In this document: positions 1 through 64,000 of the stretch, piece after piece
Layout: the number at the start of each line of letters is the position of its first letter
How positions within the stretch are numbered: position 1 is the stretch's first letter
Assembly: GCA_039091535.1 (NCBI GenBank)
Contig: JAWCLW010000001.1
Span: 145,073-209,072 of the forward strand
Length of the DNA stretch: 64,000 nucleotides
Direction of reading: 5' to 3'
Source of the DNA: Candidatus Aenigmatarchaeota archaeon
GTDB lineage: Archaea; Aenigmatarchaeota; Aenigmatarchaeia; GW2011-AR5
Program-made: the position numbers and the translations under genes
The notes under the pieces: model-generated
Databases searched by the model: none
Seen by the model: only the letters and a program-made list of their open reading frames with translations
Told to the model about the DNA's origin: nothing

Positions 1-1003
1 AAAGGGTATAGAAGAAGCGATAAAGCATTGTATAACTCTTGAATACGGTGAGGTTTCTGATATAACACCAGATATGAGATTAACATTACAGAATGCAGGA
101 CATCTTATGGGCTCTTCAACTGCTCATATACATATAGGAGATGGTATGTATAACATACTTTATACAGGGGATATAAAATTTGAGAAGACAAAACTCTTTG
201 AACGTGCGTCCACTGATTTTACACGAGTAGAATCATTAATAATAGAATCAACATATGGGGCAAAAGATGATATCTTACCTTCTCATAAAGAGGGTGAGCT
301 TGCTCTTATACAAGCGGTGAAAAAAACAATAGAGCGTGGTGGTAGGGTTCTTATACCTTCATTTGCAGTAGGTAGAAGTCAAGATGTTATAGCAATACTT
401 GCTGACACCAACATAGATGTACCAATATATTTGGATGGTATGTTATGGGATGCGACTGCAATACATACAGCATATCCAGAATTCATGGCAAAATCAATAC
501 AAACGCAAATATTGCACAAAGGTAGAAATCCATTCCTTGACCCACGATTAAAGGGTATAGGCTCACAAAAAGAGAGAGAGGAAGTTTTTAATAGTACTCA
601 TCCTGCTGTTATAATAGCTACATCAGGCATGTTGGTGGGTGGTCCCGCATTAGAATATTTACAAAATTTGGCAGACAACCCAAAAAATACTTTGCTCTTT
701 GTTGGGTATCAAGGAGAGGGAACAATGGGTCGACGTATTCAGAAAGGATGGCGTGACATCCAATTAGATAATGGAAAAGTTTTAGAATTGAAATTAGAGA
801 TAGAAACAATACAAGGTCTTAGTGGACATAGTGACCATAGACAATTGTTGGACTTTATAAATCACATGCCAACAAAACCAAAAAAAATTATAGTTAACCA
901 TGGAGAAAATTCTAAATGTGTCGAGCTTGCAAGAACAATACACAAAACATATAAAATAGAAACAGTTGCAATGAAAAATTTAGAAACTATAAGGTTTAGA
1001 TAA
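1..1003 (+). CDS. aCPSF1-like beta-CASP / metallo-beta-lactamase ribonuclease, C-terminal ~330 aa (5' end lies upstream of the window)
   Basis: The frame of ORF 74..1003 stays open back to base 2 (..KGIEEAIKHCITLEYGEVSDITPD-MRLTLQNAGH..). It contains NAGHLMGSS, ESTYG, LSGHSDHRQL and VNHGE, which are MBL/beta-CASP-type signatures. Confidence 0.85.
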   Translation, partial: KGIEEAIKHCITLEYGEVSDITPDMRLTLQNAGHLMGSSTAHIHIGDGMYNILYTGDIKFEKTKLFERASTDFTRVESLIIESTYGAKDDILPSHKEGELALIQAVKKTIERGGRVLIPSFAVGRSQDVIAILADTNIDVPIYLDGMLWDATAIHTAYPEFMAKSIQTQILHKGRNPFLDPRLKGIGSQKEREEVFNSTHPAVIIATSGMLVGGPALEYLQNLADNPKNTLLFVGYQGEGTMGRRIQKGWRDIQLDNGKVLELKLEIETIQGLSGHSDHRQLLDFINHMPTKPKKIIVNHGENSKCVELARTIHKTYKIETVAMKNLETIRFR

Positions 1004-1053
1004 TACTTAAATAATTTCAAAAACGTAAGAATTTGAATAATGAGGCGGTATCG

Positions 1054-1233
1054 ATGCCAGCAAGTTATGGGAAAAGGATAAGAGAACTAGTTAATGAAGC
1101 AAAAAAGAAGTCAGGAATAAAATATAATTGTCCATCATGCTCGCGTTTATCTGTAAAAAGGCAAGCAAGTGGTTTGTGGTTTTGTAGAAAATGTAAAAGA
1201 AAATTTGCTTCAGATGCATTTGAATTTAAGTGA
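1054..1233 (+). CDS. rpl37ae: 50S ribosomal protein L37Ae (L43e)
   Basis: MPASYGKRIRE.. with zinc ribbon CPSC..(x15)..CRKC. ATG at 1054 is preferred over the TTG at 1033. It sits in the conserved archaeal L37ae-RpoP-prefoldin neighbourhood. Confidence 0.85.
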   Translation: MPASYGKRIRELVNEAKKKSGIKYNCPSCSRLSVKRQASGLWFCRKCKRKFASDAFEFK

Positions 1234-1239
1234 TTATTT

Positions 1240-1368
1240 ATGCCATATGTTTGTTTAAAATGTAGAAAGGAAATCGAAATAGAAGATAAGATAAGATGTC
1301 CATACTGTGGATTCAGAATATTAGCCAAACCTAGGACCCCATTCAGAAAAAGAGTAATCTCAAGATGA
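1240..1368 (+). CDS. rpoP: DNA-directed RNA polymerase subunit P (Rpo12)
   Basis: Hand-translated 42-aa ORF absent from the track: MPYVCLKCRKEIEIEDKIRCPYCGFRILAKPRTPFRKRVISR. It has a CxxC..CxxC zinc ribbon and lies directly after L37ae. Confidence 0.8.
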   Translation: MPYVCLKCRKEIEIEDKIRCPYCGFRILAKPRTPFRKRVISR

Positions 1369-1381
1369 TCATGGTGTATTT

Positions 1382-1717
1382 ATGGAAAATATAGAACAAA
1401 TCTTGAACCAACTCCAAGCACAGAATCAACAACTACAAACAATAATACTCCAGAAACAAACAATGATAATACAAGAAAAAGAAATAGAAAATGCTCTCGA
1501 GGCAATAGAAAAATCTGAAAGTGATATATATAAATCAGTTGGACCAATTTTGATAAAAACAAATAAGACAGATATAAAAAAAGAATTAGATGAACAAAAA
1601 AATGAAATTGCAATAAAAATGAAAACTCTTGAAATTCAGGAAAAAAAGCTCAAAGAAAAGATTAAGAATAATCAAGAGAAACTTCAACAACTTATGTCAG
1701 TTGGTCAAGGTGGGTGA
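1382..1717 (+). CDS. pfdB: prefoldin subunit beta
   Basis: 111-aa coiled-coil / beta-hairpin / coiled-coil layout (..DIYKSVGPILIKTNKTDIKKEL..) in the conserved gene context. Confidence 0.8.
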   Translation: MENIEQILNQLQAQNQQLQTIILQKQTMIIQEKEIENALEAIEKSESDIYKSVGPILIKTNKTDIKKELDEQKNEIAIKMKTLEIQEKKLKEKIKNNQEKLQQLMSVGQGG

Positions 1718-1724
1718 TGTTATT

Positions 1725-1988
1725 ATGAATACAGAACCTATAAATAAATTACTTGATGAAATTATTGTTGATAGAACAGTACCACGAAATATAAGAAGCA
1801 TTGTTGAGGAGGCAAAAAAAAGCTTAAATGATGAAAATCATGATATCGCCATCAGAATAAATGGAGCCATTTCTCTGCTTGAAGAGGCATCAAATGATAC
1901 AAATATACCAATTTATACAAGAACGCAGATATGGAATATTGTTTCTATGCTTGAAATCATGAATGAAGAGGAAAAGATAAAAAAATAA
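1725..1988 (+). CDS. UPF0147-family small archaeal protein
   Basis: MNTEPINKLLDEIIVDRTVPRNIRSIVEEAKK.. resembles the UPF0147 family that usually follows prefoldin beta. The ATG at 1725 removes the overlap created by the track's 1629 start. Confidence 0.6.
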   Translation: MNTEPINKLLDEIIVDRTVPRNIRSIVEEAKKSLNDENHDIAIRINGAISLLEEASNDTNIPIYTRTQIWNIVSMLEIMNEEEKIKK

Positions 1989-2054
1989 TTATTTACATAA
2001 TTAACATGATAGTTTTTAATATTTTTGAATAATAATATTACTGAAGGTGATTTT

Positions 2055-2387
2055 ATGAGGATATTCAATAAATCAGAAGAAAAGGAATTTGTAGAATTAG
2101 ATGTAGAGACAGAAGAACCAACAAACAAAAAACTCTTAATAGAAATAGAAAAACTTGAAAATTTCAATGATTCAGATAGATTGCAAAAAAAGGTACGTGA
2201 TGGTAATGTGCTCTTAGTGAAGATCAAAGAATTAAAAAATAAAGATATGAACGAACTCAAAAGAGCGATAGAAAAAATTAAAAAAACATGTCTTGCAATA
2301 GAGGGTGATATTGCTGGTATTGGAGAAGACTGGATAGTTGTCTGTCCATCAAACGTAAAAGTGCATAGAGAATTGGTAGAAGAATAA
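2055..2387 (+). CDS. sepF: SepF-like cell-division protein (DUF552-like)
   Basis: ~110 aa with the pattern ..IEIEKLENFNDSDRLQKKVRDGNVLLVKIKEL..IEGDIAGIGEDWIVVCPSNVKV.., which resembles archaeal SepF. Confidence 0.55.
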   Translation: MRIFNKSEEKEFVELDVETEEPTNKKLLIEIEKLENFNDSDRLQKKVRDGNVLLVKIKELKNKDMNELKRAIEKIKKTCLAIEGDIAGIGEDWIVVCPSNVKVHRELVEE

Positions 2388-2455
2388 AAAATAATTTGTA
2401 TTCATAAACAACAAAATTCTATTTTCACTTTCTTAATATCACAATTTCTTTAAAC

Positions 2456-3844
2456 TTAATAATTCTTTTCAAAATATTTTTCTTTAATAAATGCAGAAAG
2501 CTCTTTATCTTTTTTAATAGCTCTCCAAAAATCTTTGTGCTCTAATATTTTTGCCTTCCTCATTACTTTTGCTATATATGTTGGTATACCTTTTTCAATT
2601 AGAGATTCTTCATTATTTTTTATTAATTTTTTTAAAAAATCTGTTGCACTTATAAATTCTCTTCTCCTTTCAACAACCCATCTTATCCCTTCTATGTAAA
2701 TAAGAGAATTTTTATCATTCTTATATTTTTTCACAAATTCTTCTGAATGTTTATGTGAAAATATTGGTGGTCCTATCATCTTATTAACTTGTGGTAATCT
2801 CCATATCTCTAACTCAAAAATTAAGATAATATGCCTCTTCTTTACAAATTCATGAGCTCTTATAGGATAAAAATTATTGTGTATAAGCATGCTTTCTATT
2901 CTTTTTACTGCTTTTCTTATCTGTGGATATAATACATCCTCTATCACATCAGGTCTTTTCATAATAATGGCAACGAATTTTGTTTCACGACTATGCATAT
3001 TTTTTATCTGTTTTTCTGTAAGTGGTTTTTTCTCTTTTGGGAAAAAATAATTTATACTTGGTTTTGCAAGAAATCTTTTTGAAAAATTAATAAATTTAAC
3101 ATAATTATTTGCATTAAGTACAGAAGCCGCATTTCTGTTTATATCTGTTGGATCTATCAAAATTAATGGTTGCCTCGGAAATTTTTCTATATCTATTTTA
3201 TCTGATTCTATATGTCTAAAAAATATAATAGTTGGCGGCTTCCAATTTGTTGCCTCTTGCAAAACATTTTCAAATGTACCATACTTTAGAATCAATAACT
3301 CACAGATGTAACCAGAGAATCCGAGATGCTTTGCATCACTTCCATAAACACCAATACCTTTACAAAACTGTTTTAATATTCTTACTTCATCTCGCTTTTC
3401 CTCATCAAGATGCTCTATTATATAATTAAGATGTAATGGCGATCTATCAACCGCTGATTTAATATGTTCTCCTGATTTCATAGAATAACAAGGGACGATA
3501 TCAACATGGAAATCCGAAATTATAGCATGTGTATATGGATGTTCCGCATATTTTATTTTATATAAACCGTGCATCTCCTCTACAATTCTTTTTCCAAACT
3601 CCAAGCCCCTTTTCTCTAATTCTTCTCTTGTAGTATTATCAGGAAATATTATAAATAAATCTATGTCATGATCTCCGCGAAGCCACGTAAATTTTCCGAT
3701 AGATCCGCATACAATACATTCCAATCCACTAATAGTTTTTGCTATACGCACAAGCTCTTGAACAAATTTCTTTATTTTTTCTTCTTCTTGTTTTGTTGGT
3801 TTTATTCTATTCAGAACAGATTTTTTCACATCCTCTATTTGCAT
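2456..3844 (-). CDS. cca: CCA-adding enzyme (archaeal class I tRNA nucleotidyltransferase)
   Basis: 462 aa. The N-terminal nucleotidyltransferase motif GSIGKFTWLRGDHDIDLFIIFP and the overall length and layout are typical of archaeal Cca. Confidence 0.9.
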   Translation of the reverse strand: MQIEDVKKSVLNRIKPTKQEEEKIKKFVQELVRIAKTISGLECIVCGSIGKFTWLRGDHDIDLFIIFPDNTTREELEKRGLEFGKRIVEEMHGLYKIKYAEHPYTHAIISDFHVDIVPCYSMKSGEHIKSAVDRSPLHLNYIIEHLDEEKRDEVRILKQFCKGIGVYGSDAKHLGFSGYICELLILKYGTFENVLQEATNWKPPTIIFFRHIESDKIDIEKFPRQPLILIDPTDINRNAASVLNANNYVKFINFSKRFLAKPSINYFFPKEKKPLTEKQIKNMHSRETKFVAIIMKRPDVIEDVLYPQIRKAVKRIESMLIHNNFYPIRAHEFVKKRHIILIFELEIWRLPQVNKMIGPPIFSHKHSEEFVKKYKNDKNSLIYIEGIRWVVERRREFISATDFLKKLIKNNEESLIEKGIPTYIAKVMRKAKILEHKDFWRAIKKDKELSAFIKEKYFEKNY

Positions 3845-3885
3845 AAATTAATTATTATAGAAGAAGGTATATAAAATTGTAAAAT

Positions 3886-4260
3886 TTATTTACTTCGAAA
3901 TTTAACCCTTTCATCCTCAAAATTTTGACCCATAAGATCTAATCTTTCTTTTAATTTCGTAATCAAACCATATATTTTAGCAGTATCTGAAGATTTGATA
4001 TCTTTTATATTTTTTTCATATTCTCCTAATATTTTTTTAAAATAATCCGTAATTTTTCTAAAGTCACCATTTTCCAAAATAAATCTATGTGGTGTCATTG
4101 TAAAATCTTCCTTAACATGTATCCTTTCTATATCTTCTATTGCTCTTCCAACTAAAATAGATAGTGAATACCATTTATCTGAATTTTCTGTTAATTTATG
4201 AAGTTCTTTTAGTGTTTTTTTGTATTCACCAAACAAAATTGGTGATGTTATATAAGCCAT
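3886..4260 (-). CDS. hypothetical protein
   Basis: 124-aa ORF with ordinary, non-low-complexity composition. I recognise no motif. Confidence 0.45.
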   Translation of the reverse strand: MAYITSPILFGEYKKTLKELHKLTENSDKWYSLSILVGRAIEDIERIHVKEDFTMTPHRFILENGDFRKITDYFKKILGEYEKNIKDIKSSDTAKIYGLITKLKERLDLMGQNFEDERVKFRSK

Positions 4261-4320
4261 ATAGCTTACCTCTTTGAATATTTAAAATTTATATATATAA
4301 AAATTTATATAAAACTTTAT

Positions 4321-4521
4321 ATGGATTCATCTTTATTAGAGAAGATAACAGCATTTACATTGATATTTTTAGGTATTACTGTATTACTATGGTTAGTGGT
4401 CTTCATTTTCAATATAACATCATTAATCTCTTTATTTATCATATGTGCATTTGTGCTTTTCATACTTGCATTTATATCTGGAATTTTCATGTTTTTAGAA
4501 AGTAAAAGTGAGGCTCAATAA
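4321..4521 (+). CDS. small membrane protein (2 TM)
   Basis: 66 aa with two long hydrophobic stretches. It is intergenic and does not overlap other calls. Confidence 0.4.
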   Translation: MDSSLLEKITAFTLIFLGITVLLWLVVFIFNITSLISLFIICAFVLFILAFISGIFMFLESKSEAQ

Positions 4522-4563
4522 TAAATTTATATATAAATTTCTATTAATTGTTAAATATTTTAT

Positions 4564-4695
4564 GGGTCCGTAGCTCAGCCTGGTGCATGGTTGTTGAAGG
4601 ACGCATTGCAGGAAAGAGCATCGGCCTCTTATAAGTCTTTCAAAAGAAGGTTTGAAGAAAGCCGGGTGTCGCGGGTTCGAATCCCGTCGGACCCA
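4564..4695 (+). tRNA. tRNA-Lys(CUU) with two introns (D-loop and canonical 37/38)
   Basis: Acceptor GGGTCCG/CGGACCC and D-stem GCTC..GAGC. Anticodon stem TCGGC/GCCGG with loop CT-CTT-A. T-arm GCGGG-TTCGAAT-CCCGT. The cloverleaf needs removal of a ~28-nt insert in the D-loop (~4585..4612) and a 28-nt insert after position 37 (4632..4659). No CCA is encoded. Confidence 0.8.
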
Positions 4696-4727
4696 TTATT
4701 AACGTTCGTTAATATATATGACAGATT

Positions 4728-5156
4728 TTAAATTTTACAGATATCACACCCTGACTTGCATTCATCCTTATACACATTACAGCAATTTTCTAATTCAACA
4801 CCTACATTTTTATGACCATTGCATATTTCGCACATACCTGCACATTTTATCTCATCTAACTCCAATTTCTTACATTCTTGACATAATGAATATAGGCATG
4901 AAAATTTATCATGATCTTGACCAAACAAAAATTTACAAGCATCTAGGAATTTATCAAACTCTGTATCATATGTAACAGACCAGTCACATTTCCTTTCTTT
5001 ATATTTCTGGCATTCGGTATAAAATATCCTGTTTGCTTCACTCTTAGTCATCTGTTGTGTTGTTTGAAACATAAAAAAATAGATTAGTGCACTCAAGACT
5101 AATGCTGCAACTATCAAGATTACAATCATAGACAATGATAATGAAATGCCCTTCAT
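4728..5156 (-). CDS. class III signal peptide (type IV pilin-like) protein with Cys-rich C-terminal domain
   Basis: The ATG at 5156 gives MKGISLSLSMIVILIVAALVLSALIYFF.. (K-G followed by ~22 hydrophobic residues). The C-terminal ~110 aa carry 14 Cys. The track's extension to 5360 is Arg-rich and overlaps the upstream gene. Confidence 0.7.
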   Translation of the reverse strand: MKGISLSLSMIVILIVAALVLSALIYFFMFQTTQQMTKSEANRIFYTECQKYKERKCDWSVTYDTEFDKFLDACKFLFGQDHDKFSCLYSLCQECKKLELDEIKCAGMCEICNGHKNVGVELENCCNVYKDECKSGCDICKI

Positions 5157-5164
5157 ATTAAAAC

Positions 5165-8100
5165 CTATATCTCTTCTTTTCCATATCTCCATTCTTCTAT
5201 TTTTTCTTTTATTACTTCTCTTTTCATAAATAAAACTGCGACAATAATTATAATTATTATAATCAAAATAATCATTCCGAAATCGAAGCCTTCTTCTGTT
5301 GATTTTGGAATGATTGTTACACCTTCTTCTGTAGGACAGCCTTCTGGCACGATCTTCCATCCAAAAGAAGGAACATCACATGGTGTTTTAAAAGATGTGC
5401 ATGTTCCAGTTAGATTGTTTCTTGCCCATGTGGTCTTAATCTGATGGCAGTTTGAAACAAGTAAATATTTTTCCTCTTCTCTAACTTCATTTAAATATTT
5501 GGATTTTGAGAAGAATTTATACTCACCCTCCTTATTTATACCTACTTTATAAGATATTGTTACATTCTTACCACTTTCTAAATCAAGTTTCCAAGAATAT
5601 GCACTATAGTCTTTTTCTAATGAAACAGTTGATGGTCCTGTTGATATAACAGCAGATGTATTGCCGTAAACAGTTCTATTTATAACTGTCAAATTCTTTT
5701 CAACGTGTTCTGTCAATGTAAAATCTGATAATGTTATATATGGAATGATATGTAATTTAACATCTATCCAACCTGTTCTTGTTGTATCTTTCATCTCACG
5801 TATTACATCAAATAAATTACCTATTGTAGGGCCAGCACCACAGTATATCTCAGTAGAGTTATAACATATTAACTTATTTTCTGGATTGTGGACATATGCT
5901 TCTATTTTTTTCATTCCTGGTGTGCCCAATTGAATAGTATGTTTGAATTCTTTTGTTCTCATCATTTTACTTTCTTCATCCTCTATTTTTCCGTGTGCAT
6001 GATCTCCGCCATTCCATATAACACGCATGGTTGCATCATATCTATTTATTCTTGGATTGAATGAACAATTTTTTGATATTATATCTATATAACATTGTGG
6101 TATGGTTACATTTGGTTTTGTTGCTGGCATAACATCTATCCATGTTATTTTATCTGTTCCAATCTGAGAGCATCTTGTCTTGTCTACATAACATTTTACC
6201 TCGCGGCTCTGATTTCCACATTGTGTATTTGTTTTAAGTCCAACAGCACAATTTGAAAAGACTGCTGTGTTACCATACCAATAAGAGTAATTATTCCATA
6301 CACATTCGTTTGTACCTATTTTTAATTTTATACAATCAACACGTGGTGTAGATACTGTACACATTACATCTATATAACCTTTTTCCTCTGGACATGAATT
6401 ACTTACAGAAACATCAAGAATCTCTACACTTACATTCGTAATATATTTTGGCTGGACTTCACAATAACAATCACTCCATTCGCAATTTTCATTACATTGT
6501 TGTACACATGTGCATTTTCCATCAATTGTTACTATTGTCTTATTTTTTGTCTCACCATCAGAACATAATGCACCACATTTCCCTTTTGAACATACATATT
6601 TGTATTCATCAAAACTGCAGTCACATGTTGGTGTACAGAATCCATATTTATCACGGTATGCATATTTCTTTCCGTCGCACATCCATTCTTGTTGTATGCA
6701 ATTTCTGTTATTGTTTGTGTTTGGCAGTTCACACTTTTCATTTTGATCGACAATATTATCACCACATCCTGAACAACTGACAGTTATATTCTTTTCTTTT
6801 GGCAATACTGGTATACAATAATCTGTTTGAATAACATATCCTGTTAAATTAAATAAACCAAATCCACGTTTTGGACAAGAAAAGTATGATGCATCACCAT
6901 CTTGAGAAATAAATGAGCAATCTGTATTTCCTATTTTGCATTTTGAGCATGTTAGATTTTTGTTAATTCTTACAGAGCATTTAATGCTATTTGATTCGCA
7001 CTGCCCTGAAACATCAACAACATAAACATCTTTTGAATATACATTAATCTGATAGAAGTCTGTTTCGTCATGTATTTCTGTTGAGCAATCAGATTCTAAA
7101 GAGCCATAAACTCTGCACATGATTTTCCAATTGCCATCAGTTGTTGCATTCGATGATAGAGTAAATGTCTTTGAAAATCCAACAGGCATTTCCATACATC
7201 TTTCTTTAACAGTTGTTTTTTGTCCGCTAGGATCTACAAAATCACATTCAGGATATCCATAATAATTTGTATTTCCTATATTCTTTACAAAAATATTTGC
7301 CCTTATGTTATTTCCGCGTTCAATAGCACTTGGTATATTAACAGATTCTATTTTTAATAAACCAGCAGAGCCACGACAATACTTATTATACAATGATTCT
7401 ATACGTGTTCTTAATTCGTCTGTTTTTTGTCTTGCTATTGTAGTATTAGATTTTGCAGGCGATGCTATGACCGCATCGAGATAGGAGATGTGGTTTGTTA
7501 TATTTCTAATTATTATATTCAAAATATCATAACATGGCATGAGTCTTGTGCGTTCTGTTGCATTTTTATTCATTACTTCTTTAAGCGTTGATTGTGCCTT
7601 TTCATAATTTACCTTTGCATTTGTAAAATTATTTCTAATTTGTATTATTTCAGGCAAATTAACATAAGGACATGAAAAACTATAATTTGATGTACTTCTT
7701 ACATTGTATTCATTTTTTGCATAAAGATAATATGCACCTTTATGGTCAACACATCTCATAAGACATAGTGATTTATCATCACCACCACAAAGGCATGGTT
7801 TTCCATATCCACAATTGTTCTTATTAAAGTATGCTTCACAATTTTGAATTGTCGCATTTCTTGAACACACAATAAATTTTGTAAACATGAAATCCAGGTT
7901 TGCAGAAAATTCCACACCATCATCGACCTCTTTTTCGCAGCGGCCATCGCACAAGAAATATTGTTCTGATAAACAATCTTTTTCACAATTTTCATCTACC
8001 TCGCAAATACCATTTCCACATAAATTTATTTTATATTCAGCATAAGCCAAAGAAGATAATTTATTTGCTGTTGCATTTACAATTATACTATAAGATGATT

Positions 8101-9055
8101 CATCTGCTGTTATTGGTGATGTTATAAATAATTTTGCCTCGGCTGATTCATCTGGCTTTAATCTAAATGAATTTTGATCAAACTCTGCTTCCCAATTCTT
8201 AGGTACAACTGCTGTAAGTGTTATTGTGCTTGGATCAAAATCAGGAGGGTCATTGTTTATAACTTTTACAGTATACATTAACATTTGACCAGGAGAGCCA
8301 TCTAGAGTTTTTGGATTTATTTCAACAGAAGGTGGTCCTCTTGATGCAATAACATATTCTGCACTAATCTTATCAAAAATATTAAGTTCTTGTGAAAATG
8401 CTACAAATGTTATAGTATAAGATCCATCAGACTCTGTTAAATTTGAGGTTACTGTGAATGTAACATCTTTCTTAGAATTTGCTGACATCTGCAAATCTTT
8501 TTGTAAATTGTATGTCCATCCTTTTGGAACTTCTAAACCAAGTTTTAATGTAATTGATTTTGGATGCTTATTTTCTAGAGTAACTTTATAGTTTACTGTT
8601 TTCCCAGCAATTGTTGTTTGTGTTTTTGGTGTTATATCTGTTATAAAGTTTTTCTTTGTGAATACATTGAATTTTAATATCACATGTGGCTCATTTATCT
8701 CTAATTGCATTGCTGAACAATCTGGTGTGCATTTTTTACATTCGGCAGAATTTCCAAGAGATTCACATGTATTTTCGCAATATGCTATTCCAGCAGGACA
8801 CGATGCAGTTGTTGTTCCACATGATATACAATTAGAATATTCTGTATTGCAATTTCCAAATATATCACACTCTGTTTTTGTATCACATATCTGATTTCCT
8901 TGACATCCACGTCCTGTGAATGTCAATTGTGCATACACAAAAGGAATTATTAATACAGACACAAGTATAATTAAAAAAGATATAAAAATAATATTTTTTC
9001 TAATTAATTTGTTAAAATTGCATCTTTTATATTTCATATCAATCACATTCACCAA
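5165..9055 (-). CDS. giant secreted Cys-rich surface protein with C-terminal membrane anchor
   Basis: 1296 aa with an N-terminal signal (..LIILVSVLIIPFVYA-QL) and about 70 Cys by hand count. It has CGNGICEVDENCEKDC and CGDNIVDQNEKCELPN motifs and CARDB/NEW3-like beta-sandwich stretches (TVNYKVTLENKHPKSITLKLGLEVPKGW..). N-x-S/T sequons are abundant. The C-terminal TM is MIILIIIIIIIVAVLF followed by a charged tail. The start could instead be the ATG at 9037. Confidence 0.85.
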   Translation of the reverse strand: MVNVIDMKYKRCNFNKLIRKNIIFISFLIILVSVLIIPFVYAQLTFTGRGCQGNQICDTKTECDIFGNCNTEYSNCISCGTTTASCPAGIAYCENTCESLGNSAECKKCTPDCSAMQLEINEPHVILKFNVFTKKNFITDITPKTQTTIAGKTVNYKVTLENKHPKSITLKLGLEVPKGWTYNLQKDLQMSANSKKDVTFTVTSNLTESDGSYTITFVAFSQELNIFDKISAEYVIASRGPPSVEINPKTLDGSPGQMLMYTVKVINNDPPDFDPSTITLTAVVPKNWEAEFDQNSFRLKPDESAEAKLFITSPITADESSYSIIVNATANKLSSLAYAEYKINLCGNGICEVDENCEKDCLSEQYFLCDGRCEKEVDDGVEFSANLDFMFTKFIVCSRNATIQNCEAYFNKNNCGYGKPCLCGGDDKSLCLMRCVDHKGAYYLYAKNEYNVRSTSNYSFSCPYVNLPEIIQIRNNFTNAKVNYEKAQSTLKEVMNKNATERTRLMPCYDILNIIIRNITNHISYLDAVIASPAKSNTTIARQKTDELRTRIESLYNKYCRGSAGLLKIESVNIPSAIERGNNIRANIFVKNIGNTNYYGYPECDFVDPSGQKTTVKERCMEMPVGFSKTFTLSSNATTDGNWKIMCRVYGSLESDCSTEIHDETDFYQINVYSKDVYVVDVSGQCESNSIKCSVRINKNLTCSKCKIGNTDCSFISQDGDASYFSCPKRGFGLFNLTGYVIQTDYCIPVLPKEKNITVSCSGCGDNIVDQNEKCELPNTNNNRNCIQQEWMCDGKKYAYRDKYGFCTPTCDCSFDEYKYVCSKGKCGALCSDGETKNKTIVTIDGKCTCVQQCNENCEWSDCYCEVQPKYITNVSVEILDVSVSNSCPEEKGYIDVMCTVSTPRVDCIKLKIGTNECVWNNYSYWYGNTAVFSNCAVGLKTNTQCGNQSREVKCYVDKTRCSQIGTDKITWIDVMPATKPNVTIPQCYIDIISKNCSFNPRINRYDATMRVIWNGGDHAHGKIEDEESKMMRTKEFKHTIQLGTPGMKKIEAYVHNPENKLICYNSTEIYCGAGPTIGNLFDVIREMKDTTRTGWIDVKLHIIPYITLSDFTLTEHVEKNLTVINRTVYGNTSAVISTGPSTVSLEKDYSAYSWKLDLESGKNVTISYKVGINKEGEYKFFSKSKYLNEVREEEKYLLVSNCHQIKTTWARNNLTGTCTSFKTPCDVPSFGWKIVPEGCPTEEGVTIIPKSTEEGFDFGMIILIIIIIIIVAVLFMKREVIKEKIEEWRYGKEEI

Positions 9056-11427
9056 TCTTTTGGAACAGTAACTATTGCAGTAAGTTCTCCATCCATTTGA
9101 GGTGCGGCAAATGAATATGAAAATTGGCCTTTGCTATCTGTTGTCGTATAATCCTCTTTTATAACATTTCCATTAGATGCTCTTATCTCTATCTTTACTT
9201 TTTTATTTTTCCATGGACCACATGAACCTTGACTGCACTCATATGTTATATTATGAGATTCAATAGGCACACCACCTTCATGACATAAAGGTGCATAACC
9301 CTTTTCTGAATCATAATACTTTCCACAAACAGAATAACATGTGCGCTGATATGGTGAGCCTGTCTGATAGCTAGCTGCTGCAGACCTTATCATATATAAT
9401 AATCTTTCATACTCCAGTGTTGACAATTTTTTATCTTGAATATTATCAGAATTTTGCTTATTTTGTTGTTCTTTATTTTCCGCATAATCTGTCACAGGCC
9501 ATCCACTAGCAACAACGTGGCCTGTAGAAGCTAAAATTTCTCTGGCTGTTTCACTTGTTATAAATATATATTGTGACCATTGAAGTGCTTCTTTTACGGT
9601 TTCAATCCCTATTCCTAGAGATGGACCAAAAATAGGAAGTAAGACTGAGACTGCAAGTCCTAAATCTCCAATGATATTACTCCATTTTATAGCTGTGCCC
9701 TCACCTTCTGCTGCCACTCTTTCAGGCAAATCAGCAGGGCATTGCTTATACGACCATTTTATTTTATAGCGACTATCTTTAATATCGCATGTGAGCTCCT
9801 GAAATTTAAGACATTTATATTGATAGCCATTACATTCATTGCATAGTTTTGTAACAGAGCCAGTTATTGTAATAGAATTACCTGCCATAACAAGATTTTG
9901 TGATATTCTCGCATTTATTGTCCCATTACTTGGTTTTCCTGTGTAGTCATTTGGTTTTCCTTTTGGTGGATTTTTCAATTCATTTGGAGGTTTCCAATGA
10001 ACTGTAAATGTGGTGCCTGGTATTGTTGCTGATTGATAATTTAGATTTGCTGTGTTTGTTTTTGTCTGTTGAAATGATGCTATATTTATCCTTGTACACC
10101 AGCATCTCTCGCCAGGTTCGCAATCAACATCAGGGTATACCCCAATTGGTTGTGGGGTTTCAATGTATTCTTGTGTACTCTGTCGAGTATATATGCCTCC
10201 ATATATGAACATTGGATTTTCTTTTGAACATTTACCAGTTGGTATGGATAATTGAGTTGTTTGATATGTTCGACCCGACCATACATTACCATAGTAATAT
10301 GCTGTACACAATTCTTCGCATGATGGTATTGGTGGGCATTGCTCGTCTGATCCATATGCTATATGAAATGGATTAGGACAATCGCTCTCTGTTCCACACT
10401 GGCCTCTTTGATATAATGTAGATAGTCCAGAAAGTGGGTCTGGTGCACAATAATACAAACCTTTGCTATGGCATTCCTCACATTTTGAGACTTTTGTTTC
10501 CCTTGGTTTATATTCTGATGATGGAGTTGCTTCAACATCCTTGCATTTCAAACTATACTCCATGCAATCCTTTTTACACTGATCAATAGATGTATAACCA
10601 CCATAATAATTTTCTTCCTTACAATTTTCTGTACAAATAAAATCATAGCCTTCTTTGTTATAGTAACAGAGAAAGATATTATAGCAAAACTCATCGAAAA
10701 GATTAGGATAGTTATCTGGGCACCCCCCTGTTGATCGTTCTATGCATTTACCATTTTTTATATCTGTTTTAGATACGCTACACCATATAAATTTAGTAGG
10801 ATCCTTTATGCATTCCTCACATGTTTTTATATCAGAATATTTTGTCTCCCCTGCTTCTATTGTTTCTCCTGCATATATCAGATATGCTTTACCATTACTT
10901 TTGCAACCTTGTGCTGACCAGCCCTTTACCTTGGTATTATCGCCAATAATTTTTTTATTACCTTGACTATCAAAAAATTCACCACTTACCCATTCAATAT
11001 GATACCAATCGAAATCTCCAACAGTTTGTGGTCCATCTAAAACTCTACCTATTGAGTCAATAGATACAGTTGCGATTATTTTTTTATCAGTTCCCTGTCC
11101 TTCTCTTACATTCAAATTTACGTTTGCTTTGACCATATCATTTTTTTTAAATTGCCTAAATGTATAACTCCCGCCTTGAGAACATGTGGACGACTCTGTT
11201 TCTTGTCCATCACCTGTTATCATGCCTGTTATGGCTTCAGAGCCTGCAAAAGTTATGTCTTCATTTTTTGTATTATGAGAAAAATCACAAATTTCATAAT
11301 CTTCAAGAGCTTTTCCTATTCCGATACCAAAATTCCATAATAAAACATGCGGTATGCTTAGAGAAATAATTAAGGCTACTGAGAAAAATGTGATGAATTT
11401 CTTTATGTTCGATTTTTCGATTTTCAT
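9049..11427 (-). CDS. secreted Cys-rich protein with SH3b-like module
   Basis: 792 aa with an N-terminal signal. An SH3b-like segment VNLNVREGQGTDKKIIATVSIDSIGRVLDGPQTVGDFDWYHIEW lies at ~10978..11145. The middle is Cys-rich and the C-terminus looks like an Ig/CarboxypepD_reg-like beta domain (KVKIEIRASNGNVIKEDYTTTDSKGQFSYSF). Its stop overlaps the next gene's start by 7 nt. Confidence 0.8.
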   Translation of the reverse strand: MKIEKSNIKKFITFFSVALIISLSIPHVLLWNFGIGIGKALEDYEICDFSHNTKNEDITFAGSEAITGMITGDGQETESSTCSQGGSYTFRQFKKNDMVKANVNLNVREGQGTDKKIIATVSIDSIGRVLDGPQTVGDFDWYHIEWVSGEFFDSQGNKKIIGDNTKVKGWSAQGCKSNGKAYLIYAGETIEAGETKYSDIKTCEECIKDPTKFIWCSVSKTDIKNGKCIERSTGGCPDNYPNLFDEFCYNIFLCYYNKEGYDFICTENCKEENYYGGYTSIDQCKKDCMEYSLKCKDVEATPSSEYKPRETKVSKCEECHSKGLYYCAPDPLSGLSTLYQRGQCGTESDCPNPFHIAYGSDEQCPPIPSCEELCTAYYYGNVWSGRTYQTTQLSIPTGKCSKENPMFIYGGIYTRQSTQEYIETPQPIGVYPDVDCEPGERCWCTRINIASFQQTKTNTANLNYQSATIPGTTFTVHWKPPNELKNPPKGKPNDYTGKPSNGTINARISQNLVMAGNSITITGSVTKLCNECNGYQYKCLKFQELTCDIKDSRYKIKWSYKQCPADLPERVAAEGEGTAIKWSNIIGDLGLAVSVLLPIFGPSLGIGIETVKEALQWSQYIFITSETAREILASTGHVVASGWPVTDYAENKEQQNKQNSDNIQDKKLSTLEYERLLYMIRSAAASYQTGSPYQRTCYSVCGKYYDSEKGYAPLCHEGGVPIESHNITYECSQGSCGPWKNKKVKIEIRASNGNVIKEDYTTTDSKGQFSYSFAAPQMDGELTAIVTVPKDW

Positions 11428-11556
11428 GTGATTGCCTCTTTGTCCCTTAATTTATTATTTATTTTTTTATTTATTAATTTGATGGTTTTATAACTATTCT
11501 ATTTTTTAGAAATTAAAGTAAAAAGATAATTGAAAAAACAATTAACAAAAACTATA

Positions 11557-12213
11557 TCAAACCTGTTCACTTTCTATAATTCCTTGCTTTATTTTCATCT
11601 CATGTATTATTTTAGAAAGAGATTCAATGTTATGTGTCAAGGCTGGTAAAAATTGTTTAAACGCCTTTTCTAAACCACCTACTCTCGCTTCTAAATCTTC
11701 TATCCGCTCATTTATTTCAGATACTCTAATCTCTAAATCCTTTGTTACAGGCTCTTTTTTGGCCAGTTCTATTTTTTGTTCAAATTGTGTTATCTCTGCA
11801 CGCATCCTTTCGAGATTTTCTTCCATTTTTTTCATATTCTCATCAAACTTGTGCCATTTATCTTCTATAACACCTTCTATAAGGTCTTCTAACACAATCT
11901 CTGGTTGTTCTTCTGGTAATTCTTCAAGTTGTGGCAATTGTGGTTGTTGAAATATATTTTCCTGTTGTTCTGGTTCTTCATAAAAATTTTCAAATGTTGG
12001 AACAGTTGGTTCAACCTTCCTCATAATAGGCTCTTCGCTGATATCTGATTTTACTGCTTGAAGCATCGCCTTCTCTATTTCATCATAGGAATAGCCTTTG
12101 GATTTCAACTTTTTTATTATATCTTTATCGCTCATACCAGATTGCGTCATTTTTTTCACTTCATCAATAGGAATTCCATGTTCCTCTTTCTTCTTTTTTC
12201 TAAAGAACATCAA
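11557..12213 (-). CDS. coiled-coil protein with small N-terminal helical domain
   Basis: 218 aa: N-terminal ..GMSDKDIIKKLKSKGYSYDEIEKAM.., an acidic linker, then a long heptad-like C-terminus. No family recognised. Confidence 0.6.
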   Translation of the reverse strand: MMFFRKKKKEEHGIPIDEVKKMTQSGMSDKDIIKKLKSKGYSYDEIEKAMLQAVKSDISEEPIMRKVEPTVPTFENFYEEPEQQENIFQQPQLPQLEELPEEQPEIVLEDLIEGVIEDKWHKFDENMKKMEENLERMRAEITQFEQKIELAKKEPVTKDLEIRVSEINERIEDLEARVGGLEKAFKQFLPALTHNIESLSKIIHEMKIKQGIIESEQV

Positions 12214-12271
12214 ATCGCCTCAAACCAGATTATATAATTATCTGTTATTCTCACTTTTTATATATTGTGGT

Positions 12272-12655
12272 TTATTGTTGTTCTCTTTTGAATTTTAATT
12301 CTTCTTCTAATTCTTCTTTTGTAACAAACTCTTGTTTTAGTGGGCTTAACAAATCAAACATCCTTTCTATTTCTTTCAAATCCTTTTTCCTTGCAAAATC
12401 GTTTATCTGCCTATTTATTTTATCCAACACATTTTTGATTTTTATTAATTCATCATTTATATTTTTTATACTAACATCAACTTCTGCAAATTTTGCATTT
12501 GCTTTTTTTGTTCTTTCGAGGCTTATTTCTTCTATATTGGATATTTTGTTCTCTAATGCATCAAGTCTTTGTTCAATGCTTCTTAGCCTTCTTGTATCCT
12601 CATTGCTTCTTCTTACAAGCTCTTGGACAATTACACCATACTGACTTTCTGGCAT
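12272..12655 (-). CDS. coiled-coil protein
   Basis: 127 aa, charged and heptad-rich (RLDALENKISNIEEISLERTKK..). Chosen over the low-complexity antisense ORF 12267..12644. Confidence 0.6.
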   Translation of the reverse strand: MPESQYGVIVQELVRRSNEDTRRLRSIEQRLDALENKISNIEEISLERTKKANAKFAEVDVSIKNINDELIKIKNVLDKINRQINDFARKKDLKEIERMFDLLSPLKQEFVTKEELEEELKFKREQQ

Positions 12656-12904
12656 AGTTAATAAGTTGGTTTTTCTTGTATTTTAAGTTTTCTTTATGTT
12701 GATTTATTCTATAAAAATGAGTACTATGCATAGAAATCGTGATTAGCATGAGCTAAAGATGTTTTATGAAAAGATTGTGTGTGAAATTTATAAATTGATT
12801 TACCTGTTAGCAATACTTATAAGAAAAACTTAAATAATAAAAATAACTAATTTTTTAATAATCTTACCCAAATGTTTATATTTCAAATCTGACAAATAAT
12901 TTAT

Positions 12905-13825
12905 ATGAAATTACTTACAATAAAAATTTTAATATTGTTTATATTTATTATTCCTATCATAAGTTTTGCATACTCTGATACATCAATAAATGAAGTTTTG
13001 AAAAGATCGTCTTCTTTATCAACTTCCACCATTCTTAATATAAAAAATAAAATAGAAAATGAATTTGGTAAAAATAGTGTTTTAAGATGGGATGCTTATT
13101 TAAATCCAAATAATAAAATAAAATGTTTTAAAGTAGCGAATTTCTACTTCACGCCAGATGAAGAACACATAAAGAGAATTATAGGTTATTTATACGACGC
13201 TTCAGAGTCTGCATCTAAAAACAATTATGGAATAAGCATATCTCCAGAGTTTGTTTATACAGTAGGAATGGGGGAAGGTCTTGTTCTATATTTAAAAGAT
13301 CTTTTTTGTGGTTGGATATATGAGAATGATCCTGTAGACGGTTTTTATTATTTAGGATTGGATCATTTTTCTGATGAGGTTGAAATTTTAAAAAGTAATA
13401 AATTTTTAAGAAGAGATTTCAACGAAGGCGATGAATATTTCCCTGTTAAAAATAAAAATGAACTTGACCAAATTGTTAGAAGTGCTGAGTTTAAAAATAT
13501 AAAATATGGACTAGAGGCCTTAGCTGCTAGAATAGCTTGGACAAAATATGTATTTTTGAATGATTTGAAAAAATTAAATATCCCAGAAAGCAGTTTAACA
13601 GAAGATCAAATAAATTTCTGGGTTTATTATTATTACAATATTGGTAATAATAAGGGGTATTCATCTCTGACAAATCGTATTAAAAATGGTATTCTCGACG
13701 ATTCAAATTTTATAAGAGCTACTGGAAAAGAAGTTAAAAATGGATGTAATGGTAGATATAATGCAATAATAAGGACAGCTACCACGAAATTTATAAAGAA
13801 TTTAAATATATTTAATCCAGCATAA
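12905..13825 (+). CDS. secreted hypothetical protein (weak lysozyme/transglycosylase-like hints only)
   Basis: 306 aa with an N-terminal signal (LILFIFIIPIISFA-YS). GMGEGL .. YLGLDHF .. YYYYNIGNNKGY vaguely recall a GH23-like E..GL..YNxG order, but I cannot support a call. Confidence 0.5.
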   Translation: MKLLTIKILILFIFIIPIISFAYSDTSINEVLKRSSSLSTSTILNIKNKIENEFGKNSVLRWDAYLNPNNKIKCFKVANFYFTPDEEHIKRIIGYLYDASESASKNNYGISISPEFVYTVGMGEGLVLYLKDLFCGWIYENDPVDGFYYLGLDHFSDEVEILKSNKFLRRDFNEGDEYFPVKNKNELDQIVRSAEFKNIKYGLEALAARIAWTKYVFLNDLKKLNIPESSLTEDQINFWVYYYYNIGNNKGYSSLTNRIKNGILDDSNFIRATGKEVKNGCNGRYNAIIRTATTKFIKNLNIFNPA

Positions 13826-13884
13826 TTTTGTTAATAAAAGGGTCATGCGATACATATTTAAACATTACTATTTAGTAATAATTT

Positions 13885-14799
13885 ATGAATAAACTAACAA
13901 GACGTGAATTCATTAAAAATTCTGCTTCATATTTGGCAAGTTTAATTATTGGAATAAATGATGATAACAAAAAGCCTAACGTAGTTAATTACAAACCTGT
14001 GTATAAACATAATCATAAATACAAAAGAGGTGGAAAGTTTTCACACTCAAAGCCAACATGGTGCGAACTTAGAAAAGGTTTATATTTCACGCGTCTAATA
14101 GTTTATAGGGATAATGAACCTGTTGATTCTATGGGACTTGTTAAAGCAGATCCAAATTATAACAAATTTAGAGTATTTCACGATCGTGAGAATCCAAAAA
14201 CAATAGAAAAATGGCAAGAATATACAAATGCCGATGTTATATTTAATAGCAGTTATTATCAGGATACATTAGATCCAGTAGGTCTTATAATTACAAATGG
14301 TAAAATGAAAGGTCCAAAAGTTAATAAAGCAATGAAAGGGATGTTTGTAGCAGAACCTGTAGATGATAGGAAACCAAAAGCAACTATCATTGATTTCTCA
14401 GAAGAACTTTTTGATTATAAAAATCCTAAATGGATGGAGGGTGTACAATCATTTCCAATGCTTCTAGATAAAAATGGAAATATAGGTGTTAAAAATAGTA
14501 GATGGTATGCAAATAGAACCGTATTATGCACAGATAGAGATGGAAATATAATAGTTTTGACAACAGAAGGGGGATACTTTTCACTATATGATATGGGCTT
14601 GTTTTTACGTGAGAGTGAATTGAACATTAAAAATGCTCTTAACATGGATGGTGGATATGAAGCAGAGATGATGGTAAAAACAGATAAATTGATATATTTA
14701 ACATATGGACAATGGGAAACACAAGGTAAAATAGACATTTCAATACCATGGATTCACATACGTATACCAGCTGTAATAGGTATATTTCCCAGAAAATAA
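13885..14799 (+). CDS. Tat-signal phosphodiester glycosidase (NAGPA/DUF2233)-like protein
   Basis: The twin-arginine leader is MNKLTRREFIKNSASYLASLI. The C-terminal ..ANRTVLCTDRDGNIIVLTTEGGYFSLYDMGLFLRESELNIKNALNMDGGYEAEM resembles the RT..D.dG...G.sl.el..fl..l....AlNLDGG signature of that family. Confidence 0.6.
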   Translation: MNKLTRREFIKNSASYLASLIIGINDDNKKPNVVNYKPVYKHNHKYKRGGKFSHSKPTWCELRKGLYFTRLIVYRDNEPVDSMGLVKADPNYNKFRVFHDRENPKTIEKWQEYTNADVIFNSSYYQDTLDPVGLIITNGKMKGPKVNKAMKGMFVAEPVDDRKPKATIIDFSEELFDYKNPKWMEGVQSFPMLLDKNGNIGVKNSRWYANRTVLCTDRDGNIIVLTTEGGYFSLYDMGLFLRESELNIKNALNMDGGYEAEMMVKTDKLIYLTYGQWETQGKIDISIPWIHIRIPAVIGIFPRK

Positions 14800-15320
14800 T
14801 TTCTTAGGAATATAAAACAGTTATGATATTTTCTTAATTAGAAGACAAAAACCGAATATTAAAAAATAATAATCAGAAAACTAAATTCATATCTTCTTAT
14901 CATATTTAATATTGAAGAAGTTGAAATTTAAGTTTTCTCAAACATTAAATTACCGTTTATGATATACACTTTCCCGTCATTTACATTTATACTTTTAGTT
15001 TCCTTGATACCTGATCACCATCGTTTCTGCATCTCATTTATAATGTCTTCTTTTTTTACAACAAAAGTCTTCTTTTTCTAATTGTTTTGCATGTTTCTTT
15101 CGAATATAAATAGCAACAGTAATAAAAATTACTACGATATTCATCGTATACATTGGTTTCCTCTGTTATTTCTTATTTCTATATTATAAAAAATAGTCAT
15201 TATTAACATCAAATAAAGTGATAGCCTCTTCATGTGTTGAATCCTCCCATCCAGGATACGCGCGCTCAAATTTATCAATCACACTAAAAATTTTTTGGTT
15301 TCGATCATTTTATTTCTCTT

Positions 15321-15689
15321 TTATATAAAATTTTCGGCCGGAGAATGATCACCAAGAGTGTCGCTAAACACTTCTTTTCGATTGAGACCATACAATTTCT
15401 CTTTTTTTCTTCTTTCTTCCACTAATCTCTTTAGACTCATAGTTATAATCCTTTCTACAGGAAATTCATCAGCATAGTCTTCTAATCCAAAATGTTTTAG
15501 CAAAGCTTGATAAGCCTTATAATCCAACCCTTCAATAATGTACCATCTCGTTCCAAGATAATCTTTCTGAGAACGTGACCACTGACCTGGAACTGCATAG
15601 TTCCAATCCACAGCATATTCTGTAAAAATATTGTCTCCCTCTTCCCAACCATTATGGAATAAAGTTTGTGTTAGAGAAATTAGCGACAA
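15321..15689 (-). CDS. hypothetical protein (TTG start)
   Basis: 122-aa ORF with non-repetitive composition and no motif recognised. Confidence 0.45.
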   Translation of the reverse strand: MSLISLTQTLFHNGWEEGDNIFTEYAVDWNYAVPGQWSRSQKDYLGTRWYIIEGLDYKAYQALLKHFGLEDYADEFPVERIITMSLKRLVEERRKKEKLYGLNRKEVFSDTLGDHSPAENFI

Positions 15690-15720
15690 TAATTAATACT
15701 AATTAAATTAAATTATAATT

Positions 15721-17976
15721 ATGGTCTGTGATTATGAATACAATGAAGAGACACAAAAGATACGTGTTGATTGTATAGGATGCATCTATGGTTCTAGCAT
15801 AGAAGATTTTGGAACATGCATGGCAAAAACAATAGACAAACTTATGGAACTAAGAAAGGTTGTTCGTATCGTTCTTGCTGGCACAAGAGAATATGAATAC
15901 GATTTTTCGGAATCAAGATTGCTCTTAGAAATTGCAATTGCAATCGACAAAATAATTAAGGAAAAAATAATTTCATTAAAAAATGTTGTTATCAAGGGCT
16001 GCGAAGAGGATGCGCCAAGCAGGTATGCATTTTTGCAAAATTTGTTAAATGGAATGAGATACGACCCAATAGATGCTTATAAAAAGCTTATACGAGAGAT
16101 AAGACACACAAAAATAAAAGCAGAGCGTGAAAAAGATATTGTAAGAGAGTGTTATGAACATTATCTTGTGAATGCATTACTACCTATACAAAGAATTTTA
16201 GAAAATTGTAAATTAATTCAGATAGCCAAACCAAACCTAGAAGATCATAAAAACCGCTATTTATATAGGAAAATATTTCATCCAACTGTAAGACCTAACT
16301 TCATATATACAAGATATATATCGTTGCCACCACCAAACGCAGAATTACTTGACAGATACAAAATAGGTGACACAGACGTAGAGATTTACAATATTCCTGG
16401 AAAAGTGAGAAAATTATATCATATAATTCCACCTGAATTCAAATTGAACGAAGAAGAATATACATTGCTCGATACGGCAAGGCGATATCTTGGCAGACAT
16501 GAACCATTGGAGACTGAACTAGCTGAGCCAGAAAGGATAAGAGAGAATCTATTTAGAATAGGTTTGGATATGCTTCGTGAACTTGCAACAAATAGCAACA
16601 TACAATTATCAGAAGATAAGTTAAATAAATTAGCAGGTATACTTACAAGATACACAGCAGGCCTAGGTATTTTAGATTTGATTTTACAAGATGAAAATAT
16701 ACAAGATGTTGCGGTAAATTCTCCTCTTGGTCGAGCACCAATCTATATTTTTCATGGTATCTTTCAAGAGTGTGAAACAAACATAGTTCCAAGTAAAGAG
16801 GATGGAGAATCTTGGGCAACAAGATTTAGATTGCAGAGTGGTCGTCCATTGGACGAAGCAAACCCTGTATTGGATACAGAATTATCAGTACCTGGGGGAC
16901 GCGCACGTGTTGCAGCGATAACAAGAACCTTATCACCTGATGGACTTGGTTTTGCATTTCGACGTCATAGAGATAAACCATGGACATTCCCCTTGTTCAT
17001 AAATAATAAGATGATAGATTCGTTTTCTGCTGGTTTGGTCTGGTTTCTTATAGATGGATCAAGAACATTATTGATAGCAGGGACAAGGTCATCAGGAAAG
17101 TCGTCTTTCCTTGGAGCATGTATGGTTCAGATAATGCCAAAATTGAGAATAATAACAACAGAGGATACTCTTGAACTCCCGGTAGAACAATTAAGAGAAT
17201 TAGGCTATAATATTGAAAGATTAAAATCACGAAGTGTTATAACACATATAGAAACAGAACTACCAGCAGAAGAGGCACTAAGAACAGCATTACGTCTTGG
17301 CGATTCATGTCTTATTGTAGGTGAGGTAAGATCAAAAGAAGCTTTGGCACTATATGAGGCAATGAGAATTGGAGCGCTTGCAAATGTTGTTGCAGGTACA
17401 ATTCACGGAGACTCTGCATATGGTGTTTTTGATAGAGTTGTTAATGATTTAGGAGTTCCTCTAACAAGCTTTAAAGCAACAGATATTATTTTAATATGCA
17501 ATATGTTAAAATCGCCTGATGGTCTTCGTTCTTTTCGTCGTGTTGTTGAACTTACAGAAGTTAGAAAGCATTGGAAAAATGATCCACTAGATGAAGGTGG
17601 CTTTGTTAATTTATTAGAGTATTCTGCAAAGGACGATATATTAAAACCAACAAAAACATTGCTTACTGGTGAATCTATAATATTAAATGATATTGCTTCT
17701 CGTGTTCGTGAATGGAAGGGGAATTGGGATGCTGTTTGGGGTAATATAAAGCTTCGTGAAAAAATATTGCAAACTCTTGTTGACTACGCAAATGCAACAA
17801 AGAATTTTGATATAATAGAAGCACATAATGTTGTAGAATCAAATTCACAATTTCATATTATAAGCAATGAAGTAAAAGAAGAATATGGTGAATTAGATAA
17901 TAGATTAATCTATGAAAGATGGCAAGAATGGTTAAAGAAAAAAATAAAAAATACTATTACTATGAAAAATTCTTAA
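15721..17976 (+). CDS. type II/IV secretion-family ATPase (FlaI/PilB/VirB11-like) of an archaeal type IV filament system
   Basis: 751 aa. Walker A is GTRSSGKS (17080..17103). It also has the Asp-box-like RIITTEDTLEL, the Walker B-like GDSCLIVGEVRSKEA and the His-box-like GTIHGDSA. The N-terminal domain is long and family-variable. Confidence 0.85.
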   Translation: MVCDYEYNEETQKIRVDCIGCIYGSSIEDFGTCMAKTIDKLMELRKVVRIVLAGTREYEYDFSESRLLLEIAIAIDKIIKEKIISLKNVVIKGCEEDAPSRYAFLQNLLNGMRYDPIDAYKKLIREIRHTKIKAEREKDIVRECYEHYLVNALLPIQRILENCKLIQIAKPNLEDHKNRYLYRKIFHPTVRPNFIYTRYISLPPPNAELLDRYKIGDTDVEIYNIPGKVRKLYHIIPPEFKLNEEEYTLLDTARRYLGRHEPLETELAEPERIRENLFRIGLDMLRELATNSNIQLSEDKLNKLAGILTRYTAGLGILDLILQDENIQDVAVNSPLGRAPIYIFHGIFQECETNIVPSKEDGESWATRFRLQSGRPLDEANPVLDTELSVPGGRARVAAITRTLSPDGLGFAFRRHRDKPWTFPLFINNKMIDSFSAGLVWFLIDGSRTLLIAGTRSSGKSSFLGACMVQIMPKLRIITTEDTLELPVEQLRELGYNIERLKSRSVITHIETELPAEEALRTALRLGDSCLIVGEVRSKEALALYEAMRIGALANVVAGTIHGDSAYGVFDRVVNDLGVPLTSFKATDIILICNMLKSPDGLRSFRRVVELTEVRKHWKNDPLDEGGFVNLLEYSAKDDILKPTKTLLTGESIILNDIASRVREWKGNWDAVWGNIKLREKILQTLVDYANATKNFDIIEAHNVVESNSQFHIISNEVKEEYGELDNRLIYERWQEWLKKKIKNTITMKNS

Positions 17977-18011
17977 TTAATCTGAACACATGCACTCATT
18001 AATTTATCAGA

Positions 18012-18461
18012 TTAGCTGCTACATGTTGGTGTTGTTGTGTGTATTGCTGATATACCAGGGCAGTATGTCAAAATAGTTGTCTTTGAATAATCAGAACATC
18101 CAGGTCCAACCTGTACACCTGTGACCTGAATTGTTCCTATTGCACCTCTATTCAGTGTGAATGTTGTTGTATTTTGGAAATTGCCACCTGTCTTATTTGT
18201 TAACATAGCACTTGATATTGTAATCTCTCTGACCCCAGTATTTTTAACAATAACATTAGCTATGCCAGTATTATTGTTTATGTATACAGAATCTATTTCT
18301 ATCGCAGCTCCTGAACATTCCACAATCTCAGTTGATTTATTTCCTACACCACTTGTTGTTGATGTTGTAAAACTTGTTCCCCATGTTATTATAAGTACCG
18401 CAGCTGTTACAGTAAATGCTATAAGCAATACTGCTGCTATTAGAGGCGATATTCCTTTCAT
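18012..18461 (-). CDS. archaeal type IV pilin (class III signal peptide, Pilin_N/DUF361-like)
   Basis: MKG-ISPLIAAVLLIAFTVTAAVLIITWG.. is the canonical archaeal pilin/flagellin N-terminus. The body is Thr/Asn-rich with sequons, and GC is locally higher. The gene is divergent from the platform gene. Confidence 0.85.
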   Translation of the reverse strand: MKGISPLIAAVLLIAFTVTAAVLIITWGTSFTTSTTSGVGNKSTEIVECSGAAIEIDSVYINNNTGIANVIVKNTGVREITISSAMLTNKTGGNFQNTTTFTLNRGAIGTIQVTGVQVGPGCSDYSKTTILTYCPGISAIHTTTPTCSS

Positions 18462-18639
18462 AACTATAGAAATAGTAAATAGGTAATATAAATAAATTTG
18501 TATAAATTAGAAAATAAATTGTATAAACTTTGATTACAAGCAAAAATGGCAGATTTCTATCTATTTAACTATTTCTGGAAGATTTCAAAATAAATCCAAA
18601 CATTTATTTAGTTGTATACAATAATTATTAGGTGTATCA

Positions 18640-20643
18640 ATGGGATTTATAAGGAAAAGACCAGAAAAGAGTAAAGAAAAAGAAAAGTTGATTAAAGCAA
18701 GAGAAGCAAAAATAAAAGAAATAATTTCACGTGAATACAAATTGTATAAAGAAGAGGAAAGATTAGCTTCTTTACCAAGAACATTCTATGAAAAAGCCTG
18801 CAAATTTAGTGAAAAATCTATAAAAATAAAACCAGATGAAAAGACAGGGAAAAAAATAGAAGAGGCTATAAAATTTTCTCATTTGAATATTACACCAGAA
18901 GGTGTTGCATCACTTACTATATTGTTTGCATTGGTGACAAGCGTACCTACACTCATTCTTATAATACTAAATATATTTGGTCTGCCTGGAATATCTGTTG
19001 GCTATGGTATGATCATTATGTTACTTTCTATGTTTTTTACATACTATCTTTATACATATCCTTTTCATTTAAAGAAGAGATACGAAATAGATGTAGGGTC
19101 AGAAATTGTGACAATGATATTGTATATGGCAATGTACATGAGAAATGTGCCAAATCTTGAGGGTGCACTACGTTTTGCATCAGAAAATTTGACTGGACCA
19201 TTAGGATACGAGCTGAAAAAGCTTATGTGGGATGTTGAAGTTGGAAATTATGTTAATGTTCAAGATGCATTAATGGATTATACAAGAAAATGGTCTCAAA
19301 ACAAAGAACTTATTGAATCAATAGAATTATTGATAACATCTTTGAAACAAGTTGGCGAAAGAAGATTATCATTGCTAGATGAAGCAGTTAACATAATACT
19401 TGAAGGCAACAGAGAACAAGCAAAACACTTTAACCAAAAATTAAAGATGCCCGTTATGGTTGTGCATGCGCTTGGTATAATATTACCAGTTATGGGTCTT
19501 GTTTTATTTCCAGTTGTTGCTATCTTTCTGCGAGTTGAGGCAACAATTTTATTTGTTGGTTATGATATTCTTCTTCCATTTATACTTTATTTTGTGATAA
19601 CAAACATACTTGAGATAAGACCATCAACATTCAGTAAAATAGATATAACAGAGAATCCGGATGTTCCACCATCAGGAAAATTCAAATTTGGAAAAACCTT
19701 TGTAAGAGCTTGGCCATTTGGACTTATTGCTGGGACAATTGTTTTATCACTTGGAATTATTGTATCTTTTAATGATGAGGAGGGCATAATATCCGCAATA
19801 CTGATTTTATTTGGCATAGCATTTGGATTTGCTTTATATTATATCTTACTTTCTAATCAGAGACTAAAAGTGAGAGAAAAGACAAGAAAGATTGAAGGGG
19901 AATTTGCAGAGGCCTTATTCCAATTGGGAAATCAAATAGGTGGTGGGACACCGATAGAATTATCTATTGAACACTCAATGGAAAGGATAAAAAATCTAGA
20001 AATAAGAAATCTATTCTCGCGTGCATTAAATAATATGAAATCTCTTGGATTTACATTTTCGCAAGCATTCTTTGATAAAGAATATGGAGCAATAAGATAT
20101 TATCCATCAAAAATGATAAAATCTATAATGCATACAGTTGTTGAATCTACAAAAAAAGGTGTAAGCACCGCTGCTGTTGCTATGCTATCTGTTTCGCGTT
20201 ATTTGAAAGGTCTTCATCAAACACAAGAGGATATAAAAGAACAATTAAATGACACTCTAAACTCCTTAAAATTTCAACTGTTATTTTTGTCTCCATTGAT
20301 ATCAGGTGTTATTGTAACACTTGCAATAATAATAATGCGTATCCTAAAACAATTATCGGAACAATCAACTGCGCTATCAACAGGTTCATTACCATTTATA
20401 TCACAGTTTGGCGAAGCTAATATAACACCTTTTCAATTTTTGTTTGTTGTGGGAATTTATCTTATAGAAACATGTTTCATTTTATCAATGTTTATAAATA
20501 CAATAGAGAATGGTGAAGATCCTATAGGTTGGTATAACCTTACAGGATATTCATTGATTATTGGGTTCGTTGTTTTTTCAATATGTTTATTTGCTACACT
20601 TACTGTGTTTGGCCCATTGATAAGTTCAACACTGACTAGTTGA
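18640..20643 (+). CDS. FlaJ/TadC/PilC-like polytopic platform protein
   Basis: 667 aa with a charged cytoplasmic N-terminus and two blocks of TM helices. These are separated by soluble segments resembling T2SSF domains (..LEGALRFASENLTGPLGYELKKLMWDVEVGNYVNVQDALMDY..). It sits next to the ATPase and pilin. Confidence 0.65.
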   Translation: MGFIRKRPEKSKEKEKLIKAREAKIKEIISREYKLYKEEERLASLPRTFYEKACKFSEKSIKIKPDEKTGKKIEEAIKFSHLNITPEGVASLTILFALVTSVPTLILIILNIFGLPGISVGYGMIIMLLSMFFTYYLYTYPFHLKKRYEIDVGSEIVTMILYMAMYMRNVPNLEGALRFASENLTGPLGYELKKLMWDVEVGNYVNVQDALMDYTRKWSQNKELIESIELLITSLKQVGERRLSLLDEAVNIILEGNREQAKHFNQKLKMPVMVVHALGIILPVMGLVLFPVVAIFLRVEATILFVGYDILLPFILYFVITNILEIRPSTFSKIDITENPDVPPSGKFKFGKTFVRAWPFGLIAGTIVLSLGIIVSFNDEEGIISAILILFGIAFGFALYYILLSNQRLKVREKTRKIEGEFAEALFQLGNQIGGGTPIELSIEHSMERIKNLEIRNLFSRALNNMKSLGFTFSQAFFDKEYGAIRYYPSKMIKSIMHTVVESTKKGVSTAAVAMLSVSRYLKGLHQTQEDIKEQLNDTLNSLKFQLLFLSPLISGVIVTLAIIIMRILKQLSEQSTALSTGSLPFISQFGEANITPFQFLFVVGIYLIETCFILSMFINTIENGEDPIGWYNLTGYSLIIGFVVFSICLFATLTVFGPLISSTLTS

Positions 20644-20710
20644 TCATCTATATAGCCAAAGTAGTGTTTTTATATTCAAAAAATAACAATAAATAAATAA
20701 AGGTGTCAAA

Positions 20711-20974
20711 ATGAATTTACCTTGGTTTGTAGTTTGTGTTCTTATAACACTTCTCATACTAGGTTTATTGTGGGCCATAACAAATGGATTAATAAATATA
20801 ACAAGACCAGAAGCAGTATTATCAATATTTCTTTATAGAAAAAAAGGTATGGAAGCGGATTTGGTGAGAGTTATTTTATACATATTGATTGTTGTTGCAT
20901 TATCTATGGCATTGTTTTATGCACTTGACCAAAAAGGATTTACAGAACTTTTTGCAAACATGCCAATCAAATAG
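20711..20974 (+). CDS. small membrane protein (2 TM); second half resembles a pilin-like leader
   Basis: 87 aa. The internal ..RKKG-MEADLVRVILYILIVVALSMALFYAL looks like K-G plus a hydrophobic helix. Confidence 0.5.
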   Translation: MNLPWFVVCVLITLLILGLLWAITNGLINITRPEAVLSIFLYRKKGMEADLVRVILYILIVVALSMALFYALDQKGFTELFANMPIK

Positions 20975-20982
20975 GTGAAAAA

Positions 20983-21138
20983 ATGGAATTAACTGCAAAA
21001 ACATTGACAATAATAATATTTGTAATTATGGTAGCATTTGTTTTATTCTTATTTTTTGGAAGTTTTGCATCAGAAGCAGGTGCACCAGCAAGCAATATAT
21101 TCTATAAGTTATTTGATTGGATAAGCGGATTTATATAA
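20983..21138 (+). CDS. small N-terminally anchored protein
   Basis: Hand-translated 51-aa ORF absent from the track: MELTAKTLTIIIFVIMVAFVLFLFFGSFASEAGAPASNIFYKLFDWISGFI. It starts 8 nt after the previous stop. Confidence 0.5.
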   Translation: MELTAKTLTIIIFVIMVAFVLFLFFGSFASEAGAPASNIFYKLFDWISGFI

Positions 21139-21178
21139 AAATTATAATTAGAAAAACTAAATAGTTGACAGTGATTAT

Positions 21179-22051
21179 ATGGAGCTTGGAGCCATCGTTA
21201 CTGGATTAATAGCATTGGTTGTGCTTGGTTTGATGTTAATGCTACCAAAAGGTATAACAACAATTGTTCAAGAAAATATAACAAAATTGACGCCAGACTA
21301 CATAAAACTTGAAAATTATGATATAAGATTAAATTATCAACCATTATCTGATAATAAATTTTTATATTCAATATTTTTATCTCCAATAATCTCTTATTCG
21401 GGTAAGATTGAACATGATACATCCATTATTTCTTTTATTGAATTCAAGAGTAAAAGTCAAAAGATGATTGTAGTGGAAGGACTTAAATCAGATGATAACC
21501 CTGTAATTCCAAAAGCTACAAAAAAATTTGATGGCACATTAAAAGCAGAAATACAAAGTGAGATCCCACCTATATTTGATTGGGTGTATCAGAAAAACCT
21601 CAACAAACCACTTATTGAAGGTCAATCTATTATAATAGATAAAAAATTTATTGTGACCTTGTTTGATCTGGATGAAACCCTTTTTGATAAATTAAATCCA
21701 TTAAGAAGTAGATGTGCAGTAAAATTTCTAATTGAATGTAAAAATGAAGTAAAAACATTGAGTTTAAGGGATGATGACAATGAACAAGAAAAAGATGTAG
21801 AACTATGTGGTGCAAACATAAAAATAAATTTAAAAGAAACAAATGACTGCAAATCTGCAGATGTAGATATTATTTATACAAAGCTTGGTGAAATACCTGA
21901 TTTTGATATAAAAGAAAAATTATGGTTGAGTTTATGGAGAAATACAGATTGTGTCAGATTATGGCATACATATGAAGATTTATTTGAACATTGTTTTGGA
22001 GATCTTCTAGGAAGATATAAATTATATCATAATTTGTTAATTCCAAAATAG
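21179..22051 (+). CDS. N-terminal-helix (pilin-like?) secreted protein
   Basis: 290 aa starting MELGAIVTGLIALVVLGLMLML, followed by a soluble domain with a few Cys. Confidence 0.6.
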   Translation: MELGAIVTGLIALVVLGLMLMLPKGITTIVQENITKLTPDYIKLENYDIRLNYQPLSDNKFLYSIFLSPIISYSGKIEHDTSIISFIEFKSKSQKMIVVEGLKSDDNPVIPKATKKFDGTLKAEIQSEIPPIFDWVYQKNLNKPLIEGQSIIIDKKFIVTLFDLDETLFDKLNPLRSRCAVKFLIECKNEVKTLSLRDDDNEQEKDVELCGANIKINLKETNDCKSADVDIIYTKLGEIPDFDIKEKLWLSLWRNTDCVRLWHTYEDLFEHCFGDLLGRYKLYHNLLIPK

Positions 22052-22299
22052 TAGATCTGTATATGTTTTATATATAACCAAAAAGGACAAATAGTATCAT
22101 CTTCAGACTCGCAACCAATTCATGTATTATTTTATCTAATTAATTCCCCGTAAATCATCGTATTTTATTTCTAGTAATTCGACCCAAACTTCAAAATTTG
22201 TTAAATTTTTCTATCTTCTTTCTATTTATAATTTTATTGCTCTTACTATTTCTTACAGCACTAAAAATATTTAATTAAGCCTCATCAATAATAGTAAAT

Positions 22300-23361
22300 A
22301 TGCCTGTACATTTATCACAGTCTGCTGTCATATATTTAATTCTTATGTTAGTTGTTATTTTTATAGGTCTTATGATAGTCACGAAAGGAAAGATATTGCT
22401 TACTGGTGAAGGTGCAAAATTATCAAAGATGTTTGAGTATGGTGACATAAAACTTATAGGTGATGCAGAAATCCCAGAAGAAAAAATAAAGATAGAATGT
22501 ATAGAGGATGAAAATGGATATAAAATAAAAAATATTGTATTGAATTCTGCATCATTTGAATATTATGGAAAAGAAGATAAAATAGAATTTATGATAGTTT
22601 TAGATCTGGGGAATGCTTTACGTGTTGGATATGACGAAAACGAAGAGTATAAAATAATATGTGAATTAAAAGATAAAAAAATGCAATGTGATCCACCAAA
22701 AAACATTTGGTTTTATGTGAATGATTATGACCAAAACAAAATAAAATCACGTGAATATTTTCACTTCACGATTTGGAGAGCAAAATTAATGATACTAGAG
22801 CATGGAGGTCATAATCTTAATGGAAAAAAACTTAAGGAATTGATAGATAAGTATTCTCCATATTATCTTGGTTCATTTGGACTTGGTGGGTTTACAATTG
22901 ATCAGAAATGCAGAGGATGGTCTTGTGACAAATTAAAAGAGAATGAATGCAAGACAAATTCAAATTGCTATTGGTCTGTATCTGTAAATATTTGGTTTGG
23001 GCGTATAATGAGTAAATGTAATGCATGTCCTACAGAAGAAAATTGTAAAAAATATAATACAGAATCTATGTGTACGCAATGTTCATATCCAAAAAACAAT
23101 TGTAAATGGTATGAAAATTATTGCAGAACAAAAGATTATGCTGAACTAGATGAAAAATGTAAAAAATGTAGTGGAAAAACAAAATGTGATGAAAATACAT
23201 GCATAAACACAGATCCAAAGTGTTGGTTCAAATTTGATAATACGTGTCGTGCATGTTATGAAGATGCGAAGTGTGAGATGTTTGCAGCAGAGGATTGTGC
23301 AGATGCTAGTAGATGTGGTTTAAATTGCAAAGTAGAAAATAAAATTTGTGTAAGTGAGTAA
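22300..23361 (+). CDS. N-terminally anchored protein with PSI-like Cys-rich C-terminal modules
   Basis: 353 aa with N-terminal helix AVIYLILMLVVIFIGLMIV. Residues 204-350 hold 23 Cys in C..C....C......C.W patterns (ECKTNSNCYW, KNNCKWYENYC, DPKCWFKFDNTCRAC). Confidence 0.7.
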   Translation: MPVHLSQSAVIYLILMLVVIFIGLMIVTKGKILLTGEGAKLSKMFEYGDIKLIGDAEIPEEKIKIECIEDENGYKIKNIVLNSASFEYYGKEDKIEFMIVLDLGNALRVGYDENEEYKIICELKDKKMQCDPPKNIWFYVNDYDQNKIKSREYFHFTIWRAKLMILEHGGHNLNGKKLKELIDKYSPYYLGSFGLGGFTIDQKCRGWSCDKLKENECKTNSNCYWSVSVNIWFGRIMSKCNACPTEENCKKYNTESMCTQCSYPKNNCKWYENYCRTKDYAELDEKCKKCSGKTKCDENTCINTDPKCWFKFDNTCRACYEDAKCEMFAAEDCADASRCGLNCKVENKICVSE

Positions 23362-23362
23362 A

Positions 23363-23494
23363 ATGATATTTGATATACCTGTTAAATATATTTTGTTGAT
23401 TTTAATTTTATTACTTATTGTTATTCTCCTTGGACTTTGGCGTAGTAGTGCATTTCAATCATTAGATTTAATAAAAAGTATATTAGGAGTGTGA
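23363..23494 (+). CDS. small single-TM protein
   Basis: Hand-translated 43-aa ORF: MIFDIPVKYILLILILLLIVILLGLWRSSAFQSLDLIKSILGV. It starts 1 nt after the previous stop. Confidence 0.45.
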   Translation: MIFDIPVKYILLILILLLIVILLGLWRSSAFQSLDLIKSILGV

Positions 23495-23498
23495 TAAA

Positions 23499-23621
23499 AT
23501 GAGAATAGAATATGTGGTTGTTGGATTTGTGCTTGCTGCAATAATTTTATTTGTTGCAATAAGTATGCTCAAGAATGTAATCCCTGGAGTTGAATCTATA
23601 TTCAATCTCTTTGGTGGTTAG
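23499..23621 (+). CDS. small single-TM protein
   Basis: Hand-translated 40-aa ORF: MRIEYVVVGFVLAAIILFVAISMLKNVIPGVESIFNLFGG. Confidence 0.45.
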   Translation: MRIEYVVVGFVLAAIILFVAISMLKNVIPGVESIFNLFGG

Positions 23622-25278
23622 ATTGGAAGCAATAGAAGAATTGATATTCATTGCAATAAGTTTAATGTTTCTACTTATGGGAATTGTACTTATAGGTAGC
23701 ATTATAATGAGTGTATATAATCCATACGAGCAAATGACATTCGCAAATGTTGAAAAATTAAAAAGTGCAATAGAAGAGGCATGTCTTGATGAAAATAATG
23801 AAATAACAATATTGTTTAGTATGCCACAGAATACACCAGCATTCTCGTTACTCTTTTCTGTTCTTCCAGCATGGATAATAAAATCAAGTGGAGACCCTAA
23901 TTATGTTTTGTATTATGAGTCATTCCCACCAGGTGAAGCAATTGGATGGGAGGCTTATCATAATTTTAATAATAGATTAATTTCTCCATTGCCAGATGGT
24001 TATGAAGGAAAGATAGTAGAGGATGTTAAAAATTATGCGAGAGATGTTTATATTGAATTTAAAAATAGAAATCCAAACTCAGTAGTTGATGCAGTTTTGA
24101 TCAATAACATAATCCTTAATGATAAATATCGTTCTGATTTTATTGTTAATAAAAATGGTGATTTAACAAACGAGATATTTGAAACAAGTAGCGAGACAAA
24201 AAATGAACCATCAAAAGGATTTTTTGGATATGGGAAATGGGAAGGGAATTTTTATAAATTCCAAAATTATGTTGGCCTTTCAACTATAGAAAAAACATTA
24301 ATAAAATATCAGCCATGTGGTGAAAATTCTTTATGCCTAAAAACAAGAAATGGTATTTATAGATTCCCGCTAGAGATGTGCAAAGGAAAAATAAAAAATA
24401 TACAGCTAATTTACGATAGTAGAAATAGAGGAAAGATTTATGTAATAACAACTGTTGGAGTAGTTGTTGTCGTTGGTGCTTCAATAGTTAGTGTTTATGT
24501 AGGTTCTATAGCTGCTGTTATCACTAAAGCCCTCTCAGTTTTTGGTAGTGTATTAAAGTTTGTTTGGAAGTTCCCACTAATTGGAAAACTTATTACTATT
24601 GGAGGAACAGCTCTTGGAGTTGAAGAAGGTTTGAGTTTTATTTCATCACAATTTATTTCGTTTAAAACTTCAGACTTCTATTTAGCAAGTCCATGCGATA
24701 TTAAAACCAAGAACACAGATATAAAATTATATAATAGTGAAACAGAAGAAACTACCACTATAGAAGAGGAAAGAAATATGAGAATAAGGTTTAGTAATTG
24801 TAAAGAAGGTGAGATAACTGGTGATAATCCAATAGTTTGTCAAAATGTAATGAAATATCCATTATATAGATATAATGAAGATGGAAAACTTGAATATGTG
24901 AGAGACAAAAATAAAAATATAATTTATCATTATACATGTGTTGAAAAGATTGGAGATAAAGACGACAAAGAGATTAAAGGTAATGATCCACCAAAAGGTG
25001 ATATTATAGATTATTATAATGGATATTGTATACAGATTTATGTGGATACAAGACCTAAAGATTTTTGCTGGACGGATGACCCATGGAAAAGAGAAGGTAA
25101 ATTTGACTTTGATACAAAGATATTAGCAAAAATACTTGGTTTAGATACAATAAAAGATTCTACAGCATATATAGATAGAGAGGACCAAAATGATATAATT
25201 GTATTAAAACGTGGTGATATTGATAATGTTTTGAAAAGAACACTTGAAGGAAAGATAACGTGGATCTGGCCAAAGTAA
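23614..25278 (+). CDS. membrane protein with N-terminal helix and internal hydrophobic cluster
   Basis: ~554 aa. The start is uncertain: GTG at 23614 overlaps the upstream stop, and the track uses TTG at 23590. N-terminal helix is LIFIAISLMFLLMGIVLIGSIIM. The internal hydrophobic segment is IYVITTVGVVVVVGASIVSVYVGSIAAVITKALSVFG. Confidence 0.65.
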   Translation: MVRLEAIEELIFIAISLMFLLMGIVLIGSIIMSVYNPYEQMTFANVEKLKSAIEEACLDENNEITILFSMPQNTPAFSLLFSVLPAWIIKSSGDPNYVLYYESFPPGEAIGWEAYHNFNNRLISPLPDGYEGKIVEDVKNYARDVYIEFKNRNPNSVVDAVLINNIILNDKYRSDFIVNKNGDLTNEIFETSSETKNEPSKGFFGYGKWEGNFYKFQNYVGLSTIEKTLIKYQPCGENSLCLKTRNGIYRFPLEMCKGKIKNIQLIYDSRNRGKIYVITTVGVVVVVGASIVSVYVGSIAAVITKALSVFGSVLKFVWKFPLIGKLITIGGTALGVEEGLSFISSQFISFKTSDFYLASPCDIKTKNTDIKLYNSETEETTTIEEERNMRIRFSNCKEGEITGDNPIVCQNVMKYPLYRYNEDGKLEYVRDKNKNIIYHYTCVEKIGDKDDKEIKGNDPPKGDIIDYYNGYCIQIYVDTRPKDFCWTDDPWKREGKFDFDTKILAKILGLDTIKDSTAYIDREDQNDIIVLKRGDIDNVLKRTLEGKITWIWPK

Positions 25279-25347
25279 ATTATCCATTATTTCTTAATAG
25301 AAAATCTTATTTATATCATGAAAATAATATTTTGTTAGTGAATAATT

Positions 25348-25761
25348 ATGAAAGGTGTAGAACCATTACAATGGGCATTTATAGTGCTAGTACTTTTATT
25401 AGTTTTCATTTTGTTTGCAATAAATCCATTACAGCAGGCGATAGATGCAGCGATAGCAAATAATGCAATGATAAATGCAAATTTTTTAGCTTCTATCATA
25501 AATCTTATGCAAGCATCAGCAAGTAATATGGAATATATGTTGGATTTGCCAAAAACAGATTGTATAATAAAAATAAATGAAAAAGGGGTAACATATCATT
25601 CAACAAAAAGGGATATAATTTATACAATGGATTTGATACAAAATTATAAATTAAGCGATTTTAGCAAAAAAATATTGATACCTATTACAGAAATAAATTG
25701 CAAAGATAAAATTGCTATAATAAGAAAAATTGGGAATGCAATCATGGTAGTTGGTGGATAA
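25348..25761 (+). CDS. class III signal peptide (pilin-like) protein
   Basis: MKG-VEPLQWAFIVLVLLLVFILFAINPL.., 137 aa. Confidence 0.7.
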   Translation: MKGVEPLQWAFIVLVLLLVFILFAINPLQQAIDAAIANNAMINANFLASIINLMQASASNMEYMLDLPKTDCIIKINEKGVTYHSTKRDIIYTMDLIQNYKLSDFSKKILIPITEINCKDKIAIIRKIGNAIMVVGG

Positions 25762-26924
25762 TGAAACTAGACCCAATGCAAATTTTCTTTTTCATAATAA
25801 GGATGGGGCCTGCAATAATATTAATAGCACTTATCGCATATGCATTTTTCTCATTTAAGACAGAGGTAAAATCAGATGAAATGGAGAGATTGAACATAGA
25901 ACTTGCTGAAAATATAATGACATCTGATTTAGTTTATGATAAAAGTATATTTGATCCCAAAAAATTACACGATCTTGAAAATAAGATAAACAATATAGAT
26001 AACAAATATCATAATATTGAGATGCCTTTTAGGTCTTGTAAATATGGCTATTATCTTAAAATAGAAAGTGAAGAATTAGCATGCATTGAAAATGAAAATT
26101 GTGAAAATTTCTGTAGAGATGTATGTGGATTGAATGAAATAAAATATGATGAAAATTGCAAATGTAGCAAAGGTATTTTTGGTTGGAAAAAATTTTTTGG
26201 TGACAATGATTGCCAATGCAAAAAAAATGATAAATGGATTGAAAATTACGAATTTGAATTTGGTTACGTCCCTGATAAAGATATTAAAAAAAATTCAAGA
26301 AAATATCCTGTTGCAATAGCAAATATTAATAATGAAAGACCAGAAAATTATTATGAAAGTGTTTATCCGGCTAAGATGCACTTAACGATTTATGACTCCT
26401 GGCTATCTAGAATTTCTTGTGCTATAGAAAGGGCTTATGCGCTAAATGAAGTACAGGAAGTTAATATTCTTGGTATTGGTACAAATTGTTTACCAAAATA
26501 TTATTCTAATTATTATTCTAATTTTAAGTGCATTTCAATAAAAAAATCGGATAGATTTGATAACAGTAACCATATATGTACATATATGTTAAAATATATT
26601 GGTGGTAATGTTAATGAATACGAAATTATCGAATGTAGATATTCTGAAATACCCGTATTTCTTTTCTTTGATGCATATGACAAAAATTCTAAATATGCAA
26701 AAATTATAATATATCCTATAAAAAAATCTGTCATTGACTCACAAATTCTTTATGATACACCAGAACATCCCATCACTTATGTTTCTCTTCAAGATATGAG
26801 TGTCACAAATTGTGGAAAAATAAGAGACCATCCAGAATATATTTCTAAAAATAACGATGAGATCGGTGCAATCGTTTTATGTCTAAAGTCTGAAAAAAAA
26901 TGGAGAGAAGATATGCAATGGTAA
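25761..26924 (+). CDS. N-terminally anchored Cys-containing protein
   Basis: 387 aa. Its start overlaps the previous stop (TAATG). N-terminal helix is GPAIILIALIAYAFFSF, and a Cys cluster reads ..ACIENENCENFCRDVCGLNEIKYDENCKCSKG..DCQCKK. Confidence 0.7.
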   Translation: MKLDPMQIFFFIIRMGPAIILIALIAYAFFSFKTEVKSDEMERLNIELAENIMTSDLVYDKSIFDPKKLHDLENKINNIDNKYHNIEMPFRSCKYGYYLKIESEELACIENENCENFCRDVCGLNEIKYDENCKCSKGIFGWKKFFGDNDCQCKKNDKWIENYEFEFGYVPDKDIKKNSRKYPVAIANINNERPENYYESVYPAKMHLTIYDSWLSRISCAIERAYALNEVQEVNILGIGTNCLPKYYSNYYSNFKCISIKKSDRFDNSNHICTYMLKYIGGNVNEYEIIECRYSEIPVFLFFDAYDKNSKYAKIIIYPIKKSVIDSQILYDTPEHPITYVSLQDMSVTNCGKIRDHPEYISKNNDEIGAIVLCLKSEKKWREDMQW

Positions 26925-27859
26925 AAAAAGGTGTTCCAAAAATGAAAGGTCAACTTCCTGAAGAAATGGGCTGGACATTGATATTTCTTTTAGTCTTTGT
27001 TTTTTTAATAGTGACATTTATAATCTTCGGATTGATTGTAAGGGCTCCGTTTACAGGTATGCAACCACTAAGTTATTCAATAGAATTTGTGAATATGGCA
27101 AATAGACCATATATTCTTGCAGAAATATTATCACATTATATGTTCGATGACAGACAATTCCTTGAGCATGCATTAGAATCTATAATTGTTAACTCGAAAG
27201 AAAAAGCAAATTCTTTAGGAATAGAAAATGGGTTAAAACAATTTCTAAAGTCATATGAGCTAAAATTTTATTCTATATCAGTAAAAAATAAGGATGAAAA
27301 TGAATTGATTTCTGCTAGTAATAAACTCAAAAGATGTGGTGAGAATGGTGTAGGTGTTTGTACAGAGAGATATATATCAGTGTGTAAAATTAAATTTATT
27401 ACATTACCACCACCATTTGGTACTATAATTCGTTCAACTTGTGAGGTTCAGGCTAAAGGTTGCGGAAATGGTAGAATAAAAATTGATGATCCAAATAAAG
27501 ATTGTGCTCTTGCTGAAATATGTTGTATGGAACATAAGGATAATGAAGGACATTATTTAGATGAAAATAATAATATATTACCAAATTGTGGTCCACCAGG
27601 CCAAAAAATTGGAGTTTGTGATGATACGAAACTTCGTAAAGAAATATCTATAAATATAGTATCAAAAAAATATGCCCTTGATGATTGCAGAGATGGTAGA
27701 AAACGCATAGAAGAAGAGGATGATGAATGTAAAGATCCATTAATATGTTGTACACCTTTGAGTGATGTATCTGAAGTAAATCTTATGACAGAGGCGAACA
27801 TACCATTACTATACAAAGATCAGATCTTTGGATACATAGAGGTGGTTATTGGTGACTAA
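26918..27859 (+). CDS. class III signal peptide (pilin-like) protein with duplicated Cys module
   Basis: The ATG at 26918 overlaps the upstream stop (ATGGTAA). The leader is MVKKGVPKMKG-QLPEEMGWTLIFLLVFVFLIVTFIIFGLIV. Two copies of C-x2-GR-x2-I-x6-C-x4-ICC are present. Confidence 0.7.
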   Translation: MVKKGVPKMKGQLPEEMGWTLIFLLVFVFLIVTFIIFGLIVRAPFTGMQPLSYSIEFVNMANRPYILAEILSHYMFDDRQFLEHALESIIVNSKEKANSLGIENGLKQFLKSYELKFYSISVKNKDENELISASNKLKRCGENGVGVCTERYISVCKIKFITLPPPFGTIIRSTCEVQAKGCGNGRIKIDDPNKDCALAEICCMEHKDNEGHYLDENNNILPNCGPPGQKIGVCDDTKLRKEISINIVSKKYALDDCRDGRKRIEEEDDECKDPLICCTPLSDVSEVNLMTEANIPLLYKDQIFGYIEVVIGD

Positions 27860-29696
27860 GGGTGTTGGAACAACTGTTGGTACAATACTTTTAATTGTTG
27901 TGTTATTGTTTTTCCTTATTATTTATGTAAATATGGTTTCTGAGAATACGAAAAATAAAATAAAACTTAATCTTTTATCAGCTGAATTATTAAAAATTGA
28001 AAACACATTCTACATTCTTAATCGCTCATTGGGCATGACATGGTATCTCTCAACAATACAGACAATATTTAATGCAGGCGATAATGGTGTTGGTTGTGGC
28101 AATGATGACGATGAAAATAAATATAGTACAATGTATGGTTATGATATAAGTAATTTGAAAGAAGGTTATTGGTATCAGGGTAATAATGAAAAGCAAAAAA
28201 CGCCACAAAATGGTGATCTATACTGCGAGTCTGTAATACCAACTGGAAAAAAATATAATAAATTAGAATGTAACCCAAAGGTATGCATGCCAAATGCTCT
28301 GTATCTAAAAGAATATCTAATTGAAAAAATGAAAGAGTATCATACAATAAAAACAAATTTTGAAATAAATAATATCGATGTTACCATAGCAGATAATGAT
28401 AAAAATAAAATATCTACTTATTTCTCTGTTGAAGATGATAAAATAAAATCTTATACAACACAAAAATTAAAATTAGAAAATGTTCATACAAAAATAGAAA
28501 CAGATACAAAAAATGAAATAACAATATATACAGAGTTTAACAAAATGATAACTGCTGGTAATTTTATAGTTGCCTATTTATTTGTTTTTTCAAATAATTT
28601 TTTAAACGAGTTTGGATATAAACCAAACACAGAAAATAAGGATACTTATTTGAATTATATAATGAATCATCTTTCTGATAAAATAAAAACATTGCCAGAC
28701 GAGTATAAGATTTTTGGCTTATCAAAAATAAAACCAAAAATATACATAGATTACAAAGATTTTAGAATAAGAGCTCCAACAATTGATGAAAAACAAAATG
28801 GGTTTCAGCCAGGTACAGAACTAATTCTACATTATGATGCAGACATAAAAATTATTGAAGGTGGTGAAGAGCTACCAGAATCAATAACACCTATTTTTGA
28901 TTGGCCGACTAAAAGTAGAAAAATTGTAAGTTGTTATGGTCCAAGAACACATCCAATTTTTGGTGATTCAAGATTCCATAAAGGAATAGATATAGCTCCT
29001 GATACTCAAGGTGATAATGAATATGTAATGGCTATTGAGGATGGTGAGGTTGTGAAAGTTGAAAAGGATTGTGATGATAACAAAAAATGTGGTGGTGGTT
29101 ATGGAAATTATATTCTATTAAAACATGAAAATGGTCTTTATTCATTTTATGCGCATCTTAAAAAGGGTGATGTGTATGCTGAAAAAGGTGACAAAAAAAA
29201 TAAAGGTGATATTATAGCTCGAATGGGAACTAGTGGTGTATCTACTGGTGTTCATCTTCATTTTGAAATAAGATCAGATGAAAAAAAACAAGATAATCCA
29301 TGTAAATATATAGATTGTACACAATCTACAATAAATAAATGTACCATATTTTCTGGTCTAAATTATGGATATTTTTATCATGATGAAGATGAAAATATAT
29401 TTGAAAGAAGACCATTTTCTCTTGTTTTTGGTGTAGAAGATTATTTACCAGTATTGAATTGCAGATTTGATGATGCAATATATAAATTTTATACATGGTA
29501 TAAAACAAATGATATGGTTTGTTGCTATGAAAAATTATGGACATGTAATCTTGATATAGAAAATCTTCCACAAGAAAGAAAAATACCTATTGGCTCTGGA
29601 CCAGATGAATGTAATACAATATTGAGGAATGTAAATCTGAAGATTATTTGTAATTCGAATGGAAGTTTTGAAGTTAGTGTCTTTTCAATAGAATAA
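27849..29696 (+). CDS. pilin-like N-terminus fused to M23 (LytM/lysostaphin-type) metallopeptidase domain
   Basis: The start is TTG/GTG and overlaps the upstream stop. The leader is (M)VTKG-VGTTVGTILLIVVLLFFLIIYV. The M23 core lies at ~28896..29290: FHKGIDIA (HxxxD), YGNYILLKHENGLYSFYAHL, GTSGVSTGVHLHFEIR (HxH). The C-terminal tail is Cys-containing. Confidence 0.85.
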   Translation: MVTKGVGTTVGTILLIVVLLFFLIIYVNMVSENTKNKIKLNLLSAELLKIENTFYILNRSLGMTWYLSTIQTIFNAGDNGVGCGNDDDENKYSTMYGYDISNLKEGYWYQGNNEKQKTPQNGDLYCESVIPTGKKYNKLECNPKVCMPNALYLKEYLIEKMKEYHTIKTNFEINNIDVTIADNDKNKISTYFSVEDDKIKSYTTQKLKLENVHTKIETDTKNEITIYTEFNKMITAGNFIVAYLFVFSNNFLNEFGYKPNTENKDTYLNYIMNHLSDKIKTLPDEYKIFGLSKIKPKIYIDYKDFRIRAPTIDEKQNGFQPGTELILHYDADIKIIEGGEELPESITPIFDWPTKSRKIVSCYGPRTHPIFGDSRFHKGIDIAPDTQGDNEYVMAIEDGEVVKVEKDCDDNKKCGGGYGNYILLKHENGLYSFYAHLKKGDVYAEKGDKKNKGDIIARMGTSGVSTGVHLHFEIRSDEKKQDNPCKYIDCTQSTINKCTIFSGLNYGYFYHDEDENIFERRPFSLVFGVEDYLPVLNCRFDDAIYKFYTWYKTNDMVCCYEKLWTCNLDIENLPQERKIPIGSGPDECNTILRNVNLKIICNSNGSFEVSVFSIE

Positions 29697-29732
29697 AAAT
29701 AATTTAAAATTAAGCAATATTCATATATTTAA

Positions 29733-30164
29733 TCAGATTTTTTTTATTTCTTCCAGGAATTTCTGTATTGTTGAGCGATAATAACCCCAATCTAAAGCAT
29801 CATTTTCATATATTCTAATTAAATACTGCAGATAGTTCCTATTTTTTCTGCGCTCTTTTATCGCACTTGATATAAAACGAAGTCCTGCATAAGTACCTAT
29901 CCCACTCCCTAAAAATTCCCATAAATATGGGTTTTGTGCCTCTGTGTAATTCACATTTTCTATTGGTCCTATGGCAACATCTCTTAGTGCCTTTGTCACT
30001 CCTTTAGAATAACTATGTATCCCTCCATAGATAGAAATAGCCAAAATAAGTGCCCCAAGTGCTAATTTTATTGTTGGTGGTTCTTTTAATCTATTCTTAG
30101 TTTCTTTTATTTTTTTAAGGTTCTCTAATTCCTCTACACGATCCTCGTTATCATCCCAAACCAT
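29733..30164 (-). CDS. hypothetical membrane-associated protein
   Basis: 143 aa with one or two hydrophobic segments. No motif recognised. Confidence 0.45.
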   Translation of the reverse strand: MVWDDNEDRVEELENLKKIKETKNRLKEPPTIKLALGALILAISIYGGIHSYSKGVTKALRDVAIGPIENVNYTEAQNPYLWEFLGSGIGTYAGLRFISSAIKERRKNRNYLQYLIRIYENDALDWGYYRSTIQKFLEEIKKI

Positions 30165-30224
30165 AAATCAAACATAAAGTAAAAATATTTAAACTTTTAT
30201 AATTGTCAAAGAAATATAATAATT

Positions 30225-30554
30225 ATGAAAGGTATATCACTCGCAATAGAGACTATTATATTCATAATACTTGGCGTTACTGTACTCACTGTATTACTTT
30301 TCTTCTTTACTTCATTAGGTGGACCAACACAAAATGAAGTAGAAAATCAATTCGAAAGAAATCAATTTTGTGGACGATATGCAAACTATGATCCTAAATG
30401 TGAAAATGTTGATAAAATAATTGATGCAAAACAGAAAGAAGAAATATTAAAAGGAATTGGTGAGGCTTGCAAAGCATTAAAAGTAGAGGGATGCACATCT
30501 ATTCCTCCATCTATTGAATGTATAAAAAATTGTTGCATACATTGCCCAAAATAA
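30225..30554 (+). CDS. class III signal peptide (pilin-like) protein, Cys-rich
   Basis: MKG-ISLAIETIIFIILGVTVLTVLLFFF.., 109 aa, with 8 Cys in the C-terminal half (..IECIKNCCIHCPK). Confidence 0.75.
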   Translation: MKGISLAIETIIFIILGVTVLTVLLFFFTSLGGPTQNEVENQFERNQFCGRYANYDPKCENVDKIIDAKQKEEILKGIGEACKALKVEGCTSIPPSIECIKNCCIHCPK

Positions 30555-30634
30555 AAGGATTAAAACTTTAGGTACGATAAAGTTAATATTGATACAGAAT
30601 CTCAATACTAAAACAATAACTGGAGGTGTAAGTT

Positions 30635-30931
30635 ATGTCAGAAAAAACAGAAAAAGAAAAATCAAGCGACAATATTGTCTTCATCGGCAAAAAACCATCT
30701 ATGAGCTATGTCCTTGCTGTTGTAACCCAATTTGGTGAGGGTCAACAAGAAATTAGTTTAAAGGCACGTGGTAGGTCAATAAGCAAGGCGGTTGATGTCG
30801 CTGAAATTGTTAGAAACAGATTTATACAAGATGTAAAGGTAAAGGATATAAAAATAGGAACAGAGGAAATCGAAGCAGAAAACAAAGAAAAAATCAATGT
30901 TTCAACAATAGAGATAATTTTAAAGAAATAA
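30635..30931 (+). CDS. albA: DNA/RNA-binding protein Alba
   Basis: ..[56 protein letters not shown] is close to the Alba/Sso10b consensus. GGAGGTG lies upstream. Confidence 0.9.
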
Positions 30932-31209
30932 AAACAATTGAAAACCACTTAAACATTTTGTATAAATAATTTTTGTATTTTTTTCTATTTATCATATATA
31001 ATTTTGTTAAACTAATTATATGCAATGATTTTTTTGAGTTTTTTATAGTTTCAAGTCATCAACTAGTAGTTGGTTCTTTTGTATTTCATTTAATTGATTT
31101 TTTACTTTAATCCAATTGTCTAAGATAAATGTTTTTTTGTCGATTACTGAGCAAAAGAAAAACTATTTATATGTCTATTGACATAGTTAATTTAATAAAC
31201 AAAGGGGGT

Positions 31210-31521
31210 ATGAAAATGAAAGGATTGGAATTACCAATAAGTATGATTGTTGTTATTGCAGTAGCTGTTTTGGTTCTTGTTGTGATTGCAGTATTTTTTA
31301 CAGGTCAAACTGCCCTTCAAACAGAAACAATAAAAGTGCAAAACGCGTTGTCTACAGGTTGCCAAAAATTAAGGACTTTATATAACTGCGTGGGCGATTT
31401 AGATTTTACTGTTGGATATATAGAACCTGGCAGAACAGAAGAGGCAACTTTTAAGAGGATTTGTGAATTAAATAAATATTCGGTTGTTGAATGCAAAAAA
31501 TATTGTGGTTGTCCTGCTTAA
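31210..31521 (+). CDS. class III signal peptide (pilin-like) protein, Cys-containing
   Basis: AAAGGGGGT precedes the ATG at 31210. The product starts MKMKG-LELPISMIVVIAVAVLVLVVIAVFF.. and has 6 Cys in its C-terminal half. Confidence 0.7.
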   Translation: MKMKGLELPISMIVVIAVAVLVLVVIAVFFTGQTALQTETIKVQNALSTGCQKLRTLYNCVGDLDFTVGYIEPGRTEEATFKRICELNKYSVVECKKYCGCPA

Positions 31522-32535
31522 TTATTTTTTTATCCACCTACTGAGAGAGCTTTGGTCTTCTCGTTCTTCTATTTTTTTTAATGCATTTTCTATTCTTTCT
31601 TCTGAGAAATCAAATTCATCACATAATATTTTTTTGATTTTTTCAGTATCTGGTTGACCAAATTTTATTTCATAGTGGTTTGTTGGCGGCTTTTTGAAAA
31701 ATTCAAATATCTCTTCTGGCGATGCTTCAAATCCCCATGCAAGACCCTCAAAAACCCTATGGAGTGTCTTTTTTTCTCTTACAAGCTCTAATGCTTTTTT
31801 GGGACCATAACCAGGTATGCCTCCTGGATTGTAATCTGTGCCAATAAGTATTCCAAGAATTATTAATTGTTCATGATTAATTCCTAGATTTTCAAGTATA
31901 TCCTCTAATATTATCAATTCTGGGTTTATTGTTATATATGTATCTTTTCTCTTTTTTTTACCAGTAATAGAAAGATTTCTTATTAATTTTGGTGCACCAA
32001 AAAGCAATGAATCATAATCTTGTGTAGCAACAGCATATGCGTCCCCATTTTTACACATAAATGCACATAATGCTTCACCTTCACTTGATGCTTGTAAATA
32101 AGGTACACCCATTGCATCCAAGAGCCTTTTACTTTGCTCTATAATATCATTCGTTATTGTCGCAGAGCGCTGAGCATACTTTTTGGCTGTCTCAAAATCT
32201 TCACGCTCAAGTGCCTCCTTCCACTCACGTAAGGCTTCTGCACGTACGTCGCGTCTTTGTTCTGTTGTTTCTCTTTTGAATTCAGGTGGTTTACCATCAA
32301 AAACATAAATAGGTCTTATGTTTGCTTCCATTAACTTTAATGTTCTATAAAATATACCAGAGAGATGAGATGTAATCCTACCCTTAAAATCCTTTAATGG
32401 CTCACCATCCGGCTGTCTTATGATTGTAAGAAATTGATATATCCAATTAAACGCATCTATTGCTATTCTTTTGTCAAATAGATCATTCAAGGTTATCTCT
32501 TTTCCCTTAACAATATTTGTGAATTGAACACCCAT
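31522..32535 (-). CDS. fen: flap endonuclease 1
   Basis: MGVQFTNIV..IAIDAFNWIYQFL..ITSHLSGIFYRT..IRPIYVFDGKPPEFK.., 337 aa. This is the classic FEN-1 N/I domain layout. Confidence 0.9.
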   Translation of the reverse strand: MGVQFTNIVKGKEITLNDLFDKRIAIDAFNWIYQFLTIIRQPDGEPLKDFKGRITSHLSGIFYRTLKLMEANIRPIYVFDGKPPEFKRETTEQRRDVRAEALREWKEALEREDFETAKKYAQRSATITNDIIEQSKRLLDAMGVPYLQASSEGEALCAFMCKNGDAYAVATQDYDSLLFGAPKLIRNLSITGKKKRKDTYITINPELIILEDILENLGINHEQLIILGILIGTDYNPGGIPGYGPKKALELVREKKTLHRVFEGLAWGFEASPEEIFEFFKKPPTNHYEIKFGQPDTEKIKKILCDEFDFSEERIENALKKIEEREDQSSLSRWIKK

Positions 32536-32695
32536 TCTATTCCTCTATTATTTATTTTTATGGAGAATTTATAAATCTTGTAGGTTAATATGGTTTTTTG
32601 GCAACTTAAATTTTTGTTACTATTTATTTTATATCATTTATTTTTTCCTGTAATTCTTTCATTGCTTTTTATGAATTTTATAATAGAAACTCAGA

Positions 32696-33673
32696 TCATA
32701 TCCACTCTCTTTTATGGAAAAATTTGTAAAGAAGTAAAATAATTATAATCATAGATATGAGAACAACATAGTATCCATATTCCCAATGCAATTCAGGCAT
32801 ATTTGCGAAGTTCATTCCATATATTCCTGCTATAAGTGCAGGAACCATAATTATAACAGTTAAGGCAGTAAGTTTTTTCATAACTTGATTAAGTTCATTC
32901 GATATGGTTGCAAGTCTGTTTGATGTATTTGCTGTGTAAATTGATAAAATATCTGATAAAGTTTCGCGCTCTGAAGATAAAATATCTATTTGATGCATAT
33001 ATGAATTATATATATCTTCCATGAGCAATATACTCTCTTTATCAAGTTTTATTGGTGTAAGACCTTTTCTCAAAAGAAAAATTATTTTTGCAGATGCCCA
33101 GAACCTTCTACTCATCCTAAAAATTTTTCTTTTGAAATTTACAATCTCTTCTATATTTATCATATGTTTTGAATTAGCGTTGAATGTCTTTCTTTCCATC
33201 TCAGCAACTATACGGTCAACCCTTTCTAAGACATCATAATTTTCATTTATATCATCCGCGAGAAATTCATACATAATTCTTGCAATGTTTTTTGTTTTAC
33301 CATGCTTCAAAACCTCAACAATCTTATCAAAAAGATCCGAATGATATTTTGCTGGTATTGGTAAAGATATTATTAGACAATTTTTCTTTAGAACAAACAA
33401 GAGATGTGAGCTCTTTATTTCGTCATTTTCCATATAATAGTCTATAAATACAAAAATAAGCGGGTTTATTGAATATCGAACAGATCTTTGTTCTTTTACA
33501 TATGTTTGAAAATACTTTTTATTAATTTTGAAATCATTTGCTACCTTTTCAATTTCTGCATCGCTTGGCTTTTCCATAAAAATCCAAATAAAGTTTTTAT
33601 CAGTTGGTATTTCATAATTTAATCCAGAGCCATCGATGCATTTACCATTTTTATAGAGCATGTATTTTAACAT
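32696..33673 (-). CDS. corA: CorA-family magnesium transporter
   Basis: 325 aa with two C-terminal TM helices and the YGMNF signature (IAGIYGMNFANMPE). Confidence 0.85.
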   Translation of the reverse strand: MLKYMLYKNGKCIDGSGLNYEIPTDKNFIWIFMEKPSDAEIEKVANDFKINKKYFQTYVKEQRSVRYSINPLIFVFIDYYMENDEIKSSHLLFVLKKNCLIISLPIPAKYHSDLFDKIVEVLKHGKTKNIARIMYEFLADDINENYDVLERVDRIVAEMERKTFNANSKHMINIEEIVNFKRKIFRMSRRFWASAKIIFLLRKGLTPIKLDKESILLMEDIYNSYMHQIDILSSERETLSDILSIYTANTSNRLATISNELNQVMKKLTALTVIIMVPALIAGIYGMNFANMPELHWEYGYYVVLISMIIIILLLYKFFHKREWI

Positions 33674-33847
33674 TATAAAATTATATTAAAGACCTAATAA
33701 AAAGATTATTTTTTACTTTGTTTATTAAGATTATCACCATTTAATAACCTCAGCCACAAAGATTTAATACTCTGGTATTACAAAATGTATTTGTTCTCTT
33801 GATCATGAATTTTTATTAATAAAGAAAAGATTTATAAAATTATTTTT

Positions 33848-34294
33848 TTACTTTGGTAGTTTAACTTCAGCCAAACTTTTCACATATTTATCTAGTCTTT
33901 TAACCTCTTTTTCAAGCATTTTTATTAATTTTCTCGTATTTCTGTCTGATTTGTATTTTTCAAATTCAATCAACGTTGCATTTATTTCTTTTTGTAATTT
34001 GAACAAGAATGCTTTTCTCAATCCTTCGAGAAGGTCACCATCTAGTCTTACATATAATTTTCTGTCACCACGATTCTTCATTTTTTTAATTATACCGATA
34101 AGTTCTAATAAATCTAAAGATAATGAAATAGAACTAGGTGAATATTTTGTCAATTTACATAATTCATTAAGTGATAGAGGTTTTCCTGCAACTAGCAAAG
34201 CAGCAATAATTCTACCATGTACTTCGCTGTATCCTATTGAAGAAGCTACAGATGCAAATGTTGTATAAATTTTATCCTCTACATCTTCAAGCAT
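33848..34294 (-). CDS. winged-helix transcriptional regulator (GbsR/MarR-like)
   Basis: 148 aa. ..HGRIIAALLVAGKPLSLNELCKLTKYSPSSISLSLDLLELIGIIKK.. is a wHTH pattern, followed by a C-terminal coiled tail. Confidence 0.55.
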   Translation of the reverse strand: MLEDVEDKIYTTFASVASSIGYSEVHGRIIAALLVAGKPLSLNELCKLTKYSPSSISLSLDLLELIGIIKKMKNRGDRKLYVRLDGDLLEGLRKAFLFKLQKEINATLIEFEKYKSDRNTRKLIKMLEKEVKRLDKYVKSLAEVKLPK

Positions 34295-34372
34295 AATAAC
34301 ACCTTAAATATTTTATGTACAAAAATTTTTATAAGTTTTAGAAGTTTTTAAATATATTAAAAGTTGATAGAC

Positions 34373-36019
34373 ATGACAAAAACAAAAGAAAAACTTACTA
34401 CAAAATATACAGATAAATTGCCACATGCAACTCAATCTGTATGTCCTGAATGCAGCACAAATGGAAATATTGAAATTCTCCCTGCCATTGTTTTTGAAGA
34501 AGATGGTAAGATATGGATCACAAGAAAATGCAAAAAACATGGTATTATAAAAGAGATTTATTGGGAAGATGCAAATATGTATAATAAAATGAGAAAATAT
34601 GGATACGATGGAAAAGGTATCGAAAATCCTAACACAAAAAAAGTTACAGGACAATGCCCATTAGATTGTGGGTTATGCCCAAGGCATAAATCGCATACAG
34701 CCCTTGCAAATATTGTTGTAACAAATCGTTGTGATTTATCTTGCTGGTATTGCTTTTTCTATGCAAAAGAAAATGATTCTGTTTATGAACCAACAATAGA
34801 ACAACTAAGATTTATGATGAAAAATCTGAGAAATATGAGACCTGTACCTGCAAATGCAATTCAATTAACTGGTGGTGAGCCAACAATACGTGATGATATT
34901 ATAGATATAATAAAAATAGCAAAAGCCGAAGGATTTAACCATATACAACTAAATACACATGGAATAATACTTTCTCAAAATTTGAAATTGACAAAAGCTG
35001 TAAGAAAAGCTGGGGTAAATACGATATATATGAGCTTTGATGGTGTGACACCAAAAACAAATCCAAAAAACCATTGGGAATCTGCTGGAGCAATTGAAAA
35101 TTGTAGAAAAGCTAACATAGGGATTGTTCTCGTGCCGACAATTATAAGAGGTGTTAATGAGCAAGAAGCAGGTGCCATCATAAATTTTGCATTAAATCAT
35201 ATCGATGTTATTCGTGGTGTAAATTTCCAGCCAGTATCACTTGTAGGCAGAATGCCAAGAAAGCTACGTGAACGTCAACGAATAACAATATCTGGGTTAA
35301 TAAAAATAATAGAAGAGCAAACAAATGGCCTAATATGTAAAGAAGATTTTTATGTTGTTCCATGCATGGGTGCAATCACAAGATTTGTTGAATCAATAAC
35401 TAAAAAGAATGAATACAGTCTATCAACACATTTTGCCTGTGGTGCAGCCACATATTTATTTTTAGATAGAGAAAAAGTTATTCCAATAACAAGATTTATA
35501 GATGTTACGGGATTTCTTGAATACCTTGATGAAAAAGCAAAAGAAATTGAAGCTGGAAAAAATAGATACTGGGTAGCACTCAAAGTATTAAAAAAACTAA
35601 ATTCATTTATAGATAAAGAAAAACAACCAAAAGGCCTAAACATCTATAAAATTATTTACAATGCTTTATTGAAGCATAATTATGATGCATTGGGAAAATT
35701 TCACAAGAGTTCATTATTTATTGGGATGATGCATTTTATGGATATGTATAATTATGATACAGAGCGCGTCCAAAGATGCAATATACATTACGCAATGGCT
35801 GATGGTAGGATTGTTCCATTCTGTTCATTTAATGTATTTCCAGAACGCTATAGAGATATCGTGCAAAAACAATTCAGCATACCTGCAAATGTTTGGAATA
35901 AAAAATACCCAGAAAAAAATATAAATATAAAATATAAAAGAGACATCAAAAAATTAGAATCGAGCAAAGTTTATAAAAAGATTTATGGAAATTTGAAAAA
36001 TTTTTTTATGATTAAATAA
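34373..36019 (+). CDS. radical SAM protein of the Tes / GDGT-MAS (MJ0619-like) family
   Basis: N-terminal Zn-ribbon-like CPEC..(x24)..CKKHG, then VTNRCDLSCWYCFFYA (CxxxCxxC) and QLTGGEPT. At ~548 aa its length fits that family. The ATG at 34373 is preferred to the TTG at 34364. Confidence 0.6.
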   Translation: MTKTKEKLTTKYTDKLPHATQSVCPECSTNGNIEILPAIVFEEDGKIWITRKCKKHGIIKEIYWEDANMYNKMRKYGYDGKGIENPNTKKVTGQCPLDCGLCPRHKSHTALANIVVTNRCDLSCWYCFFYAKENDSVYEPTIEQLRFMMKNLRNMRPVPANAIQLTGGEPTIRDDIIDIIKIAKAEGFNHIQLNTHGIILSQNLKLTKAVRKAGVNTIYMSFDGVTPKTNPKNHWESAGAIENCRKANIGIVLVPTIIRGVNEQEAGAIINFALNHIDVIRGVNFQPVSLVGRMPRKLRERQRITISGLIKIIEEQTNGLICKEDFYVVPCMGAITRFVESITKKNEYSLSTHFACGAATYLFLDREKVIPITRFIDVTGFLEYLDEKAKEIEAGKNRYWVALKVLKKLNSFIDKEKQPKGLNIYKIIYNALLKHNYDALGKFHKSSLFIGMMHFMDMYNYDTERVQRCNIHYAMADGRIVPFCSFNVFPERYRDIVQKQFSIPANVWNKKYPEKNINIKYKRDIKKLESSKVYKKIYGNLKNFFMIK

Positions 36020-36028
36020 AATTTTTTA

Positions 36029-36280
36029 TTATAATAATGTTACATTCCCGCCTTCTACAGATGAGACACCTTTTATGTTTCTTATTTTTTCTTCTATGTC
36101 ACCAAAACCCTCCTTATCATCAAAAACAAGAAGCACCTCAAGAATTTTAAGTCCAAAAGCAATAGGAACCTCTTTTATATCTTTAACATCTACTATATTT
36201 TTTATTTCTCTTTTAATCCTATCTAAATCTATATCGGGGCTTTCAGGCATAACCCTCATTGTAAGTGCAACCATACCCAT
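36029..36280 (-). CDS. ef1b: translation elongation factor aEF-1 beta
   Basis: MGMVALTMRVMPESPDIDLDRIKREI..PIAFGLKILEVLLVFDDKEG.., 83 aa, matching the aEF-1beta pattern. Confidence 0.85.
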   Translation of the reverse strand: MGMVALTMRVMPESPDIDLDRIKREIKNIVDVKDIKEVPIAFGLKILEVLLVFDDKEGFGDIEEKIRNIKGVSSVEGGNVTLL

Positions 36281-36297
36281 AATAACACCAAAAATAA

Positions 36298-36456
36298 TTA
36301 AGGTCCCTCAAAGCCACATTCAGGACAGATATAGATATTGCTACTTCTTCTGCAATTTTCGCATCTAACTATTTCAGCTTTCATACACACAGGACATTTA
36401 AATCTTGCATAATTTTCTTCTGTTATCAAATTTATATTACATGATGTGCATCTCAT
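36298..36456 (-). CDS. small double zinc-ribbon protein (COG2888-like, usual neighbour of aEF-1beta)
   Basis: Hand-translated 52-aa ORF absent from the track: MRCTSCNINLITEENYARFKCPVCMKAEIVRCENCRRSSNIYICPECGFEGP, with four CxxC pairs. Confidence 0.7.
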   Translation of the reverse strand: MRCTSCNINLITEENYARFKCPVCMKAEIVRCENCRRSSNIYICPECGFEGP

Positions 36457-36540
36457 AAAATCACCAACTTATTTACATTTAGTTAATAAAAATCTTTATA
36501 AATGTAATTTTTTAAGCACTAAAACAAAAATAAATCTTAT

Positions 36541-36746
36541 GCCCCTGTAGTTTAGCCTGGACAAGGAAGACAAATTAAGGGTTTTTCTTCCTCTATTATC
36601 TTTTCCTTAATAGAGAGGAAAAGATAAAAGAAGAAAAACATAAATTATCCTCTGTAAAGAATGAGAGGTTGCGGACCTCTTGACCCGGGTTCGAAAACAA
36701 ACCATTTTCCCTTTAAATGGATTTGTAGAATTTCCCGGCGGGGGCA
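36541..36746 (+). tRNA. tRNA-Arg(GCG) with two non-canonical introns (~91 nt after the D-arm; ~37 nt in the T-loop)
   Basis: Acceptor GCCCCTG/CGGGGGC. Anticodon arm AGAGG-TTGCGGA-CCTCT (36664..36680; anticodon 36671..36673). T-arm CCGGG-TTCGAA[insert ~36696..36732]T-CCCGG. A large hairpin-rich insert (~36572..36662) separates the D-arm from the anticodon stem. The D-arm boundaries are uncertain. Confidence 0.7.
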
Positions 36747-36781
36747 CTATTAATTAAAATAATTTATGAATAAGTGATATT

Positions 36782-37882
36782 ATGCTTGAATGGATAATAT
36801 ATGCATTGTTGATATTTTATGTTCACATAAATTATCTGCTTTTTTTTGTTTCATCATTTTTTTCAAAGAAGATAAAACCAAAAAAAATAAAGAATTATCC
36901 TAAAATTTCTGTCATTATACCTACAAAAAATGAGGCAAATGTCATTGACGAAACATTGAAGAGAGTAAGAAAATGTGATTATCCAAAAAATAAATTAGAA
37001 ATAATTATTGTTGATGCAAATTCAAAAGATGAAACAATAAAGATAGCAAAAAAATATGCAGATAAAATAATAATTGAAAAAAAACCAAATGGAAAGCCGC
37101 ACGCACTTAATATTGGTATAAAAAAAGCAAGTGGTGACATTATTTATTTTCTTGATGCAGATAATTGGATTGAAAAAGATACAATAAAAACTCTTATCCA
37201 ATCAATGAATGGATATAATGCAGCAAAAGGCACAACAATAATTAGGAATAAAAAAAGCGTCATAGAAAAGGTAAGTAATCTTGAGATAGGAATTCATGAA
37301 TTACTTGTTTCTGGTTTTTCAAAAATTTTTAATTCTGAAATTATAAGTGGTTATAATTTTATGATCAAGAAAAATATACTAAGATGTGTTGGTTACTTTC
37401 ATAACTCCCTAACAGAAGATATAAATATATCATTCCGGTTATATAAAAGAGGTGAAAGGATATCAATTATTAATGCACCATGTTCTATACTCGTTCCAAA
37501 AAATCTTCATTCTTATTGGAAACAGCAAGAGAGATGGAGAATGGGCGGAATTAATGAATTAATAAAGATGTTAAAAATAAAAAATAGTATGATGGATTTG
37601 TTTATTAAGATGCCATTTCTTGTTTTATCAACAATTGTTTGTTCAATAAGTATTATTTTATTTTTATTTTATCTGATTTTTGGTGGATTTATTTTATTGT
37701 CTGGTGCTATAATTGGTTTCATTCTAATAATTACATCTGTTATAAGATTTGATAAGAAGGAATTAATCTATCTTCCAGCTATATATTTATTTTATACAAT
37801 ACTTGAAATAGCAAGCTTTTTTAACATATTTATTAAAAAACTGAAAAATAAAAAAATAGTTTGGCAAAAAACACCAAAATAA
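36782..37882 (+). CDS. family 2 glycosyltransferase, processive-type (QxxRW) with C-terminal TM helices
   Basis: ISVIIPTKNE, IVDANSKDET, FLDADN, TEDINIS and QQERWRMGG give the D, DxD, ED, QxxRW set of CesA/Chs/NodC/IcaA-like synthases. Confidence 0.8.
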   Translation: MLEWIIYALLIFYVHINYLLFFVSSFFSKKIKPKKIKNYPKISVIIPTKNEANVIDETLKRVRKCDYPKNKLEIIIVDANSKDETIKIAKKYADKIIIEKKPNGKPHALNIGIKKASGDIIYFLDADNWIEKDTIKTLIQSMNGYNAAKGTTIIRNKKSVIEKVSNLEIGIHELLVSGFSKIFNSEIISGYNFMIKKNILRCVGYFHNSLTEDINISFRLYKRGERISIINAPCSILVPKNLHSYWKQQERWRMGGINELIKMLKIKNSMMDLFIKMPFLVLSTIVCSISIILFLFYLIFGGFILLSGAIIGFILIITSVIRFDKKELIYLPAIYLFYTILEIASFFNIFIKKLKNKKIVWQKTPK

Positions 37883-37902
37883 AAAATTGAGATGATGAAA
37901 TT

Positions 37903-38247
37903 ATGACAGAAATTATTGGAATTATCTTATCAGTTATTACAATGATTTGTTTTGGTTTTTCAACAGCCATACAGAAATATGCACTTAATAAAATTGAAAA
38001 ATTTTCAATAAAAAGTGTGTTGAAAAATAAAATGTGGCTGTCAACATTAATTATTAGTGCTATTGGAATTGCTACATACCTTTTTGCATTGAGGATTTCA
38101 TACCTGTCACTTGTGCAGAGCATTGTTTCATCGACATTAATAATACCAATGTTTGTTGGTTTTGTATTCTTTAAAGAAAAGTTGGTGATCTATGAATGGA
38201 TTTCAATAATCTTAATACTAATAGGAATAATTTTAGTGGTTTATTAA
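37903..38247 (+). CDS. EamA/SMR-like 4-TM half-transporter (flippase-like)
   Basis: 114 aa with four hydrophobic helices. It is paired with a similar downstream gene and flanked by glycosyltransferases. Confidence 0.5.
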   Translation: MTEIIGIILSVITMICFGFSTAIQKYALNKIEKFSIKSVLKNKMWLSTLIISAIGIATYLFALRISYLSLVQSIVSSTLIIPMFVGFVFFKEKLVIYEWISIILILIGIILVVY

Positions 38248-38252
38248 TAATA

Positions 38253-38573
38253 ATGTTTTCAGGTATAATATTTGGTTTTGGTGCTCTATTTGTAAAGCTT
38301 GCTATTACACAAACAGATATATTGAAAATAATATTATGTCCCATATCATGGCTTGCACTTATTTTTGCAATATCTGGTTTTGTTTTAATGCAGAAAACAA
38401 TGCATGATGAGTATGTTTCAATTGTTGTACCAACAGTAACGGGTATTGCTACCATGATTTCTGTATTTTTTGCATTTATTTTTCTTAGTGAATCTATATC
38501 AACAATAAGATGGATTGGTATCTTTTTGATACTTATAGGTATTTTTATATTATGTGTGGTGAAAAGAAAATGA
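38253..38573 (+). CDS. EamA/SMR-like 4-TM half-transporter (flippase-like)
   Basis: The ATG at 38253 comes 5 nt after the upstream stop. The 106-aa product has four hydrophobic helices. Confidence 0.5.
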   Translation: MFSGIIFGFGALFVKLAITQTDILKIILCPISWLALIFAISGFVLMQKTMHDEYVSIVVPTVTGIATMISVFFAFIFLSESISTIRWIGIFLILIGIFILCVVKRK

Positions 38574-38585
38574 TTGGTGTTTAAA

Positions 38586-39281
38586 ATGAATAAAATTAAA
38601 TTCTCATTTATTATCCCTACATTAAATGAAGAAAAATATATTGAAAATTGCTTGAAATCGATAAAAAATCAGAAAGGTAATTATGAAATAATTGTAGTTG
38701 ATAGCTATAGTAGAGATAGAACAATTAGTATAGCAAAAAAATTTGGTTGTAAAATATTATTTGAAAAAAGAAAAGGTCCTGCAATAGCAAGAAATATTGG
38801 TGCAAAACACGCAAAGGGTGATATTATTATTTTTGTTGATGCCGATGCGCGATTTGATAGAGATTTTCTTGAAAAATTAGATAAAAAATTTGAAAAAAAT
38901 ATTGGTGGGTGTATTTTCAAGCAAGGTATCTTTGATACAAAAGATAATTATATTTTATTCTTACTTAAATTATGGAATGCAATAATATCATCTATTAATA
39001 AAATTGGTTTTGCAATGACAAATGGTGTATGTTTTGCGTATAGAAAAAAATATTTTAATTCCGTAGGTGGTTTTGATCCAAAACTCCTAACAAATGAAGA
39101 TCATGACCTTGCAAGAAGGATTAAAAAGATTTCAAGGTTTGTATTTTTTAATGATATTGTAGTTTATACATCATTAAGACGTGCAAAAAAACTTGGATTT
39201 AAAAAATTCATTACTTTACAATTAAAGGCAACATTATTTTATTTCTTGAAACATAAATCACTTTCAGAATATTGGTGTTGA
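38586..39281 (+). CDS. family 2 glycosyltransferase
   Basis: FSFIIPTLNEEKYIENCLKSI..IIVVDSYSRDRT..IIIFVDADARF (GT-A fold, DxD). Confidence 0.8.
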   Translation: MNKIKFSFIIPTLNEEKYIENCLKSIKNQKGNYEIIVVDSYSRDRTISIAKKFGCKILFEKRKGPAIARNIGAKHAKGDIIIFVDADARFDRDFLEKLDKKFEKNIGGCIFKQGIFDTKDNYILFLLKLWNAIISSINKIGFAMTNGVCFAYRKKYFNSVGGFDPKLLTNEDHDLARRIKKISRFVFFNDIVVYTSLRRAKKLGFKKFITLQLKATLFYFLKHKSLSEYWC

Positions 39282-40426
39282 GCATTTCTGTAAATATTCA
39301 GTAACTGATTTGTACATTTTTCTATATCATATTTCTTTGCTACAATCTTATAATTTTTTAAAATTTTTTTTCTTATTAAATTATTATTTAGAATTAAATT
39401 GATATTTTTTGAAAAATCTTTTTTCTTTGATACAATTCCAAAAGAATTCTCTTTTACAAAATCAGAGATTACAGGTACATCCAAAACAACTATTGGTAAT
39501 TTATTTATTGCTGCCTCTACAAGAACAAGCCCCTGCGTCTCTGATTTGGATGCCATAACAAAAACATCAGATAATTTATAAAAATCATTTAGTTCCTTGT
39601 TAGATAGATATCCAGTAAATATAATCTTATTAGATAGACCAAGGTTATTTACGTATTTTTTTAATTCATTTTTATATGGGCCATCAGATGTTATTACAAA
39701 TTTTATATTTTCGTTCTTAAGAATATTTTTCAAAGATTTTATAATAAATTTTATATTTTTTTCTTTTGTTATCCTGCCAACATGGAGAATTATTTTTTCA
39801 TTACCTAAGTTATATTTTTTTCTTAGATCATGTTTTTTTATTTTTCTTTTACTTTCTATCTTAACACCTGTTGGTATTACAATTATTTTCTTTTTAAAAC
39901 CATTTTTTCTCAATACTTTTTTAATATTTTCTGAAGGTGCTATAACAATATCACAATGATTGTAAAACCATGACAAATATTTCCATGAACCTAATTTGAA
40001 CAAATATTTGAATAATTTTATTCTTTGAAGTTTTTCTGATTTTATAACATAATGCATATAATCTGGAAACAATGTGTGAAAAGTCCCGATTATAGGTATT
40101 TTATAATATTTTGCAAATGCTATTCCAGCAAGTCCTAATGAGAATGGACTATGCACATGTACAATATCAAATTTTATATTTTTAATTTCTGGATCTAATA
40201 TTAGACTATATGGAATGCCAACCCTATATTCTTTATAAGATCTGAATGTAAAAGATTTGAATCTAAAAACAAAATTTTCTTTCTTTGTTTCCTTTACATC
40301 TGGTGCAAATATATAAACCTTATTTTTCCTTTCTCTTAGTTTTTTTGTGAATAAATCTAATGATGTAACTAATCCATTAATTTGTGGTTTATACGAGTCT
40401 GTAAACATAGCTATGTTCATATACAA
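39239..40426 (-). CDS. family 4 (GT-B) glycosyltransferase
   Basis: N-terminal IAMFTDSYKPQINGLVTS and C-terminal ..ASKSETQGLVLVEAAINKLPIVV (E-x7-E). Confidence 0.8.
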   Translation of the reverse strand: MYMNIAMFTDSYKPQINGLVTSLDLFTKKLRERKNKVYIFAPDVKETKKENFVFRFKSFTFRSYKEYRVGIPYSLILDPEIKNIKFDIVHVHSPFSLGLAGIAFAKYYKIPIIGTFHTLFPDYMHYVIKSEKLQRIKLFKYLFKLGSWKYLSWFYNHCDIVIAPSENIKKVLRKNGFKKKIIVIPTGVKIESKRKIKKHDLRKKYNLGNEKIILHVGRITKEKNIKFIIKSLKNILKNENIKFVITSDGPYKNELKKYVNNLGLSNKIIFTGYLSNKELNDFYKLSDVFVMASKSETQGLVLVEAAINKLPIVVLDVPVISDFVKENSFGIVSKKKDFSKNINLILNNNLIRKKILKNYKIVAKKYDIEKCTNQLLNIYRNAQHQYSESDLCFKK

Positions 40427-40482
40427 TCTTATTGTTATTGGTTCTAAAAACTTTTTAATTAATTAGGATAAATATTTACACT

Positions 40483-41019
40483 ATGGATTTAGTGATTTTA
40501 CTCGTGCAATCATTTTGGCTTATTGCTCCGGCATATGCTGCAAATGCATTCCCACCACTTATGAAAGGTAAAAGGCCAATAGATTTCCATAAAAAATTTA
40601 ATGGCAAACGTTTACTTGGTGATGGAAAAACAATAGAAGGGACATTAGGCGGTTTAATTTTTGGTATATTTATTGGTGGTCTGCAGATTTATTTCCAACA
40701 ATTTATACCAAATGAGATTAATGGATATATTTTGAATCTTACTTATATGACACCATCAATTATCATTTTACTTAGTGTTGGTGCATTAATTGGTGATATA
40801 TTTGGTTCATTCATAAAAAGACAAATAGGAATAAAGAGAGGTGACCCTGCACCATTACTAGATCAATTAGATTTTCTTATTTTTGCATTAATGTTTGTTA
40901 GCGCTGTTTATATTGTTGATATCATAATTATTTTAATACTCTTAATATTTACACCAATAATTCATATTATAGCAAATATTATAGGATATTTAGCAAAAAT
41001 TAAAGAACACCCATGGTAA
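40483..41019 (+). CDS. carS: CDP-archaeol synthase
   Basis: ..IAPAYAANAFPPL..PIDF..LLGDGKTIEGTLGG..GDIFGSFIKRQIGIKRGDPAPLLDQLDF.. matches the CarS (DUF46) pattern. 178 aa, polytopic. Confidence 0.85.
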   Translation: MDLVILLVQSFWLIAPAYAANAFPPLMKGKRPIDFHKKFNGKRLLGDGKTIEGTLGGLIFGIFIGGLQIYFQQFIPNEINGYILNLTYMTPSIIILLSVGALIGDIFGSFIKRQIGIKRGDPAPLLDQLDFLIFALMFVSAVYIVDIIIILILLIFTPIIHIIANIIGYLAKIKEHPW

Positions 41020-41084
41020 TTTATCAGGAATATATAAATTTTCAAAGAATTTAAGATTTTAATTAAATAATTGGAAAGATAATT

Positions 41085-41669
41085 ATGTCAAAACAATTTA
41101 AATTTGACCTTCATATACATACAAATTTTTCTGATGGTATTGCTACTCCAGAAGATGTTTTGAAATATTCAAAGGCAGTTGGCCTAAGTGGCTTGGCCAT
41201 CACCGATCATGACACACTTGATGGCTATAAAAAAGCAAAAAATATAGCAAAAAAGATTGGTGTAATTCTTGTTCCTGGTGTCGAAATAACGACTCCGCTT
41301 GGTGATATACTTGCTTATGGAATCGAAGAAATACCGAGTGGAACACCACTTGAGATTATAGACAAGATACACTCTATGGATGGTGTTGCAGCAATTGCCC
41401 ATCCATATGGTGGATATTGGACAGTAAGTTTTGCTGATATAATAGATATTATAAAACACAAGATAGATGCAATAGAAATATTTAATGCAACAACACCACT
41501 AGAAGCAAATATAAAGGCCATGAAGCTTGCAAAAAAAGCAAAATTACCAGGTATAGGTGGAAGTGATGCTCACATCCTTGAGGTAGTAGGTACTGCATTT
41601 ACTATATCAAACACAGAAGATATTGTATTAGCAATCAAAAGTGGTAAGATAAAAGTAGGATGGATATAA
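41085..41669 (+). CDS. PHP-domain phosphoesterase
   Basis: DLHIHTNFSDGIATPEDV..LAITDHDTLDGY..IAHPYG..GGSDAH: the PHP metal-binding His/Asp motifs. Confidence 0.75.
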   Translation: MSKQFKFDLHIHTNFSDGIATPEDVLKYSKAVGLSGLAITDHDTLDGYKKAKNIAKKIGVILVPGVEITTPLGDILAYGIEEIPSGTPLEIIDKIHSMDGVAAIAHPYGGYWTVSFADIIDIIKHKIDAIEIFNATTPLEANIKAMKLAKKAKLPGIGGSDAHILEVVGTAFTISNTEDIVLAIKSGKIKVGWI

Positions 41670-41728
41670 TCGTGGTGTAATCTAACCTTTCTTTTTTAAT
41701 TTTGGCATTTTGTGTTGATTTAATTAAA

Positions 41729-42232
41729 TCATAATACATAATTTAGTACAAAATCTATTCCGTAATGTCCAGCATATGCAACAAATGTACATAATATTAT
41801 CTTTCCAAGAAGACATGCAAAAAAATATTTCTTTATGTCGTATTTTAGATAACCAGCTATTATTCCTATTATATCATCAGGTAATGGAGTTACTGCAAAT
41901 ATGAATGTAAGAAAAAATCCGCCATATGATTTAAACCAATTTTTACTTTTTTTTATCCATTTTTTTAATCTTTTTTTGTCTTTATTTTTCTTTTCTCCAA
42001 AAAATTTATTTCCACCAATACCAATTCCATAACCTATTAATTCCCCAATTGCTGCACCAAAACCTGATACAATACCAATTGCTAATGGATTGAGAATAGA
42101 GCCCGCAAAAAAAACAACAAGAAGTGCGGGCGTTGGTATTATTATCATTGCAGAACCAAGAAATGCAGAAAAAAATGCACCAAAATAACCAAATGCGTAA
42201 ACAAGTCCTTGTAAGAATTCAATACCAAACAT
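41729..42232 (-). CDS. DedA/VTT-domain membrane protein
   Basis: 167 aa, polytopic, with ..FAVTPLPDDIIGIIAGYLKYDIKKYFFACLLGK.. resembling the VTT/SNARE-associated domain. Confidence 0.5.
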   Translation of the reverse strand: MFGIEFLQGLVYAFGYFGAFFSAFLGSAMIIIPTPALLVVFFAGSILNPLAIGIVSGFGAAIGELIGYGIGIGGNKFFGEKKNKDKKRLKKWIKKSKNWFKSYGGFFLTFIFAVTPLPDDIIGIIAGYLKYDIKKYFFACLLGKIILCTFVAYAGHYGIDFVLNYVL

Positions 42233-42292
42233 ATTTATTTTTGATATTTATAAGTTTTTAAATAATTTGATAAGATATTTAGGTGTTAAAAA

Positions 42293-42895
42293 ATGCTATA
42301 TAGACATCGAAAAAAATTTGAGAAATTTAGTAACAAAATTGGTTTTGTATTCAAAAAGATTCCGCTAACACCAAATCAATGGACAATTACAACAATAATA
42401 CCGCTATTTATTTCTATATATTTTATTTTTTTAGAAGAATTCATTTTATCGTCTATATTTTTCATAATCGCTGCATTTTTTGATTTAATCGATGGATCCG
42501 TCGCTCGTGTCGATAAAAAGACTACAAAACTTGGTGCATATCTTGATACGATAATGGATAGATATGTTGAAGGAATTATATTGTTAGCATTATTATTTAT
42601 CCCACTTCCATACTTCTTGGTTTCATCTTACGTTTGGATATCTATTTATTTATTTGGTATGATGATGACAACATATGCAAAATCAGCTGCAAAAGAAAAA
42701 GAATTAATTAAAAAAGAACTTGGTGGTGGTTTTCTTGAAAGAGCAGAGAGATTGATAATATTATTTTTTGGTATTTCATTTGCAACAATTAACAAAATAT
42801 ATTTATTATATGTATTAATAATCTTAGCAATTTTATCAAACATAACAGCAATTCAAAGGGTATATATAGCGATAAAAGGTCTAAAATATGAATAA
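42293..42895 (+). CDS. CDP-alcohol phosphatidyltransferase (archaetidyl-inositol-P / -glycerol-P synthase-like)
   Basis: The motif D-x2-DG-x2-AR-x8-G-x3-D-x3-D is present as FFDLIDGSVARVDKKTTKLGAYLDTIMDRY. 200 aa, polytopic. Confidence 0.8.
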   Translation: MLYRHRKKFEKFSNKIGFVFKKIPLTPNQWTITTIIPLFISIYFIFLEEFILSSIFFIIAAFFDLIDGSVARVDKKTTKLGAYLDTIMDRYVEGIILLALLFIPLPYFLVSSYVWISIYLFGMMMTTYAKSAAKEKELIKKELGGGFLERAERLIILFFGISFATINKIYLLYVLIILAILSNITAIQRVYIAIKGLKYE

Positions 42896-43394
42896 AAAAA
42901 TAAAAATAAAAATAAAAATAGCTGATATATTTTCTTTCATAAATGCATTCTTAGGATTTTTTGCAATTATCACAATATTCAGAATTGGGAATTTTTATTT
43001 AGTCTCATTTCTCTTATTTTTAGCAGTAATTATAGATTTTATTGATGGAAAAATAGCCAGAAAATTCAAACATGCAAATGAATTTGGAAAGAACATAGAT
43101 TCATTAGCAGACATAGTATCTTTTGGAGTTGCGCCAGCAATACTCCTACAACAATTTTTATCGGGATATGCTGTATTCGTACCATTCTTATTGATTATAG
43201 GTGGAATTTATAGATTAGCTAGGTTTAACATAAGTAAAGAAAAATATTTTATAGGTTTACCAATAACATTCAATGGATTTATAATTCCATTATTTTATGT
43301 ATTAGGGATATTAAATGGAAATATATCGATCTTACTCTCTATAGTACTTTTTATTTTAATGATAAGTAAACTAAAAATCAAAAAAATATTGTGA
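42888..43394 (+). CDS. pssA: archaetidylserine synthase-like CDP-alcohol phosphatidyltransferase
   Basis: IIDFIDGKIARKFKHANEFGKNIDSLADIVSFGVAPA matches the PssA-type variant of the motif. It overlaps the upstream gene by 8 nt. Confidence 0.75.
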   Translation: MNKKIKIKIKIADIFSFINAFLGFFAIITIFRIGNFYLVSFLLFLAVIIDFIDGKIARKFKHANEFGKNIDSLADIVSFGVAPAILLQQFLSGYAVFVPFLLIIGGIYRLARFNISKEKYFIGLPITFNGFIIPLFYVLGILNGNISILLSIVLFILMISKLKIKKIL

Positions 43395-43399
43395 TAAAT

Positions 43400-44050
43400 A
43401 TGTTATCTGTTATAATACCAGCCCACAATGAAGAAAAATATATTGAAAATATTTTAAAAAAAATTTCAGACGATTACAATGTAATTGTTGTTGACGATGG
43501 TTCTAGTGATAATACAGCAAAAGTTGCAGAATCATTTGGTTTCAAAACAATTAGATTAAAGAAAAATGTAGGTAAGGGTGCTGCATGCCTAGAAGGATTA
43601 AAACATAGTGATGATGATTTTTGTATATTTATAGATGGGGATGGGCAATTAAATCCAAAAGACATATCAAATATTGCAAACTTATTAAAAGAATACGATC
43701 TAGTTATAGGAAAAAGAGATATGAAAAAAATACCATGGCAAAGAAGATTGTCAAATAAATTTGCAAGATGGTGTGTAAACTATTTGACTGGACGAAATTT
43801 TTCCGATGTTCTCTGTGGACTTCGTGGAATAAATAAACAAAAATTTAAAAAATTGAATCTTAAAAAACTTGATTATTATTTTGAATCAGAAATGTTATTA
43901 GAGGCGGTGAAAAATAATTTAAGTATAATAGAAGTTCCTGTAGATGTAAATTATAATGTTGGTTCAAGAATGCCATTCACAAAAAGTATAAAAATTGCTT
44001 TTTGGCTTATAATGAATGTTATTAAGAAGTCATTGAGAATATATAAATAG
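43400..44050 (+). CDS. family 2 glycosyltransferase (dolichyl-phosphate hexose synthase-like)
   Basis: LSVIIPAHNEEKYIENIL..VIVVDDGSSDNT..CIFIDGDGQ. 216 aa from the ATG at 43400. Confidence 0.75.
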   Translation: MLSVIIPAHNEEKYIENILKKISDDYNVIVVDDGSSDNTAKVAESFGFKTIRLKKNVGKGAACLEGLKHSDDDFCIFIDGDGQLNPKDISNIANLLKEYDLVIGKRDMKKIPWQRRLSNKFARWCVNYLTGRNFSDVLCGLRGINKQKFKKLNLKKLDYYFESEMLLEAVKNNLSIIEVPVDVNYNVGSRMPFTKSIKIAFWLIMNVIKKSLRIYK

Positions 44051-44059
44051 TGATAAATT

Positions 44060-44404
44060 ATGTATAAACAGGTTATTGTGGTAAGATCTGATTTGAAGAT
44101 GTCAAGAGGTAAACTTATTGCTCAATGTTGTCATGCATCCGTTTCTGTATTAAATAAAATAAATAAGAAAATATTAGATATATGGGAAAAATCTGGTCAA
44201 AAAAAAATTGTTGTAAAAGTAAAAAATATTGATGAAATGATAAAATTAAAGAATAAATGTAATAAATTAAATATTCCGTATTCAATTATTTCAGATGCTG
44301 GACTTACAGAATTAACACCTGGAACAATAACAGTAATGGGAATAGGTCCTGAAGAAGAGAAAAAAATAGATAAAGTCACAGGCTCACTACCATTATTAAA
44401 ATGA
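44060..44404 (+). CDS. pth2: peptidyl-tRNA hydrolase, archaeal type (Pth2)
   Basis: KQVIVVRSDLKMSRGKLIAQCCHAS..KIVVKV..IISDAGLTELTPGTITVMGIGP.., 114 aa. Confidence 0.9.
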   Translation: MYKQVIVVRSDLKMSRGKLIAQCCHASVSVLNKINKKILDIWEKSGQKKIVVKVKNIDEMIKLKNKCNKLNIPYSIISDAGLTELTPGTITVMGIGPEEEKKIDKVTGSLPLLK

Positions 44405-44434
44405 TATGCTTTAATTTTTATTTCTAAGTTATTA

Positions 44435-45415
44435 GTGTTTATGAGTAAATACCTAACAAAAAGAATTAATAAAAAAATATTAAGTCCAGAAGACTTTGTT
44501 GTAAAAGAGATTATAAATAAGAAATTTTTCAAGAAATTTTCAAGAACAAGACACGGTATAGAAAAAATAAAAGGACCGTATACGTTATTTCTTATGAAAA
44601 AAAGAAACATAACAACAATTCAAGCAATAAAAAAAATAGCAAAAGAATTGAATATAAATGAAAAAGAAATAGGATATGCCGGTCTTAAAGATAAATTTGC
44701 AGTTGCATATCAATACATTACAATTAAAAATATTGACTTAGAAAAATTGTTATTAGGGAATATAGAATTAAATAAAATAGGATATACAAATAATATGATA
44801 TCTATCGGTGATTTAATAGGAAATGAATTTGATATAACATTGCATAATTGTAATAACATAAGAAATTTAGAAAATGCAATAGAAAACATAATTAAAAATG
44901 GATTGCCAAATTATTTTGGTCCACAAAGATTTGGAACAAACAAAAACAATCATATAATAGGTAGATATTTAATTAAAAGAGATTTTTCTAATGCAATAAG
45001 TATCATAAATAAAAATTATAGAAAAAAGATTGATAACATAAAGAACATTAATAAAAAAATGTTAAAATTCTTTATACATGCATATCAGTCATGGATATTT
45101 AATGAAACAATAAAAAGATATATAGAAAAAAATAAAACACCTCTTTTTAGGGACGTACCCATCTTTGGATATGATACAAAACTGAAAAATAACAAAATCG
45201 ACAAGATAATAAAAAATATAATAGTAGAAGAAAAAATAAATCAATACGATTTCAAGATACCGGAACTTAAAATATGTTGTCTTGGCAGTAAAAGAAAAGC
45301 CTTTATTAAATTAAGTAATATAAGTTATAAAATAGAAAAGAATAATATCAAATTGAATTTTACTTTACCAAAAGGCAGTTACGCAACAGTTTTATTAAAT
45401 GAGATTATAAAGTGA
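44435..45415 (+). CDS. truD: tRNA pseudouridine synthase TruD/Pus7
   Basis: EDFVVKEI, GYAGLKDKFAVAYQYITI (catalytic Asp motif) and LPNYFGPQRFG. Confidence 0.8.
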   Translation: MFMSKYLTKRINKKILSPEDFVVKEIINKKFFKKFSRTRHGIEKIKGPYTLFLMKKRNITTIQAIKKIAKELNINEKEIGYAGLKDKFAVAYQYITIKNIDLEKLLLGNIELNKIGYTNNMISIGDLIGNEFDITLHNCNNIRNLENAIENIIKNGLPNYFGPQRFGTNKNNHIIGRYLIKRDFSNAISIINKNYRKKIDNIKNINKKMLKFFIHAYQSWIFNETIKRYIEKNKTPLFRDVPIFGYDTKLKNNKIDKIIKNIIVEEKINQYDFKIPELKICCLGSKRKAFIKLSNISYKIEKNNIKLNFTLPKGSYATVLLNEIIK

Positions 45416-45419
45416 TGTT

Positions 45420-46631
45420 ATGAATTTCATAGATTTTCTCTATATATTTTTTGCAACATTAGTATTGTATTTTACATTTATTTTTCTAATTTTATTTTCA
45501 AGAAATAAGAAAGATTTTTCCAAAGTACCTAAAATAAAAAAATTACCAAGTGTAAGTATAATAGTACCTGCATATAATGAAGAAAAAAATATAGGTAGTG
45601 TTATAAAAAATCTGAAAAAATTAAAATACCCAAAAAAATTGTTGGAAATAATAGTTGTCGATGATGGTTCTACAGACAAAACTGCTGAAATAGCAGAAAA
45701 AAATGGTGCAAAAGTCATAAGAAAAGAAAAGGGTGGAAAAGCATCTGCTCTTAATATCGGCCTAAAACATGCAAAAAGTGAAATAATTGCATGTATAGAC
45801 GCAGATTCGTATCCGAAAAAAAATGCTCTTATCGAGGCTGTGCCCTTTTTTGTTGATAAAGATGTTGCTGCCGTAACTACTAGAATATTTACAAAAAAGA
45901 AAAATAAAATATTAGAAAAATTTCAGTCAATAGAATATGCAATGATCGCATGGTCAAGAAAATTATTTGAATATATAGAAGGTGTATATGTGACACCTGG
46001 TCCTCTAAGTCTTTATAGAAAATCTGTTGTTGAAAAGATTGGTGGATTTGATGAAAAAAATCTTACAGAAGATATTGAAATAGCGTGGCGTATTCTAAGC
46101 AATGGTTATAAAATAAAGATGAGTCCGGCAAAAACATATACAGAAATACCTAGAAGCTTTAAGAAATGGTGGAAACAAAGATTGCGATGGAACATTGGAG
46201 GAATTCAAACATTTATAAAATATAGAAAATCTATGTTCAAAAAAGGTAGTGAGAGTTTTGGTTTCTTTATTGTACCATTTTTTGCATTATCTTATTTTTT
46301 AAGTTTGTTGGCATTAAGCATTTTTTTATATTTAATCTATATATGGGCATTTAATAATATTTTATTTTATATAAGTGCATATTCAGTTGGATTAAATCCA
46401 ATAAAGAGAGTTTCACAACTTTTTATGCCAGACTTATTCACAATATTCGGTGTTCTTATCTTTATCTTATCAATTGTAATTGTAAATACTGGATTAAAAA
46501 CAATGGGGTATCAGAGAAATTTTAAAACATGGTTCTATATACTTTTATATTTAACAATATACATAACTATATTCCCATTAATACTTGTACATTCGCTAAT
46601 AAAAATGGCAAAGGGTTATAAAGAATGGTAA
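45420..46631 (+). CDS. family 2 glycosyltransferase, processive-type (QxxRW) polysaccharide synthase
   Basis: VSIIVPAYNEE, IVVDDGSTDKT, CIDADS, TEDIEIAWR and QRLRWNIGG, with N- and C-terminal TM helices. Confidence 0.85.
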   Translation: MNFIDFLYIFFATLVLYFTFIFLILFSRNKKDFSKVPKIKKLPSVSIIVPAYNEEKNIGSVIKNLKKLKYPKKLLEIIVVDDGSTDKTAEIAEKNGAKVIRKEKGGKASALNIGLKHAKSEIIACIDADSYPKKNALIEAVPFFVDKDVAAVTTRIFTKKKNKILEKFQSIEYAMIAWSRKLFEYIEGVYVTPGPLSLYRKSVVEKIGGFDEKNLTEDIEIAWRILSNGYKIKMSPAKTYTEIPRSFKKWWKQRLRWNIGGIQTFIKYRKSMFKKGSESFGFFIVPFFALSYFLSLLALSIFLYLIYIWAFNNILFYISAYSVGLNPIKRVSQLFMPDLFTIFGVLIFILSIVIVNTGLKTMGYQRNFKTWFYILLYLTIYITIFPLILVHSLIKMAKGYKEW

Positions 46632-47296
46632 TACAAAAAGATGTTTTCTGGAAATCTGCATTATTGACTATAATAGTCCTTTTTATAGGCATACAGATGG
46701 GCGTATGGCTTGATTCTATGCGACTTGATGAAATAAAAAATATATTAACAGAATCTGAGCTTCAGTTCAGAGACGCAGAGCTTCAAACATTAATTTTTGA
46801 AAAATTCTTTATTTTTAATGATATTTTCTGTGATTATGCAATAGATCTTAATTTGAAATTTAATGAAAAAATTTATCAAGAAGGTCTTAAAATAGAAAAA
46901 GCGGAAATTGTGAATAGATTTACACCATCACTACTTCTTGAAAAAAGAAGATATGCATTATTACAACTTAAATTTTGGATAAATTCTTTGACAATAAAGG
47001 AAAAATGTAATAGTAATTATTCTGTTTTACTTTATTTATACGTACATAATACTAAAAATAATGCAACGCTTGAATTAAATCAAAAATTACAGAGTGCATT
47101 TCTTTTAGATTTAAAAGATAAATGTGGTAATAAACTTATGCTCTCACCTCTACCTATAGATATGAATCTGACATCTATAGATTTCATTATAAGAAATTAT
47201 AATATTACAGAAGTACCTACATTGATTATAGATAAAAACATAGTAATTCAAAAATTGACAAATATGACTGAACTCGAAAGATATATCAAATGTTAA
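46625..47296 (+). CDS. N-terminally anchored hypothetical protein (possible synthase accessory)
   Basis: 223 aa. Its start overlaps the synthase stop (ATGGTAA). One N-terminal TM helix. Confidence 0.5.
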   Translation: MVIQKDVFWKSALLTIIVLFIGIQMGVWLDSMRLDEIKNILTESELQFRDAELQTLIFEKFFIFNDIFCDYAIDLNLKFNEKIYQEGLKIEKAEIVNRFTPSLLLEKRRYALLQLKFWINSLTIKEKCNSNYSVLLYLYVHNTKNNATLELNQKLQSAFLLDLKDKCGNKLMLSPLPIDMNLTSIDFIIRNYNITEVPTLIIDKNIVIQKLTNMTELERYIKC

Positions 47297-47310
47297 ATTG
47301 GGGTTTTCCA

Positions 47311-47871
47311 ATGATAAAAAAATATATTTTATTAATTGTTATTTTAATTTTGGTGAGTGGTTGTATACAACAAAAAGAAATAAAAGAAATTATGATACCA
47401 GGTCATGGAAATCAAGTCTATACATTTGAAAACGATATAAGAGAAGCATTAAAAGTAAAAACAAACAACGAATCCGGAATAAAAGAGATTTTTTTAAGAA
47501 ATGATCATTTCAATATTGTATTTGATGGTTCAAACCAGCAGGACAACGCATATTTTCGTGTTGTATTGATAAATATGGCTAAAATACCAATTTATTTTGC
47601 ATATGATGGGAGAATAATTACATTTGATTATTATTATTATATAGGTGAGCAATGGTTTAATTCTACAGATGGAAAAATAACAAAACCAGAACTAAAATAC
47701 CCATCTATATGGTTTTTGGGTCCGAATACAGGAGCAAACGAAACGTCAGTAAATCTTATTGATAATGTAATTTATTTGCAGGGAACAAGCTACAAAAATC
47801 TTACACTTGCCGGAGACAAATTAACATTAATTGTTTTTGGAATAGAAAAAATAGATAATTTAATTTATTGA
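47311..47871 (+). CDS. putative lipoprotein
   Basis: MIKKYILLIVILILVSGC-IQQ has a lipobox-like signal. 186 aa. Confidence 0.5.
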   Translation: MIKKYILLIVILILVSGCIQQKEIKEIMIPGHGNQVYTFENDIREALKVKTNNESGIKEIFLRNDHFNIVFDGSNQQDNAYFRVVLINMAKIPIYFAYDGRIITFDYYYYIGEQWFNSTDGKITKPELKYPSIWFLGPNTGANETSVNLIDNVIYLQGTSYKNLTLAGDKLTLIVFGIEKIDNLIY

Positions 47872-47949
47872 AAACTGTAAAAAAATTCATTTATTTAAAA
47901 ATTAAAAAAAGAAAAATTAAAAAATCTTAAATCAAACTCTCAGTCTATC

Positions 47950-50556
47950 TTAGGCTGCTGCTGTACTTATTACACCATTCTTGATGATTACAGTCTTCTT
48001 TCCTGTGAAATCAGTTTTGTATGAGTCATATGTCTGCATTATAGTTGTTGCTGCTCTTGTGTCCTCAGCTGAATGACCTGCTACAACCAATGCTGATTTG
48101 CCGCTTGTGAAAGCGTTCTCAACAAGGTCTATGATAGCAGTTCCAGCTCCCTGCTCAATATACCAGTCCCTTGTTTTAGTCTTTCCAGCATCCGCTAATT
48201 CTCTTACTAATATGTTAACTGCAGGACCTCCAACCAAAATCAAGTTCTTGGTTGTCTTGTCAGATGATGTAATTTCTGTATCTAATTTACCAAGTGGTGT
48301 CTTCACAGGAACTGCTTGTTTAACTTTTGTACCTTCTGTTTCACCAGATAAGCTAAATTGAGGGTCTGTGCCCATTGCTACAACAGCTACAACCTGATCA
48401 TCTGGATATGAAATCTTTATAGTACCCTGTTGGTCTGTGTTTCTTTCAACAAGTGTACCATAGTAGTCAAGACCCCTTGTGATGTATGTGTTTGTCGTCT
48501 TTTTATCTGCTCTCTCGACGCTGCTTACCATCATGTCGGCAATGCTTTTTGCATCAATCTCAACCTTTGGTGATGAGTCAGAACTTGTAGATACGCCAAC
48601 TCTTATAGCACCTCTTACATTTGCATTATCTTTTTCTTCAATTATTGCAAATGCAGCGCTATTTGTGTTTCCTGTAAGGTTGAAGCCTGTTGGGTATAAT
48701 GTTCCTGTTCCTACACCAGGTATCCATGTATATGACATTGAACCACAATTATATGTTGTTGTTGTATTTACTATATGGAATGTACACAAACCTTCACCAC
48801 TAGAAACTGTATTGTTTCCAGGTAGTGAATAGTTTCCACCTACTGCCAATTGAACTGGTCTCATTAAGACAAATTCTTCGCCGTTTTTTAATTTCAAAGG
48901 TGTATAAACAGCGATTGGACTTGATGCACTTCCTGTCCTTGCACTAGAACCTCTGTGAATTGCAACTGATGTATTTGTTGTTTCGTCAACGTCAAAGTAG
49001 TATGTCTTACCGTCAATGACTTTTGTTCCTGTCAATCCTGTACCAGAAACTGTAACCTCATATTCTGTTCCGCTCATTACATCTTTTAATTTTACAGTCT
49101 TTGTTGTTGCTGCTGCACCTACATCAAAGTTTGTAACTTGCAATAGGTGTGAGAAGCCTCCTTGATTTATTATAGTGTAGTTATTTAAACCAACTTGCTG
49201 ACCTTCAACCACGATATATTCGTATCCATTGTTGTCCATTAATTTTGCTGCTGATTGTGCTGAACCACCATAATAGTTGTATGCAACAGTCAATGTTTTT
49301 GAATTCCCTCTGTCATCTGTTATAGAAGCTGTGATTGCGTTGTCACCGCTGTATGTAAATGTTGTTAAACTTCTTGTTGTAGCTGTCAGTGATGGATTAA
49401 AACCATAGAACGCAAGCTTGAAGCTCTTGAATACTGGGTCTGTAAATGCAGAGCCTGATTTTATAAAGTCAGCGTTTGCCTCAGGTGCATATACATCTAT
49501 TTGTATTTGGTTTATAGAATCTGCAACTGAACCTGGTGTTATTGTGACATATGTTCCTTTTACATTGTCCTCATTTGTACCAACTTTGACATAGTTTCCA
49601 TTTTGCAATACAAGCTTGTCCGCACCAACTTTCAAAACAACACGGCCTGTATTACCTTGTCCATATCTTGCAACAGATTTTACATAGATTCTTACACCAC
49701 TTGTTGAAGTAATGTATGTTCCTGCTGATGTCAAGTCTTGCGAAACACCATCAATTGTCAGATCTGCTTGATCATTTGCTGTTATACCATTCAATGTTAT
49801 TTCTACTGTCTTAGTACCAACAGTAACTGTCTGTGTTACTGGAGTTCCATCCCAATCTAATCCTACTTCTTTTCCACCACCGTATAGCACTATTTTTGAA
49901 GTTGTTACTTCGCCTGTTCCACTACCAAATGTATACTCTTGTCCAAAAAGTTTTATTGACTTCCCATCAATTAATCTCTGTGATGTTGTATTTATCTTCA
50001 AGTCTTTTGTGAAGATAACTTTCAATGAATATAGTGGAGATGAAGACGTTGTTAAACTCATATCTATAATAGGTTCTACCTCTGCCAAATCATTTCCTGA
50101 TGTATCATAGTCAATATCTGCTGCTCCACCAATCTGTATGTATTGGTCATATTTGTATTCTGTACCTTCTTTATCTACAACAGCAAGCGAAGGCAAAATC
50201 GATGGTAGGTTATCTTTTGTCAATGTATCTCTTGCTACGTTCAATACATCACCAAGTCTTATTTTTGTGTTTGTGGTTTCTAATAGAATACCATCTGTTA
50301 CACTTACACCACCAGTCGTTCCTGCACATGTATATTCTGTTGTTACTTCACCACCTAGACGAGTTGCAATATCTATAGCACCTACAACATCGCTAGGAGC
50401 AGCTGCTGCACCAACAACGACCAAGCTCTGAATCCCGTCTTCTGTAACAAATGGTGATGGAAAGTCTGCTAGCGTAGCTGCAAAAGCAATTGAAGAGCCT
50501 GCCATAATAGCAGCCAATGTACCTGCAGCTAAAATTTTCTTAAATTGCATTTTCAT
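47950..50556 (-). CDS. S-layer protein (archaeal S_layer_N / S_layer_C-like)
   Basis: Signal MKMQFKKILAAGTLAAIMAGSSIAFA, then ATLADFPSPFV..LVVVGAAAAPSDVVGAIDIATRLG. The C-terminus has NLILVGGPAVNILVRELADAG. The body is Thr/Gly/Val/Ser-rich and nearly Cys-free, GC is visibly higher, and GGAGG lies 5 nt upstream of the ATG. Confidence 0.8.
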   Translation of the reverse strand: MKMQFKKILAAGTLAAIMAGSSIAFAATLADFPSPFVTEDGIQSLVVVGAAAAPSDVVGAIDIATRLGGEVTTEYTCAGTTGGVSVTDGILLETTNTKIRLGDVLNVARDTLTKDNLPSILPSLAVVDKEGTEYKYDQYIQIGGAADIDYDTSGNDLAEVEPIIDMSLTTSSSPLYSLKVIFTKDLKINTTSQRLIDGKSIKLFGQEYTFGSGTGEVTTSKIVLYGGGKEVGLDWDGTPVTQTVTVGTKTVEITLNGITANDQADLTIDGVSQDLTSAGTYITSTSGVRIYVKSVARYGQGNTGRVVLKVGADKLVLQNGNYVKVGTNEDNVKGTYVTITPGSVADSINQIQIDVYAPEANADFIKSGSAFTDPVFKSFKLAFYGFNPSLTATTRSLTTFTYSGDNAITASITDDRGNSKTLTVAYNYYGGSAQSAAKLMDNNGYEYIVVEGQQVGLNNYTIINQGGFSHLLQVTNFDVGAAATTKTVKLKDVMSGTEYEVTVSGTGLTGTKVIDGKTYYFDVDETTNTSVAIHRGSSARTGSASSPIAVYTPLKLKNGEEFVLMRPVQLAVGGNYSLPGNNTVSSGEGLCTFHIVNTTTTYNCGSMSYTWIPGVGTGTLYPTGFNLTGNTNSAAFAIIEEKDNANVRGAIRVGVSTSSDSSPKVEIDAKSIADMMVSSVERADKKTTNTYITRGLDYYGTLVERNTDQQGTIKISYPDDQVVAVVAMGTDPQFSLSGETEGTKVKQAVPVKTPLGKLDTEITSSDKTTKNLILVGGPAVNILVRELADAGKTKTRDWYIEQGAGTAIIDLVENAFTSGKSALVVAGHSAEDTRAATTIMQTYDSYKTDFTGKKTVIIKNGVISTAAA

Positions 50557-50583
50557 GCAACCTCCTTGTATTTATTTTTACAA

Positions 50584-50649
50584 GTTGAATTGTTTCCAAT
50601 TCAACAGTTCATTGTTTATAAAGTTAGCTAAACAAAGCTAACTTTATAA
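50584..50649 (-). promoter_or_regulatory. two perfect inverted repeats in the S-layer gene upstream/leader region
   Basis: IR1 is GTTGAATTG-4nt-CAATTCAAC (~50584..50605). IR2 is TTATAAAGTTAGC-8nt-GCTAACTTTATAA (~50616..50649). A TTTATATA-like box on the minus strand lies at ~50671..50680. Confidence 0.35.
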
Positions 50650-50829
50650 CACTATTAATATACAAGAAAGATATATAAACATGACGCGAAATAGTTTCAT
50701 ATATAAATACTTATTTATTTTAAATTGGATCTAATAGTTTATATATAAAATATATTATATTTTATTGTTCTAAAGTCAATATTTAGTCATTTTAAATAAT
50801 AAAAACCAATATTTTTTTGATTTATATTT

Positions 50830-51735
50830 TTATTTTTCAATAGTTTTTATTCTTTTAAGTTTTATAATATTTGTTCTACCTTTATGTATTTTTTCTATAA
50901 GACCTCTTTTTTCTAAATCGTAAATTATTCTCGAAACCTTTGGTTTTGAGAAATCTGTTTCCTTTACAATCTTTCTCTGATCAACAGGTTTCTTTTCTCG
51001 AAGCAATATCTCGATAACTTTTCTTTCTCCTTCTGTTAAAACTGGTAGCATATCTTTTATTGGATGCTTTTTATATTTAATTAAAAATAAAATTATTATT
51101 ATAATAATAAAAATAATTATCAGGATAAGAATCTGTATTATTGGTTGTTCAATGATTATTTGTTCATAAATCAATGAAACATCAAATGTCTCTCCAAGTT
51201 TTGGGTTAGATAATACCCATTCAACATATATTTTGCGACCGTCACTACCCTCACGCCCCCAAGAAGGTTCAAATCTCTGCAGACCAGTACCTTCAATACG
51301 ATTTTTTTCAACAATTGCTGCACCAAGAGGTAATCTTACAACCAAAGAAAATTTTTCTGTAAGTTGTATTAGAGAAAACCTGTATTTGAACATCATAAAA
51401 TTGTGTACTGTTGTTATAAAATTTTGTGTACGAAATTTATAAACAATCTTTTTTGCATTTATGTTCTCGCACAAAATTGTTGTTCCTGCTTTTTCATAAA
51501 CATAACATATAATTGGTATATCATCAGCGAATACATTAACATTGTCTATGCTTGCAAATATGAAATAATCGCTTTTCTTAACATTTTCTTTGTATTTTAA
51601 TGTAACAGTCCAGTCAACACTTTTATCATCATTTATAGAGATATCTATATTCCATTCACTTAATTCAATAGCATTAACTATAAATGGAAAAAATAACAAT
51701 ATGAATATAAATACATATACTTTCATAATTATCAT
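50830..51735 (-). CDS. membrane-associated winged-helix regulator (COG2512-like)
   Basis: Signal plus ~190-aa extracytoplasmic domain, a TM helix (IQILILIIIFIIIIIILFLI), then the cytoplasmic wHTH LTEGERKVIEILLREKKPVDQRKIVKETDFSKPKVSRIIYDLEKRGLIEK. Confidence 0.65.
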   Translation of the reverse strand: MIIMKVYVFIFILLFFPFIVNAIELSEWNIDISINDDKSVDWTVTLKYKENVKKSDYFIFASIDNVNVFADDIPIICYVYEKAGTTILCENINAKKIVYKFRTQNFITTVHNFMMFKYRFSLIQLTEKFSLVVRLPLGAAIVEKNRIEGTGLQRFEPSWGREGSDGRKIYVEWVLSNPKLGETFDVSLIYEQIIIEQPIIQILILIIIFIIIIIILFLIKYKKHPIKDMLPVLTEGERKVIEILLREKKPVDQRKIVKETDFSKPKVSRIIYDLEKRGLIEKIHKGRTNIIKLKRIKTIEK

Positions 51736-51762
51736 AAAGATAAGAATGAATTTAAATATATG

Positions 51763-52194
51763 TTATTTTGGTGTTATTATAATTCCACCAACACCTGCCG
51801 CTGCAAACTGATGGACAATGCCTGCAAGCATATTTGCTATATTTTGTATTTCGCTTATCTCTATATTCTTTTTTTTCGGACCTAGAATCTCTATTGCTGA
51901 AGGTCCGTAAACCATAACCATATTAAGAAGTGTTATTAAATTTTTTACAAAAAATTTAATCTCAACAACTTGTGAATATCCTTCTTTTACATTTTTTATT
52001 GGATTTTCAACTTTTTGAATATCATAAAATTTAGTATCATAAACAAATGCGCCTTTAACATTCTTCATCTTTTCTATGTGAGTTTTTAATGATTCTTCAA
52101 CAATCTCCTTTGTCGTTCCTAATGCCTCAATAGAAAACCATACCTCAAACCATTCTTCTTTTCTTCTTTTTTTTATCTCATCTTGCATTTCCAT
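51763..52194 (-). CDS. hypothetical protein
   Basis: 143-aa ORF with ordinary composition and no family recognised. Confidence 0.45.
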   Translation of the reverse strand: MEMQDEIKKRRKEEWFEVWFSIEALGTTKEIVEESLKTHIEKMKNVKGAFVYDTKFYDIQKVENPIKNVKEGYSQVVEIKFFVKNLITLLNMVMVYGPSAIEILGPKKKNIEISEIQNIANMLAGIVHQFAAAGVGGIIITPK

Positions 52195-52253
52195 GTTTTT
52201 TGTTTGGAAGTTAATTTATTTAAAGATAAAAATTGTTTGTGTTCAGTTTGTTT

Positions 52254-53267
52254 TTATATATTTGTCCATTTCATACCTGCCAATGGTATTTTTGTCAAAC
52301 AATTTGGACAATGATAATCCTTTCCCTTTTTCTTCAAATCCATTTTAATGACAGAAAAACTAGATCTTTTTATAACCATATGTTTACAATTATGACAATA
52401 TGTATTTTCTTTTTCGTGTCTTATATTTCCAATGTACACATAATCAAGACCCATCCTCTCTGCGATCATTGCCGCTCTTTCAAGTGTCTTTTCTGGTGTT
52501 ATTTCTACATTTAATAATTTATGCATAGGGAAAAATCTTGAGAAATGCAAAGGAACTTGACCAAGATTATCCAAAATCCATTGAACCATTTCTTTTATCT
52601 GTTCATCCTTATCATTATACCCAGGTATTATTAAATTTGTTATCTCTATCCAAACACCATATCTTTTGTATTCAACTAAAGCTGTTTGTACAGGCTCCAA
52701 TGATGCAAGACATAACTCTCTATATGTTTTTTCATTTCCTTTATAATCGACATTAACTGCATGTAAAAATTTTGATGATTTTTTTATCGGTTCTATGTTT
52801 GTATATCCATTGCTAACCCATACATGATAGACATCTATCTTTTTTTCTTTGCATAATTTTGCTGTTTCATAGAAATATTCATAAAAAACAGTTGGTTCTG
52901 TATATGTCCAAGAAAATCCTGGTGTTTTATTTATTGCAATTAATTCATTGGGTGATATATTTTTACCGAATATTTCATTTGGTTGCGATATTTCATAATT
53001 TTGGCAAAAGCTGCATCTGAAATTGCAACCAACCGTTGCTATCGATAATGTTTCTGAGCCTGGCGCAAAATGAAATAATGGTTTCTTTTCTATAGGGTCG
53101 ATAGCAATGGAGCATGGTTTTGAATATACAAGCGAAAATAATTTTCCATCTCTATTTTCTCTTACACCACAAAATCCTTTTTTTCCTTCTAATATATTGC
53201 AATTTCTAGGACATAAAACACATTTAACATTTCCATTTAATTTCTCATAAAACATTGCCTCTTTCAT
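52254..53267 (-). CDS. AmmeMemoRadiSam-system radical SAM enzyme
   Basis: N-terminal CVLCPRNCNI..GFCGVR, GCNFRCSFCQNYEISQ (CxxxCxxC) and a C-terminal CHNC..CPNC. 337 aa. Confidence 0.75.
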   Translation of the reverse strand: MKEAMFYEKLNGNVKCVLCPRNCNILEGKKGFCGVRENRDGKLFSLVYSKPCSIAIDPIEKKPLFHFAPGSETLSIATVGCNFRCSFCQNYEISQPNEIFGKNISPNELIAINKTPGFSWTYTEPTVFYEYFYETAKLCKEKKIDVYHVWVSNGYTNIEPIKKSSKFLHAVNVDYKGNEKTYRELCLASLEPVQTALVEYKRYGVWIEITNLIIPGYNDKDEQIKEMVQWILDNLGQVPLHFSRFFPMHKLLNVEITPEKTLERAAMIAERMGLDYVYIGNIRHEKENTYCHNCKHMVIKRSSFSVIKMDLKKKGKDYHCPNCLTKIPLAGMKWTNI

Positions 53268-53496
53268 AAAGATATTAATAAATATTAAAAATAATAAAGA
53301 TTGTTGTTTTTTATTATTAGTTGATAATTCATTTGTATATAAATTTGTAATTATTACTAATTAGACAAAAATCATATTATACAACTCAATCCTTTCTAGT
53401 TAATGTTGTTCAAAAATTATTTGTATTTAAAATCTTCTATAAAACAAATCTCACTAGAAAAAATTTTATATTTGTGAGTTATTAAATTATAGAATT

Positions 53497-53715
53497 ATGG
53501 GTATTATAATAAATGGTATTGGTATTGGTTTTTTTATAGCAATTTTTGTATCGATGTATGTCGATTTTTTCTTTGATATAATACTACCAATTTTTATAAT
53601 ATATGGAATACTTGCACCACTTATTTCTGCGATTGTATTGTTATTATTACTTTATATAAGAAAAGAAGAGAAAAAAAGGGAAGGCCTTCAGTGGTGGGAA
53701 GAAAAAAAGGAATAA
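53497..53715 (+). CDS. small membrane protein
   Basis: 72 aa with two hydrophobic helices and a charged tail. Its stop abuts the tRNA-Thr 3' end on the other strand. Confidence 0.35.
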   Translation: MGIIINGIGIGFFIAIFVSMYVDFFFDIILPIFIIYGILAPLISAIVLLLLLYIRKEEKKREGLQWWEEKKE

Positions 53716-53837
53716 GCCCCAGGAGGGTAAATCGATAGAAGTATATTCAATACTTCAATTCTCGAACCCTCGACCTTCTGCTTACGAGATTCGCCGATTT
53801 TTATCTCAGACGCTCTACCATACTGAGCTACTGAGGC
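53715..53837 (-). tRNA. tRNA-Thr(CGU) with two non-canonical introns (anticodon stem/loop junction and T-loop)
   Basis: On the minus strand: GCCTCAG-TA-GCTC-AGTATGGTA-GAGC-G-TCTG[~17-nt insert ~53789..53805]-CTCGTAA-GCAGA-AGGTC-GAGGG-TTCGAG[~32-nt insert ~53729..53760]A-CCCTC-CTGGGGC-T. The anticodon is at 53784..53786. Confidence 0.75.
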
Positions 53838-53876
53838 ATTAAATAAAATATAAATAATATATAAAAAAGAATAAAA

Positions 53877-54164
53877 TTATTTCTTTTTAAATTTTTGAAT
53901 CCCTGATTTTATCATATACAACGATGATAATATTACTGTTATAATCCATAAAAAGCCCAATACTAAAATTGTACTTACTGTTTGTATAATATTCTGTATT
54001 TGATTCATATCTATTCCATATTGTGATAATGTAGAAGCATCAGCTGATGTTAATATACTGACCGTGTTACTAAATTCTATTAAAACCCATGCAAATATCC
54101 CTGAGCCAACAAGTGCTATCAAGCCTATTAAGATAAATACTATTCCTACTATTTTTTTGTCCAT
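53877..54164 (-). CDS. small membrane protein
   Basis: 95 aa with two or three hydrophobic helices. Confidence 0.4.
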   Translation of the reverse strand: MDKKIVGIVFILIGLIALVGSGIFAWVLIEFSNTVSILTSADASTLSQYGIDMNQIQNIIQTVSTILVLGFLWIITVILSSLYMIKSGIQKFKKK

Positions 54165-54166
54165 AT

Positions 54167-54805
54167 TTACACCATCATCGGCATAAATTTGCTAAGATCA
54201 CCAACTGTAAGAACAGATATTAAAAATAGAGCAATGAAGAATGTCATTGTTACTATTGATATTGTTACAAAGGAAGTTATCATATCTGTTTTGAACAATT
54301 CTTTTACTGACCTGTATAATATACTAAGTCCAAGTGAAAGGAGTACACCAAAGACTATTACTGAGACAACTATTCCATATGGGACTAGCATAAATATAGA
54401 TGCTATAAGTAGACCCACTGAAATTATGAATAATGAGTATGTGGACGATGTCAACCCCTCATAATAAGTTCCTTTACCGCCAAGTGTATTTACGCTGATT
54501 TCAACAATAAGACCCAAGAAAAGTATGCATACAAGTGAAAACAAGAAGAATACTATCATAGATCCGCCTATTATTAATGGAGTTGTACTAAACGCTGTTC
54601 TGAACATAAATATGCCAATGCTTATCGCAAAGATAATTGCTGTTAATACTGTTATACTGAATATTTTTGTCATGTTTTTTTGCTTTTTTGCGTCTTCTAT
54701 TGCTTTTACGGGATTCCTTAACAAATCAAGACACATTTTATCACCAGATAAATTTTGTTTTTTTGAATTTAAATATATAATGGTTTTTGCTGAATATTTT
54801 CCCAA
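54167..54805 (-). CDS. Yip1-like polytopic membrane protein
   Basis: ..LLRNPVKAIEDAKKQKNMTKIF.. followed by five hydrophobic helices. The start is uncertain, since the internal ATG giving MCLDLL.. is also possible. Confidence 0.45.
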   Translation of the reverse strand: MGKYSAKTIIYLNSKKQNLSGDKMCLDLLRNPVKAIEDAKKQKNMTKIFSITVLTAIIFAISIGIFMFRTAFSTTPLIIGGSMIVFFLFSLVCILFLGLIVEISVNTLGGKGTYYEGLTSSTYSLFIISVGLLIASIFMLVPYGIVVSVIVFGVLLSLGLSILYRSVKELFKTDMITSFVTISIVTMTFFIALFLISVLTVGDLSKFMPMMV

Positions 54806-54909
54806 AAATTATTCCAGATGAAGTGTATAATTTGTGGCCTTATAAATTACTACTAATAAATGATAAAGTTTAAAAATTTTACTGTATATAATTAATTAGG
54901 TGAATAATT

Positions 54910-55608
54910 ATGTATAAAGTTGGGCATGAATTGATTGTTCCGGGTGCTCGCTCTTTTTACCCGTTATTGGACATAACATATAAAAGCGAAGAAAGAAAAA
55001 TTTTGTTTTCTGAATATTTGATAAAAACAAGAAAAAGTTATTATGATGCTAAAAAAATAATCCCCAAAGGATATAGGATGTCTACTGCAGCAGAAGAACT
55101 TGCCTTACAACTTTATCTAGAAAGATATGGTATAGATCCAAGAAAAGCAAAAATCTTTGATGATTTATTTGGTAGAGACATAGAATCTTCATATGTATGG
55201 CAATGGACAGAGACTGGTTTGCGTGTTCCACATGGATTTAGAGCTGATAAATATGAAAAAGATGCTAAAGGCAGAAAATATTGGCCAAGAATAGTTCTTT
55301 TAGAAGACAAAGAAGTTGGAGAAATTCTAATTCCTGAAGGTCATGGAAGGGTTGTAGTTGAATGGGATGAAGTGTTCGGATTGCCAAAGGTAACAGAAGA
55401 TATTGAATGGCCTCATAAACCCTTTACAACTCATTTTTGGTTCAGACCAGAAGATGATGATCTTGCTGTTAGACGCGGGGGCTTCTGGCATGATGATATG
55501 AGCAAATGGTGTCTATATGTTGATGCGATCTGCAAACGTGTTGAGGAGGGCTCGTATGGTGGCTTCCGTTTAGTTCATGGTCCATTTCCAGAAATTAAAA
55601 AAATATAA
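54910..55608 (+). CDS. hypothetical protein
   Basis: 232 aa, Trp/His-rich and non-repetitive. No family recognised. Confidence 0.5.
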   Translation: MYKVGHELIVPGARSFYPLLDITYKSEERKILFSEYLIKTRKSYYDAKKIIPKGYRMSTAAEELALQLYLERYGIDPRKAKIFDDLFGRDIESSYVWQWTETGLRVPHGFRADKYEKDAKGRKYWPRIVLLEDKEVGEILIPEGHGRVVVEWDEVFGLPKVTEDIEWPHKPFTTHFWFRPEDDDLAVRRGGFWHDDMSKWCLYVDAICKRVEEGSYGGFRLVHGPFPEIKKI

Positions 55609-55654
55609 AAAATTTCATCATTTATCTATCAACTATTTTTTGAATTTATAAAAT

Positions 55655-64000: not shown

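Follow-up and report, generated by a model that had tools for sequence, protein, structure and literature searches.

A lineage-restricted three-gene module of predicted Cys-rich surface proteins in Aenigmatarchaeota with variable peptidoglycan-directed inserts

SH3b domains are the peptidoglycan-targeting modules of lysostaphin-type enzymes, and ligands other than peptidoglycan are also possible for them. The Sulfolobus bindosome (Bas system) comprises sugar-binding proteins with class III signals. For the Woese- and Pacearchaeota, giant extracellular SLT proteins were suggested to bind the walls of bacteria (Castelle et al., 2021, PMC8204110; Vigneron et al., 2022, PMC9723730). M23 homologs have already been noted in Nanoarchaeia, archaeal peptidoglycan hydrolases kill bacteria, and enzymes of this kind are otherwise uncommon among archaea (PMC12352652). 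In the Saccharibacteria, episymbiosis is T4P-dependent, with ultrasmall cells engaging their hosts by pili (PMC9894109, PMC11623550). Here we describe a locus within a 64,000-nucleotide stretch of DNA from a Candidatus Aenigmatarchaeota archaeon (the window), which encodes two giant Cys-rich proteins, A and B, and a small pilin-like protein, C (Table 1).

Table 1. Positions of the features in the window; a slash within a residue string marks a predicted cleavage site
Feature	Coordinates	Strand	Basis
Coiled-coil gene, 127 aa	12272..12655	-	ORF; outside conserved module
Coiled-coil gene cc218, 218 aa	11557..12213	-	ORF; outside conserved module
Gene A, 792 aa, secreted Cys-rich "head" (putative)	9049..11427	-	ORF
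A N-terminal signal/anchor with conserved motif SIPHVLLWNFGIG	11308..11427	-	motif scan
A SH3b-like domain, aa 93-175	10903..11151	-	profile comparisons
A conserved core 1, aa ~364-585, Cys-rich, family-specific	9673..10338	-	blocks in all A orthologs (BLAST, alignment)
A C-terminal Ig-like domain, aa ~695-792	9052..9345	-	family's most widely conserved block
Gene B, 1296 aa, membrane-anchored stalk (putative)	5165..9055	-	ORF from TTG
B predicted signal peptide, aa 1-42, ..IIPFVYA/Q	8930..9055	-	hydropathy and sequence reading
B tandem NEW3/FixG_C-type beta-sandwiches, aa ~133-343	8027..8659	-	Pfam, model strands
B predicted three-helix bundle, aa ~467-559	7379..7657	-	AF2 helices
B C-terminal TM anchor, within aa ~1252-1284	5204..5302	-	hydropathy 3.54
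Gene C, 142 aa, pilin-like	4728..5156	-	ORF
T4P-like machinery	15721..20643	+	Pfam; TIGR02537
T2SSE ATPase	15721-17976		Pfam
Bona fide archaeal pilin, MKG/ISPLIAAV	18461..18012	-	TIGR02537 E 1.2e-7
T2SSF platform	18640-20643		Pfam
615-aa Peptidase_M23 protein, pilin-like N-terminus TKG/VGTTVGTILLIVV	27849..29696	+	Pfam M23 E 2.6e-23
Two small Cys-rich pilin-like proteins	30225..31521	+	motif scan, hhalign
Small Cys-rich pilin-like protein, MKG/ISLAIE	30225-30554	+	motif scan
Small Cys-rich pilin-like protein, MKMKG/LELPIS	31210-31521	+	

Gene layout and the conserved unit

The initial annotation read the locus as an operon of five consecutive minus-strand genes. All five ORFs were confirmed on that strand between 12655 and 4728, and the 8 nt reported between B and C are exact (stop TAG 5167-5165, start ATG 5156). 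The 7-nt overlap claimed for A and B depends on the start of B: it holds with TTG, but the ATG at 9037, used in the NCBI annotation (1290 aa), leaves an 11-nt gap. The 218-aa ORF starts at TTG as well, with an ATG one codon downstream. Spacers of 58 nt separate the coiled-coil pair and 129 nt separate cc218 from A, the latter holding a T-run and a TATA-like TTATAAAA box. The earlier counts of about 70 Cys in B (by hand) and 14 in C agree with ours, at 73 (5.6%) for B and 14 (9.9%) for C, with 37 (4.7%) for A, against a pooled average of 0.84% for the 38 window ORFs below 2.5% Cys.

Among 27 related Aenigmatarchaeota loci, several of them redundant, the order A-B-C is kept in all whose contig reaches far enough. 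The three genes lie on the same strand with short gaps in the window and in L001-L009, L014, and L019-L022, and shorter contigs also keep B and C adjacent. This conserved order upholds the proposed genetic tie between an adhesin-like, Cys-rich surface assembly and a pilin-like subunit. The five-gene unit did not survive the comparison, since neither of the two coiled-coil genes has a homolog within 10 kb on either side of the cassette in any other related locus; the conserved unit is three genes rather than five. The two coiled-coil proteins give only generic coiled-coil profile matches, lack a signal peptide, TM segment, or Cys, and were called cytoplasmic; their genes are neighbors of the cassette and not components. 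The module has so far been found only in Aenigmatarchaeota, which are tiny DPANN archaea. The A family numbers 76 representatives among 1.84e9 proteins, the 15 homologs of B (42-59% identical) are all on Aenigmatarchaeota-type contigs, and C loci number 8 among 185,579 species genomes, all in Aenigmatarchaeota or unclassified archaea, GW2011_AR5 included.

Putative head and stalk proteins and the pilin-like protein

Orthologs of A lie upstream of B at all loci where the contig extends that far, and share an architecture of conserved core and swappable inserts in between, on Cys-rich scaffolds of 700-1800 aa. Core 1 may be the docking part, while the C-terminal block gives only weak Ig-like matches in Pfam (MG2, Big_13, Big_6, SdrD_B). 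The N-terminal motif P[HNQ]xx[LV][WF] is present in 15/39 full-length family members. No PDB relative of A was detected by sequence, and its AF2 model reached a pLDDT of 30. An SH3b-like module had been placed in A at about 10978 to 11145, and the domain proved real at profile level, although its span is 11151..10903. Run on this segment by itself, Pfam SH3_3 scores 12.2 bits (E 0.21) and misses its 27-bit cut-off. However, a profile of three A-family segments matches the solved SH3b 2kt8 (E 1.8e-5), then 2kyb, 2krs, and 2kq8, and an hhalign comparison with four genuine SH3_3 repeats reaches a probability of 98.2% (E 6e-14). The domain carries a 17-residue insertion before its GW motif. The window's A has this binding domain alone and no catalytic domain. 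Elsewhere, the A ortholog of L003 carries Peptidase_M23 (E 6.5e-15) and that of L005 carries SLT (E 3.7e-10) with SH3_3 (E 2e-3), and other family members carry M23 (P0082), SLT (P0034, P0077), or SH3_3 (P0059, 6e-6). The catalytic motifs are intact by direct reading. The earlier idea of wall targeting, raised from the SH3b module, is strengthened by these orthologs.

B is modeled as a type-I membrane-anchored, Cys-rich rod that consists of beta-sandwiches and includes a three-helix bundle. Its N-terminus resembles a Sec signal with a predicted cleavage site, and a charged, putatively cytoplasmic tail follows the TM anchor; signal, anchor, and tail had all been proposed and were seen again by hydropathy and sequence. 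Of the CARDB/NEW3-like stretches described before, NEW3 (PF10633, NPCBM_assoc) is recovered above cut-off (E 5e-10), together with FixG_C (1.6e-5) and Ig_VWA7 (2e-5), but CARDB reaches only E 0.64. The many N-x-S/T sequons number 24 where 15.3 +/- 3.6 would be expected (P about 0.02), a modest enrichment, and an invariant N-T-T sequon falls within the putative bundle in the alignment columns. The AF2 model of aa 40-1239 (mean pLDDT 68.7) predicts strings of beta-sandwiches, with bundle helices at model residues 428-458, 460-492, and 496-520, and Foldseek with this model returned only generic multi-Ig/MG-domain arrays (TM about 0.1). No sequence relative of B was found in the PDB. B is distinct from the S-layer protein, which is encoded at 47950-50556 (PF05124, E 1e-27).

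C begins with an MKG/ISLS.. leader and has a hydrophobic helix inside aa 1-33 and a domain of about 100 aa, which looks helical from its sequence. Six orthologs share 40-61% identity, and their Cys are conserved; 13 Cys are invariant in the family alignment, and three CxxC motifs are conserved. C matches neither TIGR02537 (the archaeal pilin N-terminal HMM) nor Pfam. A FlaFind-type motif scan of the window returned 3 proteins only, all with an MKGIS start, namely C and those at 18461..18012 and 30225-30554, and C thus has this exact leader in common with the TIGR02537-positive pilin. With hhalign, C matches the second small pilin-like family at 97.9% over the first 57 residues. Several C orthologs (MELP.., MQLP.., MELS..) begin exactly at the predicted +1 residue. 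In many orthologs the K-G leader is missing, and these may simply be signal-anchor proteins. A search of the window for a prepilin peptidase found none.

The filament locus starts 3 kb past the 127-aa gene and about 10 kb from C. Inside this T4P-like locus sits the 615-aa M23 protein, with NCBIfam peptidoglycan hydrolase matches and visible HxxxD (FHKGID) and HxH (HLH) motifs. The two small pilin-like proteins within the locus are relatives of C, their N-terminal halves belonging to the C superfamily. A tie between the surface proteins and this filament locus, as suggested before, is plausible here given the MKGIS leaders and the pilin-like M23 protein, but at none of the other loci does the cassette have a T2SSE or T2SSF homolog within 10 kb.

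A putative wall-directed spike and its alternatives

We consider it about an even chance (probability roughly 0.5) that A-B-C is a surface spike specific to this lineage and aimed at the peptidoglycan of bacteria. Together, A, B, and C would build a disulfide-rich cell-surface structure. B would be exported by Sec and held in the membrane by its C-terminal helix, its glycosylated beta-sandwich rod extending outward with the three-helix bundle and Cys-rich knots. A would be the exchangeable head, its conserved core and C-terminal Ig-like domain probably docking on B and/or C, while the inserts between would vary by lineage, from SH3b here to an M23 endopeptidase or SLT with SH3b elsewhere. C, whose N-terminus resembles an archaeal class III (pilin) signal, may be cut after MKG by the enzyme that processes the window's bona fide pilin, and could then tether the assembly or link it with the T4P-like machinery. 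The module would bind the bacterial cell wall and in some lineages cleave it locally, and would thereby attach the cell to a bacterium, as host or as prey; head domains that bind or cut bacterial wall hint at attachment to bacteria, or attack on them, by these archaea.

A generic structure for the envelope or for adhesion, with an archaeal host, a mineral surface, or the envelope of the cell itself as its target and only occasionally acquiring peptidoglycan-type inserts by horizontal transfer, unrelated to its core function, seems to us somewhat unlikely. Only about 5/38 scanned A-family members have a recognizable peptidoglycan-related domain, B and C carry none, all cultivated DPANN hosts are archaeal and none is bacterial (PMC11291902), and Li et al., in the main genomics study of Aenigmarchaeota, argued that the hosts are not bacteria (PMC8407114). 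However, M23, SLT, and SH3b are unrelated types repeatedly inserted into one scaffold, and peptidoglycan enzymes, of a kind otherwise uncommon among archaea (PMC12352652), are encoded next to the cassette in several genomes: YkuD and SLT in L004, Amidase_2+YkuD in L007, and NAGPA, YkuD, and SLT in L009, with NAGPA (13885), M23 (27849), and SLT (61953) in the window. The similar repertoire of phage lysins, which also combine SH3b, M23, and SLT, is why a mobile or viral lysis or entry cassette was considered, and the notion is barely credible given zero cassette relatives in 2.9 million viral contigs, giant membrane-anchored products, and a stable housekeeping context (the window and L001 share a CCA-adding enzyme, and L002, L004, and L005 have tRNA synthetases and ribosomal proteins).

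That all five genes form one operon working with the nearby filament locus as a single system is improbable: the common strand, short spacers, proximity, and shared MKGIS leader favor it, but coiled-coil and T2SSE/T2SSF homologs are absent from the 10 kb on either side of every other cassette, the T-run and TATA-like box intervene between cc218 and A, and the coiled-coil proteins lack export features and Cys. Still less probable is that C and its small relatives are membrane-anchored CxxC folding or disulfide-assembly factors for the adjacent giants rather than structural pilins. The CxxC motifs would suit such a role, each giant-protein cluster (L003, L004, L007, L009) is followed by a small Cys-rich protein with an N-terminal anchor, and no Dsb/VKOR-type gene was recognized among the scanned window ORFs, yet 13 invariant Cys per ~100 residues suggest structural disulfides and not a redox active site, a thioredoxin-fold match is absent, the second small family has CxxxCxC without CxxC, and the C N-terminus matches pilin leaders.

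Comparison with known systems

In the Sulfolobus bindosome and in divergent DPANN T4P loci (Makarova et al., 2016/2019, PMC6393860), non-filament proteins with class III-type N-termini lie near a T2SSE/T2SSF pair, a pattern that the pilin-like M23 protein and C fit. C, however, escapes the pilin N-terminal HMMs, and its head, with 14 Cys, appears helical, whereas known archaeal pilins have a beta-sandwich; the cassette is not syntenic with an ATPase and platform elsewhere, and many C orthologs are leaderless. The bacterial T4P minor-pilin/tip-adhesin complexes of the PilY1/PilC type likewise couple a small pilin-like subunit genetically to a very large adhesin, however, there is no homology, the archaeal machinery is different, and B has a membrane anchor of its own, which a pilus-tip adhesin does not need. 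Modular hydrolases such as lysostaphin, ALE-1, and zoocin A, as well as the homologs in archaea (Strock et al., 2025, PMC12352652), share the logic of a catalytic domain (M23 or SLT) with an SH3b wall-binding domain, but are small, diffusible, and bacteriocin-like, with no pilin link reported for the modular hydrolases in that study, whereas A is a large Cys-rich scaffold encoded with an anchored stalk and, in the window, has the binding module only.

Our best reading takes the module as a variant on the giant lytic-transglycosylase proteins known from Woese-/Pacearchaeota. Both A and those giants are very large secreted DPANN proteins with peptidoglycan-directed domains, proposed to attach to or attack bacterial walls. 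That family was described as specific to its lineages and as single proteins, and is unrelated to A in sequence outside the SLT domain; in the Aenigmatarchaeota, an exchangeable SH3b, M23, or SLT insert is instead set in a distinct conserved scaffold, accompanied by a conserved stalk and a pilin-like protein.

A three-gene cassette in Aenigmatarchaeota

The five minus-strand reading frames of the initial annotation were reproduced, with C following B after exactly 8 nt, while its 7-nt overlap of A and B holds if B starts at TTG but becomes an 11-nt gap with the annotated ATG at 9037. The A and B proteins are identical to NCBI QXD48_00985 (792 aa) and QXD48_00980 (1296 aa), both on a 234-kb contig. 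The window has a G+C content of about 30%, and archaeal genes surround the cassette (CCA-adding enzyme, beta-CASP nuclease, CDP-archaeol synthase). B carries 73 Cys, A 37 and C 14, on a low-Cys background of 38 window ORFs with <2.5% Cys (joint mean 0.84%).

Related loci were gathered via contigs encoding B homologs and by scanning species genomes and metagenomes with the C alignment, giving a total of 27, several of them redundant, which were compared by tblastn with the window proteins. The order and strand of A-B-C were constant in every locus with a long enough contig, and the B-C adjacency was kept on short contigs too. No homolog of the coiled-coil genes cc218 and cc127, which lie next to A, was detected within ±10 kb in any of the 27 loci, and the five-gene operon proposed earlier was abandoned, as only A, B and C travel together. 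The best-supported reading is a unit of three genes, A-B-C, with both coiled-coil genes as bystanders. The spacer between cc218 and A contains a T-run and then, some 60 nt before the start of A, a TATA-like TTATAAAA; these sequence elements are compatible with a separate promoter for A and would argue for a separate start. A role of the coiled-coil proteins as FlaC-like or other archaellum parts was rejected, the matches being coiled-coil noise below threshold only.

The flanks of the cassette vary from locus to locus, with the CCA enzyme in L001 as in the window, and tRNA synthetases and ribosomal proteins in three other related loci (L002, L004, L005). All organism labels of the loci are Aenigmatarchaeota or unclassified archaea, GW2011_AR5 among them. 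A viral origin was also considered and rejected, since 2.9 million viral contigs contained no relative. The suggested tie to the filament locus may exist in this genome: the ATPase and platform genes lie 10.5 kb from the cassette in the window, but no T2SSE ATPase or T2SSF platform homolog was found by tblastn within ±10 kb of the cassette in any related locus.

Features of the window and of related loci (L numbers), with positions and strand
Feature	Position	Strand	Size	Remarks
tRNA-like gene	4564-4698	+	135 nt	convergent with C
C, pilin-like	5156..4728	-	142 aa	begins MKGIS
B, stalk	9055..5165	-	1296 aa	
A, head	11427..9049	-	792 aa	
Repeated Cys modules of A	10350-10900	-		variable region; also in orthologs
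N-terminal motif of A	11308-11427	-		
cc218-A spacer	11428-11556		129 nt	
cc218	12213..11557	-		coiled coil
cc127	12655..12272	-		coiled coil
Secreted protein	12905-13825		306 aa	adjoins NAGPA
NAGPA (phosphodiester glycosidase)	13885-14799	+		near cassette
T2SSE ATPase	15721-17976			
Pilin	18461..18012	-		between ATPase and platform; begins MKGIS; TIGR02537 E 1.2e-7
T2SSF platform	18640-20643			
Cys-rich proteins	21179-27859			pilin-like N-termini
Peptidase_M23 protein	27849-29696	+	615 aa	
Third MKGIS protein	30225-30554		109 aa	8 Cys
Second small family, window member	31210-31521			end of T4P-like locus
Glycan and lipid gene cluster	36782-46631			
S-layer protein	47950-50556	-	868 aa	3 Cys
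SLT protein	61953-64000	-	607 aa after first ATG	36 Cys in these 607 aa
Short A paralogs	L002:1763-2848; L005:1010-1978		322-361 aa	
Met/Ser/Gly-rich linkers	L002:6466-9876; L005:4522-9891			aa ~440-520; aa ~560-640
Leaderless C orthologs	L003:14067; L004:15090; L006:4091; L011:3396; L021:10001; L027:2588			
NAGPA of GW2011_AR5	L009:10427-11287			directly after C
Second cassette	L004:16749-22914; L007:11606-15922; L009:11863-17706; L010	-		strand noted for L004, L007, L009

Protein A and its murein-directed inserts

The A family is small: when 1.84e9 representative proteins were searched exhaustively with a profile, only 76 members emerged; word-indexed homolog searches with A alone or with a 6-sequence A alignment gave two proteins only, and the exhaustive search was needed for more. 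A PDB sequence search with the A profile found no relative. Alignments divide A into four parts. A signal/anchor at the N-terminus is followed by a conserved Cys-rich core (window aa ~364-585), then by a linker that is hydrophobic or rich in Met, and last by a conserved C-terminal Ig-like domain (aa ~695-792). Between these conserved parts lie large variable regions, which hold peptidoglycan-directed domains in several members, namely Peptidase_M23 in L003 A (E 6.5e-15) and the family representative P0082, SLT in L005 A (= P0022, E 3.7e-10), P0034 and P0077, and SH3_3 in L005 A (E 2e-3) and P0059 (E 6e-6). In each of the M23 and SLT cases the catalytic domain and the A scaffold form one polypeptide. 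A peptidoglycan-related domain is recognisable in about 5 of the 38 members scanned, most being without one, and domain searches found no murein-cleaving catalytic domain in window A. On the best-supported reading, A heads are recurrently directed at bacterial murein.

Window A had been credited with an SH3b-like module. Its aa 93-175 align with ortholog SH3 segments and carry a 17-residue insertion. Pfam SH3_3 (PF08239) scored this segment alone at 12.2 bits (E 0.21), under the gathering cut-off of 27, and gave no match to full-length A at E<=1. A 3-sequence A-family profile matched SH3b/SH3 structures only in the PDB (2kt8, 1.8e-5; 2kyb, 2.8e-4; 2krs; 2kq8), and hhalign of the A-family SH3b segment with the four SH3_3 repeats of P0093, themselves genuine (Pfam E 3.5e-42), gave a probability of 98.2% (E 6e-14). 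These profile-level matches therefore bear out the SH3b assignment, although the Pfam gathering score is missed. The AF2 model of A, from an alignment of 2 sequences, was unusable (mean pLDDT 29.9).

Other features of the family are also worth recording. Just past the hydrophobic stretch, the N-terminal motif [SA][IV]PH[VN]SLW[GN]FGxG...AxA is strongly conserved in 15 of 39 full-length members (P0019-P0051). An ordinary signal-peptide c-region would not be conserved to this degree, and the motif could be a signal dedicated to sorting or docking. In L002 and L005, short paralogs with the N-terminal signal, distal core 1 and the C-terminal Ig-like domain lie upstream of the full cassette, flanked by the two tRNA-synthetase genes. 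Met/Ser/Gly-rich low-complexity linkers (e.g., NPAMLMMMQSS) follow core 1 in the same two loci, and window A has a short hydrophobic stretch at this position (aa 589-608). The variable region of A contains repeated C-x2-C-x5-9-[WYF]C-x8-14-G-x-C modules for which Pfam gave no match; their spacing recalls that of PSI domains.

The proposed stalk B and the small protein C

B has 15 homologs with identities of 42-59%, some of them lengthened to about 1690 aa because the Cys-rich region near aa 860-1080 is duplicated. The Sec-type signal and C-terminal TM helix described previously are present, and the reported richness in N-x-S/T sequons amounts to a modest excess (24 observed vs 15.3 expected). 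The beta-sandwiches, formerly described as CARDB/NEW3-like, are recognised as NEW3 (NPCBM_assoc, PF10633; COG1470) at 39.8 bits against a Pfam cut-off of 24.4 (E 5e-10), with a precomputed NPCBM_assoc match in 15/15 homologs, but CARDB reached E 0.64 only in Pfam. An AF2 model of aa 40-1239 built from 15 sequences (mean pLDDT 68.7) starts with a small Cys-rich beta domain at the N-terminus, continues with a pair of NEW3 sandwiches and a Cys-rich beta module, then has a three-helix bundle (aa ~467-559) and several further beta-sandwiches, and finishes with a poorly modelled Cys-rich stretch. Foldseek returned generic multi-beta-sandwich arrays only (hydin, alpha-2-macroglobulin/complement, mastigoneme) with a TM of about 0.1, and a PDB sequence search with the B profile gave nothing. 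Given this predicted order of sandwiches and the generic character of the fold matches, B is best viewed as a long stalk with its anchor at the C-terminus.

Two other identities for B were weighed. A specific homology to alpha-2-macroglobulin, which appears among the Foldseek matches, was rejected as these are generic and a reading of the sequence shows no thioester motif. An S-layer role was rejected because a canonical S-layer gene lies elsewhere in the window (PF05124 S_layer_C, E 1e-27) and B has no S-layer match in Pfam. Around this S-layer gene the G+C content is locally raised (0.38 vs about 0.29). Elsewhere in the window, glycosyltransferase genes (GT2 x4, GT4) cluster with genes for two CDP-alcohol phosphatidyltransferases and a CDP-archaeol synthase; this cluster is a possible glycan source for the sequon-rich B.

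Six aligned C orthologs share 40-61% identity and 13 invariant Cys. The N-terminus of C, MKG-ISLSLSMIVILIVAALVLSALIYFF, has the class III feature of a [KR]-G cleavage motif followed by a hydrophobic helix of ~20 residues, and a scan of the 64 kb for class III signal motifs found three proteins only, each beginning MKGIS (see the table). The TIGR02537 archaellin/pilin N-terminal HMM did not match C at E<=0.01, Pfam gave nothing relevant to class III signals, and a PDB sequence search with the C profile gave nothing. A scan of the window ORFs, covering all but a few short ones, turned up neither a prepilin peptidase nor Dsb/VKOR genes. With C missed by the pilin HMMs and a prepilin peptidase unrecognised among these ORFs, its pilin-like nature stays a matter of inference, somewhat more probable than not. 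Many C orthologs are leaderless: their starts (MELP, MQLP, MELS or MASLP) align with position +1 of the window MKG-I, and the upstream sequence checked in L003 and L004 has no in-frame start codon. Starts exactly at +1 point to a functional mature N-terminus at this position. Over its first ~57 residues C shows homology (hhalign 97.9%) to a second family of small proteins, with a member at the end of the T4P-like locus and others following giants with TPM plus YkuD, SLT or DUF1615 in L004, L007, L009 and L010.

The tRNA-like gene beside C has canonical acceptor and T arms and a long insertion that is probably intronic. No RNA gene in the window was reported by ARAGORN, or by Rfam at gathering thresholds; the tRNA-like gene shows up in a relaxed scan only, as a sub-threshold tmRNA match that is a model artefact.

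Murein-acting neighbours and a possible bacterial target

The T4P-like locus spans 15.7-31.5 kb and includes several Cys-rich proteins in a row whose N-termini are pilin-like. Among these stands a protein with the N-terminus TKG-VGTTVGTILLIVV and an intact Peptidase_M23 domain (E 2.6e-23; HxxxD and HxH present). A Cys-rich protein with an SLT lytic transglycosylase domain (E 2.5e-12, ES..GLMQ motifs intact) lies at the window end, where its frame is still open and the gene therefore runs on beyond the window. NAGPA occurs near the cassette in the window and in GW2011_AR5 (L009); the secreted protein adjoining the window copy has no detectable family or PDB relative. The cassette neighbours are YkuD and SLT in L004, Amidase_2+YkuD (directly after C) and DUF1615 in L007, and NAGPA, YkuD, DUF1615 and SLT in L009. 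A second recurrent cassette adjoins A-B-C on the opposite strand in L004, L007, L009 and L010, with one or two giant Cys-rich proteins (TPM plus YkuD, SLT or DUF1615) and then a 120-146-aa pilin-like protein of the window-31210 type.

The best-supported reading of A-B-C is a surface module, so far only in Aenigmatarchaeota, with stalk B, pilin-like subunit C and exchangeable head A. Time and again, murein-directed modules have been inserted into a single surface scaffold specific to this lineage, which is encoded beside further murein-acting enzymes and, in this genome, also beside a T4P-like locus with a pilin-type M23 peptidase. We infer the physical assembly of A, B and C, the cleavage of C and a bacterial target. 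Aenigmatarchaeota may attach to bacteria and break into them by means of a conserved pilin-coupled, disulfide-rich spike, whose interchangeable heads would bind murein (SH3b) or cut it (M23, SLT); we give this tentative proposal a probability of roughly 0.3. Cultivated DPANN archaea all live on other archaea (PMC11291902), bacterial hosts have been argued against for Aenigmarchaeota (PMC8407114), and whether bacteria are hosts or prey of any DPANN lineage has been explicitly posed as an open question (PMC8204110). If the proposal is true, a defined molecular apparatus for archaeon-on-bacterium, cross-domain episymbiosis or predation would be known from a DPANN lineage for the first time, and the cassette and the pilin-fused M23 peptidase of the T4P locus would be a handle for finding hosts. 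Probes or baits for the walls of host cells could be made from the SH3b domain and from the orthologs with M23 or SLT.

Lineage-specific extracellular families of Aenigmatarchaeota have been reported without predicted function (PMC8204110), and a plausible role is now offered for three such formerly uncharacterised families. Bacteria-killing archaeal peptidoglycan hydrolases (PMC12352652) and divergent DPANN T4P loci (PMC6393860) are known. We found no literature description of a conserved A-B-C cassette, of modular SH3b/M23/SLT insertion into one scaffold, of coupling to small Cys-rich pilin-like proteins, or of the occurrence of such features in Aenigmatarchaeota. Giant murein-directed DPANN proteins have already been reported as a concept for Woese-/Pacearchaeota (PMC8204110, PMC9723730); the window cassette is alike in concept, whereas the A-B-C cassette in Aenigmatarchaeota would be the new part.

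Follow-up and report, generated by a model that had tools for sequence, protein, structure and literature searches.

A type IV filament-type locus of a Candidatus Aenigmatarchaeota archaeon that may display interchangeable peptidoglycan hydrolases

What kind of surface device is encoded where a secretion ATPase and its platform protein are followed by a long run of N-terminally anchored, often Cys-rich proteins, one of them carrying a peptidase? The question is raised by a locus in a 64 kb stretch of DNA (the window) from Candidatus Aenigmatarchaeota (DPANN), a tiny archaeon of symbiotic type; the ATPase matches a protein of an NCBI Candidatus Aenigmatarchaeota MAG with 100% identity. The initial annotation had described an oversized, non-archaellum filament locus presenting adhesin-like and lytic modules, and all the elements that it described were located. 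They are listed here together with a neighbouring pair of coiled-coil genes (slashes mark the predicted cleavage position):

11557..12213, minus strand: 218-aa cytoplasmic protein, coiled coil at the C-terminus
12272..12655, minus strand: 127-aa coiled-coil protein, partner of the 218-aa protein in a conserved pair
15721..17976, plus strand: 751-aa secretion/assembly ATPase, FlaI/GspE/CpaF superfamily
18012..18461, minus strand: canonical archaeal type IV pilin, 149 aa, divergent, MKG/ISPLIAAVLLIAFTV (MKG/ISPLIAAV)
18640..20643, plus strand: 667-aa polytopic platform protein, FlaJ/TadC-type
20711..20974, plus strand: 87-aa membrane protein, two hydrophobic segments
20983..21138, plus strand: 51-aa pilin-helix-like mini-protein, leader absent in this genome
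21179..22051, plus strand: 290-aa extracellular protein (o290), anchored at the N-terminus
22300..23361, plus strand: 353-aa protein, N-terminal anchor, Cys-rich C-terminal half (26 Cys)
23354..23494, plus strand: 46-aa single-helix ORF, position-conserved
23499..23621, plus strand: 40-aa conserved mini-protein (o40), MR[IL]EY then a hydrophobic helix
23623..25278, plus strand: o562, most conserved accessory protein (562 aa from 23590, start revised)
25348..25761, plus strand: 137-aa pilin-like protein (o137), MKG/VEPLQWAFIVLVLLLV
25761..26924, plus strand: 387-aa Cys-rich protein (o387), N-terminal anchor, 16 Cys, K-G absent
26942..27859, plus strand: ∼305-aa Cys-rich pilin-like protein (o319; 319 aa from 26900), MKG/QLPEEMGW then a helix
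27849..29696, plus strand: o615, 615 aa, class III-signal carrier with M23, TKG/VGTT
30225..30554, plus strand: small Cys-containing pilin (o109), 109 aa, MKG/ISLAIETIIF
31210..31521, plus strand: small Cys-containing pilin, ∼103 aa, paralogue of 30225, MKMKG/LELPISMIVVIAV

The assembly core and the divergent canonical pilin are upheld by profile searches (Pfam T2SSE, 6e-14; Pfam T2SSF, 26.8 bits versus a cut-off of 25.2; NCBIfam TIGR02537, archaellin/type IV pilin N-terminal domain, 31 bits versus a cut-off of 20). The ATPase translation contains GTRSSGKS, GDSCLIVGEVR and GTIHGDSA together with a lineage-specific N-terminal extension of ∼275 aa, and its top PDB matches (A. fulgidus GspE 2OAP, 5e-30; FlaI 4II7, 4e-20) cover aa 275–690 only. 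Its identity is 65–86% among Aenigmatarchaeota and 49% to Woesearchaeota, the corresponding values for the platform protein, in which 8 TM segments are predicted, being 57–65% and 33%. In related genomes, the two coiled-coil proteins directly adjoin the ATPase as a pair: the 218-aa protein, which gives coiled-coil matches only in Pfam and NCBIfam, is similar to L003 4693–5337 (phmmer, 4.7e-56) and Woesearchaeota L010 6616–7200 (1.8e-16), and the 127-aa protein to L004 16293–16670 (2.9e-34) and L010 7201–7578 (4.2e-07). The 18012 pilin has a homologue in none of 13 related loci, and its presence at this position is, judged from these loci, specific to the lineage. The initial failure to recognize a prepilin peptidase is borne out, as no A24 enzyme was detected in the window's TM-rich ORFs, nor any prepilin peptidase in ∼250 kb flanking the related loci. 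A secreted NAGPA-type glycosidase adjoins the locus, and an S-layer protein is encoded inside the window (47950–50556).

All 11 plus-strand ORFs of the run (starts 20711–27849) possess an N-terminal hydrophobic segment; a 248-nt gap precedes 22300, and overlaps of 1–11 nt between genes (the o137 stop and the start at 25761 share 1 nt) suggest translational coupling. The description of the run as pilin-like holds for the N-terminal helix (11/11) but not throughout, with 6 of the 11 lacking K-G in this genome and o562 being a three-TM membrane protein. ‘Oversized’ is likewise a relative term, the Methanococcus Epd locus also comprising 11 genes (10.64898/2026.04.22.720090). Several of the proteins are Cys-rich as had been noted, with 26 cysteines in 353 residues (22300), 16 in 387 (25761), 14 in 319 (26900) and 16 in 615 (27849). 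The reported K-G sites at 25348, 26900/26942, 27849, 30225 and 31210 were likewise found, each ahead of a hydrophobic stretch, as in the 18012 pilin; K-G is kept in orthologues for five families. A strict K-G rule returns 6 ORFs, all within 18–31.5 kb, the rest of the window having none; signal cleavage at these sites is predicted. Pfam Class_IIIsignal and Pilin_N reach threshold on no ORF; TIGR02537 is the sole signal-type profile to do so, on the 18012 pilin only. Some run ORFs without K-G here have a K-G leader in certain orthologues, such as the 51-aa protein (EKKG or RQKG leaders; phmmer 1.9e-13 to L004 8986–9171, MDSMTEKKG/IVITTE; also L007 12741–12923) and the 353-aa protein (L004 5962–6819, 4e-39, ELKG/SIEF). 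In the o290 and o387 families K-G is never present, no o290 orthologue having such a site.

Among the small pilins, K4, G5 and L8 are invariant (alignment A3), and this family (o109/o130) is found with the operon in Aenigmatarchaeota and Woesearchaeota alike. Orthologues of o109 lie directly 3′ of the hydrolase gene in L002, L009, L014 and L015, and the 31210 family (phmmer 1.7e-14 to L006, 1e-5 to 3e-4 to Woesearchaeota L010–L012) is the only pilin family detectably similar between Aenigmatarchaeota and Woesearchaeota. Within the run, orthologue comparison indicates that o562 most likely starts at TTG 23623 (MEAIEELIF) and o319 at ATG 26942 (MKG/Q) instead of 26900; the latter N-terminus, MKG/Q(SS)LPE[DE], is kept in L002 and L009 and reads MKG/D in L006. 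Of the 6 listed orthologues of o137, 4 keep K/H-G. The o40 protein is found in seven loci (phmmer 4e-11 to 9e-4), invariably directly 5′ of the o562 gene, and o387 orthologues in six (E 4e-37 to 1e-9). The 87-aa protein is weakly similar to L004 9312–9476 (E 1e-3), and the position of the 46-aa ORF is occupied by a small TM ORF of dissimilar sequence in L001 (10065–10217), L002 (12940–13083) and L005 (6129–6299). No family or PDB match was obtained for o387 or the 353-aa protein (Pfam, NCBIfam, PDB), nor any for o290 in Pfam, NCBIfam, PDB or PHROG.

From its N-terminus, o562 comprises a helix and two extracellular domains separated by a TM hairpin, and 9 of its Cys are invariant (alignment A1). 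It is no simple pilin because three TM segments are predicted; its orthologues in L005 and L006 begin MKKG/AA. None of its 72 homologues has a Pfam domain, and all given source names are Aenigmatarchaeota or unclassified archaeon. For the confident AF2 model (pLDDT 82, pTM 0.81), Foldseek searches of PDB and BFVD gave no match at E≤1e-3.

The order ATPase–FlaJ–…–o40–o562–o137–o387–o319–hydrolase–o109 recurs in L001, L002, L005, L006, L007, L009 and L014, and in rearranged versions in L004 and L015. The run is conserved beside the ATPase/platform pair in no fewer than seven further genomes of Aenigmatarchaeota, and the same plan is seen in three Woesearchaeota genomes, where about two-thirds of the downstream ORFs begin [KR]-K-G. 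Across species with conserved order, the accessory proteins are only 22–33% identical.

The peptidase noted in the run resides in o615, of which aa 1–345 form the carrier part (an alpha/beta domain with a 72-residue helix at the N-terminus) and aa ∼350–485 (nt ∼28896–29303) the M23 metallopeptidase; a Cys-rich beta domain lies C-terminal to M23. The M23 match is above threshold (Pfam, 2.6e-23 over aa 375–482) and the HxxxD and HxH motifs are intact when aligned to PDB 5J1L; enzyme activity is predicted. In the AF2 model (pLDDT 84), the M23 part matches PDB structures by Foldseek with E down to 3e-12; a pilin-fold match for the carrier domain was not obtained by Foldseek because M23 dominates the output. 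In alignment A2, K-G is present in 13 of the 13 rows with a complete N-terminus, invariant behind leaders of variable length. The carrier domain occurs in 93 cluster representatives, and a domain census covering 65 of them found M23 in 32 and SLT in 32 (both in 13, M23 only in 19, SLT only in 21), besides Amidase_2 (three), CHAP (two), Amidase_3, VanY, Glucosaminidase, SLT_2, Peptidase_M15_4 and NlpC/P60. Ten of the 12 matched families are peptidoglycan-specific, the other two, Glyco_hydro_cc and DUF1287, having one member each; [KR]G followed by a hydrophobic stretch is present in 56/65, behind leaders of 3–41 residues. The relatives of o615 carry interchangeable murein hydrolase modules: orthologues P0203 and P0206 bear SLT and M23, the Woesearchaeota terminal gene (L011 17521–19479) bears Amidase_3 and an M23 with HxD in place of HxH, and the L006 orthologue has lost M23. 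The lytic half of the proposed display is considerably strengthened, with M23, SLT, amidase, CHAP, VanY and others exchanged on the carrier; Pfam, PDB and Foldseek searches returned nothing adhesin-like. A second murein enzyme, an SLT protein, is encoded in the window at 61953–63776.

We consider it probable that the locus encodes a DPANN type IV filament (TFF) machine that presents exchangeable peptidoglycan hydrolases for use against bacteria. Cleavage after the K-G glycine would fall to a prepilin peptidase whose gene would lie in another part of the genome, and the ATPase and platform protein would pull the helices from the membrane to build a short filament or pseudopilus, with small pilins of the 30225, 31210 and 18012 types as subunits. 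The large subunits, the hydrolase carrier among them, would be placed at the tip or the surface. Filament formation, tip location and any adhesin function are putative. Since an S-layer is present and no murein of its own is evident, the hydrolase would be aimed at bacterial peptidoglycan, and may locally open the wall of a bacterium (partner, host or prey) during attachment. The Aenigmatarchaeota have no known host.

Archaeal TFF and T4P-like systems have been classified (Makarova, Koonin & Albers 2016, PMC4858521; Sivabalasarma & Albers 2026, 10.64898/2026.04.22.720090), and DPANN T4P ‘dark-matter islands’ were already noted by Makarova et al. 2019 (PMC6393860, Fig. 2A). The locus shares with them a FlaI/VirB11-superfamily ATPase with a system-specific N-terminal domain, a FlaJ/TadC platform, K-G class III pilins, and many fast-evolving secreted proteins downstream that are predicted pilins. 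It differs in its single 667-aa platform gene (system 1/Epd has two), the absence of the peptidase from the locus, the conserved divergent coiled-coil cytoplasmic pair, the 3-TM protein without a structural match, and the terminal pilin-like murein hydrolase carrier. In the modular pilins of bacteria (Raynaud et al. 2021, PMC8179133), among them Streptococcus sanguinis PilB with a vWA and PilC with a lectin module, the carrier likewise consists of a class III signal plus N-terminal helix, behind which a functional module is grafted; many alternative modules occur in the family, and a tip location is proposed. The signal here is archaeal K-G, however, and not the bacterial G/(F or M)...E5, the carrier is 345 aa with a 72-residue helix and not a small pilin module, and the modules are murein hydrolases, whereas the bacterial survey mentions one peptidase type only (IPR030392). 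M23, SLT or amidase enzymes with bacteria as their presumed target are also known from other murein-free archaea, including Halogranum Woldo/Danwoldo (PMC12352652) and the large proteins with SLT domains from Woesearchaeota/Pacearchaeota (PMC8204110, PMC9723730). These have Sec or Tat signals or none (a recognized signal is found in only 32% of archaeal PGH homologues), and no link to pili has been described for them, unlike the prepilin-type N-terminus and TFF operon described here. Modules such as M23, SLT, amidase and CHAP are also shuffled on a structural carrier, as part of a penetration device, in the lysins with which phages (tape-measure or tail-associated M23/SLT) and bacterial trans-envelope machines (VirB1-type transglycosylases) breach walls; the PHROG matches obtained are to endolysin and tape-measure M23 domains. 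Those lysins belong to a virion or T4SS, whereas the carrier here is a pilin-like, membrane-anchored component of a cellular TFF system.

A possible, though rather unlikely, alternative is a bindosome- or T2SS-like display without a long filament, in which the ATPase and platform protein would do no more than extract class III-signal enzymes and anchor them at the surface, where these would digest free murein debris for amino sugars and amino acids and leave living partners alone. Such signals on non-pilin enzymes and binding proteins are established in the Sulfolobus Bas system (BasEF and class III-signal sugar-binding proteins) and predicted to be widespread (10.64898/2026.04.22.720090); there, as would be the case here, large non-pilin proteins rely on a TFF ATPase/platform pair to reach the surface. 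The ORFs are also mostly large and not pilin-sized, the canonical 18012 pilin is not conserved at its position, and the NAGPA-type glycosidase is adjacent. However, the ATPase scores 49.7 bits against NCBIfam BasE (cut-off 1000), the cargo is hydrolytic and encoded within the operon, the locus shows genes for neither substrate-binding proteins nor an ABC transporter, the small o109/o130 pilins travel with the operon in both phyla, and the M23, SLT and amidase shuffling is closer to phage wall-breaching lysins than to catabolic enzymes.

Improbable is an ordinary adhesion pilus, whose large ORFs would be assembly/alignment components and minor pilins and whose M23 would serve the machine itself. 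Bitopic proteins are common alignment components in bacterial T4P. The M23 role would be pilin processing or own-envelope remodelling for filament passage, as with Neisseria Mpg, and full piliation in Neisseria does need an M23 peptidase (M23B, Mpg; PMC3735123, PMC11980366). Against this, the archaeon bears an S-layer, the window shows no murein genes, and in orthologues M23 is replaced or joined by SLT, Amidase_2/3, CHAP, VanY and glucosaminidase modules, which act on glycan strands and MurNAc-L-Ala or D-Ala bonds absent from an archaeal S-layer. Still less credible are unrelated membrane or secreted neighbours with ordinary uncleaved signal anchors: profile HMMs recognize no class III signal in the downstream ORFs, six run ORFs lack K-G, and N-terminal TM segments are common (22/55 ORFs outside the locus), but this reading is largely refuted by synteny, the order being kept despite low identity and across rearrangements, and also conflicts with the gene overlaps and with K-G limited to the locus and invariant behind leaders of varying length. 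A motility (archaellum) locus whose accessory genes have diverged has next to no probability and is refuted by gene content: FlaI is the top NCBIfam match of the ATPase (1.4e-38) but at 133 bits is far under the cut-off of 550, the only FlaF/G/H-type matches are ArlF/ArlG on the N-terminal region of the 18012 pilin (E 0.003–0.011; 16–18 bits versus 110), in agreement with the absence initially noted, KaiC-like FlaH, FlaC/D/E, FlaX and archaellin occur in none of the scanned ORFs of 11.5–31.5 kb, and the top PDB match is A. fulgidus GspE and not FlaI.

With peptidoglycan hydrolases displayed by a type IV filament machine as the preferred reading, the locus suggests a device at the cell surface with which bacteria are attacked or tapped.

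The locus consists of an archaeal-type type IV filament (TFF) core and a conserved operon. All of the ORFs listed in the initial annotation were recovered at the same coordinates, and the three core components recognized there, a FlaI/PilB-family ATPase, a FlaJ/TadC-like protein and a divergent canonical pilin, are each backed by a profile-HMM match above cut-off. The ATPase (15721–17976) matches Pfam T2SSE at 6e-14 (51.9 bits, cut-off 24.9) and, with its Walker A/B motifs, belongs to the FlaI/GspE/VirB11 superfamily of secretion ATPases, as is characteristic of a TFF. The adjoining 667-aa platform protein of FlaJ/TadC type, with eight predicted TM segments, is just past the threshold for T2SSF (26.8 versus 25.2 bits), and in most related loci its gene likewise adjoins that of the ATPase, with a spacing of 0–15 nt in L001, L002, L009 and L010–L012 (L-numbers denote related loci from other genomes). 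The third TFF hallmark, a class III signal on one or more filament subunits, is provided by the divergent 149-aa ORF at 18012–18461, on which TIGR02537 (NCBIfam, archaellin/type IV pilin N-terminal domain) scores 31 bits against a cut-off of 20. Among solved structures the ATPase is closest to the Archaeoglobus GspE-type protein 2OAP (5e-30), followed by FlaI (4e-20); both align only to residues ∼275–690, implying that the first ∼275 residues are lineage-specific. The ATPase is 100% identical to a protein encoded on a 234-kb contig of a Candidatus Aenigmatarchaeota MAG. More than 100 homologues share 65–86% identity with it, and their source-named lineages are all Aenigmatarchaeota, except for one partial protein labelled Candidatus Uhrbacteria. 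Database orthologues P0031, P0049, P0059 and P0068 carry an intein (LAGLIDADG_3 and Intein_splicing), which the window ATPase lacks. Many orthologues are long (1245–1461 aa), and at L002 (4946–8701), L003 (5822–9676), L004 (12167–15916), L006 (6059–9802) and L012 (5588–9973) the BLAST match to the long ATPase is divided in two.

The same-strand run of 11 ORFs described in the initial annotation is present and comprises eight ORFs of 87–615 aa and three of 40–51 aa. The ORFs are named here by their length, and the small o40 (23499) and o51 (20983) are real genes, given their conservation in other genomes (E 1e-9 to 1e-13). As the G+C content is ∼29% throughout the window, the locus is not a compositional island, and base composition gives no sign of a foreign origin. 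tRNA and Rfam scans of the 64-kb window found nothing.

Gene content rules out an archaellum. The archaellum NCBIfam equivalogs score far below their cut-offs (FlaI 133 of 550, ArlF 17.7 of 110 and ArlG 15.8 of 110 bits), with no further equivalog matches, and the ArlF and ArlG matches sit on the canonical pilin, starting at its N-terminal helix. FlaH (KaiC-like), FlaC/D/E, FlaX and archaellins were also not found among the scanned ORFs between 11.5 and 31.5 kb, and the reported lack of FlaF/G/H holds. An Epd-type system 1 is ruled out by the single platform gene and the lack of a 9-TM peptidase, as opposed to two platform genes plus EppA, and the bindosome (Bas) by a BasE score of 49.7 bits versus 1000; Pfam detects no substrate-binding-protein domain in the locus. 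In agreement with the initial annotation, no A24 prepilin peptidase (PibD/FlaK/EppA) was detected by Pfam among the TM-rich ORFs of the window, which instead returned Yip1, CDP-OH transferases, VTT, CarS and GT2, and neither the window nor any of 13 flanking loci matched in a scan for the GxGD[VA]K motif. The gene for the class III signal peptidase is commonly unlinked from its TFF locus.

Conservation of the operon was assessed by scanning GTDB species representatives with the platform protein, which yielded ten Aenigmatarchaeota-type and three Woesearchaeota loci, and by comparing the window proteins with six-frame ORFs of these loci using BLAST and phmmer. The order ATPase, FlaJ, small TM ORFs and o290/o353-like genes, o40, o562, o137, o387, o319, hydrolase carrier (o615 in the window) and o109 is shared by L001, L002, L005, L006, L007 and L009 as far as the contigs extend, and is kept in L014 through to the downstream Alba and FEN-1 genes. 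The Woesearchaeota loci share the plan (ATPase 43–57% and FlaJ 33% identity), and about two-thirds of their downstream ORFs open with x-K-K-G or R-K-G ahead of a hydrophobic helix. The gene run is kept beside the ATPase/platform pair in seven loci, in addition to Woesearchaeota with the same plan. The accessory proteins are 22–33% identical where ATPase identity is 70–76%; such divergence of accessory proteins within a fixed gene order is what fast-evolving pilus loci typically show. In L004, an inversion affects part of the block. In the rearranged L015 (JGI 3300032046, 408-kb contig), the pilin/hydrolase block directly follows a coiled-coil pair and a trio of 5–6-TM proteins, with no ATPase/FlaJ between this upstream module and the pilin block, which implies that the modules are separable in the genome while staying together.

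In relatives, a pair of divergently transcribed genes lies directly beside the ATPase; one encodes a coiled-coil protein of ∼125 aa, the other a protein of ∼200 aa whose coiled coil is C-terminal. A three-gene insertion parts this pair from the ATPase in the window and is missing from all 13 related loci.

Genes upstream of the ATPase in the window
5165–9055, minus strand: Cys-rich surface-type protein (1296 aa, 73 Cys), NPCBM_assoc/Ig-like matches
9049–11427, minus strand: Cys-rich surface-type protein (792 aa, 37 Cys)
11557–12213: ∼200-aa pair member with C-terminal coiled coil (phmmer 5e-56; 2e-16 to Woesearchaeota)
12272–12655: ∼125-aa coiled-coil pair member (phmmer 3e-34; 4e-7 to Woesearchaeota)
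within 12905–15689 (insertion): secreted 306-aa protein (o306), unmatched to any family
within 12905–15689 (insertion): secreted 304-aa NAGPA phosphodiester glycosidase with an RREFI Tat-like leader
within 12905–15689 (insertion): 122-aa ORF with sub-threshold class I adenylate cyclase similarity

The two Cys-rich genes lie directly upstream of the coiled-coil pair, a position that is elsewhere occupied by three small 5–6-TM proteins. The latter form a tandem trio of paralogues (∼155–195 aa) upstream of the system in Aenigmatarchaeota and Woesearchaeota (L003 2858–4384, L010 4950–6586, L011 5056–6715, L013 4987–6505 and L015 988–2654), often accompanied by a ∼205-aa protein with 2–3 TM segments. 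The trio has no homologue in the window and contains no A24-type motif.

The N-termini of the operon proteins were examined with our own heuristic rather than FlaFind, requiring K/R-G within the first 40 residues and, no more than nine residues further on, a 16-residue uncharged hydrophobic stretch. Strict K-G cases number six within 18–31.5 kb (18012, 25348, 26942, 27849, 30225 and 31210); elsewhere in the window the heuristic returns none, and just three looser K-S or K-A cases. Comparison of orthologues shows that the K-G plus helix motif is kept in five families besides the canonical pilin. The N-terminus of o615 (27849) reads TKG/VGTTVGTILLIVVLLFF, where the slash marks the presumed cleavage point, and K-G occurs in 13 of the 13 rows with a complete N-terminus in the family alignment, behind leaders of 1 to about 27 residues. 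Orthologues of o319 (26942) keep the motif MKG/Q..PE[DE], those of o137 (25348) have K/H-G, and in the small-pilin families of o109 (30225) and o130 (31210) K, G and L are invariant, Woesearchaeota included. Substrates of prepilin peptidase are marked by a basic leader of variable length and an invariant Gly immediately ahead of the helix, and the N-termini of o615, o319, o137 and o109/o130 are, judged by sequence, those expected of such substrates. A prepilin-type N-terminus is thus restricted to this locus and evolutionarily conserved on at least six proteins.

The initial annotation had proposed class III sites in this locus, and the sequences support this for the six strict K-G ORFs; the families of o290, o387 and o40 have K-G in no member. 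Three further families lack K-G in the window and have it in some orthologues, namely o51 (EKKG/IVITTE in L004 and L007), o562 (MKKG/AATPQLTE in L005 and L006) and o353 (ELKG/SIEF in L004). The window copies of these proteins start roughly at the +1 position (MELTAK..., MEAIEE...), which suggests that pilin-derived proteins have lost their leader repeatedly. The o40 family (window 23499–23621, plus strand; 39–50 aa) starts with MR[IL]EY and a hydrophobic helix without leader, resembling mature Flp-type pilins (xxIEY); Pfam Flp gives no match. Of the profile checks put forward in the initial annotation, those for the class III signal gave nothing, in that Pfam Class_IIIsignal and Pilin_N reached threshold on no ORF. 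Among the small ORFs, Class_IIIsignal, Pilin_N and Flp gave nothing at threshold even at E ≤ 10; Pilin_N stayed below threshold, with E 2.3 for the canonical pilin and 0.29 for one o40 orthologue. As neither a Pfam class III match nor, in the window and the related flanks, an A24 peptidase was found, we only infer cleavage at K-G.

The M23 peptidase noted among the large ORFs is confirmed in o615 by a Pfam match (2.6e-23; 82.5 versus 28.7 bits), by intact zinc ligands HxxxD (HKGID) and HxH (HLH) that align to solved M23 enzymes (PDB 5J1L) and by the fold of its structural model. In this AlphaFold2 model (pLDDT 84), a 72-residue N-terminal helix (residues 7–78) is followed by an alpha/beta domain reaching to about residue 340, then by the M23 fold and finally by a beta domain rich in cysteine. 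Foldseek with the whole model returned M23 structures only (E down to 3e-12, target-normalised TM-score up to 0.8 for isolated M23 domains) and none on the pilin fold. Based on domain, ligands and fold, o615 is predicted to be a LytM-type murein endopeptidase. PHROGs gave no matches except to the M23 domain. In two o615 orthologues, P0203 and P0206, an SLT lytic transglycosylase is inserted ahead of M23, and P0206 occupies the same operon position in L014; no M23 is left in the L006 orthologue. In the Woesearchaeota locus L011, the terminal K-K-G gene (17521–19479) encodes M23 together with Amidase_3, and hhalign identifies M23 as the only domain it has in common with the o615 family. In its M23, the second zinc-ligand motif reads H-L-D instead of HxH; the domain is possibly a degenerate LytM.

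An exhaustive phmmer search with the carrier domain alone (o615 residues 1–345) against 1.84 billion cluster representatives returned 93 proteins at E ≤ 1e-3 and 75 at E ≤ 1e-10. The module scan covered the 65 representatives of at least 400 aa, and counts per cluster representative reflect diversity rather than abundance. M23 and SLT are each present in 32 of the 65; an independent jackhmmer count (n = 65) gave 13 with both, 19 with M23 only, 21 with SLT only and 12 with neither. The other Pfam matches are Amidase_2 (3), CHAP (2), Amidase_3, VanY, Glucosaminidase, SLT_2, Peptidase_M15_4, NlpC/P60, Glyco_hydro_cc and DUF1287, such that 10 of the 12 matched families are peptidoglycan-cleavage enzymes, the exceptions being Glyco_hydro_cc and DUF1287 with one member each. 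[KR]G with a hydrophobic stretch occurs in 56 of the 65, and at least four of the nine without it (P0193, P0197, P0346 and P0383) resemble N-terminally truncated gene calls. This is a pilin-like carrier family with interchangeable C-terminal murein-hydrolase payloads. It combines a class III signal and helix with a grafted module unrelated to pilus biogenesis, as bacterial modular pilins do, the graft being M23 in o615 and other murein hydrolases in its relatives; the modular-pilin concept is bacterial in origin (Raynaud et al. 2021, PMC8179133). One member, P0198 (903 aa), has a ∼300-aa insertion within the carrier domain (alignment columns ∼120–400, ‘...YEPVNEFGS...’). A GH5-like identity for this insertion gained no support, as Pfam finds only M23 in P0198; the Glyco_hydro_cc match belongs to another member.

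Among the accessory proteins, o562 most likely starts at TTG 23623, 2 nt past the o40 stop, because the resulting N-terminus agrees with the family consensus. Searches detect 72 family members, whose named sources are all Aenigmatarchaeota or unclassified archaeon; the family has no Pfam domain and nine invariant cysteines. An AlphaFold2 model built from a 50-sequence alignment (pLDDT 82, pTM 0.81) has a long N-terminal helix (residues 12–66), an alpha/beta domain, a hairpin and a beta-rich C-terminal domain, the hydrophobic helical hairpin (279–326) being of low confidence. Foldseek against PDB and BFVD found no match at E ≤ 1e-3, and as modelled o562 is a membrane component without structural match and not a simple pilin. 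By hhalign it has no kinship with the positionally equivalent Woesearchaeota ORF or the o615 family. PDB sequence searches with o290, o353, o387, o319 and o306 gave no matches.

Two further genes of the window bear on the envelope and on murein.

Envelope- and murein-related genes elsewhere in the window
47950–50556, minus strand: S-layer protein, 868 aa (S_layer_C 1e-27)
61953–63776, minus strand: Cys-rich SLT protein, 607 aa with 36 Cys (Pfam SLT 2.5e-12)

G+C is raised only in the stretch of the window that holds the S-layer gene (0.38 versus about 0.29). With the SLT protein, the 64-kb window encodes a second enzyme that targets murein; as called, this one has no obvious N-terminal signal. 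No murein-synthesis family was matched among the scanned window ORFs (about half of the larger ones), and the organism's envelope appears to be of the normal archaeal type. Given the S-layer and the lack of a murein-synthesis match, bacteria are the most plausible target of the murein hydrolases.

The most economical mechanism, which we regard as reasonably probable, is that the pilin-type subunits would insert into the membrane and be cleaved by an unlinked peptidase after the K-G glycine, whereupon the ATPase/platform pair would build them into a short filament or pseudopilus that exposes the large subunits, hydrolase included, towards the bacterial cell wall. The main rival, to which we assign a low probability, is a bindosome-like surface display that scavenges murein debris without a real filament; a 2026 TFF census stresses class III-signal binding proteins (10.64898/2026.04.22.720090). 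That M23 serves the machine's own piliation is unlikely, because the payloads in the family include SLT, amidase, CHAP and VanY. A bolder form of the wall-directed filament, offered tentatively as a possible if doubtful reading, is a host-wall-breaching organelle of bacteria-dwelling DPANN, with a tip carrier whose exchangeable M23/SLT/amidase/CHAP/VanY bits would be tuned to the wall of the partner. A side claim of this reading is that the apparently leaderless o51, o562, o353 and o40 would be translated as ‘pre-matured’ pilin-like helices that bypass prepilin peptidase.

DPANN type IV pilus islands are known to contain unrecognisable ‘dark-matter’ proteins with signal peptides, probably diverse pilins (Makarova et al. 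2019, PMC6393860), and murein transglycosylases in Woesearchaeota/Pacearchaeota have led to proposals of bacterial hosts or predation (Castelle 2021, Vigneron 2022; PMC8204110, PMC9723730). Most DPANN lineages have no known host, and whether any of them use bacteria is still debated (PMC8204110). A 2025 study (PMC12352652) showed that M23 and glucosaminidase enzymes of haloarchaea kill bacteria; it recognised a Sec or Tat signal in only 32% of archaeal peptidoglycan hydrolase homologues and speculated about contractile injection systems. The o615 protein has a prepilin-type N-terminus and is encoded in a TFF operon. Our full-text literature search found no paper tying archaeal peptidoglycan hydrolases to prepilin-type signals or a TFF operon, and the combination thus looks like an undescribed variant rather than a new category.

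A pilus operon that ends in a murein-hydrolase pilin provides a concrete, testable molecular link to bacterial partners, and the type and phylogeny of the module could hint at the kind of wall attacked. The 93-representative carrier family reveals lysin-like module shuffling on a pilin-type carrier and carries the ‘modular pilin’ principle beyond bacteria to archaea, and beyond adhesion to lysis. The conserved o562, o387, o319 and o353, of unknown fold, are candidates for DPANN-specific cell–cell contact machinery, and a prepilin-type signal with a TFF machine offers, for DPANN, a further possible answer to missing Sec/Tat signals. If the host-wall-breaching reading is true, the locus would provide molecular evidence, for the first time, of parasitism of or predation on bacteria by Aenigmatarchaeota and many Woesearchaeota, and prepilin-type signals with a TFF machine would constitute a third export route for archaeal peptidoglycan hydrolases.

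Follow-up and report, generated by a model that had tools for sequence, protein, structure and literature searches.

A pilin-like protein with an M23 peptidase module, encoded in a type IV filament operon of an Aenigmatarchaeota archaeon

Main finding

In the 64-kb window (the whole stretch of DNA analysed here), a type IV filament operon ends with a gene for an intact M23 metalloendopeptidase domain, inserted between two domains of a scaffold that recurs with different murein hydrolases in related archaeal proteins. In our reading, the protein is probably a modular pilin-like carrier by which murein hydrolases are presented at a type IV filament, either as part of it or next to it, in order to breach bacterial walls. 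An earlier note, made from the DNA letters alone, had described a pilin-like N-terminus fused to an M23 endopeptidase in an archaeon; this observation as a whole was confirmed and its interpretation gained support.

Results

The gene and its archaeal origin

The gene and the parts of its product are as follows.

27849..29696, + strand: gene of the pilin-like M23 protein, 615 aa from TTG
27849..27863, + strand: putative class III leader M-V-T-K-G, with a [KR]G boundary found in 93 of 117 family members
27864..28868, + strand: scaffold N-domain, aa 6 to ~340, hydrophobic at aa 6-28, with a predicted helix at aa 7-78 and an alpha/beta domain after it
28896..29300, + strand: M23 metalloendopeptidase module, aa 350-484, with the Zn/catalytic residues H377, D381, H436, H469 and H471
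29301..29696, + strand: Cys-rich scaffold C-domain, aa 485-615 plus stop codon, defined by a local HMM and invariant Cys

The NCBI copy of the same protein has 614 aa, which is compatible with a start at GTG 27852. A GAGGTG Shine-Dalgarno motif lies at 27839-27844, 7 nt upstream of this codon, and the gene begins before the upstream gene has ended, the stop codon of the latter being at 27857-27859. GTG 27852 is likely the true start, and the coupling of a TTG/GTG start to the upstream stop, as described before, is borne out by the Shine-Dalgarno motif and the overlap. One gene caller chose an internal ATG (M29, 587 aa). Protein alignment shows the segment upstream of M29, consisting of KG-VGTT and a hydrophobic stretch, to be conserved in 13 of the 15 close homologues, and it is therefore taken to be translated.

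The M23 gene is archaeal, because its neighbours are archaeal (Alba, FEN1, CDP-archaeol synthase (CarS) and S-layer genes), the GC content of its region is uniform with the surroundings and the identical NCBI cluster member MEM7819404.1 belongs to a Candidatus Aenigmatarchaeota MAG. The uniform GC and the archaeal synteny kept in eight independent assemblies led us to reject contamination or a chimeric contig. The window was also scanned for Rfam families and tRNAs, and none were found.

The M23 module

The module was matched by PF01551 (Pfam) at aa 375-482 with E=2.6e-23 and 82.5 bits against a cut-off of 28.7, by 15 M23-type NCBIfam models and, at the sequence level, by 32 M23 proteins of the PDB, with whose motifs its own are aligned. 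The complete M23 core claimed earlier is present with all quoted motifs, namely FHKGIDIA (H377, D381), YAHL (H436) and GVHLHFEIR (H469, H471), the codons of the five residues being located at 28977, 28989, 29154, 29253 and 29259, respectively. Conservation of these residues, on which the claim depended, held: all five are invariant in a 15-member homologue alignment and are retained in 40-47 of the 47 distinct M23 domains of the scaffold family. Structure prediction agreed with this. The AlphaFold2 model reached a pLDDT of ~72-96 over the M23 domain, and Foldseek superposed the domain on the catalytic domains of LytM, lysostaphin and EnpA with target-normalised TM-scores of about 0.8 (0.76-0.81 against 2b13, 4qpb, 6smk and 4bh5, E down to 1e-9).

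The HxxxD and HxH motifs and an additional catalytic histidine separate active M23 enzymes from degenerate LytM domains such as those of EnvC and NlpD. A degenerate, non-catalytic LytM domain was ruled out because all five catalytic residues are kept. The M23 domain is thus intact, and it is predicted to be an active hydrolase. PF01551 was the sole Pfam match in the protein, which showed no recognised murein-binding domain, a point against the proposed wall-breaching role.

The scaffold domains and the N-terminus

The Cys-containing tail noticed earlier was confirmed and holds nine invariant Cys between aa 485 and 601 in the 15-member alignment. No Pfam family matched this C-terminal domain. 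A local HMM recovered it in most members of the scaffold family, regardless of the catalytic module, and none of three local HMMs (N-, M23- and C-domain) found a second copy within the window.

The N-terminus reads M(V)TKG-VGTTVGTILLIVVLLFFLIIYV, in which KG is followed by a 23-residue hydrophobic stretch. This is the class III pattern of a short basic leader, [KR]-[GA] and ~20 hydrophobic residues. In the AlphaFold2 model of the full protein (pLDDT 84; 74 when the N-domain was modelled by itself) the hydrophobic aa 6-28 open a 72-residue N-terminal helix (aa 7-78). In 93/117 members of the scaffold family, 12 or more hydrophobic residues come after a [KR]G (KG in 91, RG in 2), and the boundary motif is fixed even though the leaders range from 3 to 44 aa in length. 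A cleavable Sec signal peptide was rejected, since the 23-residue stretch exceeds a Sec h-region and no small-x-small site follows it.

The pilin-like N-terminus of the earlier note therefore stood as far as the class III motif is concerned, but not with respect to recognition as a pilin. The NCBIfam model TIGR02537, run against the N-terminal 54-60 residues at E up to 10, matched neither the M23 protein nor two homologues. Foldseek, given the N-domain, returned no pilin and nothing at E<=1e-3 from PDB or BFVD, and a PDB sequence-profile search with the same domain found no relatives; the matches of both were at chance level. Moreover, the residue at +2 from the putative cleavage site is Gly in most cases, a departure from the FlaFind consensus, and this counts against the pilin-like reading. 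Since curated models and fold searches fail to recognise the N-domain, 'pilin' is unproven and we use 'pilin-like', a label that is justified.

The type IV filament operon

The M23 gene, referred to below as the effector gene, is the last of an operon with an ATPase, a platform protein, a pilin and about 8 genes without assigned function.

15721..17976, + strand: type IV filament assembly ATPase, 751 aa (Pfam T2SSE, 6.2e-14)
18012..18461, - strand: canonical archaeal type IV pilin, 149 aa, MKG-ISPLIAAVLLIAF (TIGR02537 arch_flag_Nterm)
18640..20643, + strand: platform membrane protein, 667 aa (Pfam T2SSF, 5.4e-06, 26.8 bits against 25.2)
20711..25278, + strand: four genes of 87, 290, 353 and 562 aa, each product with an N-terminal hydrophobic helix
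25348..25761, + strand: pilin-like protein, 137 aa, MKG-VEPLQWAFIVLVLLLV, with the [KR]G plus hydrophobic motif
25761..26924, + strand: 387-aa operon protein, hydrophobic helix at the N-terminus, gene overlapping both neighbours
26900..27859, + strand: pilin-like Cys-rich protein, 319 aa, ..KMKG-QLPEEMGWTLIFLLVF, the stop overlapping the M23 gene start
30225..30554, + strand: small pilin-like protein, 109 aa, MKG-ISLAIETIIFIIL, directly downstream of the effector gene
31204..31521, + strand: second small pilin-like protein, MKMKG-LELPISMIVVIAVAV, starting inside ORF 31129..31521

The ATPase was matched by the FlaI-like (1.4e-38) and TadA-like (3.3e-30) NCBIfam models, both under the equivalog cut-offs. 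The 149-aa pilin scored 1.2e-07 with TIGR02537, above the cut-off, and 2.9e-08 in the permissive run (E up to 10), in which this model left the remaining KG-type proteins unmatched, the 109-aa protein among them. Pfam scans of the 87-, 290-, 353- and 562-aa proteins and of the 387-aa protein gave no match.

The operon is a tightly packed run on the + strand whose last four genes overlap, and its gene order is kept in 8 independent assemblies (L081, L082, L083, L084, L086, L087, L088 and L089). An ATPase and a platform gene with an intervening pilin are also arranged in this way in L082 and L086, and L082 has a 668-aa platform homologue at the matching operon position. Counterparts of the four genes at 20711..25278, alike in size and order, occur in L081, L082, L084, L086 and L089, and in L082 the protein corresponding to the 562-aa one begins with KKG-ALDDVVLMLVSLILLV. 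The motif of the 137-aa protein is conserved in L081 and L082 with differing leader lengths. The overlap between the 319-aa gene and the effector gene recurs in L082, L083, L084 and L088. A protein of the 109-aa type follows directly downstream of the effector in all six loci with N-termini read on that side (among them the window, L081, L082, L083 and L084), and size-matched genes follow it in L086 and L089. The second small pilin-like protein recurs behind the Alba gene in L081, L082, L083 and L084.

The [KR]G plus hydrophobic motif was found at 8 ORF N-termini in the window, 7 of which belong to the filament locus, and the M23 protein has the [KR]G motif in common with five or more further proteins of the locus. 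These observations bear on an alternative in which the M23 protein would be a membrane-anchored ectoenzyme that keeps an uncleaved type II signal anchor, cuts foreign murein and never enters a filament, the filament machinery merely bringing about contact with bacteria or being co-expressed. A plain type II signal anchor would likewise have a long hydrophobic segment at the N-terminus with a Lys ahead of it, and the 23-residue stretch suffices to span a membrane. The failure of TIGR02537 and of the fold searches is in line with such an anchor, as is the result that no prepilin peptidase (Peptidase_A24) was found by Pfam among the 49 ORFs of the window. A plain anchor, however, needs no invariant boundary Gly, which is kept here in 93 of 117 members across leaders of very different length and shared with the other motif-bearing proteins of the locus. 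Translation of the gene is moreover coupled to that of a KG-type neighbour, and its place in the operon is the same in the 8 assemblies. We therefore consider the ectoenzyme unlikely, although it is the alternative to which we give the most weight, and favour a pilin-like carrier.

A scaffold family with exchangeable hydrolase modules

The scaffold consists of the first ~340 aa and the last ~130 aa of the protein. An exhaustive profile search collected a family of 113 clusters at 50% identity, in which the fusion proposed for a search in other archaeal sequences was found again. All named members are from Aenigmarchaeota/Aenigmatarchaeota or an unclassified 'archaeon'. A second, word-indexed profile search with the N-domain returned 9 proteins and nothing beyond the exhaustive one. 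A profile search of genome contigs with the family alignment was discarded: it gave more than 600 bacterial matches covering aa ~350-490 only, and provided no taxonomy for the full-length family because the generic M23 motif swamped the results.

The family architecture is an N-domain, a variable cassette and a C-domain, the cassette being absent from about ten members. Among the 66 members scanned, the modules were SLT (35), M23 (26), Amidase_2 (5), Lysozyme_like (3) and CHAP (2), with Amidase_3, VanY, Glucosaminidase, M15_4 and NlpC/P60 occurring once each. One member stacks Glucosaminidase, SLT, M23 and CHAP. The exchange is visible between close relatives: P0014 and P0127 have highly similar N- and C-domains (81% identity in the C-domain) but different middle cassettes, M23 being present in P0014 only. 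Judged by these comparisons, the scaffold behaves as a carrier with swappable, predicted murein hydrolase modules between its two domains.

The probable target

Two further genes of the window are relevant to the target.

47950..50556, - strand: S-layer protein (S_layer_C, 1e-27)
61953..63776: separate SLT protein

The S-layer protein reported before was thus verified. The statement that the window shows no murein synthesis genes held over 49 ORFs and these 64 kb: Pfam found no match to Mur-type synthesis families, and neither murein nor pseudomurein synthesis genes were seen. The SLT protein stands outside the scaffold family, since the local HMMs find no second copy in the window. The window also encodes an NAGPA-type glycosidase.

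Because an S-layer gene is present and no murein synthesis gene is in view, bacterial murein would be the most likely substrate. This target, already suggested by the earlier note, is strengthened by the SLT, MurNAc-L-Ala amidase, CHAP, NlpC/P60, glucosaminidase and D-Ala-D-Ala carboxypeptidase modules that share the same slot; the enzymatic activity itself is a prediction. A substrate other than murein appears very improbable to us, whether it be the archaeon's own envelope, an archaeal host's pseudomurein or S-layer, or filament-system proteins in need of processing. Cultivated DPANN hosts known so far are archaea, and some M23 enzymes cleave Gly-rich proteins, as LasA does with elastin. Yet the modules of the same slot (MurNAc-L-Ala amidases, SLT, VanY/M15) target MurNAc or D-amino-acid features, which pseudomurein lacks, and the window shows none of the synthesis genes for murein or pseudomurein.

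The enzyme might also have no living target and digest free murein debris of dead bacteria, which would yield amino sugars as well as amino acids. Murein from dead cells has been proposed as a nutrient source for DPANN (PMC11537232), and the separate SLT protein and the NAGPA-type glycosidase would suit such a diet. Scavenging nevertheless leaves unexplained the conserved fusion to a scaffold of a filament operon, the swapping of cassettes between close relatives and the presence of up to four stacked lytic modules on one tethered protein. Genes for muropeptide uptake or catabolism were not seen in the locus when the 49 ORFs of the window were scanned. We regard scavenging as improbable and retain the wall of a bacterium as the preferred target of the carrier.

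Discussion

Proposed function

We propose that in this DPANN archaeon the short, basic Lys-Gly leader would be removed by a class III (prepilin) signal peptidase and that the hydrophobic start of the long N-terminal helix would keep the M23 protein in the membrane. The protein may then be assembled with other KG-type proteins of the operon into a filament or at its tip, this filament being the putative product of the adjacent ATPase and platform. The scaffold of N-domain and Cys-rich C-domain would display the Zn-dependent M23 endopeptidase outside the cell, where it would most likely cut the peptide cross-links in the murein of a bacterium touched by the filament. Opening of the wall would hit a host, a prey or a competitor. 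In relatives other hydrolases, alone or stacked, would be displayed on the same scaffold, and because of this variety the system would resemble a polymorphic, contact-delivered, wall-breaching effector.

A more far-reaching version is that the locus encodes a polymorphic contact-dependent weapon or feeding device, a type IV filament that breaches living bacteria and in which the scaffold protein, with its exchangeable hydrolase cassettes, would be a subunit of the tip or the shaft. This we regard as possible and put forward tentatively. If true, Aenigmarchaeota would be cross-domain parasites or predators of bacteria, and no enzyme-armed type IV filament would have been described in archaea before. 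The literature searched reports no bacterial partner of Aenigmarchaeota, and to our knowledge none is known, which counts against the proposed function.

The locus bears on the question whether some DPANN live on bacteria rather than on other archaea, since a lineage-wide operon couples filament assembly genes to a carrier whose only variable part is a set of putatively murein-specific enzymes. Should the carrier undergo pilin-like processing and polymerisation, the principle of the 'modular pilin' would reach archaea and lytic enzymes, and a new delivery route for cell-wall-breaching effectors would be at hand. The cassettes may serve as a ready source of diverse murein hydrolases, and the locus could mark bacteria-associated DPANN lineages in genomes.

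Comparison with known systems

Among the solved M23 matches are a 915-aa chain named Gp16 and an internal protein of the cyanophage A4 pre-ejectosome. Murein hydrolases are part of several penetration devices, including the VirB1 SLT of the T4SS, the PG-hydrolase effectors of the T6SS and gp13 of phage phi29, which combines a lysozyme with M23. These devices likewise place lytic modules, often SLT together with M23, on a filament or needle in contact with the wall and use polymorphic effector domains. In contrast to this likeness, the delivery machines are unrelated and homology is limited to the catalytic modules.

Within DPANN, passages of two papers describe large extracellular SLT (GH23) proteins from Woesearchaeota and Pacearchaeota and read them as means of attachment to or attack on bacteria (Castelle 2021, PMC8204110; Vigneron 2022, PMC9723730). 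Going by these passages, DPANN with murein-degrading enzymes of bacterial type are common to both cases, whereas the SLT proteins, up to 3,000 aa long, belong to other phyla; the passages found with the terms pili and pilin mention neither a type IV filament operon nor an N-terminus of pilin-like type. An archaeal M23 domain acquired from bacteria has been shown experimentally to kill bacteria, and domain shuffling was described as a hallmark of weaponised peptidoglycan hydrolases of archaea (Strock et al. 2025, PMC12352652). Those enzymes are secreted, mainly from Halobacteriales, and combine a catalytic domain with a PG-binding domain such as LysM, PG_binding_1 or SH3b, whereas the M23 protein has PF01551 only. 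The definition used in that screen would therefore miss it, as it lacks a recognised PG-binding domain, and a term search of PMC12352652 for 'pili', 'pilin' and 'class III' gave no occurrence.

An archaeal precedent for non-pilin functional proteins with class III signals is the Sulfolobus bindosome (Bas), whose cargo consists of sugar-binding proteins with class III signal peptides; to be deployed at the surface, this cargo requires a type-IV-like ATPase and a membrane protein dedicated to the task (PMC3047682). Unlike a lytic carrier, that cargo binds solutes, and lineage and operon content differ as well. The BasE model matched the ATPase of our locus weakly (49.7 bits against a cut-off of 1000) and was outscored by the FlaI-like and TadA-like models, which places the locus outside the BasE/BasF type.

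There is also a likeness in design to the bacterial modular type IV pilins, exemplified by PilB of Streptococcus sanguinis, in which a pilin is joined to a vWA module (Raynaud et al. 2021, PMC8179133). In both systems a class III signal (putative here) and a long N-terminal helix (predicted here) would carry a grafted module for display by a type IV filament, the gene lies in a pilus operon and many alternative modules exist among relatives. The carrier described here differs in that it is archaeal, with a ~340-aa domain without known fold and a Cys-rich C-domain, in that the module is inserted between two scaffold domains, and in that the modules are murein hydrolases and not adhesins, while its processing and incorporation into a filament are predictions. 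The survey of modular pilins (PMC8179133) makes no mention of M23 or of archaea. Modular pilins and DPANN murein hydrolases as such were already known.

The effector carries an intact M23 module

The effector (N-domain, M23 module and Cys-rich C-domain) comprises 615 aa when counted from TTG in the ORF listing of the window. The complete M23 core that the earlier note had read in it was borne out by a Peptidase_M23 match at aa 375-482 (Pfam, E=2.6e-23, 82.5 bits vs. a cut-off of 28.7), by 15 M23-type matches in NCBIfam and by 32 M23 chains found in a PDB sequence search. The AlphaFold2 model (mean pLDDT 84, pTM 0.76) superposed on the catalytic domains of LytM, lysostaphin, and EnpA with target-normalised TM-scores of about 0.8. 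The residues H377, D381, H436, H469, and H471 are all present and invariant in the alignment (15/15 sequences), and a degenerate LytM domain was rejected on these grounds. Nine cysteines are invariant in the Cys-containing tail (aa 485-615). Within the family defined by the effector N-domain (profile of aa 1-345), D381 is kept in 47/47 distinct M23 modules and the four histidines in 40-44 of the 47. The closest relatives of the module outside the family are bacterial, mostly from Bacillota (at most 46% identity over ~126 aa), and other near matches come from metagenomic proteins whose partner domains are of phage-lysin type. These relationships suggest that the M23 module was acquired from bacteria or their phages.

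The start was correctly described as coupled to the upstream stop. The DNA directly 5' of it reads ..aGAGGTGgttatTGGTGactaa..; GTG 27852 follows a strong Shine-Dalgarno motif (27839-27844) at a distance of 7 nt, and the upstream gene runs past this start to its own stop codon at 27857-27859. Public calls disagree: the identical protein is called at 614 aa in NCBI, the Logan call (587 aa) begins at an internal ATG (M29; window 27933) and cuts off signal and anchor, and the JGI calls of the homologues P0004 and P0005 also begin inside the hydrophobic stretch. Conservation at the protein level of the segment N-terminal to M29 in 13/15 aligned full-length homologues indicates that it is translated. 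With such calls, automated signal-peptide screens would miss these proteins.

The effector gene ends a conserved archaeal filament operon

Features of the filament locus and its surroundings
15721..17976, T2SSE/FlaI-like ATPase, upstream of the effector
18012..18461, opposite strand, canonical archaeal pilin (TIGR02537, 1.2e-07)
18640..20643, T2SSF platform protein, upstream of the effector
27849..29696, + strand, effector
30635..30931, Alba, archaeal neighbour gene
31522..32535, - strand, FEN1, archaeal neighbour gene
40483..41019, CDP-archaeol synthase, archaeal neighbour gene
47950..50556, - strand, S-layer protein (S_layer_C, 1e-27)

The platform gene is followed by eight + strand genes, each encoding a product with an N-terminal hydrophobic helix; the first seven gave no Pfam match. 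The last four operon genes (137, 387, 319, and 615 aa) are mutually overlapping. The order platform, about eight unknowns, effector, small pilin-like gene, Alba, small pilin-like gene, FEN1 is kept in eight other assemblies (loci L081, L082, L083, L084, L086, L087, L088, and L089), including ones whose effector homologues share no more than 33-35% identity with the window protein. Because of this shared gene order, contamination was excluded as the source of the effector. In L086, ATPase and platform genes head the run and the effector (1181 aa) carries Glucosaminidase, SLT, M23, and CHAP. LAGLIDADG homing-endonuclease genes lie within or beside the locus in L082 (13327..14187) and L089 (3855..4352).

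The setting is archaeal. The exact-sequence cluster of the effector includes MEM7819404.1, located on a 234-kb contig and titled 'peptidoglycan DD-metalloendopeptidase family protein [Candidatus Aenigmatarchaeota...]'. The gene of the S-layer protein, rightly recognised in the earlier note, and that of a CCA-adding enzyme are also among the archaeal neighbours. GC is ~29% throughout the window; the S-layer gene region has 0.384, clearly above the average of ~0.29. Of 49 ORFs of the window that were compared with Pfam, none matched a murein-synthesis family, in line with the earlier note, and tRNA and Rfam scans of the whole 64 kb gave nothing at threshold.

Two proteins encoded side by side at 12905..14799 (+), shortly upstream of the filament ATPase, begin with signal-like segments that are hydrophobic or contain RR. 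One (306 aa) has no Pfam match; the other (304 aa) has a domain of the NAGPA phosphodiester glycosidase type (2.9e-17), and its N-terminus, MNKLTRREFIK, resembles a twin-arginine signal.

The N-terminus follows a class III pattern

A class III-like N-terminus is common to the effector and its operon neighbours. When all proteins encoded in these loci were compared at their N-termini, several shared a leader of variable length that ends in [KR]G and precedes a hydrophobic helix (KG-type proteins).

N-termini of KG-type proteins (slash, putative cleavage site)
137-aa protein: window MKG/VEPLQW..; relative MARVRKKG/SILWSF.. (L082)
319-aa protein: window ..KMKG/QLPEEMGW..; relatives MNRKG/QFPEEIGW.. 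and MKKIKYKKKG/AILPF..
Effector: window MVTKG/VGTTVG..; relatives MRRRKG/VGSVIS.. and ..RHSKG/AGTTVG..
109-aa protein: window MKG/ISLAIE..
130-aa protein: window MKMKG/LELPIS..

[KR]G followed by at least 12 hydrophobic residues occurs in 93/117 effector-family members (KG in 91, RG in 2), with leaders of 3 to 44 residues (mode 3, 'MKG'). In the window, [KR]G plus a hydrophobic stretch starts 8 of 136 stop-to-stop ORFs, seven of them in the 18-31.5 kb locus. The hallmark of class III (prepilin-type) signals is a Lys-Gly boundary that stays fixed while the leader is free to vary in length; ordinary signal anchors have no need of one. This weighs against the main rival explanation, an uncleaved anchor displaying the enzyme on the cell surface, which keeps everything except filament incorporation and which we consider possible but rather unlikely.

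Against the pilin reading, position +2 after the putative cleavage site is usually Gly, and TIGR02537 matched only the 149-aa pilin, neither the effector nor the other KG-type proteins. The N-domain modelled alone (pLDDT 74) forms a helix (aa 7-81) followed by an alpha/beta part; it had no significant structural neighbour in PDB or BFVD and no sequence relative in PDB. No A24 peptidase was matched in the 49 scanned ORFs. Of the pilin-like N-terminus proposed earlier, the label 'pilin-like' is therefore supported by motif and context, and the protein is a putative rather than a proven pilin.

A further pilin-like start, MKG/ISLSLSMIVILIV, lies inside ORF 4728..5360, next to a 1296-aa protein with NEW3/Ig-like domains (5165..9055) and a 792-aa Cys-rich protein without Pfam match (9049..11427). 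This region (4728..11427, -) may constitute a second surface or filament-associated module.

A stable scaffold carries exchangeable murein hydrolases

An exhaustive search of 1.84 billion representative proteins with a profile of effector aa 1-345 found 113 clusters at the threshold of E<=1e-3 (69 at E<=1e-30), with lengths of 63 to 1340 aa. Every member with a source name is from Aenigm(at)archaeota or an 'archaeon'.

Pfam modules in the 66 family members of at least 360 aa
SLT: 35
Peptidase_M23: 26
Amidase_2: 5
Lysozyme_like: 3
SLT_2: 3
CHAP: 2
Amidase_3, VanY, Glucosaminidase, Peptidase_M15_4, NlpC/P60: 1 each

Apart from a few other weak matches, these are essentially the known murein hydrolase classes, and the variable slot is restricted to murein hydrolases family-wide. 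Local HMMs of the N-domain, M23 and C-domain, each made from the window protein, revealed a common architecture of N-domain, variable cassette(s), and conserved Cys-rich C-domain. In about ten members without catalytic module both domains abut directly; one of these, P0135, holds the same operon slot. Between the homologues P0014 and P0127 the N-domains are highly similar and the C-domains 81% identical, but the middles diverge, with M23 in P0014 only; this is a recent exchange of cassettes while the scaffold stayed stable.

The close homologue P0006 (903 aa) has an insertion of ~300 aa within the N-domain, straight after a conserved GCG motif (alignment columns ~120-400). Were this an enzymatic module, it would mark a second site of insertion in the scaffold. 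A Glyco_hydro_cc match in another member of the wider family (Pfam scan not including P0006) hints at a further enzymatic module.

A second murein-type hydrolase of the window, a 607-aa Cys-rich protein with SLT at aa 341-453 (61953..63776, -; PF01464, 2.5e-12), lacks a hydrophobic segment at its N-terminus as the ORF is listed and is not matched by the scaffold N- and C-domain HMMs. This ORF lies 224 bases from the window end.

Proposed function and comparison with known systems

We propose that a prepilin peptidase would cut the leader after G5 and that the hydrophobic helix then starting the protein would let it join the filament, where the bulky effector would probably sit at the tip along with other KG-type proteins. 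The enzyme would thereby be brought against a bacterial wall and cleave peptide cross-links there, while the SLT, amidase, or CHAP modules of relatives would attack glycan and stem peptide. Taken as a whole, this chain from leader cleavage through filament incorporation to contact-delivered cutting is moderately probable in our judgement.

The features on which Amidase_2/3, SLT, and VanY/M15 act are specific to MurNAc and D-Ala and are missing from pseudomurein. Because sibling modules of the slot depend on these features, bacterial murein, not an archaeal wall, is the most likely target, which favours the bacterial-wall interpretation of the earlier note. A non-murein substrate fits the data more poorly and is very improbable; pure scavenging of murein debris, also a poorer fit, is a little less so but still improbable.

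Murein hydrolases were already on record for DPANN, as large SLT proteins from Woese- and Pacearchaeota (PMC8204110, PMC9723730), and haloarchaeal M23 enzymes were recently demonstrated to kill bacteria (PMC12352652). Established precedents are modular pilins with grafted modules on display in bacteria (PMC8179133) and, in the Sulfolobus bindosome, class III signals on non-pilin cargo (PMC3047682). A survey from 2026 on archaeal type IV filament systems (10.64898/2026.04.22.720090) nowhere uses the terms 'peptidoglycan', 'hydrolase', 'M23', 'murein', or 'Aenigm', and literature searches on DPANN/Aenigmarchaeota with pili, M23, murein, or transglycosylase yielded no description of this locus. 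An Aenigmarchaeota-wide filament operon ending in a class III-type scaffold with swappable murein hydrolase cassettes appears to be an undescribed combination, and it is one built from known principles.

Follow-up and report, generated by a model that had tools for sequence, protein, structure and literature searches.

Introns in archaeal tRNA genes canonically lie at position 37/38. Position 59/60, within the T-loop, has been listed among the non-canonical sites (PMC4090602), and the closest described example is that of ARMAN-2 (Ca. Micrarchaeum), where pre-tRNA-Cys(GCA) carries a 13-nt intron at this site that was cut in vitro by the cognate EndA, and pre-tRNA-Pro(GGG) carries strict-BHB introns at both 53/54 and 59/60 (PMC3239211). 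The EndA of that organism is a three-unit epsilon2 enzyme with its own specificity loop, the ASL (PMC3239211, PMC3488258). [quoted passage not shown] Three introns is the maximum per tRNA gene given in two of these papers (PMC4033280, PMC3239211). On the enzyme side, a survey of DPANN archaea states that an L3 (Nanoarchaea/ARMAN-2) loop in alpha4-type EndAs correlates with more disrupted tRNA genes (Kaneta 2018, PMC5829648), and the loop of the N. equitans type is suspected of broadening EndA specificity, according to Hirata 2012 (PMC3488258).

Here, we have analysed a window of 64,000 nt (contig C1, 145073-209072) from a DPANN archaeon of the Aenigmatarchaeota, the assembly of which comprises 674 kb in 14 contigs and is estimated to be 88% complete. 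The G+C content of the window is ~24-38% per 2-kb segment and mostly 25-34%. All five of its tRNA genes are interrupted and none is followed by CCA, as the original prediction had stated, and the cca gene with which this was linked does encode a class I CCA-adding enzyme (Table 1). In three of these genes, those for Arg, Thr and Val, the T-loop is split by an insert, and we put at about 0.88 the probability that the three inserts are archaeal BHB introns lying between T-loop nucleotides 59 and 60. Since this site has been published and the ARMAN-2 tRNA-Cys precursor has been cleaved there in vitro (PMC3239211), such introns are already known as a kind. The ARMAN-2 case resembles ours in its DPANN host, its T-loop site, its BHB or relaxed BHB junctions and its short introns. 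What is added here is the heavy use of the site (about 43% of tRNA genes in this genome, compared with a few 59/60 genes in ARMAN-2), its spread over two DPANN phyla and its pairing with a loop-bearing, alpha-type EndA that is without the catalytic Lys.

Table 1. tRNA genes of the window, their predicted introns and the genes of two processing enzymes (window positions unless a contig is named).
Feature	Position	Strand	Basis or detail
CCA-adding enzyme, class I (archaeal)	2456-3844	-	Pfam PF01909 + PF09249 + PF21133
tRNA-Lys(CUU)	4564-4695	+	rebuilt; ARAGORN on spliced product
Lys intron 20/21	4585-4614	+	
Lys intron 37/38	4632-4659	+	
tRNA-Arg(GCG), two introns, CCA not encoded	36541-36746	+	cloverleaf rebuilt; spliced product is Arg(gcg) by ARAGORN
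Arg D-loop intron, near 20b/21, ~93 nt	36564-36656 (+/-2 nt)	+	BHB scan
Arg T-loop intron, 59/60, 37 nt	36696-36732	+	relaxed BHB; fold and pair count
tRNA-Thr(CGU), two introns, CCA not encoded	53715-53837	-	rebuilt; spliced product accepted by ARAGORN
Thr T-loop intron, 59/60, 32 nt	53729-53760	-	relaxed BHB; fold and pair count
Thr intron 30/31, 5' strand of anticodon stem, 17 nt	53790-53806	-	strict hBHBh': H=4, h=3, h'=3
tRNA-Gly(CCC)	57129-57234	-	rebuilt; ARAGORN on spliced product
Gly intron 37/38	57164-57183	-	
Gly D-loop intron	~57206-57219	-	
tRNA-Val(GAC), one intron, CCA not encoded	57287-57378	+	rebuilt; spliced product accepted by ARAGORN
Val T-loop intron, 59/60, 19 nt	57346-57364	+	strict hBHBh'; T-arm minimum-free-energy fold is the BHB itself
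EndA, 211 aa, one N-terminal and one catalytic domain	C7:90500-91135 (locus L028 1474-2109), outside the window	-	

None of the five tRNA genes is visible to conventional searches of the window, where both ARAGORN in its default mode and Rfam at the gathering threshold return no tRNA at all, and genome-wide the Rfam cut-off is passed by 13 loci against the at least 35 tRNA genes present. When introns are allowed, ARAGORN labels the Lys(CUU) gene Ser(tga) and the Gln(CUG) gene at C7:71713-71797 Pyl(cta). Unspliced, the Val gene also receives no ARAGORN call. Once the predicted introns are removed in silico, ARAGORN recognises the five genes of the window, together with nine from elsewhere in the genome, as standard tRNAs that lack introns and have the anticodons expected.

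Reading the three T-arms base by base confirmed that each has an intact 5-bp T-stem and a T-loop split after position 59, and the approximate lengths of ~37 and ~32 nt given earlier for the Arg and Thr inserts became exact at 37 and 32 nt, with the 19 nt of Val unchanged. The Arg arm runs from T-stem CCGGG (36685-36689) through TTCGAA (36690-36695) and the insert to T60 (36733) and CCCGG (36734-36738); that of Thr reads GAGGG, TTCGAG, the 32-nt insert, A60 and CCCTC, and that of Val reads GGCAG, TTCGAA, the 19-nt insert, T60 and CTGCC. Folding of the junctions, which had been proposed as a check, together with a count of their pairs gave a BHB in each case, strict in Val and with three of the four central pairs in Arg and Thr. 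The Val junction is formed by TTCG/CGAA between the bulges AAA and TAT, followed by an h' helix of 4 bp if the terminal T-G is counted, of which GTT/AAC are three Watson-Crick pairs. In the central helix of Arg, TTC pairs with GAA and G57 faces an A, while in Thr it is T54 that faces a T and the next 3 bp are formed. With a single mismatch among their four central pairs, these two junctions count as relaxed, a 4-nt bulge lying opposite one unpaired base. The hairpins named in the original prediction are both present, GAAGTAT/ATACTTC in the Thr intron and CCATTT/AAATGG in that of Arg, where the 6-bp hairpin follows a 5-bp h' at the junction and a 1-nt bulge. The prediction had also held that relaxed BHB recognition would be needed. 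While Arg and Thr are relaxed, the position does not in itself require this, as Val and, genome-wide, 10 of the 15 T-loop introns form strict 3-4-3 hBHBh' motifs. The D-loop junction of the Arg gene is also of a relaxed, HBh' type (H=4 with two G-U pairs, h=0, h'=3), and the D-stem GTTT/GAAT is kept in Arg orthologues.

The rule by which these junctions were read derives from the canonical 37/38 site, where exon positions -5 to -2, counted from the 5' junction, pair with intron positions -6 to -3 and the cut falls after the second base of each 3-nt bulge. Applied to the T-loop, it pairs T54-T55-C56-R57 with an intron YGAA at -6 to -3, makes the T-stem the outer helix and leaves 58, 59 and the first intron base in one bulge and the last two intron bases and base 60 in the other. 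The site is a geometric twin of 37/38, as each falls between the sixth and seventh of the seven bases in a loop on a 5-bp stem. We searched the whole genome for places where TTCRA follows a T-stem able to pair and where the 3' strand of the acceptor is rich in G+C and has its 5' complement upstream. This recovered ~35 tRNA genes, 15 of them (about 40-43%) with a T-loop split at 59/60: Arg GCG, Val GAC, Thr CGU, Trp or Arg(CCU), Ser UGA, Leu CAA, Leu UAG, Pro UGG, Pro CGG, His GUG (two genes), Asn, Phe, initiator Met and Gly UCC. As the search made no use of the central helix or of h', the pairing in them is evidence independent of it. All four central pairs are present in 10 of the 15 introns and a single mismatched pair in the other five, Arg and Thr among them. 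Over the 15 junctions, 92% of the pairings in the central helix and 87% of those in the intron helix h' are formed, and all four pairs of h' show compensatory changes on both sides. Base R57 covaries with intron base -6 (G-C in seven, A-U in five, unpaired in three). Across the whole structure, pre-selected T-stem included, 93% of cells pair, compared with 67% in shuffles; 0 of 500 shuffles attain the values seen in the genome, and a shift of the partner by a single column reduces the pairing from 93% to 44-53%.

Orthologues were sought by comparing the predicted mature sequences with genomes of the same order. The Val(GAC) gene is intron-free in four of these (G201, G044, G028 and G299), with the T-loop TTCGAAT; in G018 its sole intron is in the D-loop, and in G134 its T-loop is split at this same site by another, longer intron. 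Val(CAC) of G040 carries a 33-nt intron at 59/60. For Thr(CGU) there are orthologues that have no T-loop intron, those of G118 and G171 being fully intron-free and that of G171 having an identical acceptor stem. Arg(GCG) is intron-free in G268 and G018, several other copies have D-loop introns, and the gene of GW2011_AR5 has its intron at 53/54 instead. As the intron-free orthologues are otherwise collinear with the predicted products, the inserts are precise, lineage-specific additions. When metagenomes were searched for Val alleles that have or lack the intron, only unrelated tRNAs with the same T-arm and acceptor were obtained. Two further Arg(GCG) orthologues, L214 (G173) and L221 (G305), carry an insert of ~15 nt that separates the 5' strand of the acceptor from the D-stem, in the order GCCCCTGTA / GCATATGCAGGGAAA / GTTTAGC, which looks like an intron near positions 7-10.

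The enzymes required to process such transcripts are represented in the genome, which encodes RtcB and a single alpha-type EndA. Among the EndA types to be looked for, the original prediction had offered a heterotetrameric or an epsilon2 form as examples, and the gene found here is probably neither. No second subunit was detected by phmmer and hmmsearch over all six-frame ORFs of this genome (88% complete), nor by phmmer and hmmsearch in G106, a member of the same family (1.01 Mb, 2 contigs, 90% complete), and the enzyme is probably a homotetramer, judged by its gene content. The complete chromosome of a distant member of the Aenigmatarchaeota (G331, CP070804.1) has, besides its alpha-type gene, a second EndA paralogue (365758-366954, +) of at most 399 aa from stop to stop, with two matched EndA domains, which is absent from the family of the window. 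The best solved relative of the EndA is the alpha4 enzyme of M. jannaschii. The closest relatives overall are labelled Aenigmatarchaeota or GW2011_AR5, and the 72-86% identity across the 120 closest points to strong purifying selection.

Two features set the sequence of this enzyme apart. Between the catalytic Tyr and His lies a basic loop, GVQLKKGPKSAKEH, which aligns without gaps to the alpha-subunit loop of N. equitans, GVIPKKGKRSEREH; M. jannaschii is six residues shorter there. The enzyme differs from the epsilon2 EndA of ARMAN-2 and the (alpha-beta)2 EndA of the Thermoproteales in having a single alpha-type gene, here with a Nanoarchaeum-type loop. It resembles the EndAs described in the available text of Kaneta 2018 in its single alpha-type gene, its basic loop inserted by the catalytic His and the many disrupted tRNA genes that accompany it, whereas that text gives a survey-level correlation and names neither a 59/60 preference nor loss of the catalytic Lys. 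The second feature concerns the Tyr-His-Lys triad, of which the Tyr and His are present while an Ala occupies the position of M. jannaschii K156 and A. fulgidus K287, within a motif AHNIRAR where characterised EndAs read AHS.RK. The same Ala is found in all ~49 Aenigmatarchaeota-type EndAs fetched; the enzymes of Woesearchaeota and Nanoarchaeota keep the Lys. Given this replacement, the chemistry of the enzyme is not that of the textbook, and one candidate to substitute for the missing residue is the [KR]-G-P-K that is invariant within the inserted loop. The EndA gene is immediately preceded on its own strand by the genes for tRNA-Asn and tRNA-Phe (C7:91457-91704, -), which are separated by 3 nt and have two introns each, one of them at 59/60.

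Having set out this evidence, we consider how else the inserts might be explained. The reading nearest to ours is that they are introns of the same kind, cut one base away (at 58/59 or 60/61) in some genes, which we regard as unlikely. At the level of the product these registers partly coincide, as cuts at 58/59 and 59/60 give an identical tRNA-Val, while cuts at 59/60 and 60/61 give an identical product for Thr and for four genes with a T-initial intron, and the minimum-free-energy fold of Thr does place the helix one base out of register, where a cut made according to the rule would leave a loop of 9 nt. However, 59/60 is the sole register that leaves a 7-nt T-loop in all 15 genes under the 3-4-3 pattern, and the T-loops of the orthologues are likewise 7 nt long. 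If the inserts were instead retained, so that the mature tRNAs carried an enlarged T-loop, then 19-85 nt would have to be accommodated at the T-loop/D-loop elbow, which they would destroy. This we find very improbable, since the 3' ends of the introns covary with base 57 as a splice motif demands, orthologues exist that do not have the inserts, and the genes affected include the sole copies found of several tRNAs, among them initiator Met, Phe and Asn.

That neither Rfam nor ARAGORN calls these loci is what would be expected of decaying pseudogenes struck by random insertions, but their stems are all intact, their spliced products are canonical, they are the sole copies found for their anticodons and hundreds of genomes show the same arrangement, such that this is to us the least credible of the explanations considered. 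We hold out hardly more hope for removal by some route other than EndA and RtcB, be it self-splicing or another nuclease. The loss of the canonical catalytic Lys is the one observation that favours such a route; against it, inserts of 19-85 nt could not accommodate a group I or group II core and bear the EndA recognition motif, the EndA is conserved among its closest relatives to the degree given above, and the ARMAN-2 EndA has been observed to cut an intron at 59/60 (PMC3239211).

If the inserts are BHB introns at 59/60, as we favour, a simple scheme for their removal may be envisaged. In the precursor, the T-stem would act as the outer helix and the nearly invariant T54-T55-C56-R57 of the T-loop would be held with the intron YGAA in the 4-bp central helix, flanked by the two 3-nt bulges described above. 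The single alpha-type EndA, equipped with its Nanoarchaeum-type basic loop, would cut within both bulges, after which the exons would be joined by RtcB, and only then would the T-loop be able to fold; the 3' end of the tRNA would be provided by the CCA-adding enzyme. We infer the cleavage and ligation, the exact register of the cuts and the quaternary state of the enzyme from the motif and from the genes present. Since all tRNAs have TTCR in common, an intron that ends in YGAA-NN is compatible with each of their T-loops. This invariant sequence would offer an equivalent target in each gene, which would explain both why 59/60 should be a hot spot and why related introns should appear in unrelated tRNAs.

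The T-loop introns are part of a considerable intron load. By our reconstruction, 35 genes hold ~58 introns and only five genes are intron-free. Alongside the 15 introns at 59/60, there are ~20 in the anticodon loop, ~17 in the D-arm, three at 29/30 or 30/31 and three in the variable arm, these positions outside the T-loop being the less certain. The automatic intron solver rewarded extra introns and over-split complex genes, and so the solutions were re-scored and the remaining genes solved by hand. The tRNA-Leu(UAG) gene (C1:66015-66322, -) seemingly has five introns, in the D-loop, at 30/31 and 37/38, in the variable arm and at 59/60, and tRNA-Ser(UGA), ~7.8 kb past the end of the window (C1:216867-217139, -), seemingly has four, namely a D-loop intron of ~53 nt, 14 nt at 37/38, ~33 nt in the variable arm and 85 nt at 59/60. 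While the Thermoproteales share with this genome the use of many positions, the presence of several introns per gene and the similarity of introns between unrelated tRNAs, the maximum stated for them is three introns per gene.

The original prediction described the inserts as unrelated in sequence, which is true of the three in the window; across the genome, T-loop introns form sequence families that extend over unrelated tRNAs. The similarity is significant, with a score of 42 between the Ser UGA and Gly UCC introns and of 35 between Ser UGA and His, compared with a maximum of 28 after shuffling, and it agrees with the intron transposition put forward for Thermoproteales (PMC4090602). A hairpin CYTTYYTT..AARRAARG occurs at five sites on both strands, four in tRNA introns and one in a coding region, the last of which we take as chance; besides T-loop introns, it is found in the 37/38 intron of Ala(CGC). 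There is a broader proposal, which is tentative and which we would rate a little short of even: that 59/60 is a main landing site of mobile BHB families in Aenigmatarchaeota and Nanoarchaeota, with TTCR as a universal exon half that would open every tRNA gene to one and the same intron, and that these introns, including those with relaxed junctions, may be served by a Lys-less homotetrameric EndA whose basic loop provides breadth and perhaps catalysis. The spread of introns between genes is suggested by their similarity.

Several other genes deserve mention in their own right. The initiator tRNA-Met gene (C8:27154-27325, +) has three introns and the anticodon loop CCCATAA, which places C33 where U33 is near-universal. 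A contig of 7.7 kb carries two distinct tRNA-His(GUG) genes ~550 bp from each other (C4:4287-4396 and 4943-5075, -), both with 59/60 introns, which may reflect either duplication or an artefact of binning. In elongator tRNA-Met (C1:4038-4152, -) and in a gene that reads as Trp(CCA) or Arg(CCU) (C1:227984-228236, -), the introns of the anticodon loop contain TGATGA, which is box C-like, and a segment with complementarity to the region of the anticodon, and these introns may act as methylation guides of the box C/D type.

The use of 59/60 extends well beyond this genome. We built a covariance model of the junction (R1), which finds seven of the 15 sites in the genome itself with no false match at E<1; as long introns are lost, the counts that it returns are lower bounds. 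Matches were obtained in 93 of the 301 genomes of Aenigmatarchaeota, which represent 67 of 151 genera, in 93 of the 301 of Nanoarchaeota and in one of the 61 of Altiarchaeota. The matches inspected are 59/60 introns of 14-54 nt, most with four central pairs. Those from Aenigmatarchaeota are mostly of 15-24 nt, with a few of 28-44 nt, and form perfect hBHBh' motifs in many different tRNAs. Ten further loci were inspected, six of them from genomes labelled Woesearchaeota or Nanoarchaeota with introns of 14-54 nt at the same site. Scanning directly, under stricter criteria, gave at least nine 59/60 genes in G106 and ~13 in G331, on a chromosome of 742 kb. Judged by these predicted junctions, 59/60 is not particular to the window but a hot spot throughout the lineage, and it has been published for another DPANN archaeon, ARMAN-2, too (PMC3239211). 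A text search that was blind to the string '59/60' found no paper on the frequency of T-loop introns in Aenigmatarchaeota.

Because standard finders miss interrupted genes, the tRNA sets of DPANN archaea are badly under-counted. Automatic annotations of such genomes will carry errors of the types seen here, with Lys given as Ser and Gln as Pyl, and intron-aware searches are needed wherever tRNAs are claimed to be missing or completeness is estimated by counting tRNA genes. The removal of ~58 introns, some with relaxed junctions, appears to be left to a single small EndA lacking the catalytic Lys, which makes this an attractive enzyme to study. Orthologous genes differ in both the presence and the position of their introns, and these archaea therefore offer a natural system in which the gain and loss of BHB introns may be followed.
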